IMG/VR virus record: IMGVR_UViG_3300023174_000061
Strand: one strand, 5' to 3'
DNA from: a virus
DNA: 64,000 bases
Shown: positions 1-64,000 of the stretch, one piece after another
How positions within the stretch are numbered: the first letter of the stretch is position 1
How the letters are laid out: the number at the start of each line of letters is the position of its first letter
The notes under the pieces: generated by a model
Told to the model about the DNA's origin: nothing
Databases searched by the model: none
Seen by the model: the letters and a program-made list of their open reading frames with translations, nothing else
Translations under genes and position numbers: made by a program

Positions 1-2
1 AT

Positions 3-1052
3 GGTTATATTTGGAAATATCTTTATACTATCAAACCATCTGAAATTGTAAAATTTGATTCTATTGAATTTATTCCTGTTCCAGAAGATTGGGGAACAGT
101 CGGAGAAAGCATTTCAATTAAAAATAATGCTATTAAAGGAAGAGTTCAAATTTTAACTATATTTAATAGAGGTTCTGGTTATGCTCCAATCTCAAAAACA
201 TTTGCAAATATTCCAATTCTTGGTGATGGTACTGGAGGAAAAGCAACCGTTGTAGTTGATTCTTTTGGAAAAGTTTCGGATGCTTATGTGACTGATGGTG
301 GAACTGGATATACAAACGGAATTATTCAATTTGAACCAGGGGCACCAGGAATTCCAGACGAATTAGTAAATACTGGGACAATTGCTAGTTTTAATATAAT
401 TATTCCACCAAAGGGAGGTCATGGATATGATATTTACAGAGAACTTGGTGCTTATCGAGTTTTAATTTATTCTCGTTATAATACAGATGAGACAAATCCT
501 GATACTATTATTGGAAATGATTTTGCTAGAATTGGAATTATTAAAAATCCAACAAAAATAACAAGTGAGGTTGAAGCATTAGATACTGCAGAAGTAAGTG
601 CTTTAAATGCATTAAAATTGATTGGTGTTGCTACAACGTTAACTACATATGCAGTTGATTCGACAATTACCCAGACAATTAGTACTGGAACTACTGCAAT
701 TGGATTTGTTGCCTCTTGGAACAATGTAACAGGTATTTTGAAGTATTATCAACCAGTTGGGCTAGCGACAGTTGGTGTTGGATATAAAATTAATAACTTT
801 AGTTCTACTGGTTCATCTTTAATAATAAATGGTTCTGCTTCTGGAACACCATTGAGTATTGATACTTCTTTTACTGGTATTAGTACAGTAATAAATAATA
901 AGACATATCAACTGGGAAGCAACTTTGTTGCTGGTATTGCATCTGCAGAATACAATAAAAAATCTGGTGAAATCATTTATATTGACAACAGACCACCAAT
1001 ACCAAGATCAGCAAGTCAAAAAGAAGATATTAAAATCGTTTTGGAGTTCTAA
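3..1052 (+). CDS. gp8: Baseplate wedge subunit gp8 (5'-truncated by window edge)
   Basis: Frame is open from nt 3 (GYIWKYLYTIKPSEIVKF, the gp8 WKY motif). C-terminus SGEIIYIDNRPPIPRSASQKEDIKIVLEF is typical of T4-like gp8. The ORF-track start at 288 is internal. Confidence 0.85.
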   Translation, partial: GYIWKYLYTIKPSEIVKFDSIEFIPVPEDWGTVGESISIKNNAIKGRVQILTIFNRGSGYAPISKTFANIPILGDGTGGKATVVVDSFGKVSDAYVTDGGTGYTNGIIQFEPGAPGIPDELVNTGTIASFNIIIPPKGGHGYDIYRELGAYRVLIYSRYNTDETNPDTIIGNDFARIGIIKNPTKITSEVEALDTAEVSALNALKLIGVATTLTTYAVDSTITQTISTGTTAIGFVASWNNVTGILKYYQPVGLATVGVGYKINNFSSTGSSLIINGSASGTPLSIDTSFTGISTVINNKTYQLGSNFVAGIASAEYNKKSGEIIYIDNRPPIPRSASQKEDIKIVLEF

Positions 1053-1058
1053 AGAAAA

Positions 1059-4000
1059 ATGCCACAGAATACCAATTTAAACGTATCTCCATACTTTGAT
1101 GACTTTGATGAAACAAAGGGTTATCAAAGAGTTTTATTCAAACCAGGAACTCCAATTCAAGCAAGAGAATTAACATCTCTTCAATCAATTTTACAAAATC
1201 AAGTTGAAAAGTTTGGAAAACACTTCTTCAAAGAAGGTTCTATGGTCATTCCAGGTCAAATTGGATATGATTCAGAATATAGTTATGTGCAAATTGATGA
1301 TACACATTTGGGAATTAAAGTATCAACATACATTGATAAGTTTGTAGGTAAAAGTATAAAGGGGGAAACAAGTGGTGTTACTGCGGTAGTAGAGAATTAT
1401 ATTACAAATACAGAATCAGAAAAAAATAATTATACATTATATGTAAAGTATAAGAGTTCTAGTGATACAAATTTTACAAGTAAAACTTTTGTTGACGGTG
1501 AAAATCTAATTTCATTAGAAGATATAGATTATACCCTATCTTCAATTAGAGCAAATACATCTTTTGCAACTTCTATTATTTCTGGTTCTGTTGGTAAAGG
1601 GTCAGCAGCAAAAATTGAAGAAGGTGTATATTTTGTTCGTGGATTCTTTATTACTGTTCCCAAGCAAGTAGCAATTTTAGATCAATATACAAATACTCCA
1701 ACTTATCGTGTTGGTCTTTTGATTGATGAAGAAATTGCAGTAGCATCAAATAATTATAATGATTTGTTTGATAATGCTCAAGGATTTTCAAATTATGCTG
1801 CTCCAGGTGCTGATAGATTAAAAATCTCTACAACTTTAATCAAAAAAGAAATTGATGATTTTAATGATCAAGATTTCGTAGAATTATTGCGAGTAGAAAA
1901 TGGTGGATTAACCAAATTTGTAGATAAAACTGATTACAATTTAATCAGAGATGAATTAGCAAGAAGAACTTATGATGAATCTGGTGATTATTATGTAAGA
2001 CCTTTTGATATTAATGTAAAGGAATCGTTAAATGATAGAATTGGAAATAATGGAATTTATTACTCAAGTCAAAAAACCAATCAAGGAAATACTCCATCAA
2101 AAGATCTTGCTTGTATTTCAATAAGTCCAGGAAAAGCTTATGTTCGTGGATATGAGATTGAAACAATTAGTAATACTATTGTAGATATAGAAAAACCAAG
2201 AACAACAGAACGAGCAGAAAATACATCAATTCCATTTAATGTTGGAAGACAAATATTATTAAATAATGTCTTTGGTTCTATTGCAGTCGGATTAACAACA
2301 CAAGTAAGTCTTTATAGTGATAGAACATCAACCGTTGGTGTTTCTTCTGGAACAAAAATCGGAGTTGCTAGACTTTACGACTTAAAATTAAAAAATGCAG
2401 CATATTCAAATGCTTCAACTCAATTTGAAAGTTCTTTTTATGATATTCAAACTTATACAACATTAACAATCAATACTGCTTTAACACAAACTGCTCCAGC
2501 ATATATTGAAGGAAAAAATAGTGGTGCTAAAGGTTATTTGGTTAGTGATGCATCATCATCTACGACTTTAACATTATATCAAGTTTCTGGTTCATTTATA
2601 ACAAACGAGCAAATTAAAATTAATGGTTTAGATATTTCTCGTACAATCACATCATTAAAAGATTATTCTTTATCTGATGTACATCAGATATATTCTTCTG
2701 GATTTACTGCTGATCCAATTTTATCAAAAAATCTATCAGTTGCAGAACCAGGAACTCAATTTACTATTACATCTGGTGGAACAGTAACAACTTCCAATCA
2801 AAACTTTTATGTGGGAATTAATGTAGGAGATATTGTATCATACACAAAACAAGGGGAAAGTGTACCTACTTATAACAAAGTTTCTGTTGTTAGTGGATCT
2901 TCAAAATCTTTAACTATTGTAGCAACGACTTCTGTTTCTGGTATTTGCTCTGGTGCTCTTCCAGGTTCAACAATTACTGTAAATGACTTCAAAGTAGTAT
3001 CTTTGGATGTTTTAAATACAAAAAATGCCTTTTTATATGCACGTTTAAATAACTCAAAAGTTTCAAATCTATATTTAACTGGTTCTGATGTAGTATTCAA
3101 AAAATCTTATACTATTACTGCTGGTGAATTTAGTGATGGTGCCTGGAGTGCGACATTAGAAACAGACACTTCATTAACATTTGAACCATTTGATGAAGAA
3201 GATTATAATTTAACTTTTGCTGATGGAACTATAGCAGTATTAGATAACCAAAAACTAGTTCCAAATGGAAGAACTATATCTATTCAAAATATTACTGTAA
3301 ATTCAGGTGCAGCAATATTAACTGTTACTCTCAAAAAAGTAAACACAAAAACTCGCAAAAAGACATATAATAGATGCTCTAGTTTAATAATTAACAAAAC
3401 TTCTTCTGGTATTTCTACAAATACAAGTGGTTTGACTGTTAGTAACATTTACGGTTTAAGAGTTGAAGATGATGAGATTTCATTAAATGTTCCAGATGTA
3501 GAGTCAGTTATTGGAATTTTTGAATCATCTTCATCTTCAACTCCAACATTACCATCAATTACATTAATTGGATTGAATTCAAATATTTTAAATTCAATTA
3601 AAGGTGAAAGAATAGTTGGTAAAGATACTGGAGCAGTTGCAAGTTTAGTATCAAATGATGGAACAAATACAGTAAAATTTGTTTATTTGAATGAAAATAG
3701 TTTTTCTATTGGTGAAACTGTTACTTTTGAAGAATCTCAAATTTCTGGAATTGTAGATTCAGTTGAAGTTGGTGATAAAAATATTAGAACTAACTTTATT
3801 TTGGATGAAGGACAAAGATCAGAATATCTTGATTTTTCAAGAATTGTAAGAAAATCACAAATTGTTGCACCAACAAAGCAGATTACAATTATTTACAATA
3901 ATTATACAATAGATTCATCCGATACTGGTGATTTTGTTGGAGTAAATTCCTATGATAAAGATAGGTATGGAGATGATATATCATCTGTTGATGGAATATC

Positions 4001-7000
4001 TTTAAGTGATGTTATTGATTTGAGACCAAGAGTTTCTCCATATTCTGGTACAAAATCACCATTTGAGTACGAATCAAGATTGTTTAATGGACAAAATTCC
4101 ACACAAAGTATTTTTGCACAACAAAAAGCAATAAACTTGTCTTATGATTATTATCTACCAAGAATTGATAGGTTATTTTTAACAAAAGAAGGATCATTTA
4201 TTGTAAACAAAGGTGTTCCATCACTTCAACCCAAACTTCCAAATAGTTTGGACTCTTGTTTAGAAGTAGCAACAATTCGTTTACCTGCATATTTAAATAG
4301 ATCAGAAAATGCATCAACATCTTTAGTTCAACATAAACGATATACTATGAAAGACATTTCCAGATTGGAAAATAGACTTTCAAATGTTGAGTACTACACG
4401 TCATTATCTTTATTGGAAACTGATACACAGAATTTAACAATAAGAGATACTACAACAAAATTAGATAGATTTAAATGTGGTTTTTTTGTTGATAATTTTA
4501 GATCATATAATGGTGGAGAAATAAACAATCGAGATTATAAATCAAGTATTGATACTATTAATGGGATATTAAGACCAACCCATTATACAACTTCTATAGA
4601 TTTACTTTTGGGATCTGAGGCAGTTATTGGAATTGGTCAAACATCAAATCCAGATGCTGATTTACGTTTTGTTAATGATTTAGGTTCTCCAAATATAAAA
4701 AGAGTTGGAGATGTTGTGTGTTTAAATTATTCCGACGTTGAATATGTAAAAAATCAATTTGCCACAAGAAGTGAAAATGTAAATCCATTCAATGTAATCA
4801 ATTGGATTGGATCAATTGAATTAAATCCATCAAGTGATACTTGGATTGATACAAGAAAATCTGAAAGAACTTATGATATTGAAGGTGGTTATCGTGCAGC
4901 AATGGTACTTGCTAATGCTGATAGCAATACTGGTCTTTCTCCTATCGATTGGGGTGCTTGGGAAACTACTTGGACTGGTTCAAGTGTTTCTAGTTCATCT
5001 TCTGGTCCAGTATTTACTGGAAGTTCCACTGAATCATTTACTATTGATCCTGGTGGTGGACGAAGACAGGTTACTGATGTTTCAGTAACACAAAACAATT
5101 TTGAAACTACAACCACTACTACAGTAAATACAACAACAAATCAATCCAGACAAGGAATTCAAATTGGTGTTAGTGAAAGATTTGATACTACAAATCTTGG
5201 AGATAAAATTATTTCCAGAGAAATTATAAAAACAATGAGATCTAGAAATATTGAAATTATTTCAAAAAGATTAAAACCATCATCAAGAATTTATGCATTT
5301 TTTGATAATGTTGATATGACTTCATATGTTATACCAAAATTAATTGAAATTTCAATGTCTAGTGGAACTTTTGTTGATGGTGAAACAGTAGTTGGAACTT
5401 TGAATTCAAAAAGTATTAGATTTAGACTTGCAAAACAAAATCATAAATATGGTCCATACAATTCACCAACAGAAACATTTTCAATAAATCCATATTTACC
5501 AGATAATTCTTTATCTAGTTTATACTCATCAACAACTACAATATTGAATGTGGATACTGCAAGTTTAGAAATGCAGGCATCATCTGGTTTTTATGGTAGT
5601 ATTGCAAAAAGTATGCAATTGGTTGGGCAAACCAGTGGAGCAATCGCAATCATCTCAGAGACAAGAATGATTGCAGATGAATCTGGAGTTTTCATTGGTT
5701 CTTTGTTTATTCCAGATCCAACAATCCCATCAACTCCATCATTTAGAACTGGAGTAAAAACTTTTGTTTTAACATCAAGTTCAACAAATTCCACAGTAGT
5801 TACTTCAGACGAAACTACAGCAGAAGTTAATTTTTCTTCTGCTGGAACTTTAGATAGTGTTGAAAATTCCACACTTAGGATCAGAAATGCAAATGTTGAA
5901 AGAATTCCACGTACAGATTCTAGAACACTTTTTAGTTCTAGTACATCATCATCTACTTCAAATACTTCTGATACTTCAACATCAGAATCGACTAGATGGG
6001 TAGATCCATTGGCGCAATCTTTTGAAGTTGCTGATACTAATGGAGTTTATATTACAAAATGTGATATTTTCTTTAAAACAAAAGACACCAAGGGAATTCC
6101 AGTAACACTTCAAATCAGAACGATGCAATCTGGTCTTCCAACACAAACATTTTTACCATTTTCAGAAGTAACATTAGATCCAAAAGATGTTAAAACATCC
6201 GAAGATGGTACTGTTGCAACTACATTTTCTTTTCCTTCTCCAGTTTATTTGGAAAAAGTTGGTTCTGGATATTCTATTGTGTTGATTTCTTCTTCCGATT
6301 CATATAATGTATGGATTTCACGAATGGGAGAAGTAGATAAATCAACTGAAAATAAACCAGATTCTCAAAAAATTATTGTTTCCAAACAACCAACTCTTGG
6401 TGCATTATTCAAATCACAAAATGGATCAACTTGGACTGCATCTGATTTAGAAGATTTGAAGTTTACTTTATACAGAGCAGACTTTGTGACTTCACCAGCA
6501 TCATTTAGATTCTATAATCCTGATCTATCTATTGGCAATAACCAAATTGTAACATTGAGAAAAAATCCATTAAATGCATATTCAAATTCAGCATTAATTG
6601 GTTTAGGTAAAAGTCTATCTGTTTCTGAACAAACTTCATTGGTTGTGGGAAATACAATTAGTCAAACAACTAATGCTAATTTTACTTCAAATCTAAAGTC
6701 TCTTGTTGGTGCAGTTGGAATTGGTTCAACATTAACATTATCAAATGTTGGTTCTGGATTTACAAGTGGTTCAATAACATATTCAAATATAAGTTTGATA
6801 TCACTAACAGGATTTGGTAAAAATGCAAAGGTAAACCTTTCAGTTTCTTCTGGTGTAGCAGTTGCTGCAACTATTACTGACGGTGGTTCTGGATATGCTG
6901 CTGGAGACACATTAACCGTAAGTTCTACTAATACAGGTAATCTTGGAAAAAATCTCATCTTAACTATTCCAAATAATGTTGGAATTATTTCAGCAGTCAA

Positions 7001-8495
7001 TTCTATTGTTGTTGATAATATTCAAGGAAAAGTAAATACAATAGGTATATCATCTATTTCAAATAATGGATCCACCATATCAGGAGCAGTAGTAACTAGC
7101 AATACTAATATTTCTGATGGATTGCACTTTAAAGTCAATCATCAAAATCACGGAATGTATTCACCAATCAACCAAGTTACTTTGAGTGGAATTGAATCTG
7201 ATATTGCCCCAGTCAAATTGACTGCTGATTATTCTTCAACCTCTACTAGTGATATTACATTGAATTCAATTGGTACTTTAGCAACCTTTGAAAATATTGC
7301 TGTTAGTCCAAATAATCCAGGTTATATTATTATCGACAATGAAATTATCAAATATACAGGAATCAGTGGGAATACTTTAACTGGTATCAGTGGTGGAAGA
7401 GGAATTGATAATACAGTTGCAACATTACATTTGACAAACGCATCTGTATTCAAATATGAATTTAATGGAGTTTCACTCAGAAGAATCAACAAAACTCACA
7501 AATTTACAGATGTTGATTTAGTAAAATATCCAATTGAACTTGATTCCTATCACATAAAGATAGATCAAGCAAATTCTGGAGCAGATAGAAGCACTGGAAA
7601 TATTAATTCATATTCAGAATTGTTCTTCAAACAATCCAAATCTGGTGGTACATATTCATCAACACCAACTGTTGGATCTTTCAATGGACCAAAGGCAACA
7701 CAAAATATTACATTCAATAGCATTAGACCAAATATACAAACACTATTACCAGAAACAACATCAGTTGGAGCAAAAATTAAAACAATAACTGGAACAAGTG
7801 TAAATGGAACTGAAATTTCATTTGCAGATAGAGGATTTGAAGATATATCTTTAAATTCTACCAATCAACTAAGTGAAACTAGTGCAATTTATTCCAAAGT
7901 AAATGAACTTTCAAATTTAACTACTTTACCAGGAAATAGATCATTTACTATGGAACTTCTATTATCAACAGGTGATAGAAAAGTATCTCCAATGATTGAT
8001 TTACATAGAGTAAATATAATCACAACAATGAATAGAATTAATAATCCTGTTTCTGATTTTGTATTAGAACCAAGAGTTAATCAATTGAGTGGTGATCCAA
8101 ATGCAGCAATTTATGTTTCTAAAATCGTAAAACTACAAAAATCAGCAGATAGTTTAAAAGTTCTATTTGATGCATATAGACACAAATCAAATGACATTAG
8201 AGTTATGTATAGATTGCTTAGAAATGATACTCCAGATTCACAACAATTATATGAATTCTTCCCAGGATATGATAATCTCGATGAGAATGGAAACGTAATC
8301 AATTCTTCAAAAAATAATGGAAGATCTGATAGATTTGTTCAAGCATCAAATACTTTAAATGATTTTGGTAATTATGAATTTACTGGTAAAAATATAACTC
8401 CATTTAATGGATTTCAAATTAAAATTATTATGAGTGGAACAAACCAATCATATGTTCCACTCATCAGAGACCTAAGAGCAATTGCATCAATATGA
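1059..8495 (+). CDS. Large virion structural protein, VrlC/DUF4815-like (2478 aa)
   Basis: N-terminus NLNVSPYFDDF...RVLFKPG.PIQARELT.LQSILQNQ, plus APGADRLK and YTMKDISRLENR motifs. Follows gp8 as in T4-like cyanophages. Confidence 0.8.
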   Translation: MPQNTNLNVSPYFDDFDETKGYQRVLFKPGTPIQARELTSLQSILQNQVEKFGKHFFKEGSMVIPGQIGYDSEYSYVQIDDTHLGIKVSTYIDKFVGKSIKGETSGVTAVVENYITNTESEKNNYTLYVKYKSSSDTNFTSKTFVDGENLISLEDIDYTLSSIRANTSFATSIISGSVGKGSAAKIEEGVYFVRGFFITVPKQVAILDQYTNTPTYRVGLLIDEEIAVASNNYNDLFDNAQGFSNYAAPGADRLKISTTLIKKEIDDFNDQDFVELLRVENGGLTKFVDKTDYNLIRDELARRTYDESGDYYVRPFDINVKESLNDRIGNNGIYYSSQKTNQGNTPSKDLACISISPGKAYVRGYEIETISNTIVDIEKPRTTERAENTSIPFNVGRQILLNNVFGSIAVGLTTQVSLYSDRTSTVGVSSGTKIGVARLYDLKLKNAAYSNASTQFESSFYDIQTYTTLTINTALTQTAPAYIEGKNSGAKGYLVSDASSSTTLTLYQVSGSFITNEQIKINGLDISRTITSLKDYSLSDVHQIYSSGFTADPILSKNLSVAEPGTQFTITSGGTVTTSNQNFYVGINVGDIVSYTKQGESVPTYNKVSVVSGSSKSLTIVATTSVSGICSGALPGSTITVNDFKVVSLDVLNTKNAFLYARLNNSKVSNLYLTGSDVVFKKSYTITAGEFSDGAWSATLETDTSLTFEPFDEEDYNLTFADGTIAVLDNQKLVPNGRTISIQNITVNSGAAILTVTLKKVNTKTRKKTYNRCSSLIINKTSSGISTNTSGLTVSNIYGLRVEDDEISLNVPDVESVIGIFESSSSSTPTLPSITLIGLNSNILNSIKGERIVGKDTGAVASLVSNDGTNTVKFVYLNENSFSIGETVTFEESQISGIVDSVEVGDKNIRTNFILDEGQRSEYLDFSRIVRKSQIVAPTKQITIIYNNYTIDSSDTGDFVGVNSYDKDRYGDDISSVDGISLSDVIDLRPRVSPYSGTKSPFEYESRLFNGQNSTQSIFAQQKAINLSYDYYLPRIDRLFLTKEGSFIVNKGVPSLQPKLPNSLDSCLEVATIRLPAYLNRSENASTSLVQHKRYTMKDISRLENRLSNVEYYTSLSLLETDTQNLTIRDTTTKLDRFKCGFFVDNFRSYNGGEINNRDYKSSIDTINGILRPTHYTTSIDLLLGSEAVIGIGQTSNPDADLRFVNDLGSPNIKRVGDVVCLNYSDVEYVKNQFATRSENVNPFNVINWIGSIELNPSSDTWIDTRKSERTYDIEGGYRAAMVLANADSNTGLSPIDWGAWETTWTGSSVSSSSSGPVFTGSSTESFTIDPGGGRRQVTDVSVTQNNFETTTTTTVNTTTNQSRQGIQIGVSERFDTTNLGDKIISREIIKTMRSRNIEIISKRLKPSSRIYAFFDNVDMTSYVIPKLIEISMSSGTFVDGETVVGTLNSKSIRFRLAKQNHKYGPYNSPTETFSINPYLPDNSLSSLYSSTTTILNVDTASLEMQASSGFYGSIAKSMQLVGQTSGAIAIISETRMIADESGVFIGSLFIPDPTIPSTPSFRTGVKTFVLTSSSTNSTVVTSDETTAEVNFSSAGTLDSVENSTLRIRNANVERIPRTDSRTLFSSSTSSSTSNTSDTSTSESTRWVDPLAQSFEVADTNGVYITKCDIFFKTKDTKGIPVTLQIRTMQSGLPTQTFLPFSEVTLDPKDVKTSEDGTVATTFSFPSPVYLEKVGSGYSIVLISSSDSYNVWISRMGEVDKSTENKPDSQKIIVSKQPTLGALFKSQNGSTWTASDLEDLKFTLYRADFVTSPASFRFYNPDLSIGNNQIVTLRKNPLNAYSNSALIGLGKSLSVSEQTSLVVGNTISQTTNANFTSNLKSLVGAVGIGSTLTLSNVGSGFTSGSITYSNISLISLTGFGKNAKVNLSVSSGVAVAATITDGGSGYAAGDTLTVSSTNTGNLGKNLILTIPNNVGIISAVNSIVVDNIQGKVNTIGISSISNNGSTISGAVVTSNTNISDGLHFKVNHQNHGMYSPINQVTLSGIESDIAPVKLTADYSSTSTSDITLNSIGTLATFENIAVSPNNPGYIIIDNEIIKYTGISGNTLTGISGGRGIDNTVATLHLTNASVFKYEFNGVSLRRINKTHKFTDVDLVKYPIELDSYHIKIDQANSGADRSTGNINSYSELFFKQSKSGGTYSSTPTVGSFNGPKATQNITFNSIRPNIQTLLPETTSVGAKIKTITGTSVNGTEISFADRGFEDISLNSTNQLSETSAIYSKVNELSNLTTLPGNRSFTMELLLSTGDRKVSPMIDLHRVNIITTMNRINNPVSDFVLEPRVNQLSGDPNAAIYVSKIVKLQKSADSLKVLFDAYRHKSNDIRVMYRLLRNDTPDSQQLYEFFPGYDNLDENGNVINSSKNNGRSDRFVQASNTLNDFGNYEFTGKNITPFNGFQIKIIMSGTNQSYVPLIRDLRAIASI

Positions 8496-8692
8496 TACCA
8501 GTAGAAGGGCACAAAGGATTGTATCGTGATGAAAAATCAAATGCAATCGTAAATTGTAATGATTATGAATATCAAGAATATTTGAGAGTTAAAAACTCAA
8601 CATTAGATGAAAAAGGTGAGATTGAAAATTTAAAAACCGAATTGACTGAAATAAAATCGTTACTCGCAAAACTCTTAGAAAACAAATCCTAA
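8492..8692 (+). CDS. Small conserved hypothetical protein (66 aa, C-terminal coiled coil)
   Basis: ATGA overlap with the upstream gene; VEGHKGLYRD..SNAIVN motif. Confidence 0.7.
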   Translation: MIPVEGHKGLYRDEKSNAIVNCNDYEYQEYLRVKNSTLDEKGEIENLKTELTEIKSLLAKLLENKS

Positions 8693-8725
8693 ATATATTA
8701 GGAAAGATTTTATCTAGTTATCATA

Positions 8726-9097
8726 ATGGCAATATATGTATCTAATATAACAATTCCAGGGGGTGCTGATTTTCAGCAAACATTTTATCTTGAAAATATT
8801 AATAACAATATAAAAGTAAGACTTGATTCTATATCAAAAAATCCATTGAATTTAACTGGGTATACTGGATACGCAAAGTTAAAAAAATCATCAGCATCTT
8901 TAAAGACATCAGCAACTTTTGCAGTTTCTTTTCCAAATTTAACAAATGGATCAATTAGATTATCATTGGGTTCAACAGAAACTGCAGCATTAAAACCCGG
9001 AAGATATTGTTATGATGTATTAATAAATAGTGGATCGACAAAAACAAGAGTTTTTGAGGGAAATGCATTAGTTACTGCAGGAATTACAACAATATAA
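8726..9097 (+). CDS. Putative small virion protein (123 aa)
   Basis: Preceded by late-type CTAAATA; LNLTGY...GRYCYDVLI...TRVFEG beta-rich pattern; lies in the structural block. Confidence 0.6.
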   Translation: MAIYVSNITIPGGADFQQTFYLENINNNIKVRLDSISKNPLNLTGYTGYAKLKKSSASLKTSATFAVSFPNLTNGSIRLSLGSTETAALKPGRYCYDVLINSGSTKTRVFEGNALVTAGITTI

Positions 9098-9174
9098 AAT
9101 AAAAGATAAAAAAATATTATTGCAATGCATTACATCATATCATTTACTAAATAATTGGAGTCTTCAATTAAATA

Positions 9175-9990
9175 ATGTCTCAACCATCAAGTCGTCAGGG
9201 ATTAATTGATTACTGTTTGCGAAAACTTGGATATCCTGTTCTAGAAATTAACGTCGATGACGACCAAATTGATGATTTGGTAGATGATGCTATCCAGTTT
9301 TTTAATGAAAGACATTATGATGGTGCGGCAAGAGTATATTTAAAGCACAAACTTCTTCCAGATGAAAAAAATACAGTAAGAACAGATAATACAAGTTCAA
9401 CTGGAAATTCTTCTGTTGGAATAACAACAGTCACTTATCAAGAAACAAATAATTTTATTCAACTTCCAGATACAATTATTGGAGTAAATAACGTATTCAA
9501 ATCAGATGCAAATACCATATCATCTGGTATGTTCAATCTTAAATATCAAATATTTTTGAATGATTTGTATTATTATGGTGCTCTTGATTTGCTAAATTAT
9601 GCAATGGTAAAAACACATTTGGAAGATATTAGTAGATTAATAACTCCAGATGTTCAATTAAGATTTAATAAAAAACAACATAGACTATATTTGGATATAG
9701 ACTGGTCAATGGTAAATGAAAATAGTTATATCATTGTTGATTGTATTCGAATTGTAGATCCATCAGACTTTTCTGCTGTATATAATGATTGGTGGTTAAA
9801 AAGATATTTGACTGCTATCATCAAAAGACAATGGGGACAAAATTTAATTAAATTTAATGGAGTTCAACTTCCTGGTGGAATTACAATGAATGGTGAAAGA
9901 ATACTAAATGATGCTATTAGAGAAATTGAAGAACTTGAGAGAGAACTCAAGACGGAATACGAATTACCTCCAATGGATATGATAGGATAA
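9175..9990 (+). CDS. gp13: Neck protein gp13
   Basis: LIDYCLRKLGYPVLEINVDDDQIDD and WGQNLIKFNGVQLPGGITMNG motifs. Confidence 0.92.
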   Translation: MSQPSSRQGLIDYCLRKLGYPVLEINVDDDQIDDLVDDAIQFFNERHYDGAARVYLKHKLLPDEKNTVRTDNTSSTGNSSVGITTVTYQETNNFIQLPDTIIGVNNVFKSDANTISSGMFNLKYQIFLNDLYYYGALDLLNYAMVKTHLEDISRLITPDVQLRFNKKQHRLYLDIDWSMVNENSYIIVDCIRIVDPSDFSAVYNDWWLKRYLTAIIKRQWGQNLIKFNGVQLPGGITMNGERILNDAIREIEELERELKTEYELPPMDMIG

Positions 9991-11369
9991 TGGCACCACT
10001 AAATCCCTATTTTTTACAAGGTGCTTCAAGTGAACAAAGACTTGTTCAGGACTTAATTAACGAACAATTAAAAATGTATGGGCAAGACGTTGTGTATATG
10101 CCCAGACAGTTGATTAATGAGAAAACAATTATCAAAGAAGTTGTAGTATCAAAATTTGATGATAGTTTTAGAATTGAAGCATATATTTCAAATTTTAATG
10201 GATTTGGAGCACAGGGAGATATTCTATCAAAATTTGGAGTAAAAACAAGTGACGAACTAACTCTTATTATTTCAAAAGAAAGATATGAAAATTTTATATC
10301 TCCATTTCTATTGAATGATCCAGATATTAAAGTTGCAACTAGACCACAAGAAGGAGATTTAATTTATCTTCCATTGGATAATGGTCTTTTTGAAATTAAG
10401 TATGTAGAAGGCAAAGTTCCATTTTATCAGTTAAACAATCTTTATGTTTATGAATTAAGATGTGAAATATTTAGATATGAAGATGAACTTATTGATACTG
10501 GTGTTGATGAAGTTGATAGGTCAGTTCAAGATTTTGGTTATATTCAAACCATCAATATGGTTGCAGATACTGCAACTGGAGCAACTGCAATAGTTTCTAT
10601 TGCTTCTACATTAAACAGATCAGTTCAATATATTGATTTGATTAATGATGGAACTGGTTATCTATCCACACCAACAATTAAAATCACAAAAGCACCAGTG
10701 GGTGGAATAGATGCAACGGCAGTTGCTATTATGACTAGCAAAACAGGAAGAACAGGAGATTCGATTGATAAGATTCTTTTAGTAAATCCTGGTGCTGGTT
10801 ATACACAAATACCATCAGTTACAATTGTAAGTCAATCTGGTTCTGGTGGAATTGCAACTGCTGTTCTTGATTCTAGAACTTTAGGTATTGTAACTATTAC
10901 ATCTGGTGGAAGTCAATATTCCTCTGCTCCTATTGTTTCTATATCTACTGCTCCTTCTGGTGGTGTAAATGCAACAGCAGAAGCAATATTAACATCCTCT
11001 GGAATTGTAACAGCAATTCGTTATACCAATGCTGGTACTGGATATACGGTCACTCCATCAATTACACTCACAAGTCCGATTGGAATTTCTACTGGTGACT
11101 TTGAGTTTAATGAAGTGGTTAGAGGTGTTTCTAGTGGAACCACTGCATATGTAAAAGATTGGGATGCTGATACTAGAATACTTAAAGTTTCAATAGTTGG
11201 TTCCAATTTCGCAACTGGTGAACTTATTGTTGGTGCAGCAGCAACACATAAAGTATATTCAATCAATACATTTGATGAATACGACTCTTATGCGGAAAAT
11301 ATTCAAATTGAAGATGAAGCAGATGGTATTATTGATTTTTCTCAAAAGAATCCCTTTGGTGATTACTAA
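9990..11369 (+). CDS. gp14: Neck protein gp14 with Gly/Ser/Thr-rich repeat extension
   Basis: EQRLVQDLINEQLKMYG, RPQEGDLIYLPL and terminal IIDFSQKNPFG; internal G.GY...P.V/I repeats. Confidence 0.9.
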   Translation: MAPLNPYFLQGASSEQRLVQDLINEQLKMYGQDVVYMPRQLINEKTIIKEVVVSKFDDSFRIEAYISNFNGFGAQGDILSKFGVKTSDELTLIISKERYENFISPFLLNDPDIKVATRPQEGDLIYLPLDNGLFEIKYVEGKVPFYQLNNLYVYELRCEIFRYEDELIDTGVDEVDRSVQDFGYIQTINMVADTATGATAIVSIASTLNRSVQYIDLINDGTGYLSTPTIKITKAPVGGIDATAVAIMTSKTGRTGDSIDKILLVNPGAGYTQIPSVTIVSQSGSGGIATAVLDSRTLGIVTITSGGSQYSSAPIVSISTAPSGGVNATAEAILTSSGIVTAIRYTNAGTGYTVTPSITLTSPIGISTGDFEFNEVVRGVSSGTTAYVKDWDADTRILKVSIVGSNFATGELIVGAAATHKVYSINTFDEYDSYAENIQIEDEADGIIDFSQKNPFGDY

Positions 11370-11391
11370 ATAATTAATAAATTCTATTGTT

Positions 11392-12450
11392 ATGTTAGGA
11401 ACTTATAGTTACAATGAAATAATTAGAAAAACTATTATTGCTTTTGGTACACTTTTCAATGAAGTGTATATTAAGCACGAGGAGCAAGATGGTACTGATT
11501 ATAGTTTTATAAAAGTTCCTATTGCTTATGGTCCAATTCAAAAGTTTTTAGCAAGAGTAGAACAAAAACCAGATTTAAGAAAAAGAGTTGCAATGACTCT
11601 TCCTCGAATGTCTTTTGAGATGACGAGTTTGAAATATGATAGTAGTAGAAAAGTTTCTGCTATGCAAACATTCAAGGCAATAAAAACTACTGATAGAACA
11701 GAACAAATTAAAGTCTTTATGCCTGTTCCTTATAATATTGGATTTCAACTTAGTATTATGACTAAGTTGAATGATGATATGCTTCAAATTGTAGAGCAAA
11801 TTCTTCCAGCATTTCAACCAAATTTTACATTAACAATTAATTTGATTTCATCAATAGGTGAGAAAAAGGATGTTCCCATAACTCTAGAAGGAATTAGTAT
11901 GGAAGATAATTATGAAGGTGATTATACAGAAAGAAGGGCTTTAATATATACTTTAAACTTTACAGCAAAAACATATCTATTTGGTCCAATTGCTAATAGT
12001 ACAGATGGATTAATCAAAAAAGTCCAAGTTGATTATTATACAAATACAGACACCAAGAATGCATCAAGACAACTAAGATATACTGCTACTCCGAGAGCAA
12101 TTAAGGATTATAATAACGATAATACAACAACACTTGCTGAAAATATTGATGATAAAGTAACTGCATTTAATGTTTCAAGTGCTGTCTCTTTAATTAATGA
12201 ATCTTATATTATGATTGGTAATGAAGAAATGTATATTAAAAATATTTCTGGGAATATTCTAACTGTATCAAGAGGACAAGACAATACAACAATCACATCT
12301 CACACTGAAGGTGATTCGATTGATGTAATTACAACAGCAGATAATGAATTAGTTGAAATGGACGATGATTTTGGATTTAGTGAATCTCGTTTTGATTTTG
12401 GTGATGGTAAAGTTTATAGTACAACAAAGGGGATTGATGTATCATTATGA
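11392..12450 (+). CDS. gp15: Tail sheath stabilizer/terminator gp15
   Basis: IRKTIIAFGTLFN, KVPIAYGP.QKFLAR, LPRMSFE, QIVEQILP.FQP motifs. Confidence 0.92.
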   Translation: MLGTYSYNEIIRKTIIAFGTLFNEVYIKHEEQDGTDYSFIKVPIAYGPIQKFLARVEQKPDLRKRVAMTLPRMSFEMTSLKYDSSRKVSAMQTFKAIKTTDRTEQIKVFMPVPYNIGFQLSIMTKLNDDMLQIVEQILPAFQPNFTLTINLISSIGEKKDVPITLEGISMEDNYEGDYTERRALIYTLNFTAKTYLFGPIANSTDGLIKKVQVDYYTNTDTKNASRQLRYTATPRAIKDYNNDNTTTLAENIDDKVTAFNVSSAVSLINESYIMIGNEEMYIKNISGNILTVSRGQDNTTITSHTEGDSIDVITTADNELVEMDDDFGFSESRFDFGDGKVYSTTKGIDVSL

Positions 12451-12869
12451 AAAGTAAATTTGAAAATATAGATGAAGCATTAGAGATAGAAGCAACTTCT
12501 GTATCAAAAGAGATTGTAAAAAAATCAAAAGAAGTAATATCAAGACCGACTTCTGGGGAAGAGAGTGATAAGGATTATGAATACACAAGAGGAAATTTGT
12601 ATTCATTGATTGAAAAAGGACAAGAAGCAATTGATAGTATTATGGATTTAGCACAACAAAGTGATAGTCCAAGAGCATATGAAGTAGCAGGTCAGTTAAT
12701 TAAAAATGTTGGTGATGTAACTGATAAGTTAATTGATTTACAACATAAGATGAAGAAACTTAAAGAAGAAGACAATAGAGGTCCTTCTACTGTTAATAAT
12801 TCTGTCTTTATTGGTTCCACAGCAGACCTTCAAAAAATATTGAAGCAAGGTCTAATGGACTCTAAATAG
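12447..12869 (+). CDS. gp16: Terminase small subunit gp16
   Basis: DYEYTRGNLYSLIEKG, SPRAYEVAGQLIK, NNSVFIGST motifs. Confidence 0.9.
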   Translation: MKSKFENIDEALEIEATSVSKEIVKKSKEVISRPTSGEESDKDYEYTRGNLYSLIEKGQEAIDSIMDLAQQSDSPRAYEVAGQLIKNVGDVTDKLIDLQHKMKKLKEEDNRGPSTVNNSVFIGSTADLQKILKQGLMDSK

Positions 12870-12883
12870 TTAAAAAATTTCTA

Positions 12884-13954
12884 ATGAAAACTTTTCAGGA
12901 ATTTATTTTAGAATCACATTGCAATAGCAGTCCAAAGGGAATAAACTGCCCATCACACGGAAGTGTAAAGTGTCCTAAAGTAAAATCACACAAAACAGTT
13001 GAAGCAATTGCGAAGAAGCATCGTATGGAGGTCTCTGATATTCAAAGGCAACTTGATATGGGAATTCCTATTGAGCACGAGCATACAAAAGATAAAGCAT
13101 TAGCAACTTATATTTCTCTTCAGCATCTTGATGAAATACCAGATTATTATACTCGTCTCAAGAAAATGGAAGCAAGTGCGAAAAAGGAACACAAGAAGTT
13201 TAAAGATGTAAAGGAAACAGTTACAATTGAAGATGCAAATGGAAATACATTTTTAGAAATTATTGATTTAATTAAACCAGAAAGAATGAAAGGTATTAGT
13301 GAAGGAACAAAATCTGGTGATACATCTCTCCACGATTGGTTTACAAAAAGCAAATCAAGTGATGGAAAACCAGGATGGATTCAGTTGGGAGGTAGATATG
13401 CAGGCAAACCTTGTGCGAAACAACCAGGACAAAATACTAAACCAAAATGTGGTTCATCAAAAATGGCTGCAAATATGTCTGATGATGAAGAAAATGCAGC
13501 AGCAAGAAGAAAAAGAAAAGAAGACCCAAATCCAGATAGGTCAGGACAAGCAAAAAATGTTAAGACCGAAGAATTTGTAAATGAGGATGCCTGCAAAGAA
13601 AAAGTAAAGTCTCGTTATAGAATTTGGCCTAGTGCTTATGCTTCTGGAGCAGTTGTAAAATGTCGTAAAGTTGGTGCTTCAAATTGGGGTAATAAAAGTA
13701 AAGATGTAAAAGAAGGGTATACACGGATACAGTCTCGTGGGTCTACTTATAGTATTATGTTAAATTGGAGAGGAAAATATCTTTCAGTTCAAATGTTTTT
13801 CCCACAATTTGCTAGACCTCCAAAAGATCAGGTCACTTTTGAAGTAAGAAAGATTTATCCTGGCGCAATTGTATTATCATATAATCCATCAATAAAAGAT
13901 CCAACAAAACCATTATTGTTTACAGGAGATGAAAATGAATCCAGACGACATTAA
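12884..13954 (+). CDS. Modular basic protein, putative capsid-internal polyprotein (includes a DUF5661-like HEHT..LQHLDEIPDYYTRL module)
   Basis: Begins MKTFQEFILE, close to the T4 internal-protein capsid targeting sequence MKTYQEFIAE. Modules are separated by [IV]xE sites. CTAAATA at 12862. Confidence 0.6.
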   Translation: MKTFQEFILESHCNSSPKGINCPSHGSVKCPKVKSHKTVEAIAKKHRMEVSDIQRQLDMGIPIEHEHTKDKALATYISLQHLDEIPDYYTRLKKMEASAKKEHKKFKDVKETVTIEDANGNTFLEIIDLIKPERMKGISEGTKSGDTSLHDWFTKSKSSDGKPGWIQLGGRYAGKPCAKQPGQNTKPKCGSSKMAANMSDDEENAAARRKRKEDPNPDRSGQAKNVKTEEFVNEDACKEKVKSRYRIWPSAYASGAVVKCRKVGASNWGNKSKDVKEGYTRIQSRGSTYSIMLNWRGKYLSVQMFFPQFARPPKDQVTFEVRKIYPGAIVLSYNPSIKDPTKPLLFTGDENESRRH

Positions 13955-14111
13955 ACTAGAAAATCTTTCTAAGATTTTTGAATATGAAAGAATTTCTAGA
14001 GAAATTGATTCTTGTGAAGATGTAGAACTTTTGAAGAATATATCAAAATCTTATGTGAAACTTTACTTTAAACAACAAGAAACAGTCGCAAGTATGTCTA
14101 TTAATTTATGA
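13935..14111 (+). CDS. Small two-helix protein, possibly NblA-like
   Basis: 58 aa with RBS AGGAG upstream. Pattern L..L...FE......ID......L......Y..L...QQ resembles the NblA helix-loop-helix. The family call is tentative. Confidence 0.4.
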   Translation: MNPDDIKLENLSKIFEYERISREIDSCEDVELLKNISKSYVKLYFKQQETVASMSINL

Positions 14112-15757
14112 TTGAAAAACATTATAAGGGCAATCCGAATTTAAAAGCGGAAAATGTCAAGATTGAATTTACAACAGACCAAATTCAAGAATATCTAAAA
14201 TGCAAAGATGATCCAATTTATTTTGCAAAGAATTATGTAAAGATTGTTTCTTTGGATCACGGTTTAATGCCTTTTGAGATGTATGATTTTCAGGAAGAAT
14301 TAATTACAAACTTTCACGAAAATAGATTTAATATTGCAAAACTTCCTAGACAGACAGGAAAATCAACAACTGTTGTATCGTATCTTCTACATTACGCACT
14401 TTTTAATGATAATATAAGAATTGCAATTCTAGCAAACAAAGCAGCAACTGCAATAGAACTTTTAGGTAGATTACAACTGTCTTATGAGAATTTACCAAAG
14501 TGGTTGCAGCAGGGTGTTGGTTCTTGGAACAAAGGTTCGTTGGAACTTGAAAATGGTTCTAAAATCGTAGCAGCATCCACATCATCATCTGCTGTTCGAG
14601 GAAATTCTTTCAATATTATTTTCTTGGACGAATTTGCGTTCATTCCAAATCATATTGCAGAACAATTTTTCTCTTCTGTGTATCCTACTATTTCTTCAGG
14701 TCAAAGTACAAAGGTTATTATCATCTCAACTCCTAATGGGATGAATATGTTTTATAAACTTTGGCACGATGCCGAAAGAGGAAAGAATGGTTATATTCCA
14801 CTTGAAGTTCATTGGTCTGCTGTGCCTGGAAGGGACGCAGAGTGGAAACGACAAACAATTGCGAATACTTCTGAACGACAGTTTACACAAGAATTTGAGT
14901 GCGAATTCTTGGGGTCTGTTGATACTTTAATTACTCCATCCAAACTTAGAATGATGGTTTATGATGATCCACTTACTAGGAGTAAAGGATTAGATGTATA
15001 TGAAGATCCAAAAGAAAAAAATACCTATTTAATGACGGTAGATGTATCTCGTGGGATGAGTAATGATTACTCTGCATTTATTGTATTTGATATTAGTCAA
15101 TTCCCATATAAAGTAGTTGCAAAATATCGAAACAATGAAATAAAACCTATGCTTTTCCCAAATATTATTTACGATGTAGCGAAAGCATACAATAAATCAT
15201 TTGTTCTCGCAGAAGTAAATGATATTGGAGAACAAGTATCAAGCATACTTCATTTTGATTTGGAATACGATAATATTTTGATGTGTTCAATGAGGGGAAG
15301 AGCAGGACAAATGGTCGGCCAAGGATTTTCTGGAAAGAAAACTCAACTTGGAATTAAAATGTCCAAAACTGTTAAAAAAATTGGTTGCTCTAACTTAAAA
15401 ACAATTATTGAAGACGATAAGTTAGTCATTAAAGATTATGATATTATTAGTGAGTTAACAACTTTTATTCAAAAAAGTCAATCATTTGAAGCAGAAGAAG
15501 GATGTAATGACGACCTTGCAATGTGTCTTGTTATTTTTGCTTGGTTAGTCGTTCAAGATTATTTTAAAGAAATGACGGACAATGATGTTCGTAAAAGAAT
15601 ATATGAAGATCAAAAAGACCAAATAGAACAAGATATGGCTCCATTTGGTTTTATGTCTGATGGATTGAGTGAAGACACATCATTTGTTGATAATGATGGT
15701 GATAGGTGGCATTTGGATGAGTATGGAGATAGATCTTATATGTGGGAGTATCATTAG
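14108..15757 (+). CDS. gp17: Terminase large subunit gp17
   Basis: Walker A PRQTGKST, Walker B IIFLDEFAF, ISTPNG, nuclease VDVSRG and DDLAM. Confidence 0.97.
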   Translation: MIEKHYKGNPNLKAENVKIEFTTDQIQEYLKCKDDPIYFAKNYVKIVSLDHGLMPFEMYDFQEELITNFHENRFNIAKLPRQTGKSTTVVSYLLHYALFNDNIRIAILANKAATAIELLGRLQLSYENLPKWLQQGVGSWNKGSLELENGSKIVAASTSSSAVRGNSFNIIFLDEFAFIPNHIAEQFFSSVYPTISSGQSTKVIIISTPNGMNMFYKLWHDAERGKNGYIPLEVHWSAVPGRDAEWKRQTIANTSERQFTQEFECEFLGSVDTLITPSKLRMMVYDDPLTRSKGLDVYEDPKEKNTYLMTVDVSRGMSNDYSAFIVFDISQFPYKVVAKYRNNEIKPMLFPNIIYDVAKAYNKSFVLAEVNDIGEQVSSILHFDLEYDNILMCSMRGRAGQMVGQGFSGKKTQLGIKMSKTVKKIGCSNLKTIIEDDKLVIKDYDIISELTTFIQKSQSFEAEEGCNDDLAMCLVIFAWLVVQDYFKEMTDNDVRKRIYEDQKDQIEQDMAPFGFMSDGLSEDTSFVDNDGDRWHLDEYGDRSYMWEYH

Positions 15758-15775
15758 CAGATAAGGTTAGTAATT

Positions 15776-15783
15776 TATAAATA
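15776..15783 (+). promoter_or_regulatory. T4-type late promoter upstream of gp18
   Basis: TATAAATA, intergenic. Confidence 0.8.
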
Positions 15784-15822
15784 CTTCTAGGCAAAAATGA
15801 ACTTCTTCACGAGGGGAAACAG

Positions 15823-18225
15823 ATGGCGTTAAATTTAGTATCACCAGGTGTCAAGATAAGAGAAGTTGACTTGACTGTTGGTGGAATTACCGCAGCAAAT
15901 AATCAAGTTGGAGCTATTGCTGGTCCTTTCCAAAAAGGTCCAGTTAATGTTCCTATTTTAATTGAAACAGAGAATGATTTACTCAACACATTTGGAAAAC
16001 CAATTTCTTCAGATTCGCAATACGAATATTGGTTAGGTGCTGCTTCATATCTTTCTTACGGTGGTGTTCTAAGAGTTGTAAGATGCGATGGAACAAACTT
16101 AAACAACGCAAATTCTACTGGGATTGGTTCGACCACAGGAACTACACTCAAAATTGAATCAACAGAAGATTATAATAACACTCATTCTACTGATACTGCT
16201 TGGGCTTGGGCTGCTAGAAACCCAGGTTCTTGGGCAAATAACTTAAAAGTTTGTGTTATTGATGCAGCAGCAGATCAAAGAATTGCAATATCAACTTATG
16301 GATTAAATGTTGGTTATGCTGTTACTGCTGCTTTCTCCCAATCAGTTGCTGGTGTTGGAACAGTAACAACAGAAGCAGGAGTTCTTAAAGGTATTGTTAC
16401 TAAAGTTAATAGTGGTTCGATTGATGTAAAAATTACTGCAAAATCTTCTGGTGCTGGTTCAACTGTATTTACAGAAACTTCTTACTCTGAAGGAAGTGTA
16501 AGTGCATTTGGTGCTGGAAATATCAAAATTACAGACAATAGTAATAATTTTGTTAAAATTGAAGAAGCATCAGTTTCAAGATTTTATGGTGTAGTTGCTA
16601 CTGGTTCGACAGTAATTAATCCAGTAGATGCATCTACAAATCTTCCAACTACAATTACCGCAGGACAATTTATTGTCCCAGTTACTGGATCTTCTCTCCC
16701 AACTGGAACTACTTATACTGTAGGAATTGGAACAACGATCAATGGTGGTGCAACACAAACTGCACTTGGTTTAAGTACATCAGCAACTGGATCTGGAACA
16801 GTAGAATTTTTGGTTCTTAATGTTGGTTCTGCTGGTGAAACAATTTCAACACCATCCGATTGGTATAATCAGCAAACTTTAGGATTATCAAATTCTACTG
16901 TTTATTGGAAAAATATTGCGCCAAGACCAAGAACTTCTGAGTATGCTTCACAAAGAAATGGAAGAAATGATGAACTTCACATCGTTGTTATTGATGATAT
17001 TGGAACAGTGACTGGTGTTGCTGGTAATATTCTTGAAAAATATACCAATGTATCTAAGGCATATGATGCTAAGATTTCTCCATCAGAAGCAAATTACTAT
17101 AAGGATATTGTTGCTGCAAATTCACAATATATTTTCCCTGGATTTGCTCCAACTGGTGTTGATACAAAATTCTCAACAGTATCTGGAGTTGGATCGGCAA
17201 CTGATACTACTTGGGGTCTAGCAGCACAAGATAATATATTCAATTGTATTGGAGCATCTATCTACAATTTAACTAATGGTAAAGATTATTCTGGACCTAA
17301 TAGTGTTGGTGGTTATTCAGTTGGTTTATCAGATGTAATTAGTGGTTACAGAAACTTTACAAATTCATCAGAATATCAAATCAACTTTTTAATTGGTGGT
17401 CCTTCTGGTGGTGCTACAATTCAAGAATCACAAGCAAAAGCAAATGAATTAATTTCAATTGCAGAGGTTCGTAAGGACTGTGTTGCTACTATTTCACCAC
17501 ATAAAGCAGGTGTTGTTAATATAGCAAACTCTGATACTCAAACTACTAATATTGTTAATTTCTTTGATCCATTAACCTCATCATCTTATGCAGTATTTGA
17601 TACTGGTTATAAGTACGTTTATGATAGATTTAATAATCAGTTCAGATATATTGCTTGTAATGCTGACGTTGCTGGATTGATGGCTAGAACATCAATTAAT
17701 CAGTATCCTTGGTTCTCACCTGCTGGTGCAAACAGAGGAGCATTGAATAACGCAGTTAAACTTGCGTTCAATCCTTCACAAGCACAAAGAGATACTCTTT
17801 ATCCTAAGAGAATTAATCCAATTATCTTCTCTCCTGGTGCTGGTATTATTCTCTTTGGTGATAAGACTGCTCTTTCATACACTTCGGCATTTGATAGAAT
17901 TAACGTTCGTCGTTTGTTCCTTACACTTGAAGCATCAATTGAAAGAGCAGCAAGAGCACAACTGTTTGAATTTAATGATACAATCACTAGAGCAAACTTT
18001 GTTAATATCGTTGATCCTTATCTCCGTGACGTGAAGTCAAAAAGAGGTATTACCGATTTCGTTGTTGTATGCGACGAGTCAAACAATACTCCTGATGTTA
18101 TTGATGGAAATCAGTTTAAAGCTGATATTTACATCAAACCTGCAAGATCAATCAACTTTATCGGATTGACTTTTGTTGCTACTCGCACAGGAGTTAGTTT
18201 TGAAGAAATTATCGGTACTGTTTAA
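15823..18225 (+). CDS. gp18: Tail sheath protein gp18
   Basis: SPGVKIREVDLT, WFSPAG.NRG, FDRINVRRLF, IKPARSINFI motifs. Confidence 0.97.
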   Translation: MALNLVSPGVKIREVDLTVGGITAANNQVGAIAGPFQKGPVNVPILIETENDLLNTFGKPISSDSQYEYWLGAASYLSYGGVLRVVRCDGTNLNNANSTGIGSTTGTTLKIESTEDYNNTHSTDTAWAWAARNPGSWANNLKVCVIDAAADQRIAISTYGLNVGYAVTAAFSQSVAGVGTVTTEAGVLKGIVTKVNSGSIDVKITAKSSGAGSTVFTETSYSEGSVSAFGAGNIKITDNSNNFVKIEEASVSRFYGVVATGSTVINPVDASTNLPTTITAGQFIVPVTGSSLPTGTTYTVGIGTTINGGATQTALGLSTSATGSGTVEFLVLNVGSAGETISTPSDWYNQQTLGLSNSTVYWKNIAPRPRTSEYASQRNGRNDELHIVVIDDIGTVTGVAGNILEKYTNVSKAYDAKISPSEANYYKDIVAANSQYIFPGFAPTGVDTKFSTVSGVGSATDTTWGLAAQDNIFNCIGASIYNLTNGKDYSGPNSVGGYSVGLSDVISGYRNFTNSSEYQINFLIGGPSGGATIQESQAKANELISIAEVRKDCVATISPHKAGVVNIANSDTQTTNIVNFFDPLTSSSYAVFDTGYKYVYDRFNNQFRYIACNADVAGLMARTSINQYPWFSPAGANRGALNNAVKLAFNPSQAQRDTLYPKRINPIIFSPGAGIILFGDKTALSYTSAFDRINVRRLFLTLEASIERAARAQLFEFNDTITRANFVNIVDPYLRDVKSKRGITDFVVVCDESNNTPDVIDGNQFKADIYIKPARSINFIGLTFVATRTGVSFEEIIGTV

Positions 18226-18243
18226 TTAAAGAGGTAAAAAACA

Positions 18244-18942
18244 ATGGCAAACAATCCTGGAACAGCAACTGGTGGTGGTATTTCACCAAGTAATAGAACT
18301 TTAAATGACTTCAAAAATAGAATGTCTGGAGGTGGAGCAAGACCCAACCTCTTTGAATGTGAGATTAATTTTCCAACTGGTATCAGTTATGCTGAAGACG
18401 GTACATCATTAGCAGAAAAAACTAGATTTTTAGTCAAAGCAACGTCATTACCTGGTTCAACAATCAATGTGATTGATATTCCTTTTAGAGGAAGAAATTT
18501 GAAAATCGCAGGTGATAGAACATTCGATCCTTGGACGATTACTGTAATTAATGATGTTGACTTTAATATTAGAAATGCTTTTGAAAAGTGGATGAACTAT
18601 ATGAATAAGCACGAAGATAATTCAGGAGAACTAAATCCTGTTAATTATCAGAGGGATATGAAGGTTTATCAACTTGGTAAAGCAGGTATGAATGATATGG
18701 CAACCAATGGAAATATGCAAATCCTCAAAACTTATCGATTTTATGGATTGTTCCCAACTTCCATTAGTGCTATTGATCTTTCTTACGATCAAGCAGATAC
18801 TATTGAAGAATTCACAGTAGATCTTCAAGTTCAGTGGTGGGATGCTCTTGATAGTTCTGGTGCAAGCATTCTTGGATCTGGAACTCAAGAAGATTTTACT
18901 TCAACTTCAACTAGTGCAGAAGCAGGAATAGTATTCAGATAA
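18244..18942 (+). CDS. gp19: Tail tube protein gp19
   Basis: GGGARPNLFE, FRGR.LKIAGDRTFDPWTITVIND, IEEFTVDLQVQWW motifs. Confidence 0.95.
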   Translation: MANNPGTATGGGISPSNRTLNDFKNRMSGGGARPNLFECEINFPTGISYAEDGTSLAEKTRFLVKATSLPGSTINVIDIPFRGRNLKIAGDRTFDPWTITVINDVDFNIRNAFEKWMNYMNKHEDNSGELNPVNYQRDMKVYQLGKAGMNDMATNGNMQILKTYRFYGLFPTSISAIDLSYDQADTIEEFTVDLQVQWWDALDSSGASILGSGTQEDFTSTSTSAEAGIVFR

Positions 18943-18970
18943 ATAGTAGAATAAGGACAATAACGTTACT

Positions 18971-20638
18971 ATGGCAAAACTGTTTGGTTTTAAATTTGAA
19001 GATAATAGGGAGAAGCAATCCAAAAAGATTGTTTCCCCTATTCCTCGTAATGAAGAAGATAAATCAGACTTTTATATTTCAAGTGGATTTTACGGTCAAT
19101 ATGTAGATATTGAGGGTGTTTATAAGAGTGAGGCAGATTTAATCAGAAGATATCGTGAGATGTCTTTGCATCCAGAATGCGATAGTGCGATTGAAGATGT
19201 TGTAAACGAAGCAATTGTATCAGACTTAAACGATTCTCCAGTAGAGATAGACCTTTCAAATCTTCCTGCTTCTGATAAACTAAAAGAGATTATCAGAGAA
19301 GAATTTAAGTATTTGAAAGAAGTTATGGACTTCGATAAGAAGTGCCACGAGATTTTTAGAAACTGGTATGTTGATGGAAGAATCTATTACCATAAAGTAA
19401 TTGATTTCAACAAACCATCAGATGGAATTAAAGAAGTAAGATATATTGATGCGTTAAAAATTAAGTATATAAGAAAATTAAAAAAAGACAACAAAGATGC
19501 TTTTGGTACTGAGTATAGAAAGTTTGTAAATGATAAAAACCAAATCGATTTTAGTAATCAAGAAGTAGAAGAATTTTATATGTATGATCCAAATGTTGGG
19601 TCATCGCAAAATGCTACTTACAGAGTATCAGATGTAAATAATGTAAAAATTGCAAAGGATGCGATTGTATATGTTACGTCTGGTCTTGTAGATAGAAACA
19701 AGCAAACAGTCCTTTCATTCCTTCACAAAGCAATCAAAGCACTTAATCAATTGAGAATGATTGAGGATAGTCTTGTAATTTATAGACTTTCAAGAGCACC
19801 AGAACGTAGAATTTTCTATATTGACGTTGGTAATCTTCCCAAGATTAAAGCAGAGCAGTATCTGCGTGACGTTATGAACCGTTATAGGAACAAACTTGTA
19901 TATGATGCAAGCACTGGTGAAATTAAAGATGATCGCAAGCATATGGCGATGCTTGAAGATTTCTGGTTGCCTAGAAGAGAAGGTGGTCGTGGAACCGAAA
20001 TTACCACACTTCCTGGTGGGCAAAATCTTGGAGAACTTGCTGATATTGAGTATTTCCAAAAGAAACTTTATGATTCTTTAGGTGTTCCACCAACAAGACT
20101 TGCTGCAGAAGGTGGTTTTAATCTTGGTCGTTCATCAGAAATTCTAAGAGATGAACTTAAATTCACTCGTTTTGTTGGAAGATTGAGAAAGAGATTTTCT
20201 CAGATTTTTATTGATTTACTCAAAACTCAATTAATTCTTAAAAATATTGTATCATTAGAAGATTGGGAAGTATTATCCGATCACATTCAGTTTGATTATG
20301 TTTATGATAATCATTTTTCCGATTTAAAGAAAAATGAATTAATGAATGATAAATTGGGTGTTGTTGCTGCGATGGACCCATATCTTGGTCGTTATTTCTC
20401 CGCAGATTATGTAAGAAGAACAATTCTCGGTCAAACTGATAGTGAAATCAAAGAAATTAACGCACAAATGAAAAAAGAAATTAAAGATGGAACTATTCCA
20501 GACCCAGCAGCAATGATGAACCCAATGGGTGCTATGGGTGCTCCACAAGACCCAAATGCACTTGGAGCAATGCCACAAGAACCAGGATTGACTAATAAAC
20601 AAGCAGGTGTTGATTTGGGGTCTGCTGGGGAATTATAA
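18971..20638 (+). CDS. gp20: Portal protein gp20
   Basis: LSRAPERRIFYIDVGNLPK.KAEQYL, EDFWLPRREGGRGTEITTLPGGQNL motifs. Confidence 0.98.
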   Translation: MAKLFGFKFEDNREKQSKKIVSPIPRNEEDKSDFYISSGFYGQYVDIEGVYKSEADLIRRYREMSLHPECDSAIEDVVNEAIVSDLNDSPVEIDLSNLPASDKLKEIIREEFKYLKEVMDFDKKCHEIFRNWYVDGRIYYHKVIDFNKPSDGIKEVRYIDALKIKYIRKLKKDNKDAFGTEYRKFVNDKNQIDFSNQEVEEFYMYDPNVGSSQNATYRVSDVNNVKIAKDAIVYVTSGLVDRNKQTVLSFLHKAIKALNQLRMIEDSLVIYRLSRAPERRIFYIDVGNLPKIKAEQYLRDVMNRYRNKLVYDASTGEIKDDRKHMAMLEDFWLPRREGGRGTEITTLPGGQNLGELADIEYFQKKLYDSLGVPPTRLAAEGGFNLGRSSEILRDELKFTRFVGRLRKRFSQIFIDLLKTQLILKNIVSLEDWEVLSDHIQFDYVYDNHFSDLKKNELMNDKLGVVAAMDPYLGRYFSADYVRRTILGQTDSEIKEINAQMKKEIKDGTIPDPAAMMNPMGAMGAPQDPNALGAMPQEPGLTNKQAGVDLGSAGEL

Positions 20639-20667
20639 ATATTTTTAGTTAAAACACTATTATAACT

Positions 20668-20820
20668 ATGGATGAATTAATGGATATGATTTTAACTGAC
20701 CAATCCCCTGCGGAAGTCAGTGATAAGATTAAAGAAATTCTTTTTGCTAAATCAGCAGAAAAAGTTGATGCTGTAAGACCAGAAGTTGCCGCAAGTCTTT
20801 TTGGTGATGTTGAGGATTGA
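20668..20820 (+). CDS. Small acidic protein at the gp67 position (prohead core-like, 50 aa; below ORF-track cutoff)
   Basis: MDELMDMILTDQSPAEVSDKIKEILFAKSAEKVDAVRPEVAASLFGDVED; follows the late promoter TATAAATA at 20634-20641. Confidence 0.65.
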   Translation: MDELMDMILTDQSPAEVSDKIKEILFAKSAEKVDAVRPEVAASLFGDVED

Positions 20821-20823
20821 TAA

Positions 20824-21813
20824 GTGAGTGACTTTGGAGTAGGTTCCAAGGAATTATCTGATTTTTTTACTGCAATAAGTGCAGGAAAACAAAAAAGAAA
20901 AAAAGAACTCGATGAAACAGTAGGAGATGCTGTTGATGATTTCTTTTCAACGATAAGTACTGGAAAAAAAGTTATTAAAGAAAAGAAAGAAACTCTTGTT
21001 GGGAATTCTTTTGATGAACTTTTTTTGTCTCCATTAAAAGGAGAAATTACTCCAAAGAAAAAGAAAAAAGTACAAGAACAGAAAACTGTTAAGGCATTTG
21101 AGGATTGGTTATATTCAGAGACACCAAAAAAACAAGAACAAGTAATTGAAGAAGTAATTGAAAATTCTTTGGATGAAGTTCTTGAGGTTTTGGAAGAATA
21201 TAAAGAAGAACTTGAAAAACCCAAAGAAGACCTGATTGAAAAATCATTAGGTCTTCTTGCTGAACCAAGTGATGTTAAAGTTCAACAAGACCCATTAACT
21301 CCTCTGGACCAAAAGTTCGCAACACTTGACGATTTACAGAAACATTACAAACTGTTTCTTTCTCGTATTCAACAACAACTCTCCACAATAGGTGGAGGTG
21401 GAGAAACTCGTTTAGAGTTTCTTGATGATGTTGATAGAAATACTACAAAGACCAATAATTATTTTCTCAAATATAATGCGTCTCTGAATAAGTGGGTAGG
21501 AGACCCTGCTGATGGTGTTGGTATTACAAGTATTGTATCTATCACAGGAGTTACTACCTACTATCAGGCAACAGATACTGATGATTATATTGGAGTAAAT
21601 GCAAGTGTTCCTGTAACTATAGTTCTTCCAACATCTCCAAGTATAGGTAAAAAAATCATCGTCAAAGACGAGAGTAATAATATATCTACATATAGTATTA
21701 CAGTTCAAGCAGGTATTGGTAAAAGTGTTGAGAATGATACTTCGGTGATTATGAATATCAATCACCAATCCCTAACTTATTTTTATAATAATTCTAACTG
21801 GTTTTTAATCTAA
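20824..21813 (+). CDS. Composite hypothetical protein (charged N-half, beta-rich structural-type C-domain)
   Basis: E/K-rich N-terminus, GGGG linker, C-terminal DYIGV...VTIVLP....GKKIIVKDE...WFLI domain. Confidence 0.6.
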   Translation: MSDFGVGSKELSDFFTAISAGKQKRKKELDETVGDAVDDFFSTISTGKKVIKEKKETLVGNSFDELFLSPLKGEITPKKKKKVQEQKTVKAFEDWLYSETPKKQEQVIEEVIENSLDEVLEVLEEYKEELEKPKEDLIEKSLGLLAEPSDVKVQQDPLTPLDQKFATLDDLQKHYKLFLSRIQQQLSTIGGGGETRLEFLDDVDRNTTKTNNYFLKYNASLNKWVGDPADGVGITSIVSITGVTTYYQATDTDDYIGVNASVPVTIVLPTSPSIGKKIIVKDESNNISTYSITVQAGIGKSVENDTSVIMNINHQSLTYFYNNSNWFLI

Positions 21814-21814
21814 T

Positions 21815-22600
21815 ATGTCATATAATCCTCTTCCTCAACCATCACAATCTGTAATTTTTACAGGTGCAGGAAATACAGTAGTAAGTTTTTCCAATCCATT
21901 TCCAGTATCATTAGGTTCTTCTAATATTACGATTACTGGTGATGTAAATGTAGGAACAACAGTATCAGTCACAAGCACTCCACAAGACCCAGTACATACT
22001 CATATTACAGAAGTTGGTTCAAGTGGTATTTTGCAGGATATGGGTATTCCTTATCTTCCAGTAGGTATATCAACTTTTAATAATATTATAGTTATCAAAC
22101 AATCTGAAGGCAGTTTATATTCATTCAACAATCACGCAACAAATACAAATCGTGGTTGGACTATGGATGATACAATGAGACCCGTAATGAGTATTAGAGT
22201 GAATAGTTCTGGAACTACTATAGCAGATTTGGCAGAAATTACGGAATATGAAATTGGAAATAATAATGCCAATCAAAGTACTATCATCTATGAGTGGTAT
22301 GAGGGTGATATTAATATTGCTGGAGCAGCAATTCCTGCTTGGAATTCATTAGGAACAAAATTACAATATAGAGTATATCAAGATAAGTATAGTAGTAATG
22401 CAGGAAATACCTTCACACAAAATAGTTCTGTCATGAGACATAGTGGAGTTATTATTGGAAAAAATACTTCTGATGATGAAGGACCATCAACTATGCATGG
22501 TGGAGCATCTCCAAATATGCTTACACTTTGTATGAAAAGAGTTGACAACTCAACCAAATTAGATGTTTGGTTTGCTTTTACTTGTAAAGAATTATCGTAA
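21815..22600 (+). CDS. Hypothetical, probably virion protein (261 aa)
   Basis: Ser/Thr/Asn-rich and beta-like; lies within the head gene block. Confidence 0.55.
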   Translation: MSYNPLPQPSQSVIFTGAGNTVVSFSNPFPVSLGSSNITITGDVNVGTTVSVTSTPQDPVHTHITEVGSSGILQDMGIPYLPVGISTFNNIIVIKQSEGSLYSFNNHATNTNRGWTMDDTMRPVMSIRVNSSGTTIADLAEITEYEIGNNNANQSTIIYEWYEGDINIAGAAIPAWNSLGTKLQYRVYQDKYSSNAGNTFTQNSSVMRHSGVIIGKNTSDDEGPSTMHGGASPNMLTLCMKRVDNSTKLDVWFAFTCKELS

Positions 22601-22633
22601 ATACTAAATAACTAATATAGTCTAATTATTACA

Positions 22634-23188
22634 ATGTCCGTATATAAGATTGTACAAAAGATTACACCATTGACAATGACTGGTGCAGCAGTAACCAGCA
22701 ATCCAATTGCTTTGAGGTCTGGTTTTTTGAGAATTGTTCCAGAACAAGATGCTTATGTTGAGGTTGCTCCAACTCCAACGATTAGCACTTCTACAAGTGC
22801 TAGCATTTTTGTTAAAGCAGGAACTGAACTTGTATTAAAAGAAACAGCAATTACTCAAACTATTGTTGGTGTTACTACTGGTACTACTACTATTGTAACT
22901 TTACCAGAAGGTACTTTCTCTGATTTTTCTGCTGGTGATATTGTTGAACTTACTGGTGTTGTTCCAGCAGGTATTAACACAACAGCAGCAACCGTTGCTT
23001 CAGTAAATGCAACAAACAGTGCGGGAACAGGTGGATTTAACAGAGTAATTACTCTTACTTGGAATACTTCAACTCAAGGTGCTCTAATCACTACTTCCAC
23101 TGGTGTTTTGAGAAGAACAACAAAAGTTGCTGCTTATGGAGCAAGTGGAAAACTCCACATCACAGAAATTCAAATCGCAGGTGGTTAA
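22634..23188 (+). CDS. Conserved hypothetical head-region protein (184 aa)
   Basis: CTAAATA upstream; terminal LHITEIQIAGG; directly precedes gp21. Confidence 0.6.
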   Translation: MSVYKIVQKITPLTMTGAAVTSNPIALRSGFLRIVPEQDAYVEVAPTPTISTSTSASIFVKAGTELVLKETAITQTIVGVTTGTTTIVTLPEGTFSDFSAGDIVELTGVVPAGINTTAATVASVNATNSAGTGGFNRVITLTWNTSTQGALITTSTGVLRRTTKVAAYGASGKLHITEIQIAGG

Positions 23189-23192
23189 TCCA

Positions 23193-23843
23193 ATGAAACT
23201 TATCACAGAAGAAATCGAAAAGGTTAAAGTTATTGTTGAAGAAACCAACGGTAAAAAGTCTCTTTTTATTGAAGGTATTTTTCTTCAAGCAAATAAACCA
23301 AATAGAAACAAGCGTCTCTATGAAATGAGAACTCTCGAAAGAGAAGTCAAAAGATATAATGAAAATTATATTCAAAAGGGCCGTGCTCTTGGAGAACTAG
23401 GTCACCCTGATGGTCCTTCTTTAAACCTTGATAGAGTTTCTCATAAAATTGTTTGCTTAGAGAGAGTTGGAGATAATTTCAAAGGAAGAGCAAAAATTCT
23501 TTCCACTCCTATGGGAAAAATTGCAGAATCTCTTCTTGGTGAAGGTGTGATGTTGGGTGTTTCTTCTCGTGGTGTTGGTTCATTAATTCCAACTAACGAA
23601 GGATATTCAGTAGTTGGTGAAGACTTTATGCTTGCGACTGCTGCTGATATTGTTGCTGACCCTTCTGCTCCTGATGCTTTTGTGAACGGAATTATGGAAG
23701 GAAAAGAGTGGTGTTGGGAAGGTGGAATTCTCCGTGAAAAAGCAGCAGAAGCAGCAAAGAGAAAAATAAACGCATTAGTAGATCAAAAACGTTTGGACGA
23801 ACAGAAAGTTGATCTGTTCCAGAACTTTTTATCAAATCTTTAA
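23193..23843 (+). CDS. gp21: Prohead core scaffold protease gp21
   Basis: Start MKLITEE; ALGELGHP, VSHKI, GVSSRGVGS, DIVADPSAPDAFV motifs. Confidence 0.95.
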   Translation: MKLITEEIEKVKVIVEETNGKKSLFIEGIFLQANKPNRNKRLYEMRTLEREVKRYNENYIQKGRALGELGHPDGPSLNLDRVSHKIVCLERVGDNFKGRAKILSTPMGKIAESLLGEGVMLGVSSRGVGSLIPTNEGYSVVGEDFMLATAADIVADPSAPDAFVNGIMEGKEWCWEGGILREKAAEAAKRKINALVDQKRLDEQKVDLFQNFLSNL

Positions 23844-23845
23844 AT

Positions 23846-23853
23846 TATAAATA
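23846..23853 (+). promoter_or_regulatory. Late promoter upstream of gp22
   Basis: TATAAATA. Confidence 0.8.
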
Positions 23854-23891
23854 AATAAAGATTAAACATACAGGTTAATCGGAGAGATCAA

Positions 23892-25106
23892 ATGTCCCGT
23901 GGTAAAAACTTACAAGAAATGGAAACAGGCACTAAACAATCTAAAACTGCTGTAAATGCTGGTGCAAAAGCAGCAGATCCAATGCAGAAGTTAACCACAG
24001 GCATTCCTGATGGTCAAACTGGTAGTTGGGAAGATCTTGGAGGACCAACTCCAGAGAACTACAAATCAGATGATGATTCTGCAAAACTTGCAATTCCTGG
24101 TGCAACTCTTAAGCAAGTTAAGAATGTTGTAAACAAGGGTGCAAAAGCAGCAGATGCTATGAAGACTCTTTCTAAAGAATCAGTCGAAGAAGATGAGGAC
24201 GAAGAACTCATCGAAGACGAGGCTGAGTATGATGAAGATGAAGTAGTTTCTGAAGCAAAGAAAAAGTCTTCCAAAGAAGATGAAGAGGGTGAAGATGAAG
24301 AGGGTGAAGATGAAGATAGTGAAGAAGATGATGAAGAGGACAAAAAAGAAAAAGCAATGAAAGAGGCATTTGCCCAAATCGAAGAAGAAATCGAAGAGGA
24401 CGTAAATGCACTTCTTTCTGGTGAAGAACTCTCCGAAGATTTTAAGGTAAAAGCAAAAACAGTTTTCGAAGCTGCTTTAAATGCAAGAACCGAACAAATC
24501 GAAGAAGCAATCGTTCATCAATACGAGCAAAGACTTTCGGAAGAAGTAGAAGCAATTAAAGAAGAATTAACTGACCGTCTTGATGCATACCTTGAGTATG
24601 TGTCAGAAGAGTGGTTGCAAGAAAATGCTCTTGAAGTAGAGCAAGGACTTAAGACCGAAATGACCGAATCATTCCTTCAAGGAATGAAGGGTCTTTTTGA
24701 AGATCATTATGTAACAATCCCTGAAGATAGATATGATGTACTTGAGAGTATGGTAGAAAAACTTGATGAAATGGAGAATAAACTCAACGAGCAAATCGAT
24801 AAGAATGTTGCTCTTAATAGAAGATTAGCAGAGTCGGTTACTGAAGTAATCTTTGCCGAAGTCTCTGAAGGTCTTGCACTTTCACAGAAGGATAAACTCG
24901 CTTCTCTTGCTGAAAATGTTGAGTTTGATAGTGAAGGTAGCTATCGTGAGAAACTGGTAACGTTAAGGGAATCATATTTCCCTAGAAACACTGGTACTCA
25001 AAGAGACAACTCGGATTATATCGCAGAAGAAACTGATTATTCGCAACCAGTATCTGGTTCGATGTCTAGATATCTCGATACACTCCAAAGAGTTTCTAAA
25101 AAGTGA
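23892..25106 (+). CDS. gp22: Prohead core scaffold protein gp22
   Basis: Very acidic coiled coil; ELSEDFK.KAKTVFEAA, YLEYVSEEW motifs; lies between gp21 and gp23. Confidence 0.93.
   Translation: MSRGKNLQEMETGTKQSKTAVNAGAKAADPMQKLTTGIPDGQTGSWEDLGGPTPENYKSDDDSAKLAIPGATLKQVKNVVNKGAKAADAMKTLSKESVEEDEDEELIEDEAEYDEDEVVSEAKKKSSKEDEEGEDEEGEDEDSEEDDEEDKKEKAMKEAFAQIEEEIEEDVNALLSGEELSEDFKVKAKTVFEAALNARTEQIEEAIVHQYEQRLSEEVEAIKEELTDRLDAYLEYVSEEWLQENALEVEQGLKTEMTESFLQGMKGLFEDHYVTIPEDRYDVLESMVEKLDEMENKLNEQIDKNVALNRRLAESVTEVIFAEVSEGLALSQKDKLASLAENVEFDSEGSYREKLVTLRESYFPRNTGTQRDNSDYIAEETDYSQPVSGSMSRYLDTLQRVSKK
24276..24320 (+). repeat. 15-nt tandem repeat in gp22 (EDEEG x2 plus a degenerate copy)
   Basis: GAAGATGAAGAGGGT x2 followed by GAAGATGAAGATAGT. 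Confidence 0.7.
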
Positions 25107-25156
25107 TTTTTAAATTATAACAATCAAACTAAAACTTTTTTAAAGAGGTAAAACAA

Positions 25157-26590
25157 ATGCAAATGTTCAACGCAGAACATCTGCAGGAGAAGTGGGCACC
25201 ACTCCTTGACTATCAGGGACTTGATGGAATCAAAGATTCACATCGTAGAATGGTAACCGCAGTTCTCCTGGAGAATCAAGAGAAATTCCTTCGTGAGGAA
25301 AGAGAATTCCTTGGCGAAGCATCATATAGTGGTTCAACTACTAGTAGTGCTGGTTTTGGTGGTGGATATGGTGCTAGTGGAAACGCAGCAGCTGGTCCAG
25401 TTGCAGGTTTCGACCCTGTTCTAATCAGCTTAATCCGTCGTTCAATGCCTAACTTGGTCGCATATGACCTCGCAGGTGTTCAACCAATGAACGGTCCCAC
25501 AGGACTCATCTTCGCAATGCGTTCACGTTATACCAGTCAATCAGGTGCTGAAGCATTCTTCGATGAAGTTGATACTCAGTTCTCTGGAAGAAAGGGAACT
25601 CAAACCCAGTATGCTGTTGATCCTACTATTGAAGCAAACGTAGGTTTCGGTACTACTGCTTCACAAACTGGTAGCAACCCCGGTCTTCTGAATGCTGTTG
25701 GTACTGCTGGTACTTCCTACAACGTAGGTGGTGGTATGGCTACCTATGATGCAGAAAGACTTGGTGCATCAGGTTCTGAAAGTTTCAACGAAATGGCATT
25801 CTCAATCGAGAAAGTCACCGTTACTGCAAAGTCAAGAGCACTCAAGGCTGAGTATTCATTAGAGCTCGCACAAGACCTCAAGGCAATTCATGGTCTGAAT
25901 GCTGAAGCGGAATTGGCAAACATTCTCTCAACTGAGATTCTTGCTGAAATCAACCGTGAAGTTATTCGTACCATCTACAAGACTGCTGAAGCTGGTGCTC
26001 AGTTCAACACTGCTACTGCTGGTACTTTTGACCTTGACGTTGATTCCAACGGTCGTTGGTCGGTTGAGAAATTCAAAGGTCTTATCTTCCAAATCGAGCG
26101 TGATGCTAACGCAATCGCACAAAGAACTCGTAGAGGAAAAGGCAACATCATCATGTGTTCTTCGGATGTTGCTTCTGCACTTTCGATGGCTGGTCTTCTT
26201 GACTACACCCCTGCACTCAATGCAAACCTTAACGTAGACGATACTGGCAATACTTTTGCTGGTGTTCTTAACGGTAAGTATAAAGTTTATATCGACCCAT
26301 ATTCGGGTGGTGCTGGTAACCCAGCAACTGGTGCAACTGGTGGTCAGTACTATGTTGTCGGTTATAAGGGTTCTTCCCCTTATGATGCAGGTCTCTTCTA
26401 TTGTCCTTATGTTCCTCTCCAAATGGTTCGTGCCGTTGGTGAGAACACCTTCCAACCAAAAATTGGCTTTAAGACCCGTTATGGTCTTGTTGCTAACCCA
26501 TTTGCAGAAGGTAAAACACAAGGTCTTGGTCAAATTTCGACCAACTCAAACCGTTACTACAGAAGAGTACAGGTTTCTAACCTTATGTGA
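25157..26590 (+). CDS. gp23: Major capsid protein gp23
   Basis: FDPVLISLIRR, GVQPMNGPTGLIFAMR, TAKSRALKAEYS.ELAQDLKA.HG, FQPKIGFKTRYG motifs; putative maturation site FLGE|A. Confidence 0.99.
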   Translation: MQMFNAEHLQEKWAPLLDYQGLDGIKDSHRRMVTAVLLENQEKFLREEREFLGEASYSGSTTSSAGFGGGYGASGNAAAGPVAGFDPVLISLIRRSMPNLVAYDLAGVQPMNGPTGLIFAMRSRYTSQSGAEAFFDEVDTQFSGRKGTQTQYAVDPTIEANVGFGTTASQTGSNPGLLNAVGTAGTSYNVGGGMATYDAERLGASGSESFNEMAFSIEKVTVTAKSRALKAEYSLELAQDLKAIHGLNAEAELANILSTEILAEINREVIRTIYKTAEAGAQFNTATAGTFDLDVDSNGRWSVEKFKGLIFQIERDANAIAQRTRRGKGNIIMCSSDVASALSMAGLLDYTPALNANLNVDDTGNTFAGVLNGKYKVYIDPYSGGAGNPATGATGGQYYVVGYKGSSPYDAGLFYCPYVPLQMVRAVGENTFQPKIGFKTRYGLVANPFAEGKTQGLGQISTNSNRYYRRVQVSNLM

Positions 26591-26611
26591 GTTTCTTTCA
26601 CATTTTTCTTG

Positions 26612-26634
26612 GGGTCCGAAAGGACCCTTTTTTT
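26612..26634 (+). terminator. Intrinsic terminator after gp23
   Basis: GGGTCC-GAAA-GGACCC followed by a T tract; late promoter TATAAATA follows at 26640. Confidence 0.85.
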
Positions 26635-26656
26635 ATGCCTATAAATAAAAATAAAA

Positions 26657-27199
26657 ATGGCTTCACCCTCGTTATCAAATCAAATTGGAAACAAAAACTA
26701 CCTATCTCCATTAGGTTTTAAGTTTGTATTAGCAAAGTATCCAAAAATTGATTTCTTTTCTAATTCCGCAGAAATACCTGGAATTAATCTTGGTGTAGCA
26801 ATTCAACCTACTTATTTGAAAGATATTCCAATTCCTGGTGATAAGATAACTTATGATGATTTTAATTTAAAATTTTTTGTTGATGAAAATTTAGAAAATT
26901 ATCTTCAAGTTCATAATTGGATAAGAGGTCTTGGATACCCAGAGAACGTTGGGGAATACCAAGAATTTCTCAATCAAGACCCATACAATCCAGGAGTTCA
27001 AAACGCATCTTCGGGTCAATCTGATGGAAGTTTAATCATTTACAACAGCAATTACAATCCAGTAGCATCAGTTAGTTTTAAAGGTTTATTTCCAACATCA
27101 CTTTCTACAATTAATTTTGATGCTACCAATACTGACGTTCAATATGTAACAGCACAGGTAAACTTCAAGTATACTTTATATGATATAACAACTTATTGA
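26657..27199 (+). CDS. gp3: Tail completion / sheath stabilizer gp3
   Basis: NYLSPLGFKF, IPGDKITY, F.VDENLENY..VHNW motifs. Confidence 0.85.
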   Translation: MASPSLSNQIGNKNYLSPLGFKFVLAKYPKIDFFSNSAEIPGINLGVAIQPTYLKDIPIPGDKITYDDFNLKFFVDENLENYLQVHNWIRGLGYPENVGEYQEFLNQDPYNPGVQNASSGQSDGSLIIYNSNYNPVASVSFKGLFPTSLSTINFDATNTDVQYVTAQVNFKYTLYDITTY

Positions 27200-27203
27200 A
27201 ACT

Positions 27204-27632
27204 ATGAACCTTGATGAAATACAATTATTATGGGAAAAGGATTCAATTATAGACCAAGATAATTTACACGATGAGTCTATCAAAATACCTGCTCTTCATG
27301 CAAAATATTATAAACTTTATAACAATATTCTTCTTCTTCGAAAACTAGAAGAAAACAAATATAAGATTTTAAAAAAAGAAAAATGGATGTATTACTCTGG
27401 TAAAGCAGAACCAGAAGTATATAAAGAAAAACCATTTGACCATAAGGTTTTGAAACCGGATATAGATAAGTATATGGATGCTGATAAAGACTTAATTAAA
27501 ATAGTATCCAAAATAGACTATTACCAAACGATGCTTAGTTATTTGGAAAGTATATTAAAAACAATCTTAAATAGAACTTATCAAATAAAGAATGCGATTG
27601 AATACATGAGATTTGCAGCAGGATATGGCTAA
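27204..27632 (+). CDS. uvsY: Recombination mediator UvsY
   Basis: ESIKIPALHAKY, YYSGKA, RTYQIKNAIE motifs. Confidence 0.9.
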   Translation: MNLDEIQLLWEKDSIIDQDNLHDESIKIPALHAKYYKLYNNILLLRKLEENKYKILKKEKWMYYSGKAEPEVYKEKPFDHKVLKPDIDKYMDADKDLIKIVSKIDYYQTMLSYLESILKTILNRTYQIKNAIEYMRFAAGYG

Positions 27633-29088
27633 TATTATTATACAAAAAAAGAACGAGATTTATTTAAAAGTCGAAACAGAACCACATATTCATCAAGAGT
27701 TATCTGAGCATTTTACTTTTGATGTCCCTGGAGCAAAATTTATGCCCCAGTATAGGAGCAAATATTGGGATGGAAAAATAAGACTTTATAGTAATCATAC
27801 TGGTGAACTATATGTTGGTCTTTTGGATAAACTAGTTGCTTGGGCAAAAAACTGTGAATATACGGTAGAGTTCAAAGATAATAAGTTTTATGGTTCTCCA
27901 TTTGAGGAGAATGAAATGATTTCGGTGGAAGGTGTCTCTGATTATATGAAGAGTATATCAAGGCACGAACCAAGAGACTATCAAGTAGATGCTGTGTATG
28001 ATGCTCTCAGGTATAATCGTAAGCTTTTAATTTCTCCAACTGCTTCTGGTAAGTCTTTGATGATTTACTCAATCGTTAGATACTTTGTAGAAAAGGAACA
28101 TAATATTTTACTAATTGTTCCTACTACTTCATTAGTAGAACAAATGTATAAAGACTTTGAGGATTATGGGTGGAATGCCGAAGAATATTGCCATAAGATT
28201 TACTCTGGTAAAGAAAAATCTACAAATAAAAATGTAGTCATTACAACCTGGCAGAGTATTTACAACTTACCAAGAACATTCTTTGAGAAATTTGATGTGG
28301 TGATTGGGGATGAAGCACACCAATTTAAGTCTAAATCTTTGGTTGGTATTATGACAAAGATGGACAATACAAAGTATCGTTTTGGGTTCACTGGTACTTT
28401 GGATGGTTCGCAAACTCACAAGTGGGTTCTGGAGGGTTTATTCGGTCCCTCATACAAGGTTACGCAGACACAGGAACTTATTGAAAAAGGTTATCTATCA
28501 AAACTACAAATCAAAGTTCTTTTATTAAAACATAACGAACATCAGTTTGATGAATACGAAGAAGAAATTCAGTATTTGATTACCCACGACAAGAGAAATA
28601 ATTTTATTAAAAACTTATCTTTGGATTTGAAGGGTAATACTTTAATTCTTTATAGTCGTGTTGAAACTCACGGGCAACCTTTGTATGAGATGATAAATAG
28701 TTCAGCAGCAAAAGATAGAAAAATATTTTTTGTCTACGGTGGTGTGGATGCTGAAGAAAGAGAAAAGGTAAGAGAAATTACCGAAAAAGAAAACGATTCA
28801 ATTATCGTTGCTTCATACGGAACATTTAGTACTGGTATTAATATTAAAAATCTCCATAATATTATCTTTGCTAGTCCAAGTAAATCAAGAGTAAGAAATT
28901 TACAATCTATCGGTAGAGTTCTCCGAAAAGGAGAAAACAAAAATAAAGCAGTTCTTTACGATATTGCAGACGACATTACTTACAAATCAAAAAAGAATTA
29001 TACTTTAAATCATTTAATCGAAAGAATTAAAATTTATAATGAAGAAAAGTTTAATTATGAAATTATACAACTAGACTTTAAGAAATAA
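27625..29088 (+). CDS. uvsW: SF2 helicase UvsW
   Basis: WDGKIRL, SPTASGKS, DEAH, GFTGT, QSIGRVLR motifs. Confidence 0.95.
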   Translation: MANIIIQKKNEIYLKVETEPHIHQELSEHFTFDVPGAKFMPQYRSKYWDGKIRLYSNHTGELYVGLLDKLVAWAKNCEYTVEFKDNKFYGSPFEENEMISVEGVSDYMKSISRHEPRDYQVDAVYDALRYNRKLLISPTASGKSLMIYSIVRYFVEKEHNILLIVPTTSLVEQMYKDFEDYGWNAEEYCHKIYSGKEKSTNKNVVITTWQSIYNLPRTFFEKFDVVIGDEAHQFKSKSLVGIMTKMDNTKYRFGFTGTLDGSQTHKWVLEGLFGPSYKVTQTQELIEKGYLSKLQIKVLLLKHNEHQFDEYEEEIQYLITHDKRNNFIKNLSLDLKGNTLILYSRVETHGQPLYEMINSSAAKDRKIFFVYGGVDAEEREKVREITEKENDSIIVASYGTFSTGINIKNLHNIIFASPSKSRVRNLQSIGRVLRKGENKNKAVLYDIADDITYKSKKNYTLNHLIERIKIYNEEKFNYEIIQLDFKK

Positions 29089-29478
29089 ATGGAAGAAGAT
29101 TTTTATGCTATCATTAAATTAATATCAGGTGAAGAAATACTTTCCAAAGTTTGTCCTTGTGATGAAGACGATAGGATTGTGTTAATTTTAGATAATCCTA
29201 TCACTATGGAGTCCATAACAATTCGTCAACTTGGAATATCAACTATCAAAGTAAGTCCTTGGATAAAGTTTGCTGATGATAGTATGTTTGTAATGGATAT
29301 GGAAAAAGTCATAACAATGACTGAAATAAACGATGAAGATTTAATTAAAATGCATCAAAAGTTTGTTAGGGAGAGAAATAAAAAATCCAATAAAAGTGAA
29401 GTCACTTCTAAAATGGGTTACTTATCTTCTATTGCTGATGCGAGAATATCCTTAGAGAAACTATATAAATCTGTTTAA
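29089..29478 (+). CDS. Conserved hypothetical protein (Sm-like fold suspected)
   Basis: IKLISGEEIL...NPI...PWI pattern; lies between uvsW and gp55. Confidence 0.65.
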   Translation: MEEDFYAIIKLISGEEILSKVCPCDEDDRIVLILDNPITMESITIRQLGISTIKVSPWIKFADDSMFVMDMEKVITMTEINDEDLIKMHQKFVRERNKKSNKSEVTSKMGYLSSIADARISLEKLYKSV

Positions 29479-29481
29479 AGA

Positions 29482-29517
29482 TATAACTTATCTTCAACCC
29501 TAACAGAGTGATTATAG
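29482..29517 (-). repeat. 36-nt element, copy 1 (exact reverse complement of 59616-59651)
   Basis: Minus strand reads CTATAATCACTCTGTTAGGGTTGAAGATAAGTTATA. Confidence 0.9.
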
Positions 29518-29539
29518 ACACATTCTGTGTAGTTGTCAA
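29511..29539 (-). promoter_or_regulatory. Perfect sigma70-type promoter on the minus strand (antisense to the gene block)
   Basis: Minus strand reads TTGACA (29539-29534), N17, TATAAT (29516-29511). Confidence 0.75.
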
Positions 29540-29562
29540 CTATTGCTATTGTGTGTTATAAT
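29533..29562 (+). promoter_or_regulatory. Sigma70-type promoter for gp55
   Basis: TTGTCA-N18-TATAAT with an extended TG motif. Confidence 0.55.
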
Positions 29563-29580
29563 AAGGAAAAGTAATTAATT

Positions 29581-30066
29581 ATGTTAATTTCAAAAATGAA
29601 TAAGGTAAAGAAAAATCCACATTATGTAAATAATAAAGATTTTCACGATGCTTTGGTAAATTATAAAATTAAAGTAAATTCGGCAAAGGAAAAAGGTTTA
29701 CCTAATCCAATCATTCCGAATTATCTTGGTGATTGTTTTCTAAAAATTGCAACTCATTTATCATATCGTCCAAACTTTGTGAATTATATGTTCCGTGAAG
29801 ATATGATTTCTGATGGTGTTGAGAATTGCGTTCAGTATATCAATAATTTTGATGTAGAACGTACAAATCCATTTGCGTATTTTACGCAGATTGTTTATTA
29901 TGCTTTCTTGCGTCGTATTCAGAAAGAAAAAAGACAAATGGAAATCAAAGAAAAAATTCTTGAGAAAAGTGGTTTCGACCAAGTATTTTCTGTTGATGGT
30001 GATGGATTTAGTTCTTCTGACTATAATACAATCAAAGAAAACATTCAAATGAAACAATATCAATGA
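29581..30066 (+). CDS. gp55: Late-transcription sigma factor gp55
   Basis: HYVNNK, YRPNFVNY..REDMISDG.ENC, NPFAYFTQI.YYAFLRRI.KEK motifs. Confidence 0.95.
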   Translation: MLISKMNKVKKNPHYVNNKDFHDALVNYKIKVNSAKEKGLPNPIIPNYLGDCFLKIATHLSYRPNFVNYMFREDMISDGVENCVQYINNFDVERTNPFAYFTQIVYYAFLRRIQKEKRQMEIKEKILEKSGFDQVFSVDGDGFSSSDYNTIKENIQMKQYQ

Positions 30067-31106
30067 AAATTGGATTGATAACAGACAGTCACTATGGGTT
30101 CCGCAAAGCAAATAAAGCGTTTCACGAGTATTTTGCTAAATTTTATGATGAAATCTTTTTTCCAACATTAAAGAAAAATAAAATTAAAACAGTCATTCAT
30201 TTGGGTGATGCTTTTGATAGTCGTAAGGGTATTGATTACTGGGCTCTCGATTGGGCAAAAGAAAATGTTTATGATAGATTTCAAGATTTAGGAATTACTG
30301 TTTATAATATTGTAGGAAATCACGATGCTTATTACAAAAATAGTAATGAAATCAATGCAATAGATACACTTCTTCAACAATATTATAATGTAGTTAGAGT
30401 TTCAAAACCAACAGAATATAATATTGAAGGAATGGAAGCAGTTCTTCTTCCTTGGATATGTACTGATAATGAAAAAGAAACTTTTGAACTTCTTGATAAC
30501 ACAAAAGCAAAAGTTGTTTTTGGTCATCTTGAATTGAATGGATTTTCAGTTTATCCAGGACAATATCAACAGGAAGGATTGGATAAAAAGGTATTTCAAA
30601 AGTTTGATAGAGTTTATTCGGGACATTATCATACTCGTAGTGATGATGGAAAAATCTTTTATCTCGGAAATCCATACCAAATGTTTTGGAATGATTTAAA
30701 TGATAAAAGAGGATTTCATATCTTTGATACGGATGACTATAAATTAGATTACTATCAAAATCCTCATACAATGTTTGAGAGAGTTTATTATGAAAATAAT
30801 AATCCAAAAGATTTTGACGCATCTTATTTGACCGATAAAATGGTTAAAATCGTTGTTCGTCAAAGGGATGACTATAAGATGTTTGATAAGTTTGTTGACG
30901 CAATAGTTAAAGCAAATCCATTAGAACTTAAAATTATTGAGAATGTTGATGTTTATGATGAAGATGTAAATTATGATGAAATCCCTACAGAGGATACATT
31001 GAGTATTTTGGATAAATATGTGGAAGAGTCTGAATTCGAATTAGACAAAAACACAATCAAAAAACTTTTAAGGGAATTTTATAGAGAAGCATTGGAAGTA
31101 GAATAA
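30063..31106 (+). CDS. gp47: Recombination endonuclease gp47 (Mre11-like)
   Basis: DSHYG, HLGD.FD, GNHD, GHYH metallophosphoesterase motifs. Confidence 0.95.
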   Translation: MKIGLITDSHYGFRKANKAFHEYFAKFYDEIFFPTLKKNKIKTVIHLGDAFDSRKGIDYWALDWAKENVYDRFQDLGITVYNIVGNHDAYYKNSNEINAIDTLLQQYYNVVRVSKPTEYNIEGMEAVLLPWICTDNEKETFELLDNTKAKVVFGHLELNGFSVYPGQYQQEGLDKKVFQKFDRVYSGHYHTRSDDGKIFYLGNPYQMFWNDLNDKRGFHIFDTDDYKLDYYQNPHTMFERVYYENNNPKDFDASYLTDKMVKIVVRQRDDYKMFDKFVDAIVKANPLELKIIENVDVYDEDVNYDEIPTEDTLSILDKYVEESEFELDKNTIKKLLREFYREALEVE

Positions 31107-31393
31107 TGTTTATACTCACCATTTTAGAAAAAGAAGAAGAAGGTGCATACGCAGTAACCGATGCTAATGGTGAGAAAGCATTATATTTTTTTGAAGAAGA
31201 GGATGATGCTGAAAGGTATGCTGGTCTTCTAATGGCTGAAGATTATCCAGAAATGACTGTGATAGAAGTTGATGATGAAATGGGAATAAAGACTTGTGAG
31301 ATGTATGGATATAATTATGTTATAATTAGCCCAAATGAATTTGTGATACCACCAAGAGATTATGATACTATTCAAACGAATCGCATATCGTAA
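31106..31393 (+). CDS. Conserved hypothetical acidic protein (95 aa)
   Basis: FEEEDDAERYA.LL motif; lies between gp47 and gp46. Confidence 0.7.
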   Translation: MFILTILEKEEEGAYAVTDANGEKALYFFEEEDDAERYAGLLMAEDYPEMTVIEVDDEMGIKTCEMYGYNYVIISPNEFVIPPRDYDTIQTNRIS

Positions 31394-33080
31394 TTTTCTT
31401 TCTTCTGGAAATCAACCAACAGAAATAAAATTTACAGATACGCAAACTACTTTAATTGTCGGTGCAAATGGTTCAGGTAAGAGCACAATGTTGGATGCTC
31501 TTTGCTTTGGATTATTCAATAAAGCATTTCGTAAAATTACAAAAGGGCAATTAGTCAATTCGACCAACGAAAAGGAATGTTTGGTTGAAATTGATTTTAG
31601 TATTGGAACAAAGGAATATAAAATAAAAAGAGGTATTAAACCAACTATTTTTGAAATTTGGATTGATGGTGTCTTGCAAAATCAAGCAGCATCATCAACA
31701 GACCAACAAAAACAACTAGAAGATAGTATTTTAAAATTAAACTATAAGTCATTTACTCAAATTGTAATTTTGGGTAGTGCTTCTTTTGTGCCTTTTATGC
31801 AATTATCTACGGCAAATCGTAGAGAAGTTGTAGAAGATTTATTGGATATAAAAATCTTTTCTGCAATGAATGCAGTGATTAAAGATAGAATTAAAAATAC
31901 AAATGATAAAATTAAAGAATTTTCTTTAAAGCAATCTATGACCGAAGAAAAGGTTGAGATGCAAAAGGAGTTTATTGAAAGTATTGAAAAAAGTGGTAAA
32001 GAAAATATAGAAAAGAAAAAAGATAAAATCACTTCTATTACCACTTATATCGACCAATTAACAGCAGAGAACGTGCAGAAGGTAGAGGAAGTATCAAATA
32101 ATCTTCAACCCCAATTAGAGAACCTTTTAGACGCATCTAAAAAGTTAAAACAACTTTCAAACTTAAAAGGTAAAATATCTGAAAAAGTATCAAGCATTAC
32201 AGAACAACATAAGTTTTTTAATAATAACTCGGTATGCCCTACTTGTACTCAAACCATTGAAGAAGAATTTAGATTAAATAAAGTAAGTGAATCTGAAACC
32301 AAAGCAAAGGAACTTCAGCAAGGTTATAATGAATTAAAAGAAGCAATTCAACAAGAGGAAAAAAGAGAACGTGAATTTAATGTCGTTTCAAAAGAGATTA
32401 GTTCTTTAAATAATGAAATTTCTAATAACAATGTTAAAATTTCCCAACTTAATAAACAATCAAAAGACCTGGACCAGGAAATTCAAGACATTACCAACAA
32501 AATTAAAAACAGAAATACTGAAAGAAAAGTATTAAATGAATTAGAACAAACTTTAGATTTAATTCAAACTGAAAAAGCAAAGAATAAAGAAGATGTTTCT
32601 TATTTTGACTTTGCCCATTCCTTAATGAAAGATGGTGGTATTAAAGGTAAAATTATTAAGAAGTATCTTCCTCTTATGAACCAGCAGATTAATAAGTATC
32701 TGCAGATGATGGATTTTTATATTAATTTTACTCTTGATGAAGAGTTTAATGAAAAAATCAAATCTCCTATTCACGAAGACTTTACATATGAAAGTTTTAG
32801 TGAAGGTGAAAAGATGAGAATTAATCTTGCTATTCTTTTCACTTGGAGAGAAATCGCAAGAATGAAAAATTCAGTCAATACCAATCTCCTTATTTTGGAT
32901 GAGGTATTTGATAGTTCTTTGGACTTTATGGGAACGGACTACTTTACAAAAATTATTAAGTATGCGATAAAAGATACTAATATATTTGTGATTTCACATA
33001 AGACAGACGAATTGATTGATAAGTTTGATAGAGTTGTTAAGTTTGATAAGGTTAAAGGATTTAGTAAAATGGTTGACTGA
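31362..33080 (+). CDS. gp46: Recombination ATPase gp46 (Rad50-like)
   Basis: GANGSGKST, zinc hook CPTC, FSEGEK signature, LLILDEVFD. Confidence 0.96.
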   Translation: MILFKRIAYRNFLSSGNQPTEIKFTDTQTTLIVGANGSGKSTMLDALCFGLFNKAFRKITKGQLVNSTNEKECLVEIDFSIGTKEYKIKRGIKPTIFEIWIDGVLQNQAASSTDQQKQLEDSILKLNYKSFTQIVILGSASFVPFMQLSTANRREVVEDLLDIKIFSAMNAVIKDRIKNTNDKIKEFSLKQSMTEEKVEMQKEFIESIEKSGKENIEKKKDKITSITTYIDQLTAENVQKVEEVSNNLQPQLENLLDASKKLKQLSNLKGKISEKVSSITEQHKFFNNNSVCPTCTQTIEEEFRLNKVSESETKAKELQQGYNELKEAIQQEEKREREFNVVSKEISSLNNEISNNNVKISQLNKQSKDLDQEIQDITNKIKNRNTERKVLNELEQTLDLIQTEKAKNKEDVSYFDFAHSLMKDGGIKGKIIKKYLPLMNQQINKYLQMMDFYINFTLDEEFNEKIKSPIHEDFTYESFSEGEKMRINLAILFTWREIARMKNSVNTNLLILDEVFDSSLDFMGTDYFTKIIKYAIKDTNIFVISHKTDELIDKFDRVVKFDKVKGFSKMVD

Positions 33081-33101
33081 CCTTTGGTTTTTTGGTATGA
33101 T
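33073..33101 (+). promoter_or_regulatory. Sigma70-type early/middle promoter
   Basis: TTGACT-N17-TATGAT. Confidence 0.65.
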
Positions 33102-33115
33102 TGGTAAAGATTACT

Positions 33116-33526
33116 ATGACTTTCTTTACTATGTTTGGACCTGAGGACGAAAAAAATTTTAATGAGTTTACAGTAAAACTCGATGAAATAACTGGTTTAA
33201 TTGATGTTACAAAAACTCCTGTGAATATGCCCGAAAATAAAAATGCTAATGGTTTCTGGAAATACAATGAAGATAAAATCCTGAAACAACTAGAACACTA
33301 TATTGCTGGTACTTATAGTCAGCATTATGTAGATAGAACTGGTGGTGGAACAGAACAAACCCTCGATAAGATTAAACACAATCGTCGTGAAGGATTTTGT
33401 GCTGGTAACATTACCAAGTATACTGACCGATATGATACAAAAGGAACTCCTCGTGCTGACTTGTTTAAAGTTCTGCACTATACTATTCTTTTGATTAATC
33501 ATCTCAATCTTGTTGAAAATAAGTGA
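33116..33526 (+). CDS. Conserved hypothetical protein (DUF3310-like); start uncertain
   Basis: KYNED.IL..L..YI..TYSQHY and GFC.GNI.KY..RY..KG motifs. Confidence 0.65.
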   Translation: MTFFTMFGPEDEKNFNEFTVKLDEITGLIDVTKTPVNMPENKNANGFWKYNEDKILKQLEHYIAGTYSQHYVDRTGGGTEQTLDKIKHNRREGFCAGNITKYTDRYDTKGTPRADLFKVLHYTILLINHLNLVENK

Positions 33527-33543
33527 AAATTAAACCCCAAACT

Positions 33544-34209
33544 ATGAAACTTTCTGAATCTACTATTACTATTCTAAAAAACTTTTCTTCAATCAATCAG
33601 TCTATTTTGGTTAAGGAAGGTTCTAAACTCCGCACAATTTCTGTGATGAAGAATATTCTTGCTGAAGCAGAAATTAAGGAAGAATTTCCAAAGAACTTTG
33701 CGATTTATGACCTCAACCAATTTCTGAATGGATTAGGACTACATCAAGACCCTGACCTTGATTTTGAAAATGATTCTCACGTTATTATTCGTGAAGGAAA
33801 ACGTCGTGTAAAGTATTTCTTTGCTGACCCAGAAGTTATTGTATCTCCACCAGATAAAGAAATTACACTTCCATCTAGTGATGTTTGTTTTCAACTAGAG
33901 CATTCACAACTCGATAAACTCATCAAAGCAGCAGCAGTTTATCAACTTCCCGACCTTTCTGCTGTTGGTGAAGCAGGTGTAATTCGTTTGGTTGTTCGTG
34001 ATAAGAAGAATGATACTTCTAACGAATACTCTATCGTTGTTGGAGAAACCGATAAGGAATTCACTTTCAACTTTAAGGTAGAAAACATCAAGATCATTCC
34101 TGGTTCTTATGATGTGGTCGTGTCGGAAAAACTTCTGTCTAAATTCACAAATGAACGTTATAACCTTTCTTACTGGATCGCTTTGGAACCTGACTCCAAT
34201 TTTTCTTGA
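33544..34209 (+). CDS. gp45: Sliding clamp gp45
   Basis: MKLSE.T..ILKNFS.IN.S, FAIYDLNQFL, YWIALE motifs. Confidence 0.95.
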   Translation: MKLSESTITILKNFSSINQSILVKEGSKLRTISVMKNILAEAEIKEEFPKNFAIYDLNQFLNGLGLHQDPDLDFENDSHVIIREGKRRVKYFFADPEVIVSPPDKEITLPSSDVCFQLEHSQLDKLIKAAAVYQLPDLSAVGEAGVIRLVVRDKKNDTSNEYSIVVGETDKEFTFNFKVENIKIIPGSYDVVVSEKLLSKFTNERYNLSYWIALEPDSNFS

Positions 34210-34289
34210 TTTTTAATTTTATATTATGAATATTTTACATTTGTAAGTATTCTTTTTTATAAATAGTTATGTAGTTGGAAGACAATCAA

Positions 34290-34871
34290 ATGTATTGCTT
34301 GGAATGTAATTCTCCTCTTGGAAAAAGACAAAAAAAATTCTGTTCTTGTAAATGTATGAATGTGTATAATGCAAGAGAATTTGGTATGAAGCACCGAGAA
34401 GAAAATCCAAATAGATACAAAATTTGTGAAGAATGCAATCAATCATTAAATCTCAATAAGTTTAGTTTAATTGAAAAATGGAATCCAAATTCTGACACTA
34501 AAAATACTTGTAAAAAATGTTCCGCAAAATTAAATGAAAAAAATAGAAGAGATAGAGATTGGAAAGTTGATGCTGCCAGACTTCTTTATAGTAATATAAA
34601 ATCAAGATGTAAAAGATTAGGAAGAGAATTCTCTATTGAGATGGAAGATATTATCATTCCAGAAAAATGCCCTGTATTTGGATTTGAATTAAAAAGAGAA
34701 GATAGGCAAACTTGGATGTGTGCTCCAAGTGTTGATAGAATAGACAGTTCCAAAGGGTACATAAAGGGAAATGTTACAGTTGTCAGCAGAAGAGCAAACA
34801 TCATCAAAAGAGATGCTACATTAGAAGAGTTAGAACAATTATTTAATTATTACAAAACTTTGAGGAACTAA
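34290..34871 (+). mobile_element. Free-standing His-Me finger (HNH/endoVII-like) homing endonuclease with Zn-finger N-terminus
   Basis: CxxC clusters; CPVFG...PSVDRIDSSKGYIKGNV.VVS.RAN.IK; own late promoter TATAAATA at 34258-34265. Confidence 0.8.
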
Positions 34872-34873
34872 CT

Positions 34874-35413
34874 TTGAATATATTCGTTAATGATTTGTGC
34901 CCCGTTCTTTCTGCGGTGGCACTTCCTGACAAATTAGTAACAAAAATGCCTGTTGAGACCTGTCAGATGATTTCCGTCATCTACTCTAAATGGTATTATA
35001 ACTGGGGAACTATTCCCAAAAAGGATGGAACCCCTTATAGTACTGAGAAGGGAGCATTCCGAAATCATCCTTGTACTGTGTGGGCAGCAGAGAACTATGA
35101 AAACCTTGCCTGGTTAATTCGGCACGGTTATGCTCTTTGTAATGAGTATCGGCATCGTTATGGTAAAGTTCATTCTTGCTTTGATAGTCTTTTAGCAGCA
35201 GAAGTTATCTTTCTGGATAACTCGCAAGAAAGTCTTGAGATTTATAAGAATGTAAAATCTTTTACTCGTGCTATGCCTGATGAGTTCAAACTTGATGAAA
35301 GTATTGATACTCCAACAGCATATCAAAAGTATGTTGCGTCTAAACCTTGGGTAAAGGACAATTACCTAAAAATTCCTGATAGAATGCCAAATTGGATTTA
35401 TAATTATGCGTGA
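34874..35413 (+). CDS. Pyrimidine-dimer DNA glycosylase / DenV-family-like protein (TTG start)
   Basis: MNIF...A..LPDK...KM..ETCQM, NHPCTVWA, LCNEY..RYGK.H, AMPDEFK motifs; RBS GAGGA. Confidence 0.75.
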   Translation: MNIFVNDLCPVLSAVALPDKLVTKMPVETCQMISVIYSKWYYNWGTIPKKDGTPYSTEKGAFRNHPCTVWAAENYENLAWLIRHGYALCNEYRHRYGKVHSCFDSLLAAEVIFLDNSQESLEIYKNVKSFTRAMPDEFKLDESIDTPTAYQKYVASKPWVKDNYLKIPDRMPNWIYNYA

Positions 35414-36350
35414 AGATTTTTTGTGGGTGGAAAAATACCGTCCAAAAACTATTGAAGATTGTATTCTTCCTGATAACATCAAGAAGACTTTTAATGACTT
35501 TCTAAATAAAGGTGAAATTCCAAATTTGCTTCTTGCTGGTCCTCCTGGTGTTGGTAAGACTACAGTAGCAAAAGCACTATGTAATGAATTAGGAGTAGAT
35601 TTTTATGTCATTAACGGATCCGACGAAGGACGTTTCCTGGATACTGTACGAAACCAAGCAAAGAACTTTGCTTCGACCGTCTCACTTCAAGGAACTGGTA
35701 AACACAAAGTCATCATCATTGATGAAGCTGATAACACAGGCAACGACGTACAACTCTTACTACGGGCGAATATTGAGGCATTTTATAACAACTGCCGATT
35801 TATCTTCACCTGTAATTACAAAAACAAAATCATTGAACCCCTCCACTCCCGATGCGCTGTTGTTGAGTTCAGCATTAGAGGAAAAGAAAAAGCTCAGTTG
35901 GCGGGATCCTTCTTTAAGCGTTTACAAGATATATTGGATGCAGAAGGCGTCCGATATGATCCGAAAGTACTTGCCCAACTGATAAATTCTCATTTTCCTG
36001 ATTGGAGGAGAGTTCTTAATGAGTGCCAAAGGTACTCTGTTGCGGGAGAAATAGATAGTGGAGTTCTTGCATCTTTTTCTGATGTTGCTGTAAATGACCT
36101 TATTACTCATCTCAAAAGTAAAAACTTTTCTGAAGTCCGAAAGTGGGTGGTCGCCAACTTGGACAACGATCCTGCTGTCGTTCTTCGTAGGGTGTATGAC
36201 GCCTGCTATGATTGTCTTTCACCCCAAACTATCCCTGCTGCCGTTCTTATTGTTGCTAAGTACCAATACCAAATTGCGTTCGTGGCTGACCAGGAAATTA
36301 ACCTATTAGCAGCACTTACAGAAATTATGTGTGAGTGTAATTTCAAATGA
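35406..36350 (+). CDS. gp44: Clamp loader large subunit gp44
   Basis: LWVEKYRP, GPPGVGKTT, IIIDEAD, PLHSRC motifs. Confidence 0.97.
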   Translation: MREDFLWVEKYRPKTIEDCILPDNIKKTFNDFLNKGEIPNLLLAGPPGVGKTTVAKALCNELGVDFYVINGSDEGRFLDTVRNQAKNFASTVSLQGTGKHKVIIIDEADNTGNDVQLLLRANIEAFYNNCRFIFTCNYKNKIIEPLHSRCAVVEFSIRGKEKAQLAGSFFKRLQDILDAEGVRYDPKVLAQLINSHFPDWRRVLNECQRYSVAGEIDSGVLASFSDVAVNDLITHLKSKNFSEVRKWVVANLDNDPAVVLRRVYDACYDCLSPQTIPAAVLIVAKYQYQIAFVADQEINLLAALTEIMCECNFK

Positions 36351-37012
36351 AAAGAAATCAAAAAGTAGTTGTATTTAAATATGTTGAAAATAATTTTTTA
36401 TACGGTAATTTGATTTTAGTTTGTAGTGCTTTTGGTGGTGAACATTGGTATCTTAAGGTAAGAAAAATTAAAGAAAATACACTTACATCTAAGATTGATA
36501 TCAATAAATCTTTAAAGTTGACAGCACAAGAAGTTGATATTAATAGTCCAAGATTAAAAAATGCTGCTTTAGAAGTTCTAGCAGAAATTAAATCACAGCA
36601 TTATAAGCAGTGTGATGAAATATTTTATGATGAAGATATGAGATTTCTCAATAGGCAAATGTCGTTGGGGAGGATATCTGAAGATAAATTTAAAAATCTA
36701 ATGATGCATAATGGATACGAAGTTTTAAAACCAGTTGAAGATATTTGGGGATATGATTTTATAGTCAAAAGGGGAACTGTTTATGAAACAGTTCAGTGCA
36801 AATGTACTGCTAGACTTCAAAAACATTTTTCTATACAAAATAAAAAAGGAATACCATATAAGAATATGGTATCTCATATGGCATTTGTTCATTTACCTTC
36901 TTCTGAGGTTTATTATGTTCCTACAAAAATTCTTCCCGATACTACTAAGGTGAGATTGGATCATAGTTATTTGAAATATAAAGTTGGACTTTCTATTGGT
37001 GATGAACAATGA
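36347..37012 (+). mobile_element. PD-(D/E)XK endonuclease (I-Ssp6803I/PDDEXK_5-like), probable free-standing homing endonuclease
   Basis: G..SE..F......GY.V..P......YDFIV........VQCK motif; inserted between gp44 and gp62 with ATGA overlaps on both sides. Confidence 0.6.
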
Positions 37013-37167
37013 GACCTGAAACAAGAGAGGCAATGGAAATGCTTTTTACTGCTAAGTGGAATCTCCCAAAGGCAGCACAGTATTGTAATCTTACTCATAA
37101 GGAATGTAAGATCGTTTTTAATGAGTATTGTAATTTTCATCCAGCAACTTATACGAATGAAAATTGA
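37009..37167 (+). CDS. Small conserved hypothetical protein (52 aa; below ORF-track cutoff)
   Basis: MRPETREAMEMLFTAKWNLPKAAQYCNLTHKECKIVFNEYCNFHPATYTNEN; overlaps both neighbours. Confidence 0.65.
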   Translation: MRPETREAMEMLFTAKWNLPKAAQYCNLTHKECKIVFNEYCNFHPATYTNEN

Positions 37168-37543
37168 ATTGAAGGATTGGTTGAACTCAATCAATCAAAA
37201 TAAAAAGAATATTATGGACGAAGACCCTTCCTCCATAAAGGAGTATGCTCCTTATATTATTAATAGATGTTTATCGGGACATATTGATTGTTTAATGTAT
37301 GCAAATGAGATGAATAAGTTCTCCTCATTGGATAAAAAACTTCAATATGATTTTTTTATAAATATAATCAGGAAAAAGAAGAGATTCTCTCCTTGGTTAA
37401 AACAAGAAAAAATTAAAGACCTTGAAATTGTTAAATCTTACTATGGTTATAGTAATGAGAAGGCAAAGCAAGCTTTGAGAATTCTAACAAAAACACAACT
37501 AGATTTTATAAAATCAAAACTTGAAACTGGAGGAACAAAATGA
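37157..37543 (+). CDS. gp62: Clamp loader small subunit gp62
   Basis: LKDWLNSIN, PYIINRCLS, ANEMN, YYGYSNEKA motifs; likely start MKIELK. Confidence 0.92.
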   Translation: MKIELKDWLNSINQNKKNIMDEDPSSIKEYAPYIINRCLSGHIDCLMYANEMNKFSSLDKKLQYDFFINIIRKKKRFSPWLKQEKIKDLEIVKSYYGYSNEKAKQALRILTKTQLDFIKSKLETGGTK

Positions 37544-37983
37544 GTGTTGTAAATGAACCTATTGTGATTTGGTCGCAAGACCAAATGGTTGAAGTGATTT
37601 TGAATGAACCTGATGATTTTTTGAAGGTTCGTGAAACACTCACTCGTATTGGTGTCGCATCACGTAAAGAAAAAAAGATTTATCAATCTTGCCATATTCT
37701 TCATAAGCAAGGTCGATACTATCTCGTACATTTTAAAGAACTGTTTGCACTCGACGGCAAACACGCAAATCTTACTGTAAATGACGTACAACGTCGTAAT
37801 CGCATTATTCAACTTCTTGCTGATTGGGGATTGATTACAATCGTCAAACCAGAAGGTATTACTGATATTGCTCCATTAAATCAAATCAAAGTTCTTGCTT
37901 ACAAGGACAAAGCAGATTGGATTCTGGAGACCAAATACAATATTGGTGCTAAAAAGAAAAGGGTAGAAGAGGAAACCGAATAA
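37540..37983 (+). CDS. regA: Translational repressor RegA
   Basis: DDFLKVRETLTRIG, QSCHILHKQGRYY.VHFKELF.LDG motifs. Confidence 0.97.
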   Translation: MSVVNEPIVIWSQDQMVEVILNEPDDFLKVRETLTRIGVASRKEKKIYQSCHILHKQGRYYLVHFKELFALDGKHANLTVNDVQRRNRIIQLLADWGLITIVKPEGITDIAPLNQIKVLAYKDKADWILETKYNIGAKKKRVEEETE

Positions 37984-37984
37984 G

Positions 37985-38016
37985 AAAATGGGGAGAACAA
38001 CACTCCCCATTTTTTA
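37985..38016 (+). terminator. Intrinsic terminator after regA
   Basis: AAAATGGGGAG-loop-CTCCCCATTTT followed by a T tract. Confidence 0.8.
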
Positions 38017-38089
38017 TGTTCTTTGATATATACTAATGATGTTGCCTTCGGGGACATTATAAACTTACAGACGCTCAAGGAGGTCTATT

Positions 38090-38533
38090 ATGTTCGGAAC
38101 AAGTTCGCTTACACTCTCAGTACCAGAAACTGCAAAGTATCTGATGGAGATTCAAAGAAATAGTATTGGATTGGATGAGTGGTTTAAAAGGTTTGATACT
38201 GCGTATGAATCGCATACCAACTATCCACCATACAATCTAGTAAAAGAAAGTGGTGTTGATTTCAGATTAGAAATTGCACTTGCTGGATACAAAAAGGAGG
38301 ATATTAGAGTATCTACAGAATGGAATAAACTCTCCGTAGAATCGGGGAAAGTTCGTAATTCTGAGGACGAATATATTCATCAAGGATTAGCAAAGAGAGC
38401 ATTTATTCGCACCTGGACTCTTTCTGATGATGTGGAAGTTAAAGATGTTTCTTTTGAGGATGGATTACTTACTATTAAACTGAATAGAGTCATTCCAGAG
38501 CATCAGAAAAGGAAAGTGTATGAACTTAAATAA
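38090..38533 (+). CDS. hsp20: Small heat shock protein Hsp20 (IbpA-like)
   Basis: NYPPYNL, EIALAG, HQGLAKRAF.R, FEDGLL.I.L...PE motifs. Confidence 0.93.
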   Translation: MFGTSSLTLSVPETAKYLMEIQRNSIGLDEWFKRFDTAYESHTNYPPYNLVKESGVDFRLEIALAGYKKEDIRVSTEWNKLSVESGKVRNSEDEYIHQGLAKRAFIRTWTLSDDVEVKDVSFEDGLLTIKLNRVIPEHQKRKVYELK

Positions 38534-38567
38534 ATAGTAGTGGGCTACTCACAACTATTGTTGCCGC

Positions 38568-38612
38568 AGGGGAGCAACTGGCAAAATCCAGTTGACGCTC
38601 CCCTATTTTTTT
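38568..38612 (+). terminator. Long hairpin/terminator overlapping the -35 box of the next promoter
   Basis: AGGGGAGC-AACTGG-loop-CCAGTT-GAC-GCTCCCCT followed by a T tract. Confidence 0.7.
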
Positions 38613-38620
38613 GCTATAAT
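38592..38620 (+). promoter_or_regulatory. Sigma70-type promoter for the gp43 operon
   Basis: TTGACG-N17-TATAAT with a TG extension. Confidence 0.75.
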
Positions 38621-38641
38621 TAAAACAGGTATGTGAATAAA

Positions 38642-39067
38642 ATGACTGTAAAACTCGCAATATTAAAATCTGGTGAAGATGTAATCGCAGACATTAGGGA
38701 AGCAATTTCAGAAGAAACAAATAAAATTGTTTCTTATATTTTTTCTGACCCTTATGTTGTTAAACTAACTCAACCACAAGTTTTGATGGAAGATTTGGAG
38801 CAACCAGAAAACAGAGCATATAATATTTCAGTCTATCCTTGGATGCCTTTATCTGATGATACTGATATTGCGATTAACCCAGATTGGGTGGTTACAATTG
38901 TAGAACCAGCAGCAACTTTAAAAAAATCTTATGAGGATAGAATGAATGGAAGAGGAAATCGCAATGTCGATGGATCAAATGATGGGAGAACCATCGGAAG
39001 AACAGGTGATGTCGGATCCGACAATTCAAGTTCTAGTCTTAATGAATCAGTTGAATTTAATCACTGA
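38642..39067 (+). CDS. Conserved hypothetical protein (Sm-like fold suspected)
   Basis: VKLAILKSGEDVIADI...PW.PLS...WVVTIVEP pattern. Confidence 0.7.
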   Translation: MTVKLAILKSGEDVIADIREAISEETNKIVSYIFSDPYVVKLTQPQVLMEDLEQPENRAYNISVYPWMPLSDDTDIAINPDWVVTIVEPAATLKKSYEDRMNGRGNRNVDGSNDGRTIGRTGDVGSDNSSSSLNESVEFNH

Positions 39068-39269
39068 GATTCGAGAAGTATTAGTTGATTTTGGAGAACC
39101 AAATTGTAAATTAACAAAACCATATTTGATTTCTGATGATGGAACCCTTTCTCCTTGGTTAAAGAGAATTACAAATGATGAAGAAATTATGATGAGTTCA
39201 GATAAGATTTTAACTCTTGTCGAACCAACTGGAAAATTACTTGATGAATACACTGAACTTACAAAATGA
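38946..39269 (+). CDS. Conserved hypothetical protein, paralog-like of the upstream gene; start uncertain
   Basis: GEPNCKL.KPY...LSPWL...SDKILTLVEP pattern; ATGA overlap with gp43. Confidence 0.7.
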   Translation: MEEEIAMSMDQMMGEPSEEQVMSDPTIQVLVLMNQLNLITEIREVLVDFGEPNCKLTKPYLISDDGTLSPWLKRITNDEEIMMSSDKILTLVEPTGKLLDEYTELTK

Positions 39270-41761
39270 GATTTTATACCAACGTCTATGAAAAATTTAA
39301 TAAAATGTTGGTTCGTGGTTATGAAGACGGTAGGTATTTTCAGTCAGAGGAAGAGTTTCAACCAACTCTTTATGTGACTTCAAAAAAACAAAGTAAGTAT
39401 AAAACTCTTGATGGATTAAGTGTTGAACCAATTCAACCTGGAAAGATTTCTGATTGTAAGGAGTTTTTAAAGAAATATGAAAATGTAGAAGGATTTACTG
39501 TTTATGGTAATGATAATTATAAAGCACAATATATTTCCCAAACATATCCAGAAGACGAAATTAAGTTTGATATTAAGAAAATTCGTCTTGTAACAATTGA
39601 TATTGAGGTTGCATCAGAAAATGGATTTCCAAATGTATTTGATTGTGCCGAAGAACTTCTAGCAATCACATTACAAAATTATGCAACAAAGCATATTATT
39701 TGTTTTGCATCTCGTCCTTATATCAATACTCGTAAGGATGTTGTGTATGTTGAATGTAGGGATGAAATTGATTTGATTAAACACTTTCTCGCATTTTGGG
39801 AAAGGGAAACTCCTGATGTGATTACAGGTTGGAACTGTGAGTTGTATGATATTCCTTACATTGCTGGAAGAATTGATAGAATTCTCGGTGAAAAGGAAGC
39901 ACGTCGTCTTTCTCCTTGGGGAAATATTCGCAGAAAAGAACTTGTAATTAAAGGAAGAGAACAAATCTCTTATGAAGTTGCTGGGGTTTCTGTGATTGAT
40001 TATCTTGACCTTTATAAGAAATTTACTTACAAGGCACAGGAATCTTATCGTCTGGACCATATTGCGAATGTGGAATTGGGTCAAAAGAAATTGGACCACT
40101 CTGAGTTTGAGACTTTTAAAGATTTTTATACAAAAGATTGGCAGAAGTTTATTGATTATAATATTCGAGACGTAGAACTTGTAGACCAATTGGAAGACAA
40201 GATGAAACTCATCGAATTATGTTTTACAATGGCTTATGATGCAAAAATAAATTTTAATGATGTATTCTTTCAGGTAAGAACTTGGGATGCAATCATTTAT
40301 AATTACTTAAAGAAAAGGAATATTGTTATTCCCCCTAAAGATCGTTCAGAGAAGAGTGATAAATTTGCTGGTGCTTATGTAAAAGAACCAAAACCTGGAA
40401 AGTATGATTATGTAGTAAGTTTCGATTTGAACTCACTTTATCCGCATTTAATTATGCAATATAATATCTCACCAGAAACTTTGATTGATACAAGACATCC
40501 AAGTGCAACAGTAGATAAAATTCTCAATAAAGAATTGGATCTTTCTGATTATAAAGACTATGCAGTATGTCCGAATGGTGCGATGTATCGTAAAGACGTT
40601 CGTGGTTTTCTTCCAGAACTAATGGAGAAAATGTACAATGACCGTGTAATCTTCAAGAAAAAGATGTTGGAGGCAAAACAGCAATACGAAAAGACCAAGA
40701 CGAAAGAATTGGAAAGAGAAATTTCTAGATGCAACAATATCCAAATGGCAAAAAAGATTTCTCTGAATAGTGCTTATGGTGCTATCGGCAATCAGTATTT
40801 CAGGTATTATAAACTAGCAAATGCTGAAGCAATCACAATGTCTGGACAAGTTTCCATTCGTTGGATTGAATGTAAAATGAATTCATACCTAAACAAAATT
40901 CTTAAAACAAATGATGTTGATTATGTTATTGCTTCAGATACTGATTCCATTTATCTTAATATGGGTCCTTTTGTCGAAACTGTATACAAGGGAAGAGAAA
41001 AAACTACTGAGGAAATTGTTGGGTTCCTTGATAAGGTCTGTGCGATGGAATTTGAAAAATATATTGAGAGTTCTTACCAAGAACTGGCGGACTATGTAAA
41101 TGCATACGACCAGAAGATGCAGATGAAACGGGAGAATATTGCTGATCGTGGAATCTGGACTGCTAAGAAACGTTATATCTTGAATGTTTGGGATAGTGAA
41201 GGTGTTAGGTATGATGAACCTAAATTAAAAATTATGGGATTAGAAGCAGTTAAATCTTCTACTCCTGCTCCTTGTCGTCAAAAGATTAAGGATGCTCTTA
41301 AAATTGTGATGACTAAAACAGAAGATGAAATGATTTCTTTTATAGATAATTTCCGTAAAGCATTCAATCAACTTCCCCCAGAAGAAATTTCATTTCCACG
41401 TTCAATTAATGATGTGGACAAGCATAAATCGTCATCAACTCTGTATAGTAAAGGAACTCCCATTCACGCAAGAGGAGCAATTCTTTATAATCATCTAATT
41501 AAAGAAAAAAAATTAGATAAGAAGTATGCAAAAATTCAAAATGGTGAGAAGATTAAATTTTGTTATTTAAAACTTCCAAATCCAATTCGTGAAAATGTTA
41601 TTTCTTATATTCAAGAATTTCCAAAAGAATTTGGACTAGACAAATACATTGATTATGACCTACAATTCAGTAAAGCATTTTTAGAACCAATGAAAGTAAT
41701 TTTGGATGCAATTAACTGGAAAGTAGAAAAAACAGTAAACCTTGAATCATTTTTTAGCTAA
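39266..41761 (+). CDS. gp43: Family B DNA polymerase gp43
   Basis: DIEV exonuclease motif, SFDLNSLYPH, KISLNSAYG, SDTDS; uninterrupted 831 aa. Confidence 0.98.
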   Translation: MRFYTNVYEKFNKMLVRGYEDGRYFQSEEEFQPTLYVTSKKQSKYKTLDGLSVEPIQPGKISDCKEFLKKYENVEGFTVYGNDNYKAQYISQTYPEDEIKFDIKKIRLVTIDIEVASENGFPNVFDCAEELLAITLQNYATKHIICFASRPYINTRKDVVYVECRDEIDLIKHFLAFWERETPDVITGWNCELYDIPYIAGRIDRILGEKEARRLSPWGNIRRKELVIKGREQISYEVAGVSVIDYLDLYKKFTYKAQESYRLDHIANVELGQKKLDHSEFETFKDFYTKDWQKFIDYNIRDVELVDQLEDKMKLIELCFTMAYDAKINFNDVFFQVRTWDAIIYNYLKKRNIVIPPKDRSEKSDKFAGAYVKEPKPGKYDYVVSFDLNSLYPHLIMQYNISPETLIDTRHPSATVDKILNKELDLSDYKDYAVCPNGAMYRKDVRGFLPELMEKMYNDRVIFKKKMLEAKQQYEKTKTKELEREISRCNNIQMAKKISLNSAYGAIGNQYFRYYKLANAEAITMSGQVSIRWIECKMNSYLNKILKTNDVDYVIASDTDSIYLNMGPFVETVYKGREKTTEEIVGFLDKVCAMEFEKYIESSYQELADYVNAYDQKMQMKRENIADRGIWTAKKRYILNVWDSEGVRYDEPKLKIMGLEAVKSSTPAPCRQKIKDALKIVMTKTEDEMISFIDNFRKAFNQLPPEEISFPRSINDVDKHKSSSTLYSKGTPIHARGAILYNHLIKEKKLDKKYAKIQNGEKIKFCYLKLPNPIRENVISYIQEFPKEFGLDKYIDYDLQFSKAFLEPMKVILDAINWKVEKTVNLESFFS

Positions 41762-41788
41762 TGGGTTTGCATATTAACAAAAACAGTA

Positions 41789-42340
41789 ATGGAGAAACAA
41801 ATGAAATTTTTATCATCTATTTTTAATAGATTAACTGCTTGGATGAGAAAAGATACTGATGTTATGGTTAGAAATGGTGATGGTTGGGGTGATGATGTCT
41901 TTTATCAAATTAAGATGGCATCACCTTCTCCTGAAGCAAAGACAACTGTTTATATTGATAAAAACACCAATATTATGAGTCCATACCCAGAAGTATCTGG
42001 AAGCACTACAGTTGGTGGTATTAGTATGGATATTGTTGCTGATATTGTTGATGGTATTAGCAACTGGGTAAATGATATGGACGTTTATGTTCGTATTCAG
42101 AGAGTTACCAGCAAAGGGGATAATGTAGGAAAAGCACTTCTTTTCTGTTTTACCAATCCTACCGTAGGATGCCCTTGGTTCTCTATTCAAAGGAGTGATG
42201 ATAGTTGGTATTATTTTGAAAAATCATTAGATGAAAATACTGGAGTTGGAGTTTTAGATGCTTTTGATGATGGAACTTCTCTCAGTATTACCAGGCAAGG
42301 TGATACGGATGTAAAAAATTGGAAAATTGACATTGGTTGA
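41789..42340 (+). CDS. Hypothetical protein inserted between gp43 and uvsX
   Basis: 183-aa ORF; GGAGA RBS before ATG 41801; no family recognised. Confidence 0.6.
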
Positions 42341-42341
42341 T

Positions 42342-43346
42342 ATGGACTTTTTAAAAGATATTGTAAAAGAAATCGGTGGAGAATACACACAACTGGCATC
42401 AGACATTGACGAGACTGAAACTTATGTGGACACGGGTTCGTACATATTTAATGCTCTTGTATCTGGGAGTATCTTTGGTGGTGTATCTGGTAATAAAATC
42501 ACTGCAATCGCAGGTGAAAGTTCTACTGGAAAAACTTTCTTTAGTTTGGCAGTGGTCAAAAATTTTCTTGATAATAATCCTACTGGATACTGTTTGTATT
42601 TTGATACTGAAGCTGCAATCACCAGATCCTTATTGGAAAGCAGAGGCATTGACACAACTAGAGTGGTTGTCGTCAATGTGGTCACAGTTGAAGAGTTTCG
42701 TACCAAGGCACTAAAAGCAGTTGACCTTTACTTAAAGAAACCAGAAGGAGAACGCAATCCTTGTATGTTTGTTCTGGATTCTCTGGGAATGCTTTCAACC
42801 AGTAAGGAGATTAGTGATGCTCTGAATGATAAGGAAGTTAGGGATATGACCAAATCCCAACTCATTAAGGGTGCATTCCGTATGCTTACCTTGAAATTGG
42901 GTCAGGCAAACATTCCAATGATTGTGACTAATCACACTTATGATGTTATTGGTTCATATGTTCCAATGAAAGAAATGGGTGGTGGCAGTGGTTTAAAATA
43001 TGCAGCATCTTCTATCATCTATCTTTCCAAGAAGAAAGAAAAGGATGGGACTGATGTGATTGGTAATATTATCAAATGCAAAACTCAAAAATCACGTTTG
43101 AGTAAGGAGAATCAGGATGTGGAAGTTCGTCTTTATTATGATGAACGTGGTCTTGATAGGTATTATGGACTGCTTGAATTGGGAGAACTTGGTGGGATTT
43201 GGAAAAACGTCGCGGGACGTTATGAACTGGATGGAAAAAAAATCTATGCAAAACAAATCCTTGCAGAACCAGAAAAATACTTTACTCCAGAAGTAATGCA
43301 AGCACTTGACGAAATAGCAAAAAAAGAATTTAATTATGGTGTATGA
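42342..43346 (+). CDS. uvsX: RecA-like recombinase UvsX
   Basis: [35 protein letters not shown] motifs. Confidence 0.96.
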
Positions 43347-43888
43347 AAAACATTCGCATCATAAAAACTGGTGTTAATGTATCCAAGATACTAGAACAAC
43401 TTAAACAGTACCCAGAAGATTGGGGATCACAAAAAAAAATTGAAAGAACCGAACAACTTGACCCAACAAAATATACTGTTACGGTTGATGTTCTTCAATT
43501 GATAATGGGTGGAATAGAAAAGGATGGACAGTATGTTGGTGATACTGAAATTTGTATAAAAACACCAGCATATGAAAAGCACACAGAGGTTCTTAAATTC
43601 TTAAAAACATATTTTAAGAAAATACGTCGTTGTGCTTTTCTTTCTTTGCCTGTTGGTGAAATAGTAGGTTCTCATATTGATGAAGGGACTTATTATCTTA
43701 CGAAAGATAGATACCACCTTTCCATTCAGGGAAAATACAGGTATAGTGTAGGGGATGAAACTATGATTGTTGAACCAGGAACTTTCTTTTGGTTTAACAA
43801 TAAACTTCCCCATAGTGCTGAAAATATTGGTGATGAAGTTAGAATTACTTTTGTATTCGATGCTCCTCACCACAAACGAAATCCATAG
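43343..43888 (+). CDS. Aspartyl/asparaginyl beta-hydroxylase-like 2OG-Fe(II) oxygenase
   Basis: HxD (SHIDEG), [24 protein letters not shown] motifs. Confidence 0.8.
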
Positions 43889-43899
43889 TTAGAGGAGTA

Positions 43900-45276
43900 A
43901 TGGAAAAAGTCGAAACTACTATTTTGAGAAATTTACTTTTCAATAATGATTATTGTAGAAAAGTATTACCTTTTATTAAAAATGAATATTTTGAAAACCT
44001 TCACGAGAAAGTAGTTTTTGAAGAAATCTGTAAGTTTATTGTTGCCTATGAACAACTCGCAACAAAAGAAGTTCTTTTGATTGAAACAGAAAAAAGAACT
44101 GATATCACAGAGGATACTTATAAAATTATTTGTGATTATATTTCCAATCTTAATGATGACCCAGCAGATAAACAATGGTTAGTAGATACTACTGAAAAGT
44201 GGTGTAAAGACCGAGCAATCTATCTTGCTCTTATGGAAAGTATCAAAATTGCTGATGGACAAGACGAAAAGAAGTCTAGAGATTCCATTCCAACAATTTT
44301 ACAAGAAGCACTTGCTATTGGATTTGATAGCCACATTGGACACGATTACCTAAAAGATTACCAAGAACGATATGACTCTTATCACAGAAAAGAAGATAAA
44401 ATCTCATTTGATTTGGAATATTTTAACAAAATTACCAAAGGGGGTATCCCTAACAAAACTCTTAATATCGCACTTGCTGGTACGGGTGTCGGGAAATCTT
44501 TATTCATGTGCCATGTGGCTAGCTCCGTCTTGCTCCAAGGACGGAACGTATTGTATATTACGCTTGAAATGGCAGAAGAGAAAATTGCTGAACGAATTGA
44601 CGCAAACCTTTTGAATGTAAATATTAAAGATATCGAAACATTACCAAAAATGATGTTTGATACGAAAGTAAATAATATTGCGAAGAAGACACAAGGAACT
44701 TTGATTATCAAAGAGTATCCAACTGCTTCCGCACACGCAGGACACTTTAGGGCACTTCTAAATGAACTCTCTCTTAAGAAATCATTTAAACCTGATATTA
44801 TTTTCATTGACTACCTTAATATTTGTGGGTCCTCAAGGTATAAGAGTAATTTTTCAGTCAATTCTTACTCTTATGTTAAAGCAATTGCGGAAGAACTCCG
44901 TGGTCTCGCAGTTGAATCAAATGTCCCAATTGTTTCCGCTACCCAGACTACTCGTAGTGGTTTTTCTAGCTCTGATCCTGACCTTACTGATACTAGTGAA
45001 TCCTTTGGTCTTCCTGCTACTGCTGATCTTATGTTTGCCCTTATTAGCACAGAAGAGTTGGAAGGACTAGGACAGATTATGGTAAAACAATTGAAGAATA
45101 GATATAATGACCCAACTATGAATAAGAGATTTGTAGTTGGAATTGATAGAGCAAAAATGCGTCTTTATGATGTAGAACAAAGTGCTCAAAAAGATATACT
45201 TGACTCTGGACAAGAGGAAGAGTATACTTATGAAGAAGACAAAAAAACAGACAAATTCTCAGGATTTAAATTTTAA
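43900..45276 (+). CDS. gp41: Replicative helicase gp41
   Basis: LAGTGVGKS, ITLEMAEE, IDYLNIC, SATQTTR, SESFGLPATAD motifs. Confidence 0.97.
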   Translation: MEKVETTILRNLLFNNDYCRKVLPFIKNEYFENLHEKVVFEEICKFIVAYEQLATKEVLLIETEKRTDITEDTYKIICDYISNLNDDPADKQWLVDTTEKWCKDRAIYLALMESIKIADGQDEKKSRDSIPTILQEALAIGFDSHIGHDYLKDYQERYDSYHRKEDKISFDLEYFNKITKGGIPNKTLNIALAGTGVGKSLFMCHVASSVLLQGRNVLYITLEMAEEKIAERIDANLLNVNIKDIETLPKMMFDTKVNNIAKKTQGTLIIKEYPTASAHAGHFRALLNELSLKKSFKPDIIFIDYLNICGSSRYKSNFSVNSYSYVKAIAEELRGLAVESNVPIVSATQTTRSGFSSSDPDLTDTSESFGLPATADLMFALISTEELEGLGQIMVKQLKNRYNDPTMNKRFVVGIDRAKMRLYDVEQSAQKDILDSGQEEEYTYEEDKKTDKFSGFKF

Positions 45277-45281
45277 CTAAT

Positions 45282-45692
45282 ATGACTCAACGAATTGATT
45301 TTGGTAAATATCAAAACTTTGTAGATGCTGTTACGAGTGACGCATCCAAAGATTTTCTTGCTCTTTCTGACCGTATGGTAGAACTTGATGAGAAAGGTGC
45401 TAATATTGAAAGACTTTTGACTGCTGGTGTCGGCATTAATGCCGAAGGTGGTGAGTTTTTGGAAATCGTAAAGAAAATGCTATTTCAGGGTAAACCTTGG
45501 AACGATGAGACTCGCACTCACTTAATCAAGGAACTTGGTGATACTCTGTGGTATGTTGCCCAGGCTTGTATTGCTCTTGAAGTTTCTTTTGATGAAGTTA
45601 TTCAGACAAATATTGATAAACTAATGAAGCGTTATCCCGAAGGATTTTTTGACGCATACTATAGTGAAAATCGTGAAGATGGAGACATCTGA
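45282..45692 (+). CDS. mazG: MazG-like NTP pyrophosphohydrolase
   Basis: AEGGEFLEIVKK, KELGD.LWY, N..KL..RYP motifs. Confidence 0.9.
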   Translation: MTQRIDFGKYQNFVDAVTSDASKDFLALSDRMVELDEKGANIERLLTAGVGINAEGGEFLEIVKKMLFQGKPWNDETRTHLIKELGDTLWYVAQACIALEVSFDEVIQTNIDKLMKRYPEGFFDAYYSENREDGDI

Positions 45693-45847
45693 TGACTGAA
45701 ATAACCTGGCCTTATAATCACCGACACTCATCTGAACTCTGGGATATTTCTGCTGAGATTCTTACAGAACTTTCCCGAAGAGATGATGTCGTTTATAGAG
45801 TAAAAGCAACACCAGAATCGGTTAAGAAAAAGATAAAAAATTTGTAA
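45692..45847 (+). CDS. Small hypothetical protein (51 aa; below ORF-track cutoff)
   Basis: MTEITWPYNHRHSSELWDISAEILTELSRRDDVVYRVKATPESVKKKIKNL; TGATG overlap with mazG; GGAG RBS. Confidence 0.55.
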   Translation: MTEITWPYNHRHSSELWDISAEILTELSRRDDVVYRVKATPESVKKKIKNL

Positions 45848-45891
45848 AAAATATATCCCCTCTTTCTAAATACAAGAAAGAGGGATTTTTT

Positions 45892-46656
45892 ATGGCTAAT
45901 CCAGCACTAGCAGGAAAACAATATGAGATTGCCCTTAGGAATAAATTAAAATCAGTTTTTAAAAATATTCCAAAAAGTGCTGGATTTGGAAGTGGTCCAG
46001 ATTTAACTATACCTTCTGCTACTAATCCAGGGCAGGCACTTTTGGTTGAAGCAAAAACAACCACACAGTCTGACTTTGGACAGAAGGCAATAACTTTTAA
46101 TGGAACTTCTTGGGTAGCAAAATTTGATGGAACAGAACCACAATCAATAGTTAGTTTGTATAATTATCTTTATTCGCAATATGATGTAGATAGAAAAATA
46201 CAACAAGCTTGGGGATTACCAAATGATAAATTAACTGCGGTTGATTTGCAAAATGTTATCAATAATGATAGTCTTGGTAAAGTTTTATATTATGAAAAAC
46301 TTTTAACTGAAAAAACTGGAAGTTCAAATCCATTTCCTCAAACAACAATAGCATCTGGACCAGATGTTGTTTCTAAAATTATATTTTATTATAATAGTAA
46401 GGGTATTAATTATATACAGATAAAGAATGAAGGATTTTATATTCTTGGTAGTGATAAGATGGGTTTAAATTCAAAACTTCCAATTGATATACCAAGATTT
46501 GCTCCATCATCTGCTAGTTTAGTTATTAGGGGAAAAACAACTAATAGTAATGGAACATTTAGACCAACATTAACATTAAAGAGTGAAGGTGTTGCGAGAA
46601 GTAATTTTTCATTAGATGATGCTAATGATTTAAGATTACTTCATAGCAGTTTCTAG
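45892..46656 (+). CDS. PD-(D/E)XK restriction-endonuclease-like protein
   Basis: G..YE...R; GPDL...LLVEAKT catalytic pattern. Confidence 0.6.
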   Translation: MANPALAGKQYEIALRNKLKSVFKNIPKSAGFGSGPDLTIPSATNPGQALLVEAKTTTQSDFGQKAITFNGTSWVAKFDGTEPQSIVSLYNYLYSQYDVDRKIQQAWGLPNDKLTAVDLQNVINNDSLGKVLYYEKLLTEKTGSSNPFPQTTIASGPDVVSKIIFYYNSKGINYIQIKNEGFYILGSDKMGLNSKLPIDIPRFAPSSASLVIRGKTTNSNGTFRPTLTLKSEGVARSNFSLDDANDLRLLHSSF

Positions 46657-46684
46657 TGAATAAATAACTAAAAATACCATATAA

Positions 46685-47743
46685 ATGAAAAGTTTTGCTA
46701 GATTTATCAAAGAAGCAGTAGAAACACTTGCGTCTACTGAGGCAAAGACACGCGGACTTAAAGGAGACGGTCACGGTGATTGGTATGATAGTCAGGGAAA
46801 TCTTGTAGCAAAAACTGTAGGTGGAAAGTTAAAATATTTCGGTCAAGGTGGTGCTGATACTCAACAGCAACAAGGAGCAAAGAAACAAGCAGGAGCACAA
46901 CAGCAACAGGCAGCACCACAACAACAAGCAGCACAGCAACAGCAACCAGAAGCAGAGCAGGTCAATGGTGTTGCGATTGTGATTGGAAGATTTAATCCTC
47001 CATCTAAAAATCACGGAGCATTATTGAAAGCAGGATATTCGCAAGCAACTCGAAGAAAATTTGAGTTTAGAGTTTATCCAAGTCGTATTGAAGATGGAGC
47101 AACAAATCCACTTAATCCAGGATTAAAGATTTCTTATATACAATCAATGTTCCCAGAGTATGCGGAATATATTGTAGATAGTAATAAAACAAAAACTATT
47201 TTTGATGTTTTGGGTTCTGTGTATGATGATGGATATACTGATGTTGTAATTGTGACGGGACAAGATAGACTTGGAGAATTCCAAAGTTTAGTTCACAAAG
47301 GAGACGGACAACAATATCAGTTTAATAATATTGAGGTAGTCCCATCTGGTGTAAAGGACCCTGATAGTGATGTTGAAAGTCCTGGTTCTTCTGCGATGAT
47401 GAGAACAGCAGCAGCAACAGGAGATTATGAAAGATTTGCTACTGGACTTCCAACAAATATGGATACCGCAGAGAAACAGGAAATGTTTAATACCGTTTCT
47501 CGTTCAATGAAAGTAACTGAAGACACTGAGATTTGGAAGATTGCTCCAGAAATGGATTATGAGGGAATGCGATGGAATTATAAGAAGAATGGATTATTTG
47601 ATGTTGGTGCTTTGGTGGAAAATTTAAATAGTGGATTGGTTGGAAGAATTCTTCGTAGGGGAGCAAATCATTTAATTTGTGTAACAAAAGAAGGTGTGAT
47701 GTTTAAGAGTTGGTTGAAAGATGTTCGTGAACTTTACGAATAA
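46685..47743 (+). CDS. Cytidylyltransferase-like (HIGH-superfamily nucleotidyltransferase) with CTS-like N-terminus and poly-Q linker
   Basis: IGRFNPPSKNH (degenerate HxGH), V.G.DR..EF, SSA.MR.AA motifs; N-terminus MKSFARFIKEA. Confidence 0.75.
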   Translation: MKSFARFIKEAVETLASTEAKTRGLKGDGHGDWYDSQGNLVAKTVGGKLKYFGQGGADTQQQQGAKKQAGAQQQQAAPQQQAAQQQQPEAEQVNGVAIVIGRFNPPSKNHGALLKAGYSQATRRKFEFRVYPSRIEDGATNPLNPGLKISYIQSMFPEYAEYIVDSNKTKTIFDVLGSVYDDGYTDVVIVTGQDRLGEFQSLVHKGDGQQYQFNNIEVVPSGVKDPDSDVESPGSSAMMRTAAATGDYERFATGLPTNMDTAEKQEMFNTVSRSMKVTEDTEIWKIAPEMDYEGMRWNYKKNGLFDVGALVENLNSGLVGRILRRGANHLICVTKEGVMFKSWLKDVRELYE

Positions 47744-47778
47744 GATAAATACCAATAGGAAAAAAGTATCTAAGTAAA

Positions 47779-49248
47779 ATGAGACCTTGGAACGAAATTA
47801 TTACGGAAGCAAGAGATAGAAATAAAGAAAAGGCAGAAAGACAAAGAAGATTGGGAATTGCTAAAACCAATCTGAAAGGTTCTGCTGCTTTAAATAAAGG
47901 TAAAAAAACAAAAAAAGAAAAGTATGGACCTGGTGATCCTCATTTTGATTTAGCAAGAGATAGAGAAGATAGAAAAAAGAAACAACTTAAATTCTCTATA
48001 AAACAATCTAAAAAAAATGCGGAGGAAAAGAAAAAGAAGCAATTAGAGGATCTCAAAAATAAACCCAGACAAGCTGCAAGTGCTGCTCTTTCTGATGTTA
48101 AATCACAATCGATCTCATATAGAGATAGTGATGCGACTGCTTATACGAAGGCAGTTGGAAATGTAGCATCTCTTGCTGGTGGAATTGCGAAAGCAGGAAT
48201 TGGTTATGCTGTAGCAAGACACCAAGCAAAAAAAGCAGCAGCAGAAGCAGAAAAAAGTGATGGAGCAAGTAAAATACCAAAGAAGAAACCTAAAAAAAGT
48301 GGTCCTTTAGGTGGTAGACCTCCTGGTAGTCGTCCAACTGCTCCTGCTGGTGGTCCAACTCCTCCTGTTGGTGGTCCAACTCCTCCTGTTGGTGGTCTTG
48401 GAGTAAAACCAAGAAAGAGATTGGTCCCATCAACTAAAAGACTTCCACCTGCTGGTGGTGGTAAATCATTAGGACAACAAGCAAGAGAAAATCCAGAATT
48501 GAGAAAAAAATTAATCAATCAACGTAATGAAGAATATTCAAATTGGAAAGAAGAGTTTATTTTTGAAGTTGAAGATAAAACTGATAATAAAAAAGAAAAG
48601 AAAAAAATTATTGATGTAATGCCATCAAATAAAACAAATGGAGTTGAACTCAACCCAAATATGAAAGAGGAAAAGGACCAAGAAGGTGGAATGGCTCATA
48701 ATGAACTTGCTACAATGGAAAGAGCAGTCAAAACTCTTCGTAAAAAAATAAAATCTCCAAATCAACAACTTCCTGCTTGGGTTCAATCTAAAATCTCAAA
48801 AGCAGTAGACCATATTGATAGTGTTGCTGATTATATGTCTGGTGAAACTGAACCTGTTACAGAAGAATGTGGATGTGATGATGGTGAAAAAAAAGTTCTT
48901 GCAATGATGATTATTAAAAAAGCAGTGGATGCAAAGAAGAAAAAGAACTCTCAATTGAACTCGGGAATTATTGGTGAAGCAAAAACTGCTGCTTGGCAAC
49001 GTAAAGAAGGTAAAAATCCAGAAGGTGGATTAAATAAAGCAGGTATTGCTTCTTATCGTAGAGAAAATCCTGGTTCAAAACTTTCAATGGCGGTTACTAC
49101 AAAACCATCAAAACTTGACCCTGATAGCAAATCGGCAAAACGCAGAAAGTCTTTCTGTGCTCGTATGGGTGGAATGCCTGGTCCTATGAAAGATGAAAAA
49201 GGTCGTCCAACAAGAAAAGCATTATCTTTGAGGAAGTGGAATTGTTGA
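47779..49248 (+). CDS. Modular Lys/Pro-rich protein with C-terminal DUF6321-like module; putative capsid-internal polyprotein
   Basis: MRPWNEIITE|A start; AWVQSKISKA module; AAWQRKEGKNPEGGLN...RRKSFCARM...LRKWNC. Confidence 0.6.
   Translation: MRPWNEIITEARDRNKEKAERQRRLGIAKTNLKGSAALNKGKKTKKEKYGPGDPHFDLARDREDRKKKQLKFSIKQSKKNAEEKKKKQLEDLKNKPRQAASAALSDVKSQSISYRDSDATAYTKAVGNVASLAGGIAKAGIGYAVARHQAKKAAAEAEKSDGASKIPKKKPKKSGPLGGRPPGSRPTAPAGGPTPPVGGPTPPVGGLGVKPRKRLVPSTKRLPPAGGGKSLGQQARENPELRKKLINQRNEEYSNWKEEFIFEVEDKTDNKKEKKKIIDVMPSNKTNGVELNPNMKEEKDQEGGMAHNELATMERAVKTLRKKIKSPNQQLPAWVQSKISKAVDHIDSVADYMSGETEPVTEECGCDDGEKKVLAMMIIKKAVDAKKKKNSQLNSGIIGEAKTAAWQRKEGKNPEGGLNKAGIASYRRENPGSKLSMAVTTKPSKLDPDSKSAKRRKSFCARMGGMPGPMKDEKGRPTRKALSLRKWNC
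48334..48396 (+). repeat. 21-nt tandem repeat x3 encoding PT(A/P)P(A/V)GG
   Basis: CCAACTCCTCCTGTTGGTGGT x2 preceded by CCAACTGCTCCTGCTGGTGGT. Confidence 0.8.
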
Positions 49249-49281
49249 TAAATAACTAAAGACCATTATAAAGAGGTTATT

Positions 49282-49461
49282 ATGTCCGTTGTAATCGCAT
49301 GGGCACTTGCTAATCAGGCACTTATCGCAACTGTTCTCTTTGCAGTTTCGGAAGCACTTGGAGCAAACCCAAAAGTCAAATCCAATGGTATTCTTTCACT
49401 TATTCTTTTACAAGTGCAAGGACAACTAAAATCAAAAGGTGCAAAGGACTTAACACCTTAA
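49282..49461 (+). CDS. Small membrane protein, holin-like (59 aa; below ORF-track cutoff)
   Basis: MSVVIAWALANQALIATVLFAVSEALGANPKVKSNGILSLILLQ...; RBS GAGG; ATAAATA upstream. Confidence 0.55.
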   Translation: MSVVIAWALANQALIATVLFAVSEALGANPKVKSNGILSLILLQVQGQLKSKGAKDLTP

Positions 49462-49482
49462 TCAACTATATAATTAATATTT

Positions 49483-49510
49483 TAGGGGGAGTTTGATACT
49501 CCCCTATTTT
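49483..49510 (+). terminator. Intrinsic terminator, followed by late promoter TATAAATA (49511-49518)
   Basis: TAGGGGGAGT-loop-ACTCCCCTA followed by a T tract. Confidence 0.75.
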
Positions 49511-49549
49511 TATAAATAAATTTAGGAAAAAAAATTAACGAGAAATCAC

Positions 49550-50587
49550 ATGGCACTTTGGGGTATTTCATCAACTTCGGAAACTACGGCAAACAATTAC
49601 GCTATTCCAAAATTTCAAAGAGACACGGACCGTAACAGGAGCCCTTGGAATACTTTCGCAGATGCTCGTGGTTGGATCCAAAGAAGATACAAGACTAGAG
49701 AAAATTCAGGAATTTCTACTCGTTATTTTGACGAAGTTTTGGTTACAGTTCCTGATTTGAACTCTACTAATACTGGTATTAGTAGCCAATTTGCTGGTAT
49801 TGGAACTGCTGGTCCAGTTGCAGTTTTCTTTGAAGATCCAAATTTAGCATCACCAATTTCTATTGGTGGTGGTGCAACAACTGGTATTGCTACAAATACT
49901 ACTGGATATATTCACGTTGTGTTTAATGAACTTGTTTTTGCAAGTGCTGGTGCAACTGTTAGTATTCGTGCTTTTGATGCTAATAATGCAAATGAAACAA
50001 CAAGAATTGTTGCAACGGCAGCATCGATAAGTCCAGCTGCTATTCAATATGCTTGGGCTGGAACTGCTGCTACTCACGGTTCACCAGGGATATATACAGG
50101 GTATAACGGTCAAATTACAAACAGAGTGGCATTTGCATTTACATCTCCAAGCACTCTTTTAACTGCAAACGTTAACTTCTTAACTGGAATAACTACAGGA
50201 CCAACAGTTGCAATTGGAGCAACACAAATCTTTGTTAATTCTGTAGTAAACGTTTCTTCGGGAAGTTCACTTTCAGTTGCAGGTAAACTTACTAATGTTT
50301 CTGTTACTGGTGTTGGAGATACTTTCGTTTATATTGGAACGGGAAGCACAATTGGTACTACAATCATAGCAGGAACTGCTGCTACATTCAGCACAAGAAC
50401 TGTTGCTACTAAATTGTTTATTGATGCAAGCAGAGGGTTTATTGGTCTTGTTACCGATGGTTCTAATGGTGTTGGTGTAATTAGTTCATTCACACAACAA
50501 TTTGGAGATGTTCTTATTCGTAATATTGCTGGTGCTGGAACAACTTCTGGAGTTGGACTTGGAACTACTACATTAACGGTTAGATAA
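49550..50587 (+). CDS. Putative virion (fibre/decoration) protein, Thr/Gly/Ser-rich
   Basis: MALWG start, beta-rich composition, late promoter. Confidence 0.6.
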   Translation: MALWGISSTSETTANNYAIPKFQRDTDRNRSPWNTFADARGWIQRRYKTRENSGISTRYFDEVLVTVPDLNSTNTGISSQFAGIGTAGPVAVFFEDPNLASPISIGGGATTGIATNTTGYIHVVFNELVFASAGATVSIRAFDANNANETTRIVATAASISPAAIQYAWAGTAATHGSPGIYTGYNGQITNRVAFAFTSPSTLLTANVNFLTGITTGPTVAIGATQIFVNSVVNVSSGSSLSVAGKLTNVSVTGVGDTFVYIGTGSTIGTTIIAGTAATFSTRTVATKLFIDASRGFIGLVTDGSNGVGVISSFTQQFGDVLIRNIAGAGTTSGVGLGTTTLTVR

Positions 50588-50595
50588 AATATAAT

Positions 50596-50967
50596 ATGAG
50601 ATTTGATGAATTGAATGAAGATAATTATCTCTTATTTGCTATTAAATATTATGATAATCCACAATCTGTAACCAAAGATGATTTTTATGAGGACTTAAAA
50701 AGGTTCAAGTGGATAAAAAGATTATTGAAGAGACATAAAACAACGGGTGAGTTAAATGCTCACCTTTTGATTAATCATTTTATTATTCTTTATAATGTAT
50801 TTGGTGATGCAGCAACACCTTTATTGTTTTATAAAATAGATAGTGAGTTTTGGAGTATTATAAAAACTTTTGTAGTTTATCTTGGAAGATTGCCTGAAGT
50901 TCCAAAAACTAAAATTCATAATATTCCAATTGATATAGAATGTTTAGAACAACTTAATTTAATCTAA
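50596..50967 (+). CDS. Conserved T4-like cyanophage hypothetical protein
   Basis: FAIKYYDNP, F.EDLKRFK.IKRLL, L.NH.I.LYNVFG motifs. Confidence 0.75.
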   Translation: MRFDELNEDNYLLFAIKYYDNPQSVTKDDFYEDLKRFKWIKRLLKRHKTTGELNAHLLINHFIILYNVFGDAATPLLFYKIDSEFWSIIKTFVVYLGRLPEVPKTKIHNIPIDIECLEQLNLI

Positions 50968-51197
50968 TGAAAGAATCTACTCTAGACAGAATTATTTCAA
51001 TTGTAAGACACTATATTGTTGAAGATGGAATGTCTGTATCTGCTGCTCCTACAAATTCTACAAACCCACCAGGACAAATAAATATTGCAGGTCTTCCACC
51101 AGATAATCCTCCAGTAAAAAAGAAAAATAAAAAAAATATATTTTTAGGTAAAGGTTCTCGTAAAAACTGGATGCAAAAAAGAAAACCTCCACAATAA
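50967..51197 (+). CDS. Small basic hypothetical protein
   Basis: 76 aa; IVE|D..APTN..IAGLPPD.PPV followed by a Lys-rich tail. Confidence 0.6.
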   Translation: MKESTLDRIISIVRHYIVEDGMSVSAAPTNSTNPPGQINIAGLPPDNPPVKKKNKKNIFLGKGSRKNWMQKRKPPQ

Positions 51198-51205
51198 TCA
51201 ATCCA

Positions 51206-51598
51206 ATGTATAGTCCCTCTCAAACAATAGAAACAAAGGTTGCAATCCTTGAGGAGAAGATCCATACAAGCGAACAGTTGATGCAACGTATTGAGAGTGC
51301 GATTGAAAAGATAAGTGAAGTAAATGCAAATGTAACTAAAATGCTTGTAGTTCACGAAGAAAAAATTAATAATGGGGAAAAGATTGAAGATATACTCTTC
51401 ACAAAGATGGATCAGTTGAAAGATAAGATGGATAAGGATCATACTGCAGTATTAACAAAGTTACAGGGATTGGAAAAAAAAGTTTGGGTAGGTATTGGAG
51501 TTCTTGCAGCAGTAAGTTTCACAATCAATAATTCAGAAATTCTGTCAAGTATCTTGACACAGACACAAGACAACGGTAGAATAGAGAGACTGAAATAG
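51206..51598 (+). CDS. Coiled-coil protein with C-terminal transmembrane segment
   Basis: Heptad pattern followed by LEKKVWVGIGVLAAVSF. Confidence 0.65.
   Translation: MYSPSQTIETKVAILEEKIHTSEQLMQRIESAIEKISEVNANVTKMLVVHEEKINNGEKIEDILFTKMDQLKDKMDKDHTAVLTKLQGLEKKVWVGIGVLAAVSFTINNSEILSSILTQTQDNGRIERLK
51554..51582 (+). promoter_or_regulatory. Sigma70-type promoter for primase-nrdAB, embedded in the upstream ORF
   Basis: TTGACA-N17-TAGAAT. Confidence 0.7.
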
Positions 51599-51610
51599 TA
51601 TTCTTTTGTA

Positions 51611-52612
51611 ATGAGTTTTGTTGATTCCAAATATATCGGGTTGGTTTCTTCCCGACTGGATAAGTTTGCTAAGAAAAAAGAAGGTCTTTATAACTTTCGA
51701 TGTCCTTACTGCGGTGATAGTCAAAGGACAAAGAGTAAAACGAGAGGGTATATTTACCAATTAAAGAATGATCACAATTTCAAATGTCATAATTGTGGGA
51801 CTTCTAGAACATTTACAAACTTTCTAAAAGATATGGATGCTGTTCTTTACGATCAGTATGTAATGGAAAGATATAAAGAAGGAACAACTGGAAGAGGATC
51901 ACAAACAAAGACACCTGAATTTAATTTTGAGAAACCAAACTTTTCAAAAAAAGCATTTGACCTCCCTACCATCGCAGAACTAAATAAAGAACACTCCGCA
52001 AGAAAATACCTAGAGGATAGAAAAATACCCAACAACTATCTGCGTGAATTGTATTTTTGTGAGAAGTTTAAAGAATGGACGAATACTCAAAAACATACCT
52101 TTGATAAAGTAGAAAAGGACGAACCACGAATTATTATTCCTTTAATTAACAAAGGAGAAATATTTGGATTTCAAGGTCGCAGTTTAAATAAAAACTCAAA
52201 GGTAAAATACATCACAATTATTCTTGATGATAAACATCCAAAAATTTATAATTTAGATAAACCGGATTATGACAAAATTGTTTATGTTGTTGAAGGACCA
52301 ATTGATAGTATGTTTTTAGATAATTCAATTGCTATGGTTGGTGCAGACATTGACAAAATGTTTTTTGTTTCTAATTTTGCAACAGAATTTGTGATGGTAT
52401 ATGATAATGAAAAACGAAATAAACAAATTGTTGATAGAATGGAAAAAGCAATACAAATGCGATTTCCAATCGTCATTTGGCCAAATGACTTGAAAGAAAA
52501 GGATATTAATGATATGATCCTTTCAGGAATTGATGCCTCAAAAATCATCAAGGAAAATACTTATATGGGATTAGAAGCAAAAGCAAAACTTATTGGATGG
52601 AAACGAGTATGA
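51611..52612 (+). CDS. gp61: DNA primase gp61
   Basis: FRCPYCGDS...CHNCG zinc finger; FQGR; TOPRIM VEGPIDS, YDNE, KDINDM. Confidence 0.96.
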   Translation: MSFVDSKYIGLVSSRLDKFAKKKEGLYNFRCPYCGDSQRTKSKTRGYIYQLKNDHNFKCHNCGTSRTFTNFLKDMDAVLYDQYVMERYKEGTTGRGSQTKTPEFNFEKPNFSKKAFDLPTIAELNKEHSARKYLEDRKIPNNYLRELYFCEKFKEWTNTQKHTFDKVEKDEPRIIIPLINKGEIFGFQGRSLNKNSKVKYITIILDDKHPKIYNLDKPDYDKIVYVVEGPIDSMFLDNSIAMVGADIDKMFFVSNFATEFVMVYDNEKRNKQIVDRMEKAIQMRFPIVIWPNDLKEKDINDMILSGIDASKIIKENTYMGLEAKAKLIGWKRV

Positions 52613-54906
52613 GCAACGGTACAAAGGTAATTAAGAGAAGTGGTGATAATGAACCTCTTGATCTAAATAAACTTCACTTGATGGTTGAGGAGGCATGTAG
52701 AGACCTCTCTGGTGTTTCTGCATCACAGGTAGAGATGCAATCTGGTATTCAATTTTATGATGGAATTACCACAGCAGAAATTCAGGAGATTTTAATTCGT
52801 TCTGCTTCTGATTTGATTGATTTGGAAAATCCAAATTATCAATTTGTTGCAGCAAGACTACTTTTGTTTTCTGTGAGAAAATCTTTGTATGGAAGAGTTC
52901 AAGATCATCCTGCTTTTATAGATCACATTAAGAATTGTGTTGATGTTGGAGTGTACGATCCAGAAATTTTAACTAATTATACGAAAGAAGAACTTGATAG
53001 ACTTGGTAGTTATATCAAGCATAGTAGAGATTATCTGTTTACCTATGCTGGTCTTCGTCAAGTAGTTGATAAGTATTTGGTTCAAGACCGCAGTAGTGGA
53101 CAAGTATATGAAACTCCTCAGTTCATGTATATGATGATTGCTGCTACTATCTTTGCTAGATATCCAAAAGAAACACGTCTTTCATATGTAAAGAGGTATT
53201 ATGACGCAATTTCAAAACACAAAATCAACATTCCAACTCCCATCATGGCAGGAGTTAGAACACCTCTCAGGCAATTTGCTAGTTGTGTTCTTGTTGATGT
53301 TGATGACACCCTCGATAGCATCTTCAGTAGTGATATGGCTATTGGGAGGTATGTTGCTCAAAGGGCAGGCATCGGTATCAACGCAGGTCGCATCCGTGGA
53401 ATCAATGCTAAAATCAGAGGTGGAGAGGTACAGCACACAGGTGTGGTCCCCTTCCTTAAAAAGTTTGAGGCAACTGTGCGATGCTGCACACAAAACGGTA
53501 TTAGAGGTGGTTCTGCTACAGTCCACTTTCCTATCTGGCATCAAGAAATAAGTGATATTTTAGTCCTAAAGAATAATAAAGGAACCGAAGATAATCGTGT
53601 TCGTAAATTGGACTATAGCATCCAAATCTCTAAACTATTCTATGAAAGATTTATTAGAAACGAAGAAATCTCCCTATTCTCTCCACATGATGTTGCTGGT
53701 CTGTATGATGCTTTTGGCACTGATAGATTTGACGACCTTTATGTGGATGCAGAACGAAATGCATCTATTCCAAGAAAAACTATTGGGGGTCAAGAACTCT
53801 TTCTGGCACTTCTAAAAGAAAGAGCAGAAACTGGTCGTATTTACATTATGAATATTGATCACTGTAACTCACACTCTTCTTTCTTGGATAAGGTTGAAAT
53901 GAGTAATCTTTGTCAAGAGATCACACTTCCCACAATTCCACTTCAGCATATTGATGACCCTAATGGAGAGATTGCACTTTGTATTCTTTCTGCTATTAAT
54001 GTTGGTAAAGTAAAAGATGATGAAGATTTTGAGGATCTTTGTAATCTTTCTGTTCGTGGTTTAGAAGAATTGATTGATTATCAAAACTATCCTGTAGTTG
54101 CTGCAGAGATTGGAACTAAAGCACGTAGATCTTTGGGTATTGGTTATATTGGTTTAGCACATTATCTTGCTAAACTTGGATTTGGGTATGATACTCAAGA
54201 TGCTTGGGATGCAGTCCATCAATTGTCTGAATCATTCCAATATTTCCTTCTTAAAGCATCAAATGAAGTTGCTAAAGAAAAGGGTGCTTGTGAATATTTC
54301 AATCGCACCAAGTATTCTCAAGGTATTCTTCCAATTGATACTTACAAGAAAGATGTAGATGAAGTATCTTCCGTTCCACTTCAGCACGATTGGGAAGCAT
54401 TAAGACAATCAATTAAAGAGTTTGGTATTAGGCATTCTACTCTTACTGCTCAAATGCCATCAGAATCAAGTTCAGTAGTTTCAAATGCAACAAATGGAAT
54501 CGAACCTCCTCGTGGATTCTTATCAATTAAGAAATCTAAAAAAGGTCCTCTTAAGCAGATTGTTCCACAGTATCAACATCTTAAAAACAATTATACGTTG
54601 CTTTGGGATATGCCTAGCAATCGTGGGTATATTAATATTGTTGCAGTTATGCAGAAGTTCTTTGATCAAGCAATTTCTGGAAACTGGTCGTATAATCCAG
54701 AGAATTATGCCAATAATGAAGTTCCTGTTAGCGTAATGGCACAAGACCTTTTAACTACATATAAGTATGGTTGGAAGACTTCTTATTATCAGAATACATA
54801 TGATAATAAGACGGATGAAGTTAAGGAGGATAAAGCAAGTATTGACGATTTAGTTAAAGAACTTTTAGAAGGAGGAGAAGAAGATTGTGAATCCTGTAAA
54901 ATTTAG
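52609..54906 (+). CDS. nrdA: Class Ia ribonucleotide reductase alpha subunit
   Basis: ATP cone, PTPIMAG, SCV, SNLCQEI, MPSESSS, terminal CESCKI. Confidence 0.97.
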   Translation: MSNGTKVIKRSGDNEPLDLNKLHLMVEEACRDLSGVSASQVEMQSGIQFYDGITTAEIQEILIRSASDLIDLENPNYQFVAARLLLFSVRKSLYGRVQDHPAFIDHIKNCVDVGVYDPEILTNYTKEELDRLGSYIKHSRDYLFTYAGLRQVVDKYLVQDRSSGQVYETPQFMYMMIAATIFARYPKETRLSYVKRYYDAISKHKINIPTPIMAGVRTPLRQFASCVLVDVDDTLDSIFSSDMAIGRYVAQRAGIGINAGRIRGINAKIRGGEVQHTGVVPFLKKFEATVRCCTQNGIRGGSATVHFPIWHQEISDILVLKNNKGTEDNRVRKLDYSIQISKLFYERFIRNEEISLFSPHDVAGLYDAFGTDRFDDLYVDAERNASIPRKTIGGQELFLALLKERAETGRIYIMNIDHCNSHSSFLDKVEMSNLCQEITLPTIPLQHIDDPNGEIALCILSAINVGKVKDDEDFEDLCNLSVRGLEELIDYQNYPVVAAEIGTKARRSLGIGYIGLAHYLAKLGFGYDTQDAWDAVHQLSESFQYFLLKASNEVAKEKGACEYFNRTKYSQGILPIDTYKKDVDEVSSVPLQHDWEALRQSIKEFGIRHSTLTAQMPSESSSVVSNATNGIEPPRGFLSIKKSKKGPLKQIVPQYQHLKNNYTLLWDMPSNRGYINIVAVMQKFFDQAISGNWSYNPENYANNEVPVSVMAQDLLTTYKYGWKTSYYQNTYDNKTDEVKEDKASIDDLVKELLEGGEEDCESCKI

Positions 54907-56071
54907 AGTTACTGCAGAGAAAGAAAAAATGATTGAAGGAATAACTGTATTTAATACTCAAGATGTAGATGCCAAAAAGCAACCTATGTTTTTTGGTGCT
55001 CCTCTTGGAGTTCAAAGATATGATTCTTATAAGTATCCTGTCTTTGATAAATTGACTCAACAACAGTTGGGATATTTCTGGAGACCAGAAGAAGTTTCTT
55101 TACAGAAAGATCGTGGAGATTACCAATCTCTTCGTCCAGAACAAAAGCACATCTTCACTTCTAATTTGAAGTATCAAATTCTTTTGGACTCAGTTCAGGG
55201 TCGTGGTCCTGGAATGGCTTTTACTCCTTATTGCTCTCTTCCAGAATTGGAAGCGTGTATGAAGGTTTGGGAATTTATGGAGATGATCCATAGTCGTTCC
55301 TATACATATATTATTAAGAATGTTTACTCTGATCCAACGGAAGTTTTTGATTCCATTTTGAGTGATGAAAGAATTCTAGAAAGAGCATCATCAGTAACTG
55401 GTGCTTATGATGACTTTATTAATTCCGCACAACATTATGGGAACTCTAATCTTTGGATTCACGCACAAGAGGGTGCTGGAAGTGCAAAAGAAGAAAGATA
55501 TGAACTCAAAAGAAAACTTTATCGTGCTATAGCAAATGTCAATATTCTCGAAGGTATCAGGTTTTACGTCTCGTTCTCTTGCAGCTTTGCATTTGGTGAA
55601 CTCAAACTTATGGAAGGATCCGCTAAAATTATCTCTCTCATCGCAAGAGACGAAAATCAGCACCTTGTTATTACTCAAAACATCCTCAATAAGTGGCGTG
55701 AAGGAGATGATCCAGAAATGCAACAAATTGCTAAAGAAGAAGAGGAATGGGTAAAGGGTGCCTTTGAGAATTGTGTAAATGAGGAAAAGAGGTGGGCAGA
55801 ATATTTGTTTAAAGATGGTTCAATGATTGGATTGAACGACAAACTTCTTTGGAGTTATGTTGAGTGGATTGCTAATCGTCGCATGAGGTCTATTGGTATT
55901 AAACCAATCTATGATGTTGCTGCGAAAAACAATCCACTTCCTTGGACGGAGCATTGGATTAGTTCCAAAGGACTTCAAGTAGCACCACAAGAAACGGAAG
56001 TTGAAAGTTATGTAGTTGGTGGTATTAAACAAGACGTAGAAAAAGATACTTTTGCTGGATTTCAACTATGA
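54887..56071 (+). CDS. nrdB: Class Ia ribonucleotide reductase beta subunit
   Basis: FWRPEEV, LDSVQGR, E.IHSRSY, EGIRFYVSF, RDENQH, APQETE..SY motifs. Confidence 0.97.
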   Translation: MNPVKFRVTAEKEKMIEGITVFNTQDVDAKKQPMFFGAPLGVQRYDSYKYPVFDKLTQQQLGYFWRPEEVSLQKDRGDYQSLRPEQKHIFTSNLKYQILLDSVQGRGPGMAFTPYCSLPELEACMKVWEFMEMIHSRSYTYIIKNVYSDPTEVFDSILSDERILERASSVTGAYDDFINSAQHYGNSNLWIHAQEGAGSAKEERYELKRKLYRAIANVNILEGIRFYVSFSCSFAFGELKLMEGSAKIISLIARDENQHLVITQNILNKWREGDDPEMQQIAKEEEEWVKGAFENCVNEEKRWAEYLFKDGSMIGLNDKLLWSYVEWIANRRMRSIGIKPIYDVAAKNNPLPWTEHWISSKGLQVAPQETEVESYVVGGIKQDVEKDTFAGFQL

Positions 56072-56074
56072 TGT

Positions 56075-56099
56075 GAGGGGTTTCGACCCCTCTTTTTTT
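56075..56099 (+). terminator. Intrinsic terminator after nrdB, abutting late promoter TATAAATA (56099-56106)
   Basis: GAGGGGT-TTCG-ACCCCTC followed by T7. Confidence 0.85.
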
Positions 56100-56128
56100 A
56101 TAAATAAAAAAAAGTATTGTTTATTCAT

Positions 56129-57538
56129 ATGTCTGGAATTTCTAAGTTCAAACGAATTTACAGTGAAGGTGTTGCAGCAGAGCATCCAGATATTGCAGGG
56201 CAGAAAGAATTTGCGAATAAGGCAGATGAAATTTTAGCAAGAAGAAAAAAAGATAGAGCACAAAGTGGAAAAAATGCTAAACTAGATGCTATTGGAAGAA
56301 AGTTATATAATATGAATAAAATTGGAGAAGAAACTGAACTTGGTGAAGCACATTGGGACCCAGCAACCAAAACAATTAGTGATAAGAAAAGAACTGGAAC
56401 TGACCCAGAAATTCAAAAAATGGCTGCAAAAGCAGCAGCATCTGGACCAAAGAAAAGAAAACCACTTGGTTCAGTTCGTAAGAATAGTGCAGACTTTAAA
56501 CCTTCCTCACCAGAGCAAGCAAAGTCAGATATGAAGAGTTGGGATAGATATTGGGAAGGTTCTTGGAAGAATAAGAAAATGAATGAAAAGATTGATGTAG
56601 GTGCTGATGCTGGTGCGACAATCAGTGATTTCGTACATTCAAAAAGCAAAACTTTTAAGGGTGATAGTAAGAAGCAAAGAATTAAGAGAGCACTTGGTGC
56701 TTATTATGGAGCACAAAAAGAAGAAACAGAAAACATTTATGATTATGTAATTGAAGCATTAGTTGATGCTGATTTCGCACAAGATTATGAGACTGCTGAA
56801 AATATGTTTGAGTGTATGAGTGATGAATTTGTAGCAGTTATTTTTGAAGAATATATTGAAGAGAAGGCAAGAGGAACTAGACCAAAAAGAACAGTTCACG
56901 CATATGATGTGGATGAGACTTTATTCGGTCACGGCAAGAAAGGAAAACCAAACGTTCAGGTTCACGTAAAAGACGCATCTGGAAAAAGAGTTCAAAGTTT
57001 AAGCAATCAAGAGTTTAATACTCATAAACTTGATAAAGCTAAGGGACATTCTTATGATTTTAGTGAGTTTCAAAGTGCTAAAAAGTTTAAGGAAACTTCA
57101 AGTCCAAATAAAAAAGTAATCAAAGACGTTAAAAGAAAACAAGCAAGAGGACAAAACGTTCATATAATTACTGCTCGTTCAAAGTTTGATAAACCAAGTG
57201 AATTCCAAGGACATTTGAAGAAGCACGGTATTGATGTTCCTATGAATAAAATTCATTATACTGGTGGAATGAAAGGTAGTGATATTGGAAAGAAAAAAGT
57301 AGATGTTGCAAATGCAGTTGCAAAGCAGAGTGGTGCTAAAACAACTCATATGTATGATGATGCTGCAAAAGTTCATAAGGCATTTGAGAAAGAGAAAAAG
57401 AACAAACCAACTTCGGCAAAAATCAAAACTCATATGGTTGCACCAGACAAAAAGGGAGAAACTAAAGTTCGTTCTTATCAAGCAACAAAAAATGAAGAGA
57501 TGACTTCCTATGACTACTGGAAGCAATTTGTAGATTGA
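56129..57538 (+). CDS. Modular protein with C-terminal HAD-superfamily phosphatase domain; putative capsid-internal polyprotein
   Basis: HAD motif I YDVDETLF, motif II IITARS, motif IV MYDD; basic modules and an acidic spacer upstream. Confidence 0.65.
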   Translation: MSGISKFKRIYSEGVAAEHPDIAGQKEFANKADEILARRKKDRAQSGKNAKLDAIGRKLYNMNKIGEETELGEAHWDPATKTISDKKRTGTDPEIQKMAAKAAASGPKKRKPLGSVRKNSADFKPSSPEQAKSDMKSWDRYWEGSWKNKKMNEKIDVGADAGATISDFVHSKSKTFKGDSKKQRIKRALGAYYGAQKEETENIYDYVIEALVDADFAQDYETAENMFECMSDEFVAVIFEEYIEEKARGTRPKRTVHAYDVDETLFGHGKKGKPNVQVHVKDASGKRVQSLSNQEFNTHKLDKAKGHSYDFSEFQSAKKFKETSSPNKKVIKDVKRKQARGQNVHIITARSKFDKPSEFQGHLKKHGIDVPMNKIHYTGGMKGSDIGKKKVDVANAVAKQSGAKTTHMYDDAAKVHKAFEKEKKNKPTSAKIKTHMVAPDKKGETKVRSYQATKNEEMTSYDYWKQFVD

Positions 57539-57550
57539 TGGAGTAGGAAG

Positions 57551-57664
57551 ATGAATGAGGAGTTTCAAAAACCTCATAAAAAGAAAACTTTTTCTCAACA
57601 AGAGAAACTTTTGAAACTCCAAAAACTATTGAAAAAACTAGAAGACAAGAAGAAAAAAGAATAA
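57551..57664 (+). CDS. Tiny Lys-rich peptide (37 aa)
   Basis: MNEEFQKPHKKKTFSQQEKLLKLQKLLKKLEDKKKKE; GGAG/AGGA upstream. Confidence 0.4.
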   Translation: MNEEFQKPHKKKTFSQQEKLLKLQKLLKKLEDKKKKE

Positions 57665-57702
57665 ATAAGTATATAAAAGTACTTTTTACTGCTCCCAAGA
57701 AG

Positions 57703-59565
57703 ATGAATAAAAAAGATTTGGATGCTTTGAACGAGTTATATTCGAGTGTTTATAGTGGAGAGCAGTTAGATGAGGCTCCTGCACCTTGGGAAACAGAGGG
57801 GTTTCGGAAAAGTAATGCGGGAAAATTTGTTTCAAAAGTTTCAAATGCTGCCAGATCATTTGGAAATTATCTTGCTCCACCTGCTTCTGCATCTGCTAAT
57901 CCAAGTGTGAGAGCTGCGGCAGCAAGAGAAACTTCCGCAACAACACCTGCCAAGAAGATGGGATCTGAAGTTCCAAAAAGAATTTCACAGGCTCCAAGAC
58001 CCACAGCACTTCCACAAGCATCTACACCATCTACTGCACCAAGACCAGCAGCATCTTCAACTGTTCTTGCAAAACAAAAAGGAGTTGAAGGTAAGTTAGA
58101 TAAAGCAACTGGTAAGTTTACTGCTGGTGCGTTTAGTGGTGCAGAGAAGTCCCGTTATTCAAGTGTTGCTGTAAAAAATGCTGGAACACAATCTACAACT
58201 AATGATAAAGAAGCAAATATGGCAACGTGGGCAAAGGCAAATAAAAATATGATACAAAATGTTGGTACGTCATCCCAAAAAGCAATTCTTGCAAAATCAG
58301 AACCTTTAAAATCATTTACTACAAAACCACCTACTCCTGGTTCTGGTGCTCTTGCAAACGCAGTTACAACAGCAACAGCAAAACCACTTGATACTAATTT
58401 TAAATCTATAAATAATACAAAGCCCAAACCAACGACAATGACACAATCTTACGAATGGTCTTCTGCTAAAACTTTGAGAGATATTGCAGGTGCTTATAAT
58501 GAAATCTACGAAGCAAAGAAAAAAGTAGACCAAGATGAAGATGGTGATAATGACTTTGCGGATGTAAGAGTTGCAAGAATGATTGCTTCTGGTGTTCCCA
58601 AAGCAAAAGCAATTGCTATGGTGAAGAACAAATCTTATAATGAAGAAGTTGAACTTTGGGTAAATGAACTTTTAGAAGAAGGTTATGACCTAAGTGAATA
58701 TACTTGGGAAGATATGTTTGAGATTTATGAAGAAATTGAATATATTGAAGAAAGAGACGAAGGAAAACCAGGTTTGATGTTTAAGAAGATTGCTGCAAAA
58801 GCAGCAAAGAAATATGGTTCAAAAGAAGCAGGGAATAGAGTTGCTGGAGCAATTCGTAAGAAAGTTCTTGCGAATGAAGCAACTGCGATGACTAAGAGAG
58901 GTTATGATGAGACCGAAATTCGTAATAAGATTGCAAAATCAACAGGTGGTGGAAAATTTGCCGATAAAGCAACTGAATTAGAAAATAGACCAACTTTTGG
59001 AGATAAGTCAAAGCAAGCATCAAGAGAAAAACTTGCAAGAACGCAGAGAGGTGATTTCCGCAGAACAAATTCTTCTGATTATGGTCTTCGTTTGGGTGCT
59101 CATAAGTCCAATGATCCTGCCGTAAAAGCAAAGCAGGCAGCAAGAGGAAAGCAAAGAAGTCCTTTGACCCCTAAAGAGAAAAAGCAACTCAATAGAGAGG
59201 CATATGAAGCATACGAGTTTGTATCATCATATCTTCTTGAAAACAACTTCGCAACAACAGTTGATGACGCAAATGTAATTATCAACAATATGAGTGAGGG
59301 TTGGTTTGAAAGTATTATGGAAGAAAAGAAACCTCTTCCTATTGCTAAAATGAAAAGAAAAGAAACAAAATTTCTTGGTAGTGATGAAGAACACCTTGCA
59401 GCATTGAAGACACCTATGGGTTCTCCTGAAAGAAAAAAAGCAATGAAAAACCTTGAAAAATTTGATAATATCAATACAGCAAGAACAAGTATTTCAAAAA
59501 GAGGTGGAAAAGAACCACATCCAATGCCAGAAGTAGGTAGATATAAACCAAAATACGAAGATTGA
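57703..59565 (+). CDS. Modular basic/acidic protein (620 aa); putative capsid-internal polyprotein
   Basis: Alternating Ala/Lys/Pro-rich and acidic segments; LDE|A, IYE|A, IEE|R and IME|E junctions. Confidence 0.6.
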   Translation: MNKKDLDALNELYSSVYSGEQLDEAPAPWETEGFRKSNAGKFVSKVSNAARSFGNYLAPPASASANPSVRAAAARETSATTPAKKMGSEVPKRISQAPRPTALPQASTPSTAPRPAASSTVLAKQKGVEGKLDKATGKFTAGAFSGAEKSRYSSVAVKNAGTQSTTNDKEANMATWAKANKNMIQNVGTSSQKAILAKSEPLKSFTTKPPTPGSGALANAVTTATAKPLDTNFKSINNTKPKPTTMTQSYEWSSAKTLRDIAGAYNEIYEAKKKVDQDEDGDNDFADVRVARMIASGVPKAKAIAMVKNKSYNEEVELWVNELLEEGYDLSEYTWEDMFEIYEEIEYIEERDEGKPGLMFKKIAAKAAKKYGSKEAGNRVAGAIRKKVLANEATAMTKRGYDETEIRNKIAKSTGGGKFADKATELENRPTFGDKSKQASREKLARTQRGDFRRTNSSDYGLRLGAHKSNDPAVKAKQAARGKQRSPLTPKEKKQLNREAYEAYEFVSSYLLENNFATTVDDANVIINNMSEGWFESIMEEKKPLPIAKMKRKETKFLGSDEEHLAALKTPMGSPERKKAMKNLEKFDNINTARTSISKRGGKEPHPMPEVGRYKPKYED

Positions 59566-59593
59566 TATAATATTACAACCCATTAAGTACCCC

Positions 59594-59622
59594 TTGACAG
59601 GTGCTTTTTTTATGACTATAAT
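59594..59622 (+). promoter_or_regulatory. Perfect sigma70-type promoter overlapping a terminator-like hairpin
   Basis: TTGACA-N17-TATAAT; late TATAAATA follows at 59654-59661. Confidence 0.8.
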
Positions 59623-59651
59623 CACTCTGTTAGGGTTGAAGATAAGTTATA
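59616..59651 (+). repeat. 36-nt element, copy 2 (inverted relative to 29482-29517)
   Basis: CTATAATCACTCTGTTAGGGTTGAAGATAAGTTATA; identical to the reverse complement of copy 1. Confidence 0.9.
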
Positions 59652-59685
59652 CTTATAAATAACTTGAATATTATTAGGGACCCGA

Positions 59686-60132
59686 ATGAGTTATGAAAAC
59701 CCTTGGTTATATCAAGGAAAAGTTTTTGAGACAGAAGATATTCAAGAGAATTTTGGATTTGTTTATTTGATAAGTTGTGAAGAAACTCAAAGAAAATATT
59801 TGGGAAGAAAATACTTTTGGTCTTTTAGAACACCAAAAGGAAAGAAAAGAAAAGTAAAACAAGAAAGTGATTGGAAAAATTATTATGGTTCTTGTCCTGA
59901 ATTAAAAGAAGACATAAAAAAACACGGAAAGGATAAGTTTCAAAGAACTATAGTGTCTCTTCATAAGACATTAGGCAAAACAAACTATGAAGAGACAAGG
60001 CAATTATTCTTAAATAACGTCCTGACGGAAGCACTTGACAGTGGAGTTCCTACGTATTATAATTCCAACATACTTTCAAGGTATTTTAGGAAGGATTACT
60101 TTAATGCGACTTCATATCAAGAAAATCTGTAA
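59686..60132 (+). CDS. Conserved GIY-YIG-like nuclease-domain protein
   Basis: GFVYLI.....RKYLGRKYF, ESDWKNYYGS, YYNSNI motifs. Confidence 0.7.
   Translation: MSYENPWLYQGKVFETEDIQENFGFVYLISCEETQRKYLGRKYFWSFRTPKGKKRKVKQESDWKNYYGSCPELKEDIKKHGKDKFQRTIVSLHKTLGKTNYEETRQLFLNNVLTEALDSGVPTYYNSNILSRYFRKDYFNATSYQENL
60035..60063 (+). promoter_or_regulatory. Perfect sigma70-type promoter inside the upstream ORF
   Basis: TTGACA-N17-TATAAT. Confidence 0.7.
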
Positions 60133-60298
60133 TGATACGATACAACAACATATTGATCGTATGCACGATTTGTGTGAAGAGGGTAGACCAAGAGATGCGG
60201 AATGTATCTATAGTGAAATCCGTGATTGGGTAATTCAAAAAGAAAATCTTGAAGTATTATCTCTCGATTATATCAGTGGAAACTTTTTAGATTTTTAA
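60104..60298 (+). CDS. Small hypothetical protein (64 aa)
   Basis: Start MRLHIKK with AAGGA RBS; directly downstream of the promoter at 60035. Confidence 0.6.
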   Translation: MRLHIKKICNDTIQQHIDRMHDLCEEGRPRDAECIYSEIRDWVIQKENLEVLSLDYISGNFLDF

Positions 60299-60325
60299 CC
60301 ATTTCTAAATACTGTGATATAATGT

Positions 60326-60467
60326 AAAAATCCATTTTTGGATTCCTATTATGAGTAGGTTTTAATATTATGAGAATTTGATTGTGAAAATTAGAGCCCA
60401 GGAAAGTGCCTCCCGAAAGGGTTGGTGTACCCCCTTTCTATTGGGATGTAGAATTCAGTAAAACTTA
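60326..60467 (+). ncRNA. Candidate structured 5' leader / cis-regulatory RNA of the lysozyme gene
   Basis: Follows TG-A-TATAAT (-10 at 60318-60323). GC-rich nested stems CCCAG-GAAAG/CTTTC-TA-TTGGG enclose TGCC-TCCC-GAAA-GGG-TT-GGTG. Confidence 0.45.
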
Positions 60468-61106
60468 ATGCAAAATTTCTTTACAGTAACCTTGCCCCTT
60501 TTGGCAGCGGTTACGACCAATACGGCAACATTGCCTGGTTTATTTCCTCCTCCCCCTGTCGGTGGTCCTCCACCGTTTTCTGTTATTAAGGAGTTTGAGA
60601 CCAAGACAACGACCAAAGAGGTTGTTCCCGAAAAGCCAAAAGAGAAAAGGTTAATTTGTAAAGGGTGTAATGAAAATGAAAATGTTGCCCTGAATTATTT
60701 TCAGGACATTGGAATTACAGATAAAAACGCCCTTGCTACTATCATGGGCAACATTAAACAGGAATCAACATTTCAGTCTAATGTTTGCGAAGGTGGTAGT
60801 AAAACCAGTTGGAGTAACTGCGGAGGTGGTTACGGACTAATTCAATTTACTTCTGCCTCTCGTTATTATGGATTGGGTGCATTTGCTAAAAAAATAGGAG
60901 GTAATCCTTCACATCTTCATACTCAACTTCGGTATATTTCTACTGAACCGCAGTGGAAAAATATTGAAAATGGAATGAAAGTTCCTGGTAAATCCATTAA
61001 TAGGTATATGAATTATGCATACAAATGGATTGGGTGGGGACACGCAGGTTCAAGAACTAATTATGCTTATGACTATGCTAAAAGATTAGTTCTTGCTAAT
61101 GCCTAA
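60468..61106 (+). CDS. Phage tail-lysozyme-like peptidoglycan hydrolase with N-terminal signal-like segment
   Basis: ALATIMGNIKQES, GYGLIQFT motifs; hydrophobic N-terminus and Pro-rich linker. Confidence 0.75.
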   Translation: MQNFFTVTLPLLAAVTTNTATLPGLFPPPPVGGPPPFSVIKEFETKTTTKEVVPEKPKEKRLICKGCNENENVALNYFQDIGITDKNALATIMGNIKQESTFQSNVCEGGSKTSWSNCGGGYGLIQFTSASRYYGLGAFAKKIGGNPSHLHTQLRYISTEPQWKNIENGMKVPGKSINRYMNYAYKWIGWGHAGSRTNYAYDYAKRLVLANA

Positions 61107-61148
61107 ATAACTTTACCTGACTTGTGTGGTAACTTTTCGGGTATGATT

Positions 61149-61172
61149 GGAGTGTTTCGGCACTCCTTTCTT
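61149..61172 (+). terminator. Hairpin/terminator after the lysozyme gene
   Basis: GGAGTG-TTTCGG-CACTCC followed by TTTCTT. Confidence 0.6.
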
Positions 61173-61206
61173 GTATAAATAGTAATACCACACAAGTTAG
61201 AGTAGT

Positions 61207-61857
61207 ATGAAACACTTTTATGTCTATTATTCCTATGAGGAATATGGAAGAGGTTATATTGGAAAAAGAGAATGCAGTTGTCTTCCAGAAGAAGATGTAA
61301 GTTATTTTGGAAGTTTTCACGATAAAATTTTCAACCCAACTCAAAAAATTATTTTAGAAACTTTTGATAGTGTAGAAGAGGCACTTGAAGCAGAATGTGC
61401 TCTTCATAATTTTTATGAGGTAAATAAAAATCCACACTTTGCTAATAGAGCAAAACAAACTTCTACTGGATTTTATTGTAATAAAGGACCAAGTAAAGAA
61501 GCAAACAAAAAAAGAAGTGAGTTGATGAAAACAGAATATAATCCTATGAGTAATCCAGAACTTAAAGAGAAAGCAAAAAAAAATTTGATTAAGACTTTGA
61601 GTAATCCAGAAATTAAAAAGAAAAAAAGTATAAGTGGAAAATTAGCACACAATCAACCAGAAGTAATTGAGAAACATAGACAGGCAGCAATCAAATCCCA
61701 TCAAAATCCGGGAACAAAAAGGAAACATATTGAGGCAAAACTTGGTGAGAAAAATCCTTGTTATGGTAAAAAATGGATTACGAATGGAAATGAAAACAAA
61801 TATATAAATGCTACTGATAAGGTTCCAGATGGTTTTCGGTATGGTAGAGTTTTATAA
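61207..61857 (+). mobile_element. Free-standing GIY-YIG (Seg-like) homing endonuclease
   Basis: YVYYSYEEYGRGYIGKR...YFGS, AN.AKQT, NUMOD-like basic repeats, NP.YGKKWITNG; own TATAAATA at 61174-61181. Confidence 0.85.
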
Positions 61858-61879
61858 ATAACTAAAAAGTATTAGTAAA

Positions 61880-62392
61880 ATGGACGCACAAGAACTTCGC
61901 AATCTTCAAGAAGCATATATGGAAGTTGTTATGAATGAAAATACTTCAGATAAATTGGCAGCAAAAGCAAAACAAGTTGCACAATCTACTACTTCATCTC
62001 TATCAAGACAAGAAGTGTATCGACTTCTTTCTTTAAAAGCAAAAAAACGTGCTTCTGGAGGTACTCCAGTTGAACGAGGAAAACTTAGAAGAAAAGTATC
62101 TTCTGTACCTCAGGCGGATTTTGATAGTGATTTGAGTAGAAGTGGATTAACACAATCTAAGAGAGATGAAAGAAGATATACATCAGGAGCATCTATTGGT
62201 CCTGGTGGAATAACTAAAAACCGCAAGAAACTTCGTAAGCAAAAGGTTATGGGAGAATTTGGAGAACAAGCAGACATCTACGACATCATCCTCTCACACT
62301 TACTTGATGAGGGTTATGCCGAAACACCAGAAGCAGCAGAAGCAATTATGGTGAATATGAGTGAAGAGTGGAGAGATAGTATTGTTGGGTAG
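61880..62392 (+). CDS. Basic protein flanked by acidic helices; putative capsid-internal protein
   Basis: MDAQELRNLQEAYMEVVMNE, an Arg/Lys-rich core, and a C-terminal acidic module; TATAAATA at 61853-61860. Confidence 0.6.
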   Translation: MDAQELRNLQEAYMEVVMNENTSDKLAAKAKQVAQSTTSSLSRQEVYRLLSLKAKKRASGGTPVERGKLRRKVSSVPQADFDSDLSRSGLTQSKRDERRYTSGASIGPGGITKNRKKLRKQKVMGEFGEQADIYDIILSHLLDEGYAETPEAAEAIMVNMSEEWRDSIVG

Positions 62393-62405
62393 AAGTCTGA
62401 TATAT

Positions 62406-62432
62406 AAGGGGAGTGTTTCTGCTCCCCTTTCT
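62406..62432 (+). terminator. Intrinsic terminator-like hairpin
   Basis: AAGGGGAGT-loop-GCTCCCCTT followed by TCT. Confidence 0.6.
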
Positions 62433-62433
62433 T

Positions 62434-62946
62434 ATGTCAAATGTAATATTAGAACTAGGTGGAAATCCAAATCGTTTGGATAAAGCAATAGAAGTTTTTA
62501 AGGAAAATCCAAATTCAATCATTATAATTTCAACAGAAGGAAGTTTGCAACTTTGTATAGATAAACTGAAATCTGCTGGCATACCAGATAATCAATATAT
62601 TTTTGATTATAGTGCTTGGGATACTGTAACTAATTTCACAGAAACTTATAATTTAATTAAATCAAAAACTCCTCAAAAGTTATTTGTAGTCACTGATGAA
62701 TTTCATATGAAGAGGTCATTAGTAATTGCAAATAATGTTTACTTCTCTACTGAAATTGATGTTATTCCTTGTCCTTATATGGGCGGAGATTTACAAAGAA
62801 TTGAAAAAGATTTGTTAATTTGGGGGGATTTTGTCCGTTCTTTAATATGGAAATTAACTGGTTATTTGTTTTATGATCCAAGTGTTAAAAATGAAAGAAT
62901 GCCTCAAATTAAAGCAGATGAAAAGTTAGTTAAAGAACTTTTATAA
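62434..62946 (+). CDS. YdcF/DUF218 (ElyC/SanA-like) family protein
   Basis: LELGG, AWDTVTNF, VVTDEFHMKRS motifs. Confidence 0.8.
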   Translation: MSNVILELGGNPNRLDKAIEVFKENPNSIIIISTEGSLQLCIDKLKSAGIPDNQYIFDYSAWDTVTNFTETYNLIKSKTPQKLFVVTDEFHMKRSLVIANNVYFSTEIDVIPCPYMGGDLQRIEKDLLIWGDFVRSLIWKLTGYLFYDPSVKNERMPQIKADEKLVKELL

Positions 62947-62947
62947 A

Positions 62948-63361
62948 ATGAACTTTAATTTTGGCAAACAAAAACCAGATATAAAGCAATATGCAATTAT
63001 AGGAATTGTATTGAGTTCTATTGTAGGATTACTTTCCCAATGTACTGGAATTAAACAGAATAATATTTGGGATTTACTTGATGAAGTTCAAAGAAGATAT
63101 TTTCCTCATAGCATTATCAACGAGTTTATACTTAAAGATCCAGAGAAACTTGACCGAAGAATACATCGTGATGTTGATGCAGCAATCGCAGAATATGAAC
63201 GGTTGACAGGGGATGATGGAAAGGTTAGAATACCTTCACCACGATACTCAGAGAAACCACCAGACGGGTCTTATGCCCAATCAGTTCTTGGTGGTGAAAT
63301 GAGATTGTGTGCTCCTTGGGTTGACGACTGCCCAAAAGATGCGAAATTAATTCAGCGGTAG
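62948..63361 (+). CDS. Hypothetical membrane-anchored protein; 3' end overlaps tRNA-Gly
   Basis: N-terminal TM segment YAIIGIVLSSIVGLLSQC; stop codon lies inside the tRNA D-arm. Confidence 0.6.
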   Translation: MNFNFGKQKPDIKQYAIIGIVLSSIVGLLSQCTGIKQNNIWDLLDEVQRRYFPHSIINEFILKDPEKLDRRIHRDVDAAIAEYERLTGDDGKVRIPSPRYSEKPPDGSYAQSVLGGEMRLCAPWVDDCPKDAKLIQR

Positions 63362-63412
63362 AATGTCTGCCTTCCAAGCAGAACGTCAGGAGTTCGAATC
63401 TCCTATTTCGCT
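63341..63412 (+). tRNA. tRNA-Gly (anticodon UCC), no encoded CCA
   Basis: Acceptor GCGAAAT/ATTTCGC; D-arm ATTC/GAAT; anticodon arm TCTGC-CTTCCAA-GCAGA; T-arm AGGAG-TTCGAAT-CTCCT. Confidence 0.95.
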
Positions 63413-63430
63413 TTCTTAACCAAATCTTAG

Positions 63431-63459
63431 TTGACAAATCAGAAGAAGTAGTTTAAGAT
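63431..63459 (+). promoter_or_regulatory. Sigma70-type promoter for the porin, flanked by Pho-box-like repeats
   Basis: TTGACA-N17-TAAGAT. CTTAACCA-AAT-CTTAG at 63415 and its inverted copy at 63466-63484. Confidence 0.6.
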
Positions 63460-63555
63460 GCCATTGTCTTAAGATTTGATTAAGATATCTAAATAACAAA
63501 GATTTACCTAGTTGTAAATCTTCACATTATCGTTTAGTATAAAAAAACAAACTTT

Positions 63556-64000
63556 ATGAAAATCAAACAACTGATGCTTGCACCTGTTGCTCTTGGTATG
63601 ATTGCTCCTGTTGCTGCGAATGCCGCAGACCTTAACTTGGCAGCAGTCAATCAATACTCAACTGGAGAACAGGTTTCAAGCGTCACACAATTGTCTGATG
63701 TTCGTCCTACGGATTGGGCATACCAGGCACTCAGCAATCTTGTTGAGAAATATGGTTGCGTTGCAGGTTATCCCAACGGAACTTTCCGTGGCGGTAAGTC
63801 AATGACACGTTTTGAGGCAGCAGCTCTTCTGAATGCTTGTCTTGATCGTGTAACTGAAACCACAGATGAACTTAAAAAACTTCTTGCTGAGTTTGATACA
63901 GAACTCACAATTCTGACTGCTCGTGTGGATGGTCTTGAGAACAAAGTTCGTACCCTTCAGGCACAACAATTCTCTACTACCACTAAACTGTCTGGTGAAG
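63556..64000 (+). CDS. Cyanobacterial outer-membrane porin (SomA/SomB-type, SLH domain + OprB-like barrel), 3'-truncated; absent from the ORF track
   Basis: Signal peptide MKIKQLMLAPVALGMIAPVAANA, SLH motif SDVRPTDWAYQALSNLVEKYGCVAGYPNGTFRG...TRFEAAALLNACLD, coiled coil, then QFSTTTKLSGE. Confidence 0.92.
   Translation, partial: MKIKQLMLAPVALGMIAPVAANAADLNLAAVNQYSTGEQVSSVTQLSDVRPTDWAYQALSNLVEKYGCVAGYPNGTFRGGKSMTRFEAAALLNACLDRVTETTDELKKLLAEFDTELTILTARVDGLENKVRTLQAQQFSTTTKLSGE

Follow-up and report, generated by a model that had tools for sequence, protein, structure and literature searches.

In bacteriophage T4 the capsid-targeting sequence (CTS) is MKTYQEFIAE (PMC8442874), whereby the aromatic residues 4 and 7 serve targeting and residues 8 (I/L) and 10 (Glu) processing, the latter being prevented by Asp at position 10 (PMC9026906). 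Leaders of this kind are found on the internal proteins IPI-III, which are single small proteins cut once, and on the enzyme Alt. The leader is conserved, the cargo behind it hypervariable and mostly basic.

A preliminary description of the DNA considered here had grouped six scattered late genes into one family of head cargo. The window, i.e. the whole stretch of 64,000 nt analysed, stems from a T4-like cyanophage (Table 1). Like T4, it combines putative late expression, an S77 protease, a gp22 scaffold, predicted cuts after Glu with Ile or Leu at P3, a conserved leader preceding hypervariable, mostly basic cargo, and candidate packaged enzymes. Three 10-residue leaders share the functional positions of the T4 proteins, that of 12884 being identical to MKTYQEFIAE in 8 of 10 residues. 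In contrast to the T4 internal proteins, several precursors are chains in which 4-7 shuffled modules follow one another, a cut motif preceding every one of them, and two extra leader classes and a portable acidic module are present. P3 is Val or Met as often as Ile or Leu (at junctions P3 is V/I/L/M by construction of the motif), an NMNAT-like enzyme and a phosphatase of HAD-like type are among the cargo, and the bodies lack homology to IPI-III. The system had been called far more elaborate than IPI-III, which is justified for architecture and cargo diversity but not for the principle (CTS plus gp21), which is the known T4 one.

The T4 core proteins gp22, gp67 and gp68 are cut many times by gp21 to small peptides, some of which are kept as internal peptides, and acidic segments in our genes are likewise dense in cut motifs. 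Those proteins are however scaffold with a role in assembly, whereas the genes described here are hypervariable accessory cargo without homology to them, and the window has its own gp22. The giant phages phiKZ, 201phi2-1 and SPN3US (S80 protease) also possess many head-internal proteins with propeptides and multiple cuts after Glu, and their inner-body paralogues are diverged with conserved N-termini (PMC5694885). Their motif has a small P3 (S/A/G), propeptides often exceed 100 residues, a T4-type 10-residue leader is missing and the proteins are unrelated; assignment to this type was rejected, as [AGST]xE is not enriched at our junctions and the protease is S77. Polyvalent proteins (Iyer et al. 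2017, PMC5512222) are also multi-domain, thought to be packaged and delivered together with DNA, and extensively shuffled, and proteolytic release has been proposed for them. They are large, with 2-15 enzymatic or anti-defence effector domains and often a peptidase of their own, whereas the modules here are basic DUFs of 35-90 residues with no peptidase in cis, and it is the prohead protease, acting in trans, that would cut at a defined motif. Membership in this group was rejected as well, since Pfam shows only DUFs in the four modular proteins.

Table 1. Features of the putative head-cargo system in the window. Slashes mark predicted junctions; genes are named by their start position.
Feature	Nucleotides	Strand	Residues and remarks
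Late-promoter-like TCTAAATA	12861..12868	+	upstream of 12884; weakest of six
12884, leader I polyprotein-like late gene, T4-GC119 type	12884..13954	+	directly 3' of terminase small subunit gene
12884 leader I	12884-12913	+	aa 1-10, MKTFQEFILE, junction E10/S
12884 modules			Cys-rich 11-31; module B (DUF5661) 32-111; small beta unit 112-140; module D 141-234; module E (DUF5872-like) 235-277; module F 278-356
12884 internal junctions			VKE111/T, ISE140/G, VNE234/D, VKE277/G
gp21-type prohead serine protease (Peptidase_S77)	23193..23843	+	presumed processing enzyme
gp22-type scaffolding core protein (T4_CASP, 8e-77)	23892..25106	+	presumed leader docking partner
gp23 major capsid protein	25157..26590	+	propeptide site FLGE54/A, nt 25307-25321
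Late-promoter-like AATAAATA	46659..46666	+	upstream of 46685
46685, NMNAT/cytidylyltransferase-like enzyme gene, T4-GC190 type	46685..47743	+	
46685 leader I	46685-46714	+	MKSFARFIKE/A
46685 layout after leader			conserved 45-aa adaptor domain 11-55; Gln-rich linker; catalytic domain; small C-terminal domain
Late-promoter-like GATAAATA	47744-47751		upstream of 47779
47779, leader I late gene	47779..49248	+	leader MRPWNEIITE/A, nt 47779-47808
47779 layout			long basic low-complexity body 11-263; module G 298-362; junction IGE400/AKTAAW; module H (DUF6321) 401-489, nt 48979-49245
Late-promoter-like TATAAATA	56099-56106		upstream of 56129
56129, leader class III late gene	56129..57538	+	leader MSGISKFKRIYSE/G, nt 56129-56167
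56129 layout			AAEHPDIAGQKEF body; LGE73/A; basic segment 74-153; MNE153/K; acidic two-helix module 196-245, ending YIEE/K (IEE245/K)
56129 HAD/PNK-phosphatase-like domain, very basic			246-469; weak PHROG match
Late-promoter-like AATAAATA	57660-57667		upstream of 57703
57703, leader class II late gene	57703..59565	+	leader 1-24, ending QLDE/A
57703 layout			basic core 25-249; second, internal class II leader 250-270, ending IYE/A (IYE270/AKKK); acidic stretch up to IEE350/R; basic 351-497; acidic module 498-540; basic tail
Late-promoter-like TATAAATA	61853-61860		upstream of 61880
61880, small cassette gene	61880..62392	+	class II leader 1-20, ending VMNE/N
61880 layout			disordered basic core 21-126 (pI 11.1); C-terminal acidic two-helix module 127-170

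The six start sequences, all x-x-E sites, the TAAATA upstream of each gene and the gp23 site FLGE/A given in the preliminary description are present as written. The leaders, however, fall into three classes instead of one, and the product of 46685, with a pI of 6.0, is neither basic nor divided by internal module junctions, the leader junction being its sole predicted cut site. Capsid targeting, which had been ascribed to all six leaders, can be retained for 12884, 46685 and 47779, where the T4 positions are kept, while those of 56129, 57703 and 61880 belong to two other conserved classes and do not match the T4 CTS. Pfam searches of the four modular proteins returned DUF5661 and DUF6321 (with the DUF5872-like module) as sole matches and neither a peptidase nor a classical effector domain; fold searches on the modules returned no function for any.

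TAAATA lies 21-41 nt upstream of each of the six starts. The fuller form NATAAATA is found 25-42 nt upstream of five of them and 12884 has TCTAAATA only. ATAAATA occurs 25 times on the plus strand of the window and never on the minus strand. By consensus match only, all six genes have a putative late (gp55-type) promoter. As in the T4 internal-protein system, the same genome encodes both an S77 prohead protease (Peptidase_S77 at 2.6e-34; match to T4 gp21, 5JBL, at 3e-27) and a gp22 scaffold, here with 27 [ILVM]xE sites versus 14.6 expected. The L-x-E/A site of gp23 serves as internal reference for protease specificity.

The leaders of 12884, 46685 and 47779 match the T4 CTS at all four functional positions. 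When the pattern M[KR]x[FYW]xx[hydrophobic][ILVFM]xE was scanned over 1065 candidate starts in all six frames of the window, exactly these three matched (0.065 expected). The 46685 family, whose members were chosen by body homology only, has near-invariant M1, K2, F4, F7, E10 and A11, with I/L/F/V at position 8 and variation at positions 3, 5 and 9. The leader is kept at identities as low as 42%, also in cultured S-RIM2, P-SSM7 and S-SM2, and the P-SSM7 GC119 protein starts with MKTYSQFIEE. Among 47779 orthologues MR[PT]W[NK]EIIxE is constant in front of at least six unrelated bodies of 353-785 aa. A narrow scan of IMG/VR for MKTFx[QE]FIxE yielded at least 132 ORF starts with at least 61 unrelated body clusters; among the matches listed these bodies include ADP-ribosyltransferases, a Zeta-toxin-like kinase, GNAT, peptidoglycan hydrolases and HNH, and some of the genes form tandem arrays. 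The leaders stay fixed in relatives and the bodies behind them are exchanged. Counting against the head-cargo reading, the 12884 orthologues of S-P4, S-SRM01 and DSL-LC02 have no leader; in S-SRM01 and DSL-LC02 one is present on the next gene.

S-CREM2 has only five ORFs with this leader (SAM hydrolase, gp13, APH-like kinase, gp136 and cytidylyltransferase), and each of them belongs to the published virion set of 52 out of 221 proteins (p about 6e-4). GC190-type enzymes occur in virions of S-SM1, S-SCSM1 and S-CREM2, and cytidylyltransferase/NMNAT-like proteins are recurrent in cyanophage virions (PMC3037559; PMC9602691). Conserved T4-defined positions, body swapping and virion homologues together support head targeting by the three class I leaders.

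Within the window internal [ILVM]xE sites are in modest excess (45 versus about 31 expected), which is unconvincing by itself, and the case for junctions leans on homologues. Six modules of the family (6569 representative hits) occur in 51 architectures. Of 431 internal module starts, 339 (79%) have [ILVM]-x-E at most 16 residues upstream, versus 132 ± 9 (31%) in shuffles, and once similar contexts are collapsed 175 of 223 have it, versus 76 ± 7; the resulting excesses of ~24 and 15 sd overstate independence because junction contexts are related by descent. Offsets are fixed (module D -9, F -4, H -3 or -1). The motif is present in 57-85% of junction contexts, [AGST]xE in 26-45% without enrichment. 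B-to-G junctions lack it (0 of 8 cases), and inside the modules [ILVM]xE shows enrichment in H and no depletion in B, all of which we counted against. The proposed modularity with [ILVM]xE at module boundaries nevertheless withstood the homologue comparison, which had been set beforehand as its refutation test.

The leaders could load the head and perhaps be removed while the multi-module proteins stay whole like polyvalent effectors, [ILVM]xE being an inherited linker feature or a remnant of gene fusion. Cleavage in this system is deduced from sequence, unprocessed multi-domain packaged effectors such as N4 vRNAP are known (PMC5512222), and modules B and H tolerate internal motifs. Moreover, conservation of [ILVM]xE is not always a sign of cutting, and at some conserved IxE motifs a cut would make no sense: the acidic module is often the last part of the protein (IME-G-stop), and its terminal IxE, then followed by just Gly and the stop, need not be cut. 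We still regard whole proteins as unlikely. Internal sites retain only the processing positions (hydrophobic P3, Glu at P1), and with aromatic P4/P7 in only 7-8% the targeting determinants of a leader are gone, which argues against fossil leaders. Glu is required, as [ILVM]xD accounts for just 3-20% of junction contexts, and the motif is present regardless of the preceding module. Offsets equal natural N-termini: the P1-Glu offset is where stand-alone module genes have their Met1 (M-AKTPLWQRK at the start in pelagiphage HTVC034P versus IGE/AKTAAWQRK in 47779), and a CTS fused directly to module D has its Glu where the internal site would be. Sites also tend to lie in linkers predicted to be disordered. 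In the product of 12884, as modelled by AlphaFold2, pLDDT is <50 at 130-143, 227-232 and 274-276, near E140, E234 and E277, i.e. three of four predicted internal junctions, with E111 outside such a segment. Far less probable still, and strongly disfavoured, is an origin by chance and composition, whereby short amphipathic N-termini and a weak motif (about 1.7 expected per 100 linker residues) would simply arise in proteins rich in Glu and Lys that an AT-rich phage encodes. The modest in-window enrichment would fit, and carry-over of abundant late proteins might explain virion detections, contamination having been raised by the authors of the proteome papers themselves. Neither the three leader matches, the complete S-CREM2 set, the junction excess nor the many unrelated bodies behind one exact leader are expected on that basis.

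For 56129, 57703 and 61880 a separate alternative is that neither class II/III leaders nor the acidic two-helix module direct proteins to the head, both being instead constant ends for recombinational cassette exchange or elements of oligomerisation or assembly elsewhere, so that the proteins need not be head cargo. In the published virion proteomes no link of class II/III leaders to particles was found. Constant N- and C-terminal ends enclose unrelated cores, different leaders occur on one body (L125, L124, L066), and class III ends in non-canonical Y-S-E with Tyr at P3 in place of I/L/V/M. We consider this improbable, since each of the three genes has a putative late promoter in front of it, class II leaders finish with canonical L-x-E and hypervariable sequence begins right behind it, and the architecture, in which basic cores are combined with acidic pieces full of cut motifs, is that of class I cargo. 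The acidic module also follows module E in the class I-type polyproteins P0185 and P0212. Other phages have the internal class II leader of 57703 as the N-terminus of genes of its own.

Leader tags, three of them of T4 type, and shuffled modules joined at head-protease-type motifs suggest that enzymes and small basic proteins are probably packed by the virus as a kit, cut and delivered. We favour, as the probable reading, an expanded and modular head-cargo system of the T4 internal-protein type. The six genes would be transcribed late from T4-type promoters, and during prohead building the leaders, three of CTS type M-[KR]-x-[FW]-x-x-[FI]-[ILV]-x-E and those of the remaining genes from two other classes, would dock the precursors onto the gp22 core. 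gp21 would cut after the Glu of [ILVM]-x-E, taking off the leader and, in bead-on-a-string precursors, parting one module from the next at disordered linkers. The head would lose short acidic pieces and keep, together with the DNA, the basic modules (DUF5661, DUF5872-like, DUF6321 and others) as well as the NMNAT-like nucleotidyltransferase and the HAD-like phosphatase as enzymes, all of which would presumably accompany the DNA into the next cell. We infer the docking, all cleavages, retention in the head, ejection and the module roles; neutralisation of DNA charge or early protection is our guess for the modules. From the original proposal of gp21-cut, packaged and co-injected precursors, head targeting by class I leaders and modular [ILVM]xE boundaries are supported.

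T4-like cyanophages are among the most abundant viruses in the sea. We see even chances that they run a sequence-readable head-cargo programme, in which a few short leaders load any late protein into the prohead, a three-residue motif guides the protease and each particle brings enzymes and small basic proteins associated with DNA to the next host as a shuffled kit. The head kit would then be customised per particle and rapidly shuffled. T7-like pelagiphages have the modules found here as tiny genes, each separate, so the polyprotein format would, if this is true, be an adaptation to the CTS/gp21 loading route. An ART-PolyVal domain is found behind the same leader in an environmental contig.

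Regarding start codons, the gp21 start at 23193 (MKLITEE...) agrees with the S-CREM2 homologue, an upstream ATG at 23136 being also open. The ATG of 56129 sits four codons inside a TTG-started ORF.

Translation of the six late genes, named here by their start coordinates, returned the six N-termini reported in the preliminary description as well as all of its quoted x-x-E sites, and its gp23 propeptide site FLGE/A is read in the window as REFLGE/ASYSG (a slash marks the predicted gp21 cut). The six leaders, i.e. short N-terminal tags ending in Glu, had further been regarded as one family. This holds for 12884, 46685 and 47779, which match the T4 capsid-targeting sequence MKTYQEFIAE (PMC8442874), but not for 57703/61880 and 56129, which represent two other classes.

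Leader classes of the window and leader ORFs of S-CREM2
Feature	Location	Strand	Description
Class I leader	12884, 46685, 47779	+	match to T4 capsid-targeting sequence MKTYQEFIAE
Class II leader	57703; shorter in 61880	+	20-27-residue helix, M-N-x-x-D-L-x-x-L-x-x-L/A-Y-x-x-V-Y...L-x-E
Class III leader	56129	+	MSGxxKFKR[IF]Y[ST]E/G
S-CREM2 leader ORFs	gp6; gp13; gp14; gp136; gp154		gp6 SAM hydrolase; gp14 APH-like kinase; gp136 after small terminase subunit gene; gp154 cytidylyltransferase

A six-frame scan of the window with the T4-like leader pattern (1065 candidate starts) found only the three class I genes, at an expectation of 0.065. According to T4 genetics, residues 4 and 7 serve targeting and residues 8 and 10 processing, which is blocked by Asp10 (PMC9026906). 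In the family of the cytidylyltransferase-like gene 46685, whose members were selected on body homology alone, M1, K2, F4, F7, E10 and A11 are near-invariant and position 8 is I, L, F or V, with no constraint at positions 3, 5 and 9. The class I leader is kept down to 42% identity and also occurs in cultured S-RIM2, P-SSM7 and S-SM2, the T4-GC119 protein of P-SSM7 starting with MKTYSQFIEE; orthologues of the multi-module gene 12884 in three cultured phages are devoid of this leader. In all three classes the leader is constant and the sequence right after its terminal Glu is replaced between relatives. Moreover, leaders are swapped on a given body, as the AAEHPDIAGQKEF body is preceded by a different one in each of the related loci L125, L124 and L066. 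The conserved start of ORF 50596-50967 (MRFDELNEDNY..., T4-GC198) shows a superficial likeness to a leader; the homologue in S-CREM2 (gp159) is missing from the virion proteome, and the gene was not counted.

Several laboratories have found "non-structural" enzymes (NMNAT/cytidylyltransferase, SAM hydrolase, kinase) in purified cyanophage particles without deciding between cargo and contamination, and the S-CREM2 and S-SCSM1 papers likewise leave cargo versus carry-over undecided. The cytidylyltransferase (T4-GC190) was found in S-SM1 virions by Sullivan et al. 2010 (PMC3037559), and GC119 is marked structural in database notes. We scanned 171 of the 175 kb of S-CREM2 in six frames using a relaxed class I pattern, and exactly five ORFs matched. 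All five belong to the published virion set, which comprises 52 of 221 proteins (hypergeometric p ~6e-4); the proteome paper mentions neither N-termini nor targeting. If true, a T4-type leader on exactly these virion enzymes would provide a mechanism for their presence in particles. Support from virion proteomes is confined to class I.

The leader behaves as a portable tag. A purposely narrow pattern (MKTFx[QE]FIxE with an AAA Lys codon) gave at least 132 matches in IMG/VR, nearly all at ORF starts, with at least 111 unique complete ORFs behind it that fall into at least 61 unrelated body clusters. Pfam domains among the listed bodies include ART-PolyVal, Tox-ART-HYD1, Zeta_toxin/AAA_33, GNAT, Glucosaminidase, DPBB_1 with LysM, CTP_transf_like and HNH. 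Tandem arrays of two to four genes with an identical MKTF(K/R)QFIxE leader and unrelated bodies were observed on an IMG/VR contig (L171:6505-9422) and in L221, L176, L192 and L200, recalling the hyperplastic internal-protein locus of T-even phages. A further observation is a ~45-residue domain (A..AK..GL.GDGHG.W.D..G..VAKT..GKLKF) located behind the class I leader in differing enzymes. It is found in the cytidylyltransferase of the window (46715-46849), in the virion kinase gp14 and the Cas9-like nuclease gp12 of S-CREM2 (L135) and in L143, L170, L184 and L239, gp12 showing a leader-like LRFASFMAE/A at residues 17-25. It may serve these proteins as a further common element, for packaging or as an adaptor.

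The underlying principle is that of the T4 targeting sequence, gp21 and internal proteins and is thus already known, and reviews already suggest that the targeting sequence enables T4-like phages to load varied proteins. In the literature searched, no paper linking it to cyanophages was found. What extends beyond T4, as read from sequence, is the polyprotein format with its predicted cutting, the additional leader classes and an acidic module. Polyvalent proteins and phiKZ-type inner-body proteins are analogous to the window proteins, yet these do not qualify as members of either group. If true, the class I-type leader would allow the proteins injected by ocean T4-like phages to be predicted from sequence, and it would become possible to assign a plausible biogenesis and location to >6500 clusters (50% identity) of DUF5661, DUF5872-like, DUF6321 and related modules.

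With the 12884 product as query, a full phmmer search gave 6569 representatives at 50% clustering. HMMs were built for six modules, namely B (DUF5661), D, E (DUF5872-like), F, G and H (DUF6321), with the ESM Atlas contributing only the DUF5872 and DUF6321 labels. The six modules form 51 architectures in 155 proteins. As anticipated in the preliminary description, module boundaries of homologues coincide with [ILVM]xE, which lies at most 16 residues upstream of 339 of the 431 distinct internal module starts, compared with 132 +/- 8.6 in composition-preserving shuffles, although these contexts are not independent. When contexts sharing >=50% identity are merged, the motif precedes 175 of 223 starts (shuffled 76 +/- 6.6). 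The offsets are sharp, at -9 for D (55/123), -4 for F (48/73) and -3 or -1 for H, and [ILVM]xD is present in merely 3-20% of junction contexts. P3 is occupied by V, I, L and M in descending frequency, P2 is polar, and P1' is mainly E, A or G. The B-to-G junction (...SVK/DEEYS..., the slash here marking the module boundary) is the only exception, with [ILVM]xE in 0/8 cases, and these two modules may remain linked.

Within the six proteins of the window, 45 [ILVM]xE sites versus ~31 expected are unpersuasive on their own. Inside the modules the motif is depleted in D, F and G, not in B, and enriched in H; this picture is mixed, and depletion was not taken to support counter-selection of cutting within modules. 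Internal sites keep only the processing determinants, given that just 7-8% of them have aromatic residues at P4 and P7, where the leader holds its targeting residues. An origin of the internal sites as "fossil leaders" was rejected on the absence of such aromatic residues.

A class I leader fused straight to module D (MKTFADFINE/SKSGD...) has the Glu offset of ISE140/GTKSGD in 12884, and stand-alone module genes have Met1 at the P1-Glu offset, plus or minus one residue. T7-like pelagiphages encode DUF6321 as a gene of its own (81-83 residues), which starts M-AKTPLWQRK in HTVC034P compared with IGE/AKTAAWQRK in the window. In the pelagiphage HTVC168P, three tiny, extremely basic genes lie in the scaffold-capsid interval (L259:2236-2737), one being DUF6321 and another (MAKRGLYANIHAKRKR...) resembling the GC119 body of P-SSM7. 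Hence these modules are also encoded as individual genes in the head region, here of a phage whose examined stretch has no annotated gp21-type protease.

The AlphaFold2 model of the 12884 product consists of confident domains (DUF5661 and module F >90), with pLDDT <50 at 130-143, 227-232 and 274-276, near three of the four predicted internal junctions (E140, E234, E277). Foldseek against the PDB gave no match at E <= 0.001, and no module function could be assigned. For the 61880 product the model (7-row alignment) is of low confidence (pLDDT 56), indicating only helical ends and a disordered core.

Besides its N-terminal leader, gene 57703 has an internal one of class II at aa 250-270, which ends in IYE/A. 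Since the same sequence is the N-terminus of separate genes in L112, L123 and L124, 57703 represents a fusion of leader-cargo units. An acidic two-helix module of 41 residues occurs in 56129, 57703, 61880 and 99 ORFs of related loci at internal or C-terminal positions. As the terminal IxE of this module is often followed by nothing but Gly and the stop codon, some conserved motifs are not cut sites. Cutting as predicted would reduce the acidic parts to short peptides, and the remaining fragments would be basic, with pI 10-11. This would mirror T4, whose heads retain the basic internal proteins and expel the cleaved leader along with most scaffold fragments.

The protein encoded at 23193-23843 is a Peptidase_S77 protein matching T4 gp21 (5JBL), and in gp22, identified as a T4_CASP scaffold, the motif occurs 27 times (14.6 expected). 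The protease ORF (23136-23843) has two possible ATG starts, of which 23193 (MKLITEEIE...) agrees with the S-CREM2 homologue. This start places an I-T-E site at residue 6, similar to the LIE-9 site described for T4 gp21.

All long ORFs of the window are on the + strand and include a T4-like morphogenesis and replication block (terminase, sheath, portal, gp21, gp22, gp23, UvsW, gp55, gp43 and others). At the DNA level the window is closest to Kyanoviridae cyanophages (P-SSM2, S-SRM01), with identities of only 73-78%; close relatives with 92-97% protein identity are common among environmental viral contigs. The TAAATA described just upstream of each of the six genes is indeed found 21-41 nt 5' of every start, in five of six cases with NATAAATA. 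All 25 copies of ATAAATA are on the + strand (- strand, 0); 16 of them precede gene starts by at most 60 nt, among them those of sheath, portal and scaffold, and most of the 25 are positioned 15-46 nt 5' of late-type genes. ORFs 59686-60132 and 61207-61857, interleaved with the cargo genes, have a late-promoter motif upstream and no leader. An acidic 50-residue ORF in the portal-protease interval (20668-20820), whose S-CREM2 counterpart gp142 is absent from the virion proteome, has its own late-promoter motif and occupies the place of T4 gene 67.

Follow-up and report, generated by a model that had tools for sequence, protein, structure and literature searches.

The two copies of an exact 36-nt sequence in the analysed DNA, a 64,000-nt stretch of the IMG/VR virus record IMGVR_UViG_3300023174_000061 (hereafter the window), are probably members of a small co-controlled promoter set and not a pair of replication origins. 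On balance, sequence comparison led us to read each as the -10 box and start-site region of one promoter in a small family, whose members are consensus "early" promoters of the host-sigma70 type and would be jointly controlled through a start-site box acting on the promoter. This family is kept throughout the cyanophage-type T4-like myoviruses. The element has a defined anatomy, is conserved, stands in fixed attachment to promoters and varies in copy number. Its function is what we infer: the box most likely serves a few early promoters as a common, promoter-attached element of control or escape.

The 36-mer CTATAATCACTCTGTTAGGGTTGAAGATAAGTTATA had exact matches in the window only at 59616–59651 on the + strand (copy B, site B) and at 29482–29517 on the - strand (copy A, site A). 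A third copy was absent from the window even when ≤3 mismatches were allowed, and 0 of 100 shuffles matched it. The inverted repeat around the 36-mer reached 47 nt at 91% identity (29474–29520/59613–59659). The initial annotation had described this inverted duplication and had placed each copy at a perfect TTGACA-N17-TATAAT promoter, and both observations were confirmed, the promoters lying at 29539–29511 (-) and 59594–59622 (+). Their N17 spacers are unlike each other, and the common part of these two sigma70-type promoters is the -10 box with the DNA just downstream (29 nt in copy A). The window has a GC content of 33.7% and is coded on one strand, with 49 long frames on the + strand vs. six short spurious ones on the - strand.

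Both copies had a promoter score of 12/12 and a 17-nt spacer, and their hexamers were invariant or nearly so in 100 relatives. The conserved unit comprised TTGACA-N17/18-TAnAAT and, at a fixed distance, the 17-nt start-site box nACTCTGTnAGGGTT(G/C)A. Among 70 distinct site A sequences, the -10 box held 1.68 bits per position, the start-site box 1.36, the spacer 0.37 and the next 18 nt 0.47. The box kept 1.36–1.49 bits per position across relatives with gp55 down to 68% identical. The box was conserved while the adjacent spacer was free, which indicated selection on the box itself. TTGAC, TA.A.T, the TG at the start and A17 were invariant in the 100 aligned relatives. Conservation covered the -35 box, the -10 box and the next 17 nt, and faded ~17–25 nt past the -10 box (about +25 at most). 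The most invariant part was ACTCT, which is upstream of the predicted start; the predicted transcript was conserved from +1 to +11, with identity to about +23 in the window's lineage, and beyond +11 the lineages differed in sequence. All exact copies of the box adjoined a -10 box and none stood alone, and the promoters of the window other than sites A and B had no box.

Site A is located between the Sm-like gene and gp55, antisense to the genes. Its -35 box TTGACA (29534–29539, -), invariant in the 100 aligned relatives, is within the 13-nt palindrome TAGTTGACAACTA (29530–29542), which has no T-run. A 17-nt spacer separates it from the -10 box TATAAT (29511–29516, -), which is followed by the start-site box CACTCTGTTAGGGTTGA (29494–29510, -) with a predicted start at G 29504, placed by its spacing to the -10 box. 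Back to back with site A is the gp55 promoter, TTGTCA-N18-TATAAT with a TGn extended -10 (29533–29562, +), whose -35 box overlaps that of site A on the opposite strand; it was kept in 58 of 66 distinct relatives. The gene for gp55, the late sigma factor, begins with the ATG at 29581 (29581–30066, +). In the other direction, site A runs antisense into the 3′ end of the Sm-like gene (29089–29478, +; "methylamine utilization" in GenBank), and farther along its path are uvsW (27613–29088) and then uvsY (27204–27632). The nearest minus-strand terminator-like site is ~1.7 kb from site A. The minus copy had been noted to have no credible gene to drive, and this was upheld, since the sole minus-strand ORF (36 aa) starts upstream of the predicted start. 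A small ORF on the antisense transcript was rejected on reading the sequences, as the frames were not conserved between the copies.

Site B (-35 box TTGACA, 59594–59599; -10 box TATAAT, 59617–59622; start-site box, 59623–59639; predicted start, G 59629; all on the + strand) is predicted to drive a GIY-YIG-only nuclease gene. The gene placed behind it (59686–60132, +) encodes a 148-aa GIY-YIG-only protein (Pfam SegE_GIY-YIG, E 1e-51). The -35 box lies in the loop of a terminator-like hairpin, GTACC/GGTGC followed by T7 (59587–59611, +), which is AGCACC/GGTGCT in relatives. The leader also contains a T4-type late promoter box, TATAAATA (59654–59661, +), inside the hairpin AAGTTAT..ATAACTT; this late box was found 12 times on the + strand of the window and 0 times on the - strand. 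In short-leader relatives, the AUG is buried in a hairpin after a late box. When a translational mask like that of the T-even homing nucleases was considered, in which a late promoter nested in the leader would yield an unmasked mRNA, AGGGUU of the site B box could pair with GACCC ahead of the AUG; this pairing with the ribosome site showed no covariation, and ACCC was unchanged where the box becomes GGAGUU.

Of the 65 IMG/VR loci with the exact 30-mer, 21 had it at site A and the other 44 at site B, and it occurred in no further context. Among loci collected by protein, and hence unbiased towards the element, promoter plus box was present at 75 of 80 gp55 loci and 77 of 80 GIY-YIG loci. The initial annotation had suggested a search of relatives and had named a lack of conservation as grounds for refutation; conservation was strong, with both sites syntenic in hundreds of relatives, and so these grounds fall away. 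Matches were found in ~145 cultured cyanophage records, most of them under no annotated feature, and Syn9 and P-SSM2 carry site A. Member A appears to be the ancestral, near-universal copy. With a covariance model, the window copies scored 66.8 and 64.8 bits and the next match 13 bits. By this model, P-SSM2 has a single strong copy, Syn9 has two, and each of two complete 240–250 kb genomes has three or four. The range was one to four per genome; a 239-kb relative had four, and the two copies of Syn9 were at other places. The further copies precede small early genes or tRNAs, including Syn9 gp88 and a tRNA array.

Copies within a genome were more alike than copies between genomes (0.90 vs. 0.72 over 16 nt). 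This alikeness always began at the -10 box, and within-genome identity in the spacer was 0.42. Lineage variants were common to the copies of one genome, such as ACACT in both copies of Syn9, GAGTC..GAC in relative G001 and GTGGAGTTT in relative G002. The within-genome copies of relatives G001, G004, G005, and G011 were non-identical, which was counted against strict co-evolution with one factor. An operator of a host regulon was rejected: TANAATNACTCTGTNAGGGTT had nine matches in 185,579 species genomes vs. ~17 expected by chance, none of them on an evident cyanobacterial chromosome, and four of the nine were promoter-type matches in phage-like contigs binned in MAGs or SAGs. The element is undescribed in Sullivan 2010, Puxty 2018, Thompson 2016 and the Clokie/Millard review.

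The box contains a short dyad, ACTCT/AGGGT, centred on the predicted start. With the relatedness of the sequences ignored, the matching of its arms was -2.11 vs. -1.54 ± 0.11 kcal/mol, with 0 of 2000 arm-swap permutations reaching it, and single compensatory variants occurred among the aligned relatives. With a fold of about -2 kcal/mol, which 49 of 200 shuffles matched, the dyad is weak. Its fixed-register covariation was not significant, 76.7% of cells being paired vs. 76.6% in shuffles, and several site B lineages had lost the dyad pairing. From lineage to lineage, the register of the dyad moved by one base, a shift that a dimeric DNA-binding protein would not easily accommodate. An RNA hairpin was rejected, as the left arm is upstream of the predicted start and the leaders folded no better than shuffles (z -1.1 and 0.0). 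A lambdoid sigma-dependent pause, or Q-loading, was rejected as well, because the -10-like TAGGGT of the window type is replaced by TGGAGT, TGGGTT, and CAGAGC in other lineages. Neither site matched Rfam 15, the sole window match at gathering score being tRNA-Gly at 63341–63412. A discrete sRNA, one of the alternatives first offered for this duplication, is unlikely, since the first terminator is ~1.7 kb away, the folds are not significant and Rfam has no matching family; a protein-binding leader, the other fallback, is possible. In three freshwater or riverine metatranscriptome libraries, only 5–7% of words were found, and positions 26000–34000 gave short unstranded contigs of relatives 90–95% identical, uninformative on transcript start and strand.

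The initial annotation had proposed paired R-loop origins. In these, the RNA from each promoter would remain paired with its template and serve as the leading-strand primer, as it does at T4 oriF(uvsY) and oriG(34). Such origins would suit site A, a strong promoter without a gene near uvsW and uvsY, and copies A and B flank a replication module (gp55, gp47/46, gp44, gp43, UvsX, gp41, and NrdA). Most lineages have a GGG cluster on the non-template strand at +5 to +7, and from general knowledge of R-loops, this cluster and a small non-template-strand hairpin could favour persistence of the hybrid. However, the AT-rich DNA that had been described behind the promoter was not borne out as an unwinding element: the GC content over the downstream 40–100 nt was 0.25–0.30, which is at percentiles 12–35 of a window with a mean of 0.337, and conservation stops short of this downstream DNA. 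The copies also vary in number and place between genomes, and they would drive ordinary targets, namely a nuclease gene, Syn9 gp88 and a tRNA array. In the window, Syn9 and the 239-kb relative, the cumulative GC skew climbs monotonically past every copy, showing no turn, and is uninformative as an origin marker. We consider paired origins very unlikely, and a promoter without a gene near uvsY and uvsW should not be read as a T4-style origin.

Two other explanations, both improbable in our judgement, were considered. One is a promoter cassette that is copied and pasted like the promoter-early stem-loop (PeSL) cassettes and whose copies stay alike through duplication and gene conversion; its box would have no function of its own beyond belonging to a strong promoter spread by recombination. 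It would account for the variants common to the copies of Syn9, G001, and G002 and for additional copies at differing places in differing genomes, and site B has the layout of PeSLs, a terminator hairpin plus promoter (PMC4122927). Nevertheless, the information in the box (1.36–1.49 bits) beside a free spacer (0.37) points to selection on the box, identity starts at the -10 box and never enters the spacer, and genomes have just one to four copies, which are in syntenic core positions, where a PeSL-like cassette would be present by the dozen in hyperplastic regions. The other is an RNA-level element, either a common 5′ end (GUUAGGGUUGAAGAUAAG...) serving as a binding site or seed, with the neighbouring Sm-like protein, RegA or a nuclease as candidate partners, or a site A antisense RNA against the Sm-like and uvsW mRNA. 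The conserved start of the predicted transcript and the position of site A antisense to the 3′ end of the Sm-like gene are consistent with it, and cyanophage S-PM2 has a documented antisense RNA, CfrI (PMC2984593). Yet the most invariant part, ACTCT, would not be transcribed from the predicted start, the lineages diverge beyond +11, and the leader folds, the Rfam search, the distance to a terminator and the lack of covariation between the box and the site B ribosome site all argue against it.

Under the preferred reading, a co-controlled promoter family, the box would act on the promoter itself, either as an operator for a putative factor or as an initial-transcribed sequence adjusted so that polymerase can escape a perfect promoter; in either case, the few box promoters would be controlled together. 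RNA polymerase on site A would shut other polymerase molecules out of the gp55 promoter that overlaps it, and this would help to time the expression of the late sigma factor. Meanwhile, site A would make an early antisense ("anti-late") transcript towards uvsW, uvsY and late genes. To our knowledge, cyanomyoviruses lack MotA, AsiA, Alt, and Mod. A more specific proposal, which we think unlikely, is that the box is the operator of a putative phage-encoded timing regulator, and that the regulator, by closing the box promoters, releases the gp55 promoter blocked by polymerase at site A. If true, the regulator at the box would be the early-to-late switch of cyanomyoviruses. The GIY-YIG nuclease was weakened as a candidate box-binding protein, since in Syn9 and P-SSM2, both of which have kept site A, the GIY-YIG gene is inside operons that have no box.

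Operators over a transcription start are known from lac O1 and from I-TevI, which represses its own promoter. The present element similarly places an imperfect dyad over the start of a strong promoter and has one copy before a GIY-YIG nuclease gene, but its dyad register floats by one base, its operator is a candidate only, and the nuclease gene of Syn9 and P-SSM2 has no box promoter. In strong phage early promoters such as T5 N25 and T7 A1, which are consensus-like, polymerase escape and the ratio of abortive to productive transcription depend on the initial transcribed sequence, from about -6 to +20, and the conserved stretch here likewise corresponds to the polymerase footprint downstream of the -10 box. 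We know of no N25/A1-type sequence that forms a family-wide motif, has a dyad, or varies in step between the copies of a genome. The T4 origins oriF(uvsY) and oriG(34) combine MotA-dependent middle promoters with a downstream unwinding element; the likeness is a promoter near uvsY and uvsW whose transcript need not be coding, whereas the present copies have no unwinding tract, differ in number and location between genomes and would drive genes. T4 also makes early "anti-late" RNA, and with it and CfrI site A shares a predicted early host-type promoter against the coding strand. CfrI of S-PM2 is a defined RNA of ~225 nt at psbA (reviewed in PMC2984593), while the site A RNA is hypothetical and has no predicted 3′ end.

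The PeSLs known from T4-type phages (Arbiol 2010, PMC2839356; Comeau 2014, PMC4122927) are, like the box promoters, small repeated regulatory cassettes on near-consensus sigma70 promoters, copies of which can turn up at new places, and site B resembles them in its order of terminator-like stem-loop at the promoter, ribosome site and gene. PeSLs differ in their large number, in their location in hyperplastic regions, in their link to indels and in conserving the stem-loop plus promoter. The box family has two copies in 64 kb and one to four per complete genome, which are syntenic and flank the replication module; its conserved extra is the box after the -10, and its universal copy A has neither a T-run terminator nor a gene. 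The proteins with which T4 reprograms host RNA polymerase are missing from T4-like cyanophages, whose timing of early, middle, and late transcription is unsettled (PMC2984593). The element described here is family-wide, non-coding and unannotated in GenBank, is attached to the strongest host-type promoters and stands back to back with gp55, and this position and attachment make it a concrete point at which that timing can be probed by mutation.

The window derived from a T4-like myovirus of the cyanophage type, with a DNA identity of ~66% to P-SSM2, S-SCSM1 and others; no near-identical cultured phage was found. The plus strand carried almost all genes, and on it uvsY, uvsW, an Sm-like gene (29089–29478), gp55 (29581–30066), gp47 and gp46 surrounded one copy of a 36-nt element (site A), which was housed, oriented backwards, in the 102-nt gap before gp55. 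The other (site B) lay on the plus strand, 3′ of a 620-aa ORF and 64 nt ahead of the gene for a 148-aa protein, which consisted of a SegE-type GIY-YIG domain only. The 30 kb between the two sites was filled by a replication module comprising clamp loader, DNA polymerase, UvsX, gp41-like helicase and NrdA. A tail-lysozyme-like gene was located at 60468–61106, and past it, 1 kb 3′ of the GIY-YIG gene, a 216-aa nuclease-like ORF (61207–61857) matched PHROG homing endonuclease family 314 and had a GIY-YIG-like motif at its beginning.

The exact inverted duplication described in the initial annotation (59616–59651, plus; 29482–29517, minus) was confirmed by a search of the window. Allowing up to three mismatches, no third copy occurred in the window, and no match arose in shuffled sequence; with its flanks included, the inverted repeat measured 47 nt at 91%. 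As had also been claimed, each copy contained the -10 box of a perfect sigma70-type promoter (TTGACA-N17-TATAAT, score 12/12), promoter A at 29539–29511 (minus) and promoter B at 59594–59622 (plus). Their spacers were unrelated sequences, and there was no ORF for site A to serve.

Conservation in relatives, which the initial annotation had named as a check, proved strong. The exact 30-mer occurred at 65 IMG/VR loci, always in a site A (21) or site B (44) context. To avoid ascertainment bias, relatives were also fetched by protein, giving 80 loci of GIY-YIG homologues (73–97% identity) and 80 of gp55 homologues (68–95%); the promoter and downstream block were present in 77 and 75 of them, respectively. 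Both Syn9 and P-SSM2 carried the element at site A, and ~145 cultured Synechococcus, Prochlorococcus and "Cyanophage" records matched a 57-nt query, mostly where no feature was annotated. The observation is real, and the element is a strongly conserved family, not a local duplication. An alignment of 101 sequences was invariant at TTGAC, at TA.A.T, at a TG located 6–7 nt past the -10 box and at position 17 (A). Over 70 distinct site A sequences, information content was 1.68 bits per position in the -10 box and 1.36 in the 17 nt directly after it, compared with 0.37 in the spacer and 0.47 in the 18 nt following. Because invariant positions and information were concentrated there, the conserved unit is the promoter together with a start-site box, nACTCTGTnAGGGTT(G/C)A.

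The box was absent from the other sigma70-type promoters of the window; the plain TTGACA-N17-TAGAAT promoter that precedes tRNA-Gly (TCC; 63341–63412, within 63203–63412) had none. A covariance model derived from aligned promoter-box sequences, and scored on the window and on whole records, gave 66.8 and 64.8 bits for the two window copies and ≤13 bits for everything else in the window. P-SSM2 had one strong copy and Syn9 two (site A, with a predicted minus-strand start near 123,69x, and a plus-strand copy ahead of gp88, near 52,77x); in two complete 240–250 kb IMG/VR genomes the number was three to four. Every exact box copy in the window, Syn9 and the relative G002 directly followed a -10 box, none standing alone. 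Inverted box pairs were 30–38 kb apart in nine larger contigs of relatives and 106 kb apart in a tenth. In a 4.4-kb phage-like contig binned as Lewinella (L283:2709–2867), a box promoter preceded a set of three tRNA genes, 74 nt ahead of the first; therefore, this promoter class is also used for tRNA arrays. Two extra box promoters were directed antisense at the 3′ end of a small plus-strand gene encoding ...EFIKLSGALEAL... (L241:1300–1558 and L244:1300–1558; G002 234.5 kb and G001 207.7 kb), giving a third locus arranged like site A. The 15-mer AACTCTGTCAGGGTT also followed TAnAAT, with no -35 box, in contigs of bacterial MAGs (an unclassified MAG, Candidatus Brocadia and Flammeovirgaceae; L284:5440–5500, minus; L285:6110–6160, plus; also L280, L287 and L288), and in two of these contigs it formed one arm of a long perfect palindrome. 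These matches may be coincidence, since their count was below chance expectation.

At site A, promoter A was back to back with a gp55 promoter (TTGTCA-N18-TATAAT with TGn; 29533–29562, plus), and their -35 boxes overlapped within the palindrome TAGTTGACAACTA. Of 66 distinct relatives, 58 retained the promoter ahead of gp55. Since two polymerases could not hold both promoters at once, site A may have a role in timing.

The T4 late promoter box TATAAATA occurred 12 times on the plus strand of the whole window and never on the minus strand. One occurrence (59654–59661, plus) fell within the hairpin AAGTTAT..ATAACTT of the site B leader; thus, judging from these motifs, transcription of the nuclease gene probably starts from an early as well as a late promoter. 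In relatives with a short site B leader (L095:1458–1515, L106, L115, L128 and others), a hairpin such as AGCTCATA..TATGAGCT hid the GIY-YIG start codon directly after an ATAAATA late box, which matches the T4 I-TevI-type translational mask in layout.

Copies within one genome resembled each other. In the 16 nt directly downstream of the -10 box, identity was 0.90 within genomes vs. 0.72 between genomes, and spacers of same-genome copies were only 0.42 identical. Both Syn9 copies had an unusual ACACT, and all four G002 copies had GTGGAGTTT; copies differed within G001, G004, G005 and G011. The pattern could stem from conversion now and then or from new copies arising out of site A, from co-evolution with a trans factor, or from the two combined.

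The box contained a short inverted repeat, ACTCT-GTn-AGGGT, centred on the TGT of the predicted start, whose T.G mismatch is tolerable on the sense strand only. Pairing was often kept in variants (GACTC-TGTG-GAGTT, GCTCTG-T-CAGAGC, AACTT-TGTCG-AAGTT, ACCTT-TGCT-AAGGT and CGCT-TTGCT-AGCG) and was lost in some site B lineages. When right arms were exchanged among 44 distinct sequences, the fold weakened (native mean −2.11 vs. permuted −1.54 ± 0.11 kcal/mol), and the native value was reached in 0 of 2000 permutations, a statistic that ignores the relatedness of the sequences. A fixed-register count gave no significant covariation. Support for pairing is modest. The hairpin was weak, and an RNA hairpin is unlikely because transcription is predicted to start downstream of the left arm; a rigid dimeric operator sits poorly with a register that shifts by one base. 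For these reasons, we treated the dyad as a real feature and assigned no explanation to it.

The initial annotation had proposed that the two sites were paired R-loop replication origins of opposite polarity, or else a duplicated sRNA or protein-binding leader, and had described AT-rich DNA after the minus copy. The origin reading was not supported. The DNA downstream did not exceed the rest of the window in AT content, conservation ended ~25 nt past the -10 box, copies varied in number and position and drove ordinary genes, and cumulative GC skew climbed smoothly through all of them. In addition, a review gives a single predicted theta origin for Syn9 (PMC2984593). None of these results is decisive. 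An Rfam family, a sigma-dependent pause and a small ORF were likewise rejected, as were a host operator and base pairing between the box and the ribosome site of site B.

The best description of the element is that of a small family of consensus early promoters marked by a conserved start-site box, with the antisense copy beside gp55 as its ancestral member; how the box promoters work is inferred. No prior description was found in the literature searched, a Syn9 start-site study lying outside that coverage. Initial transcribed sequences of strong phage promoters control escape, and operators at the transcription start site are known; the box resembles both. The nearest described objects are the PeSL (promoter-early stem-loop) promoter-terminator cassettes of T4-type phages (PMC4122927), which were few in a cyanophage study (PMC4503421). 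PeSLs share the layout of site B, but they differ from the present element in how many copies occur, in where these lie and in the conserved start-site box.
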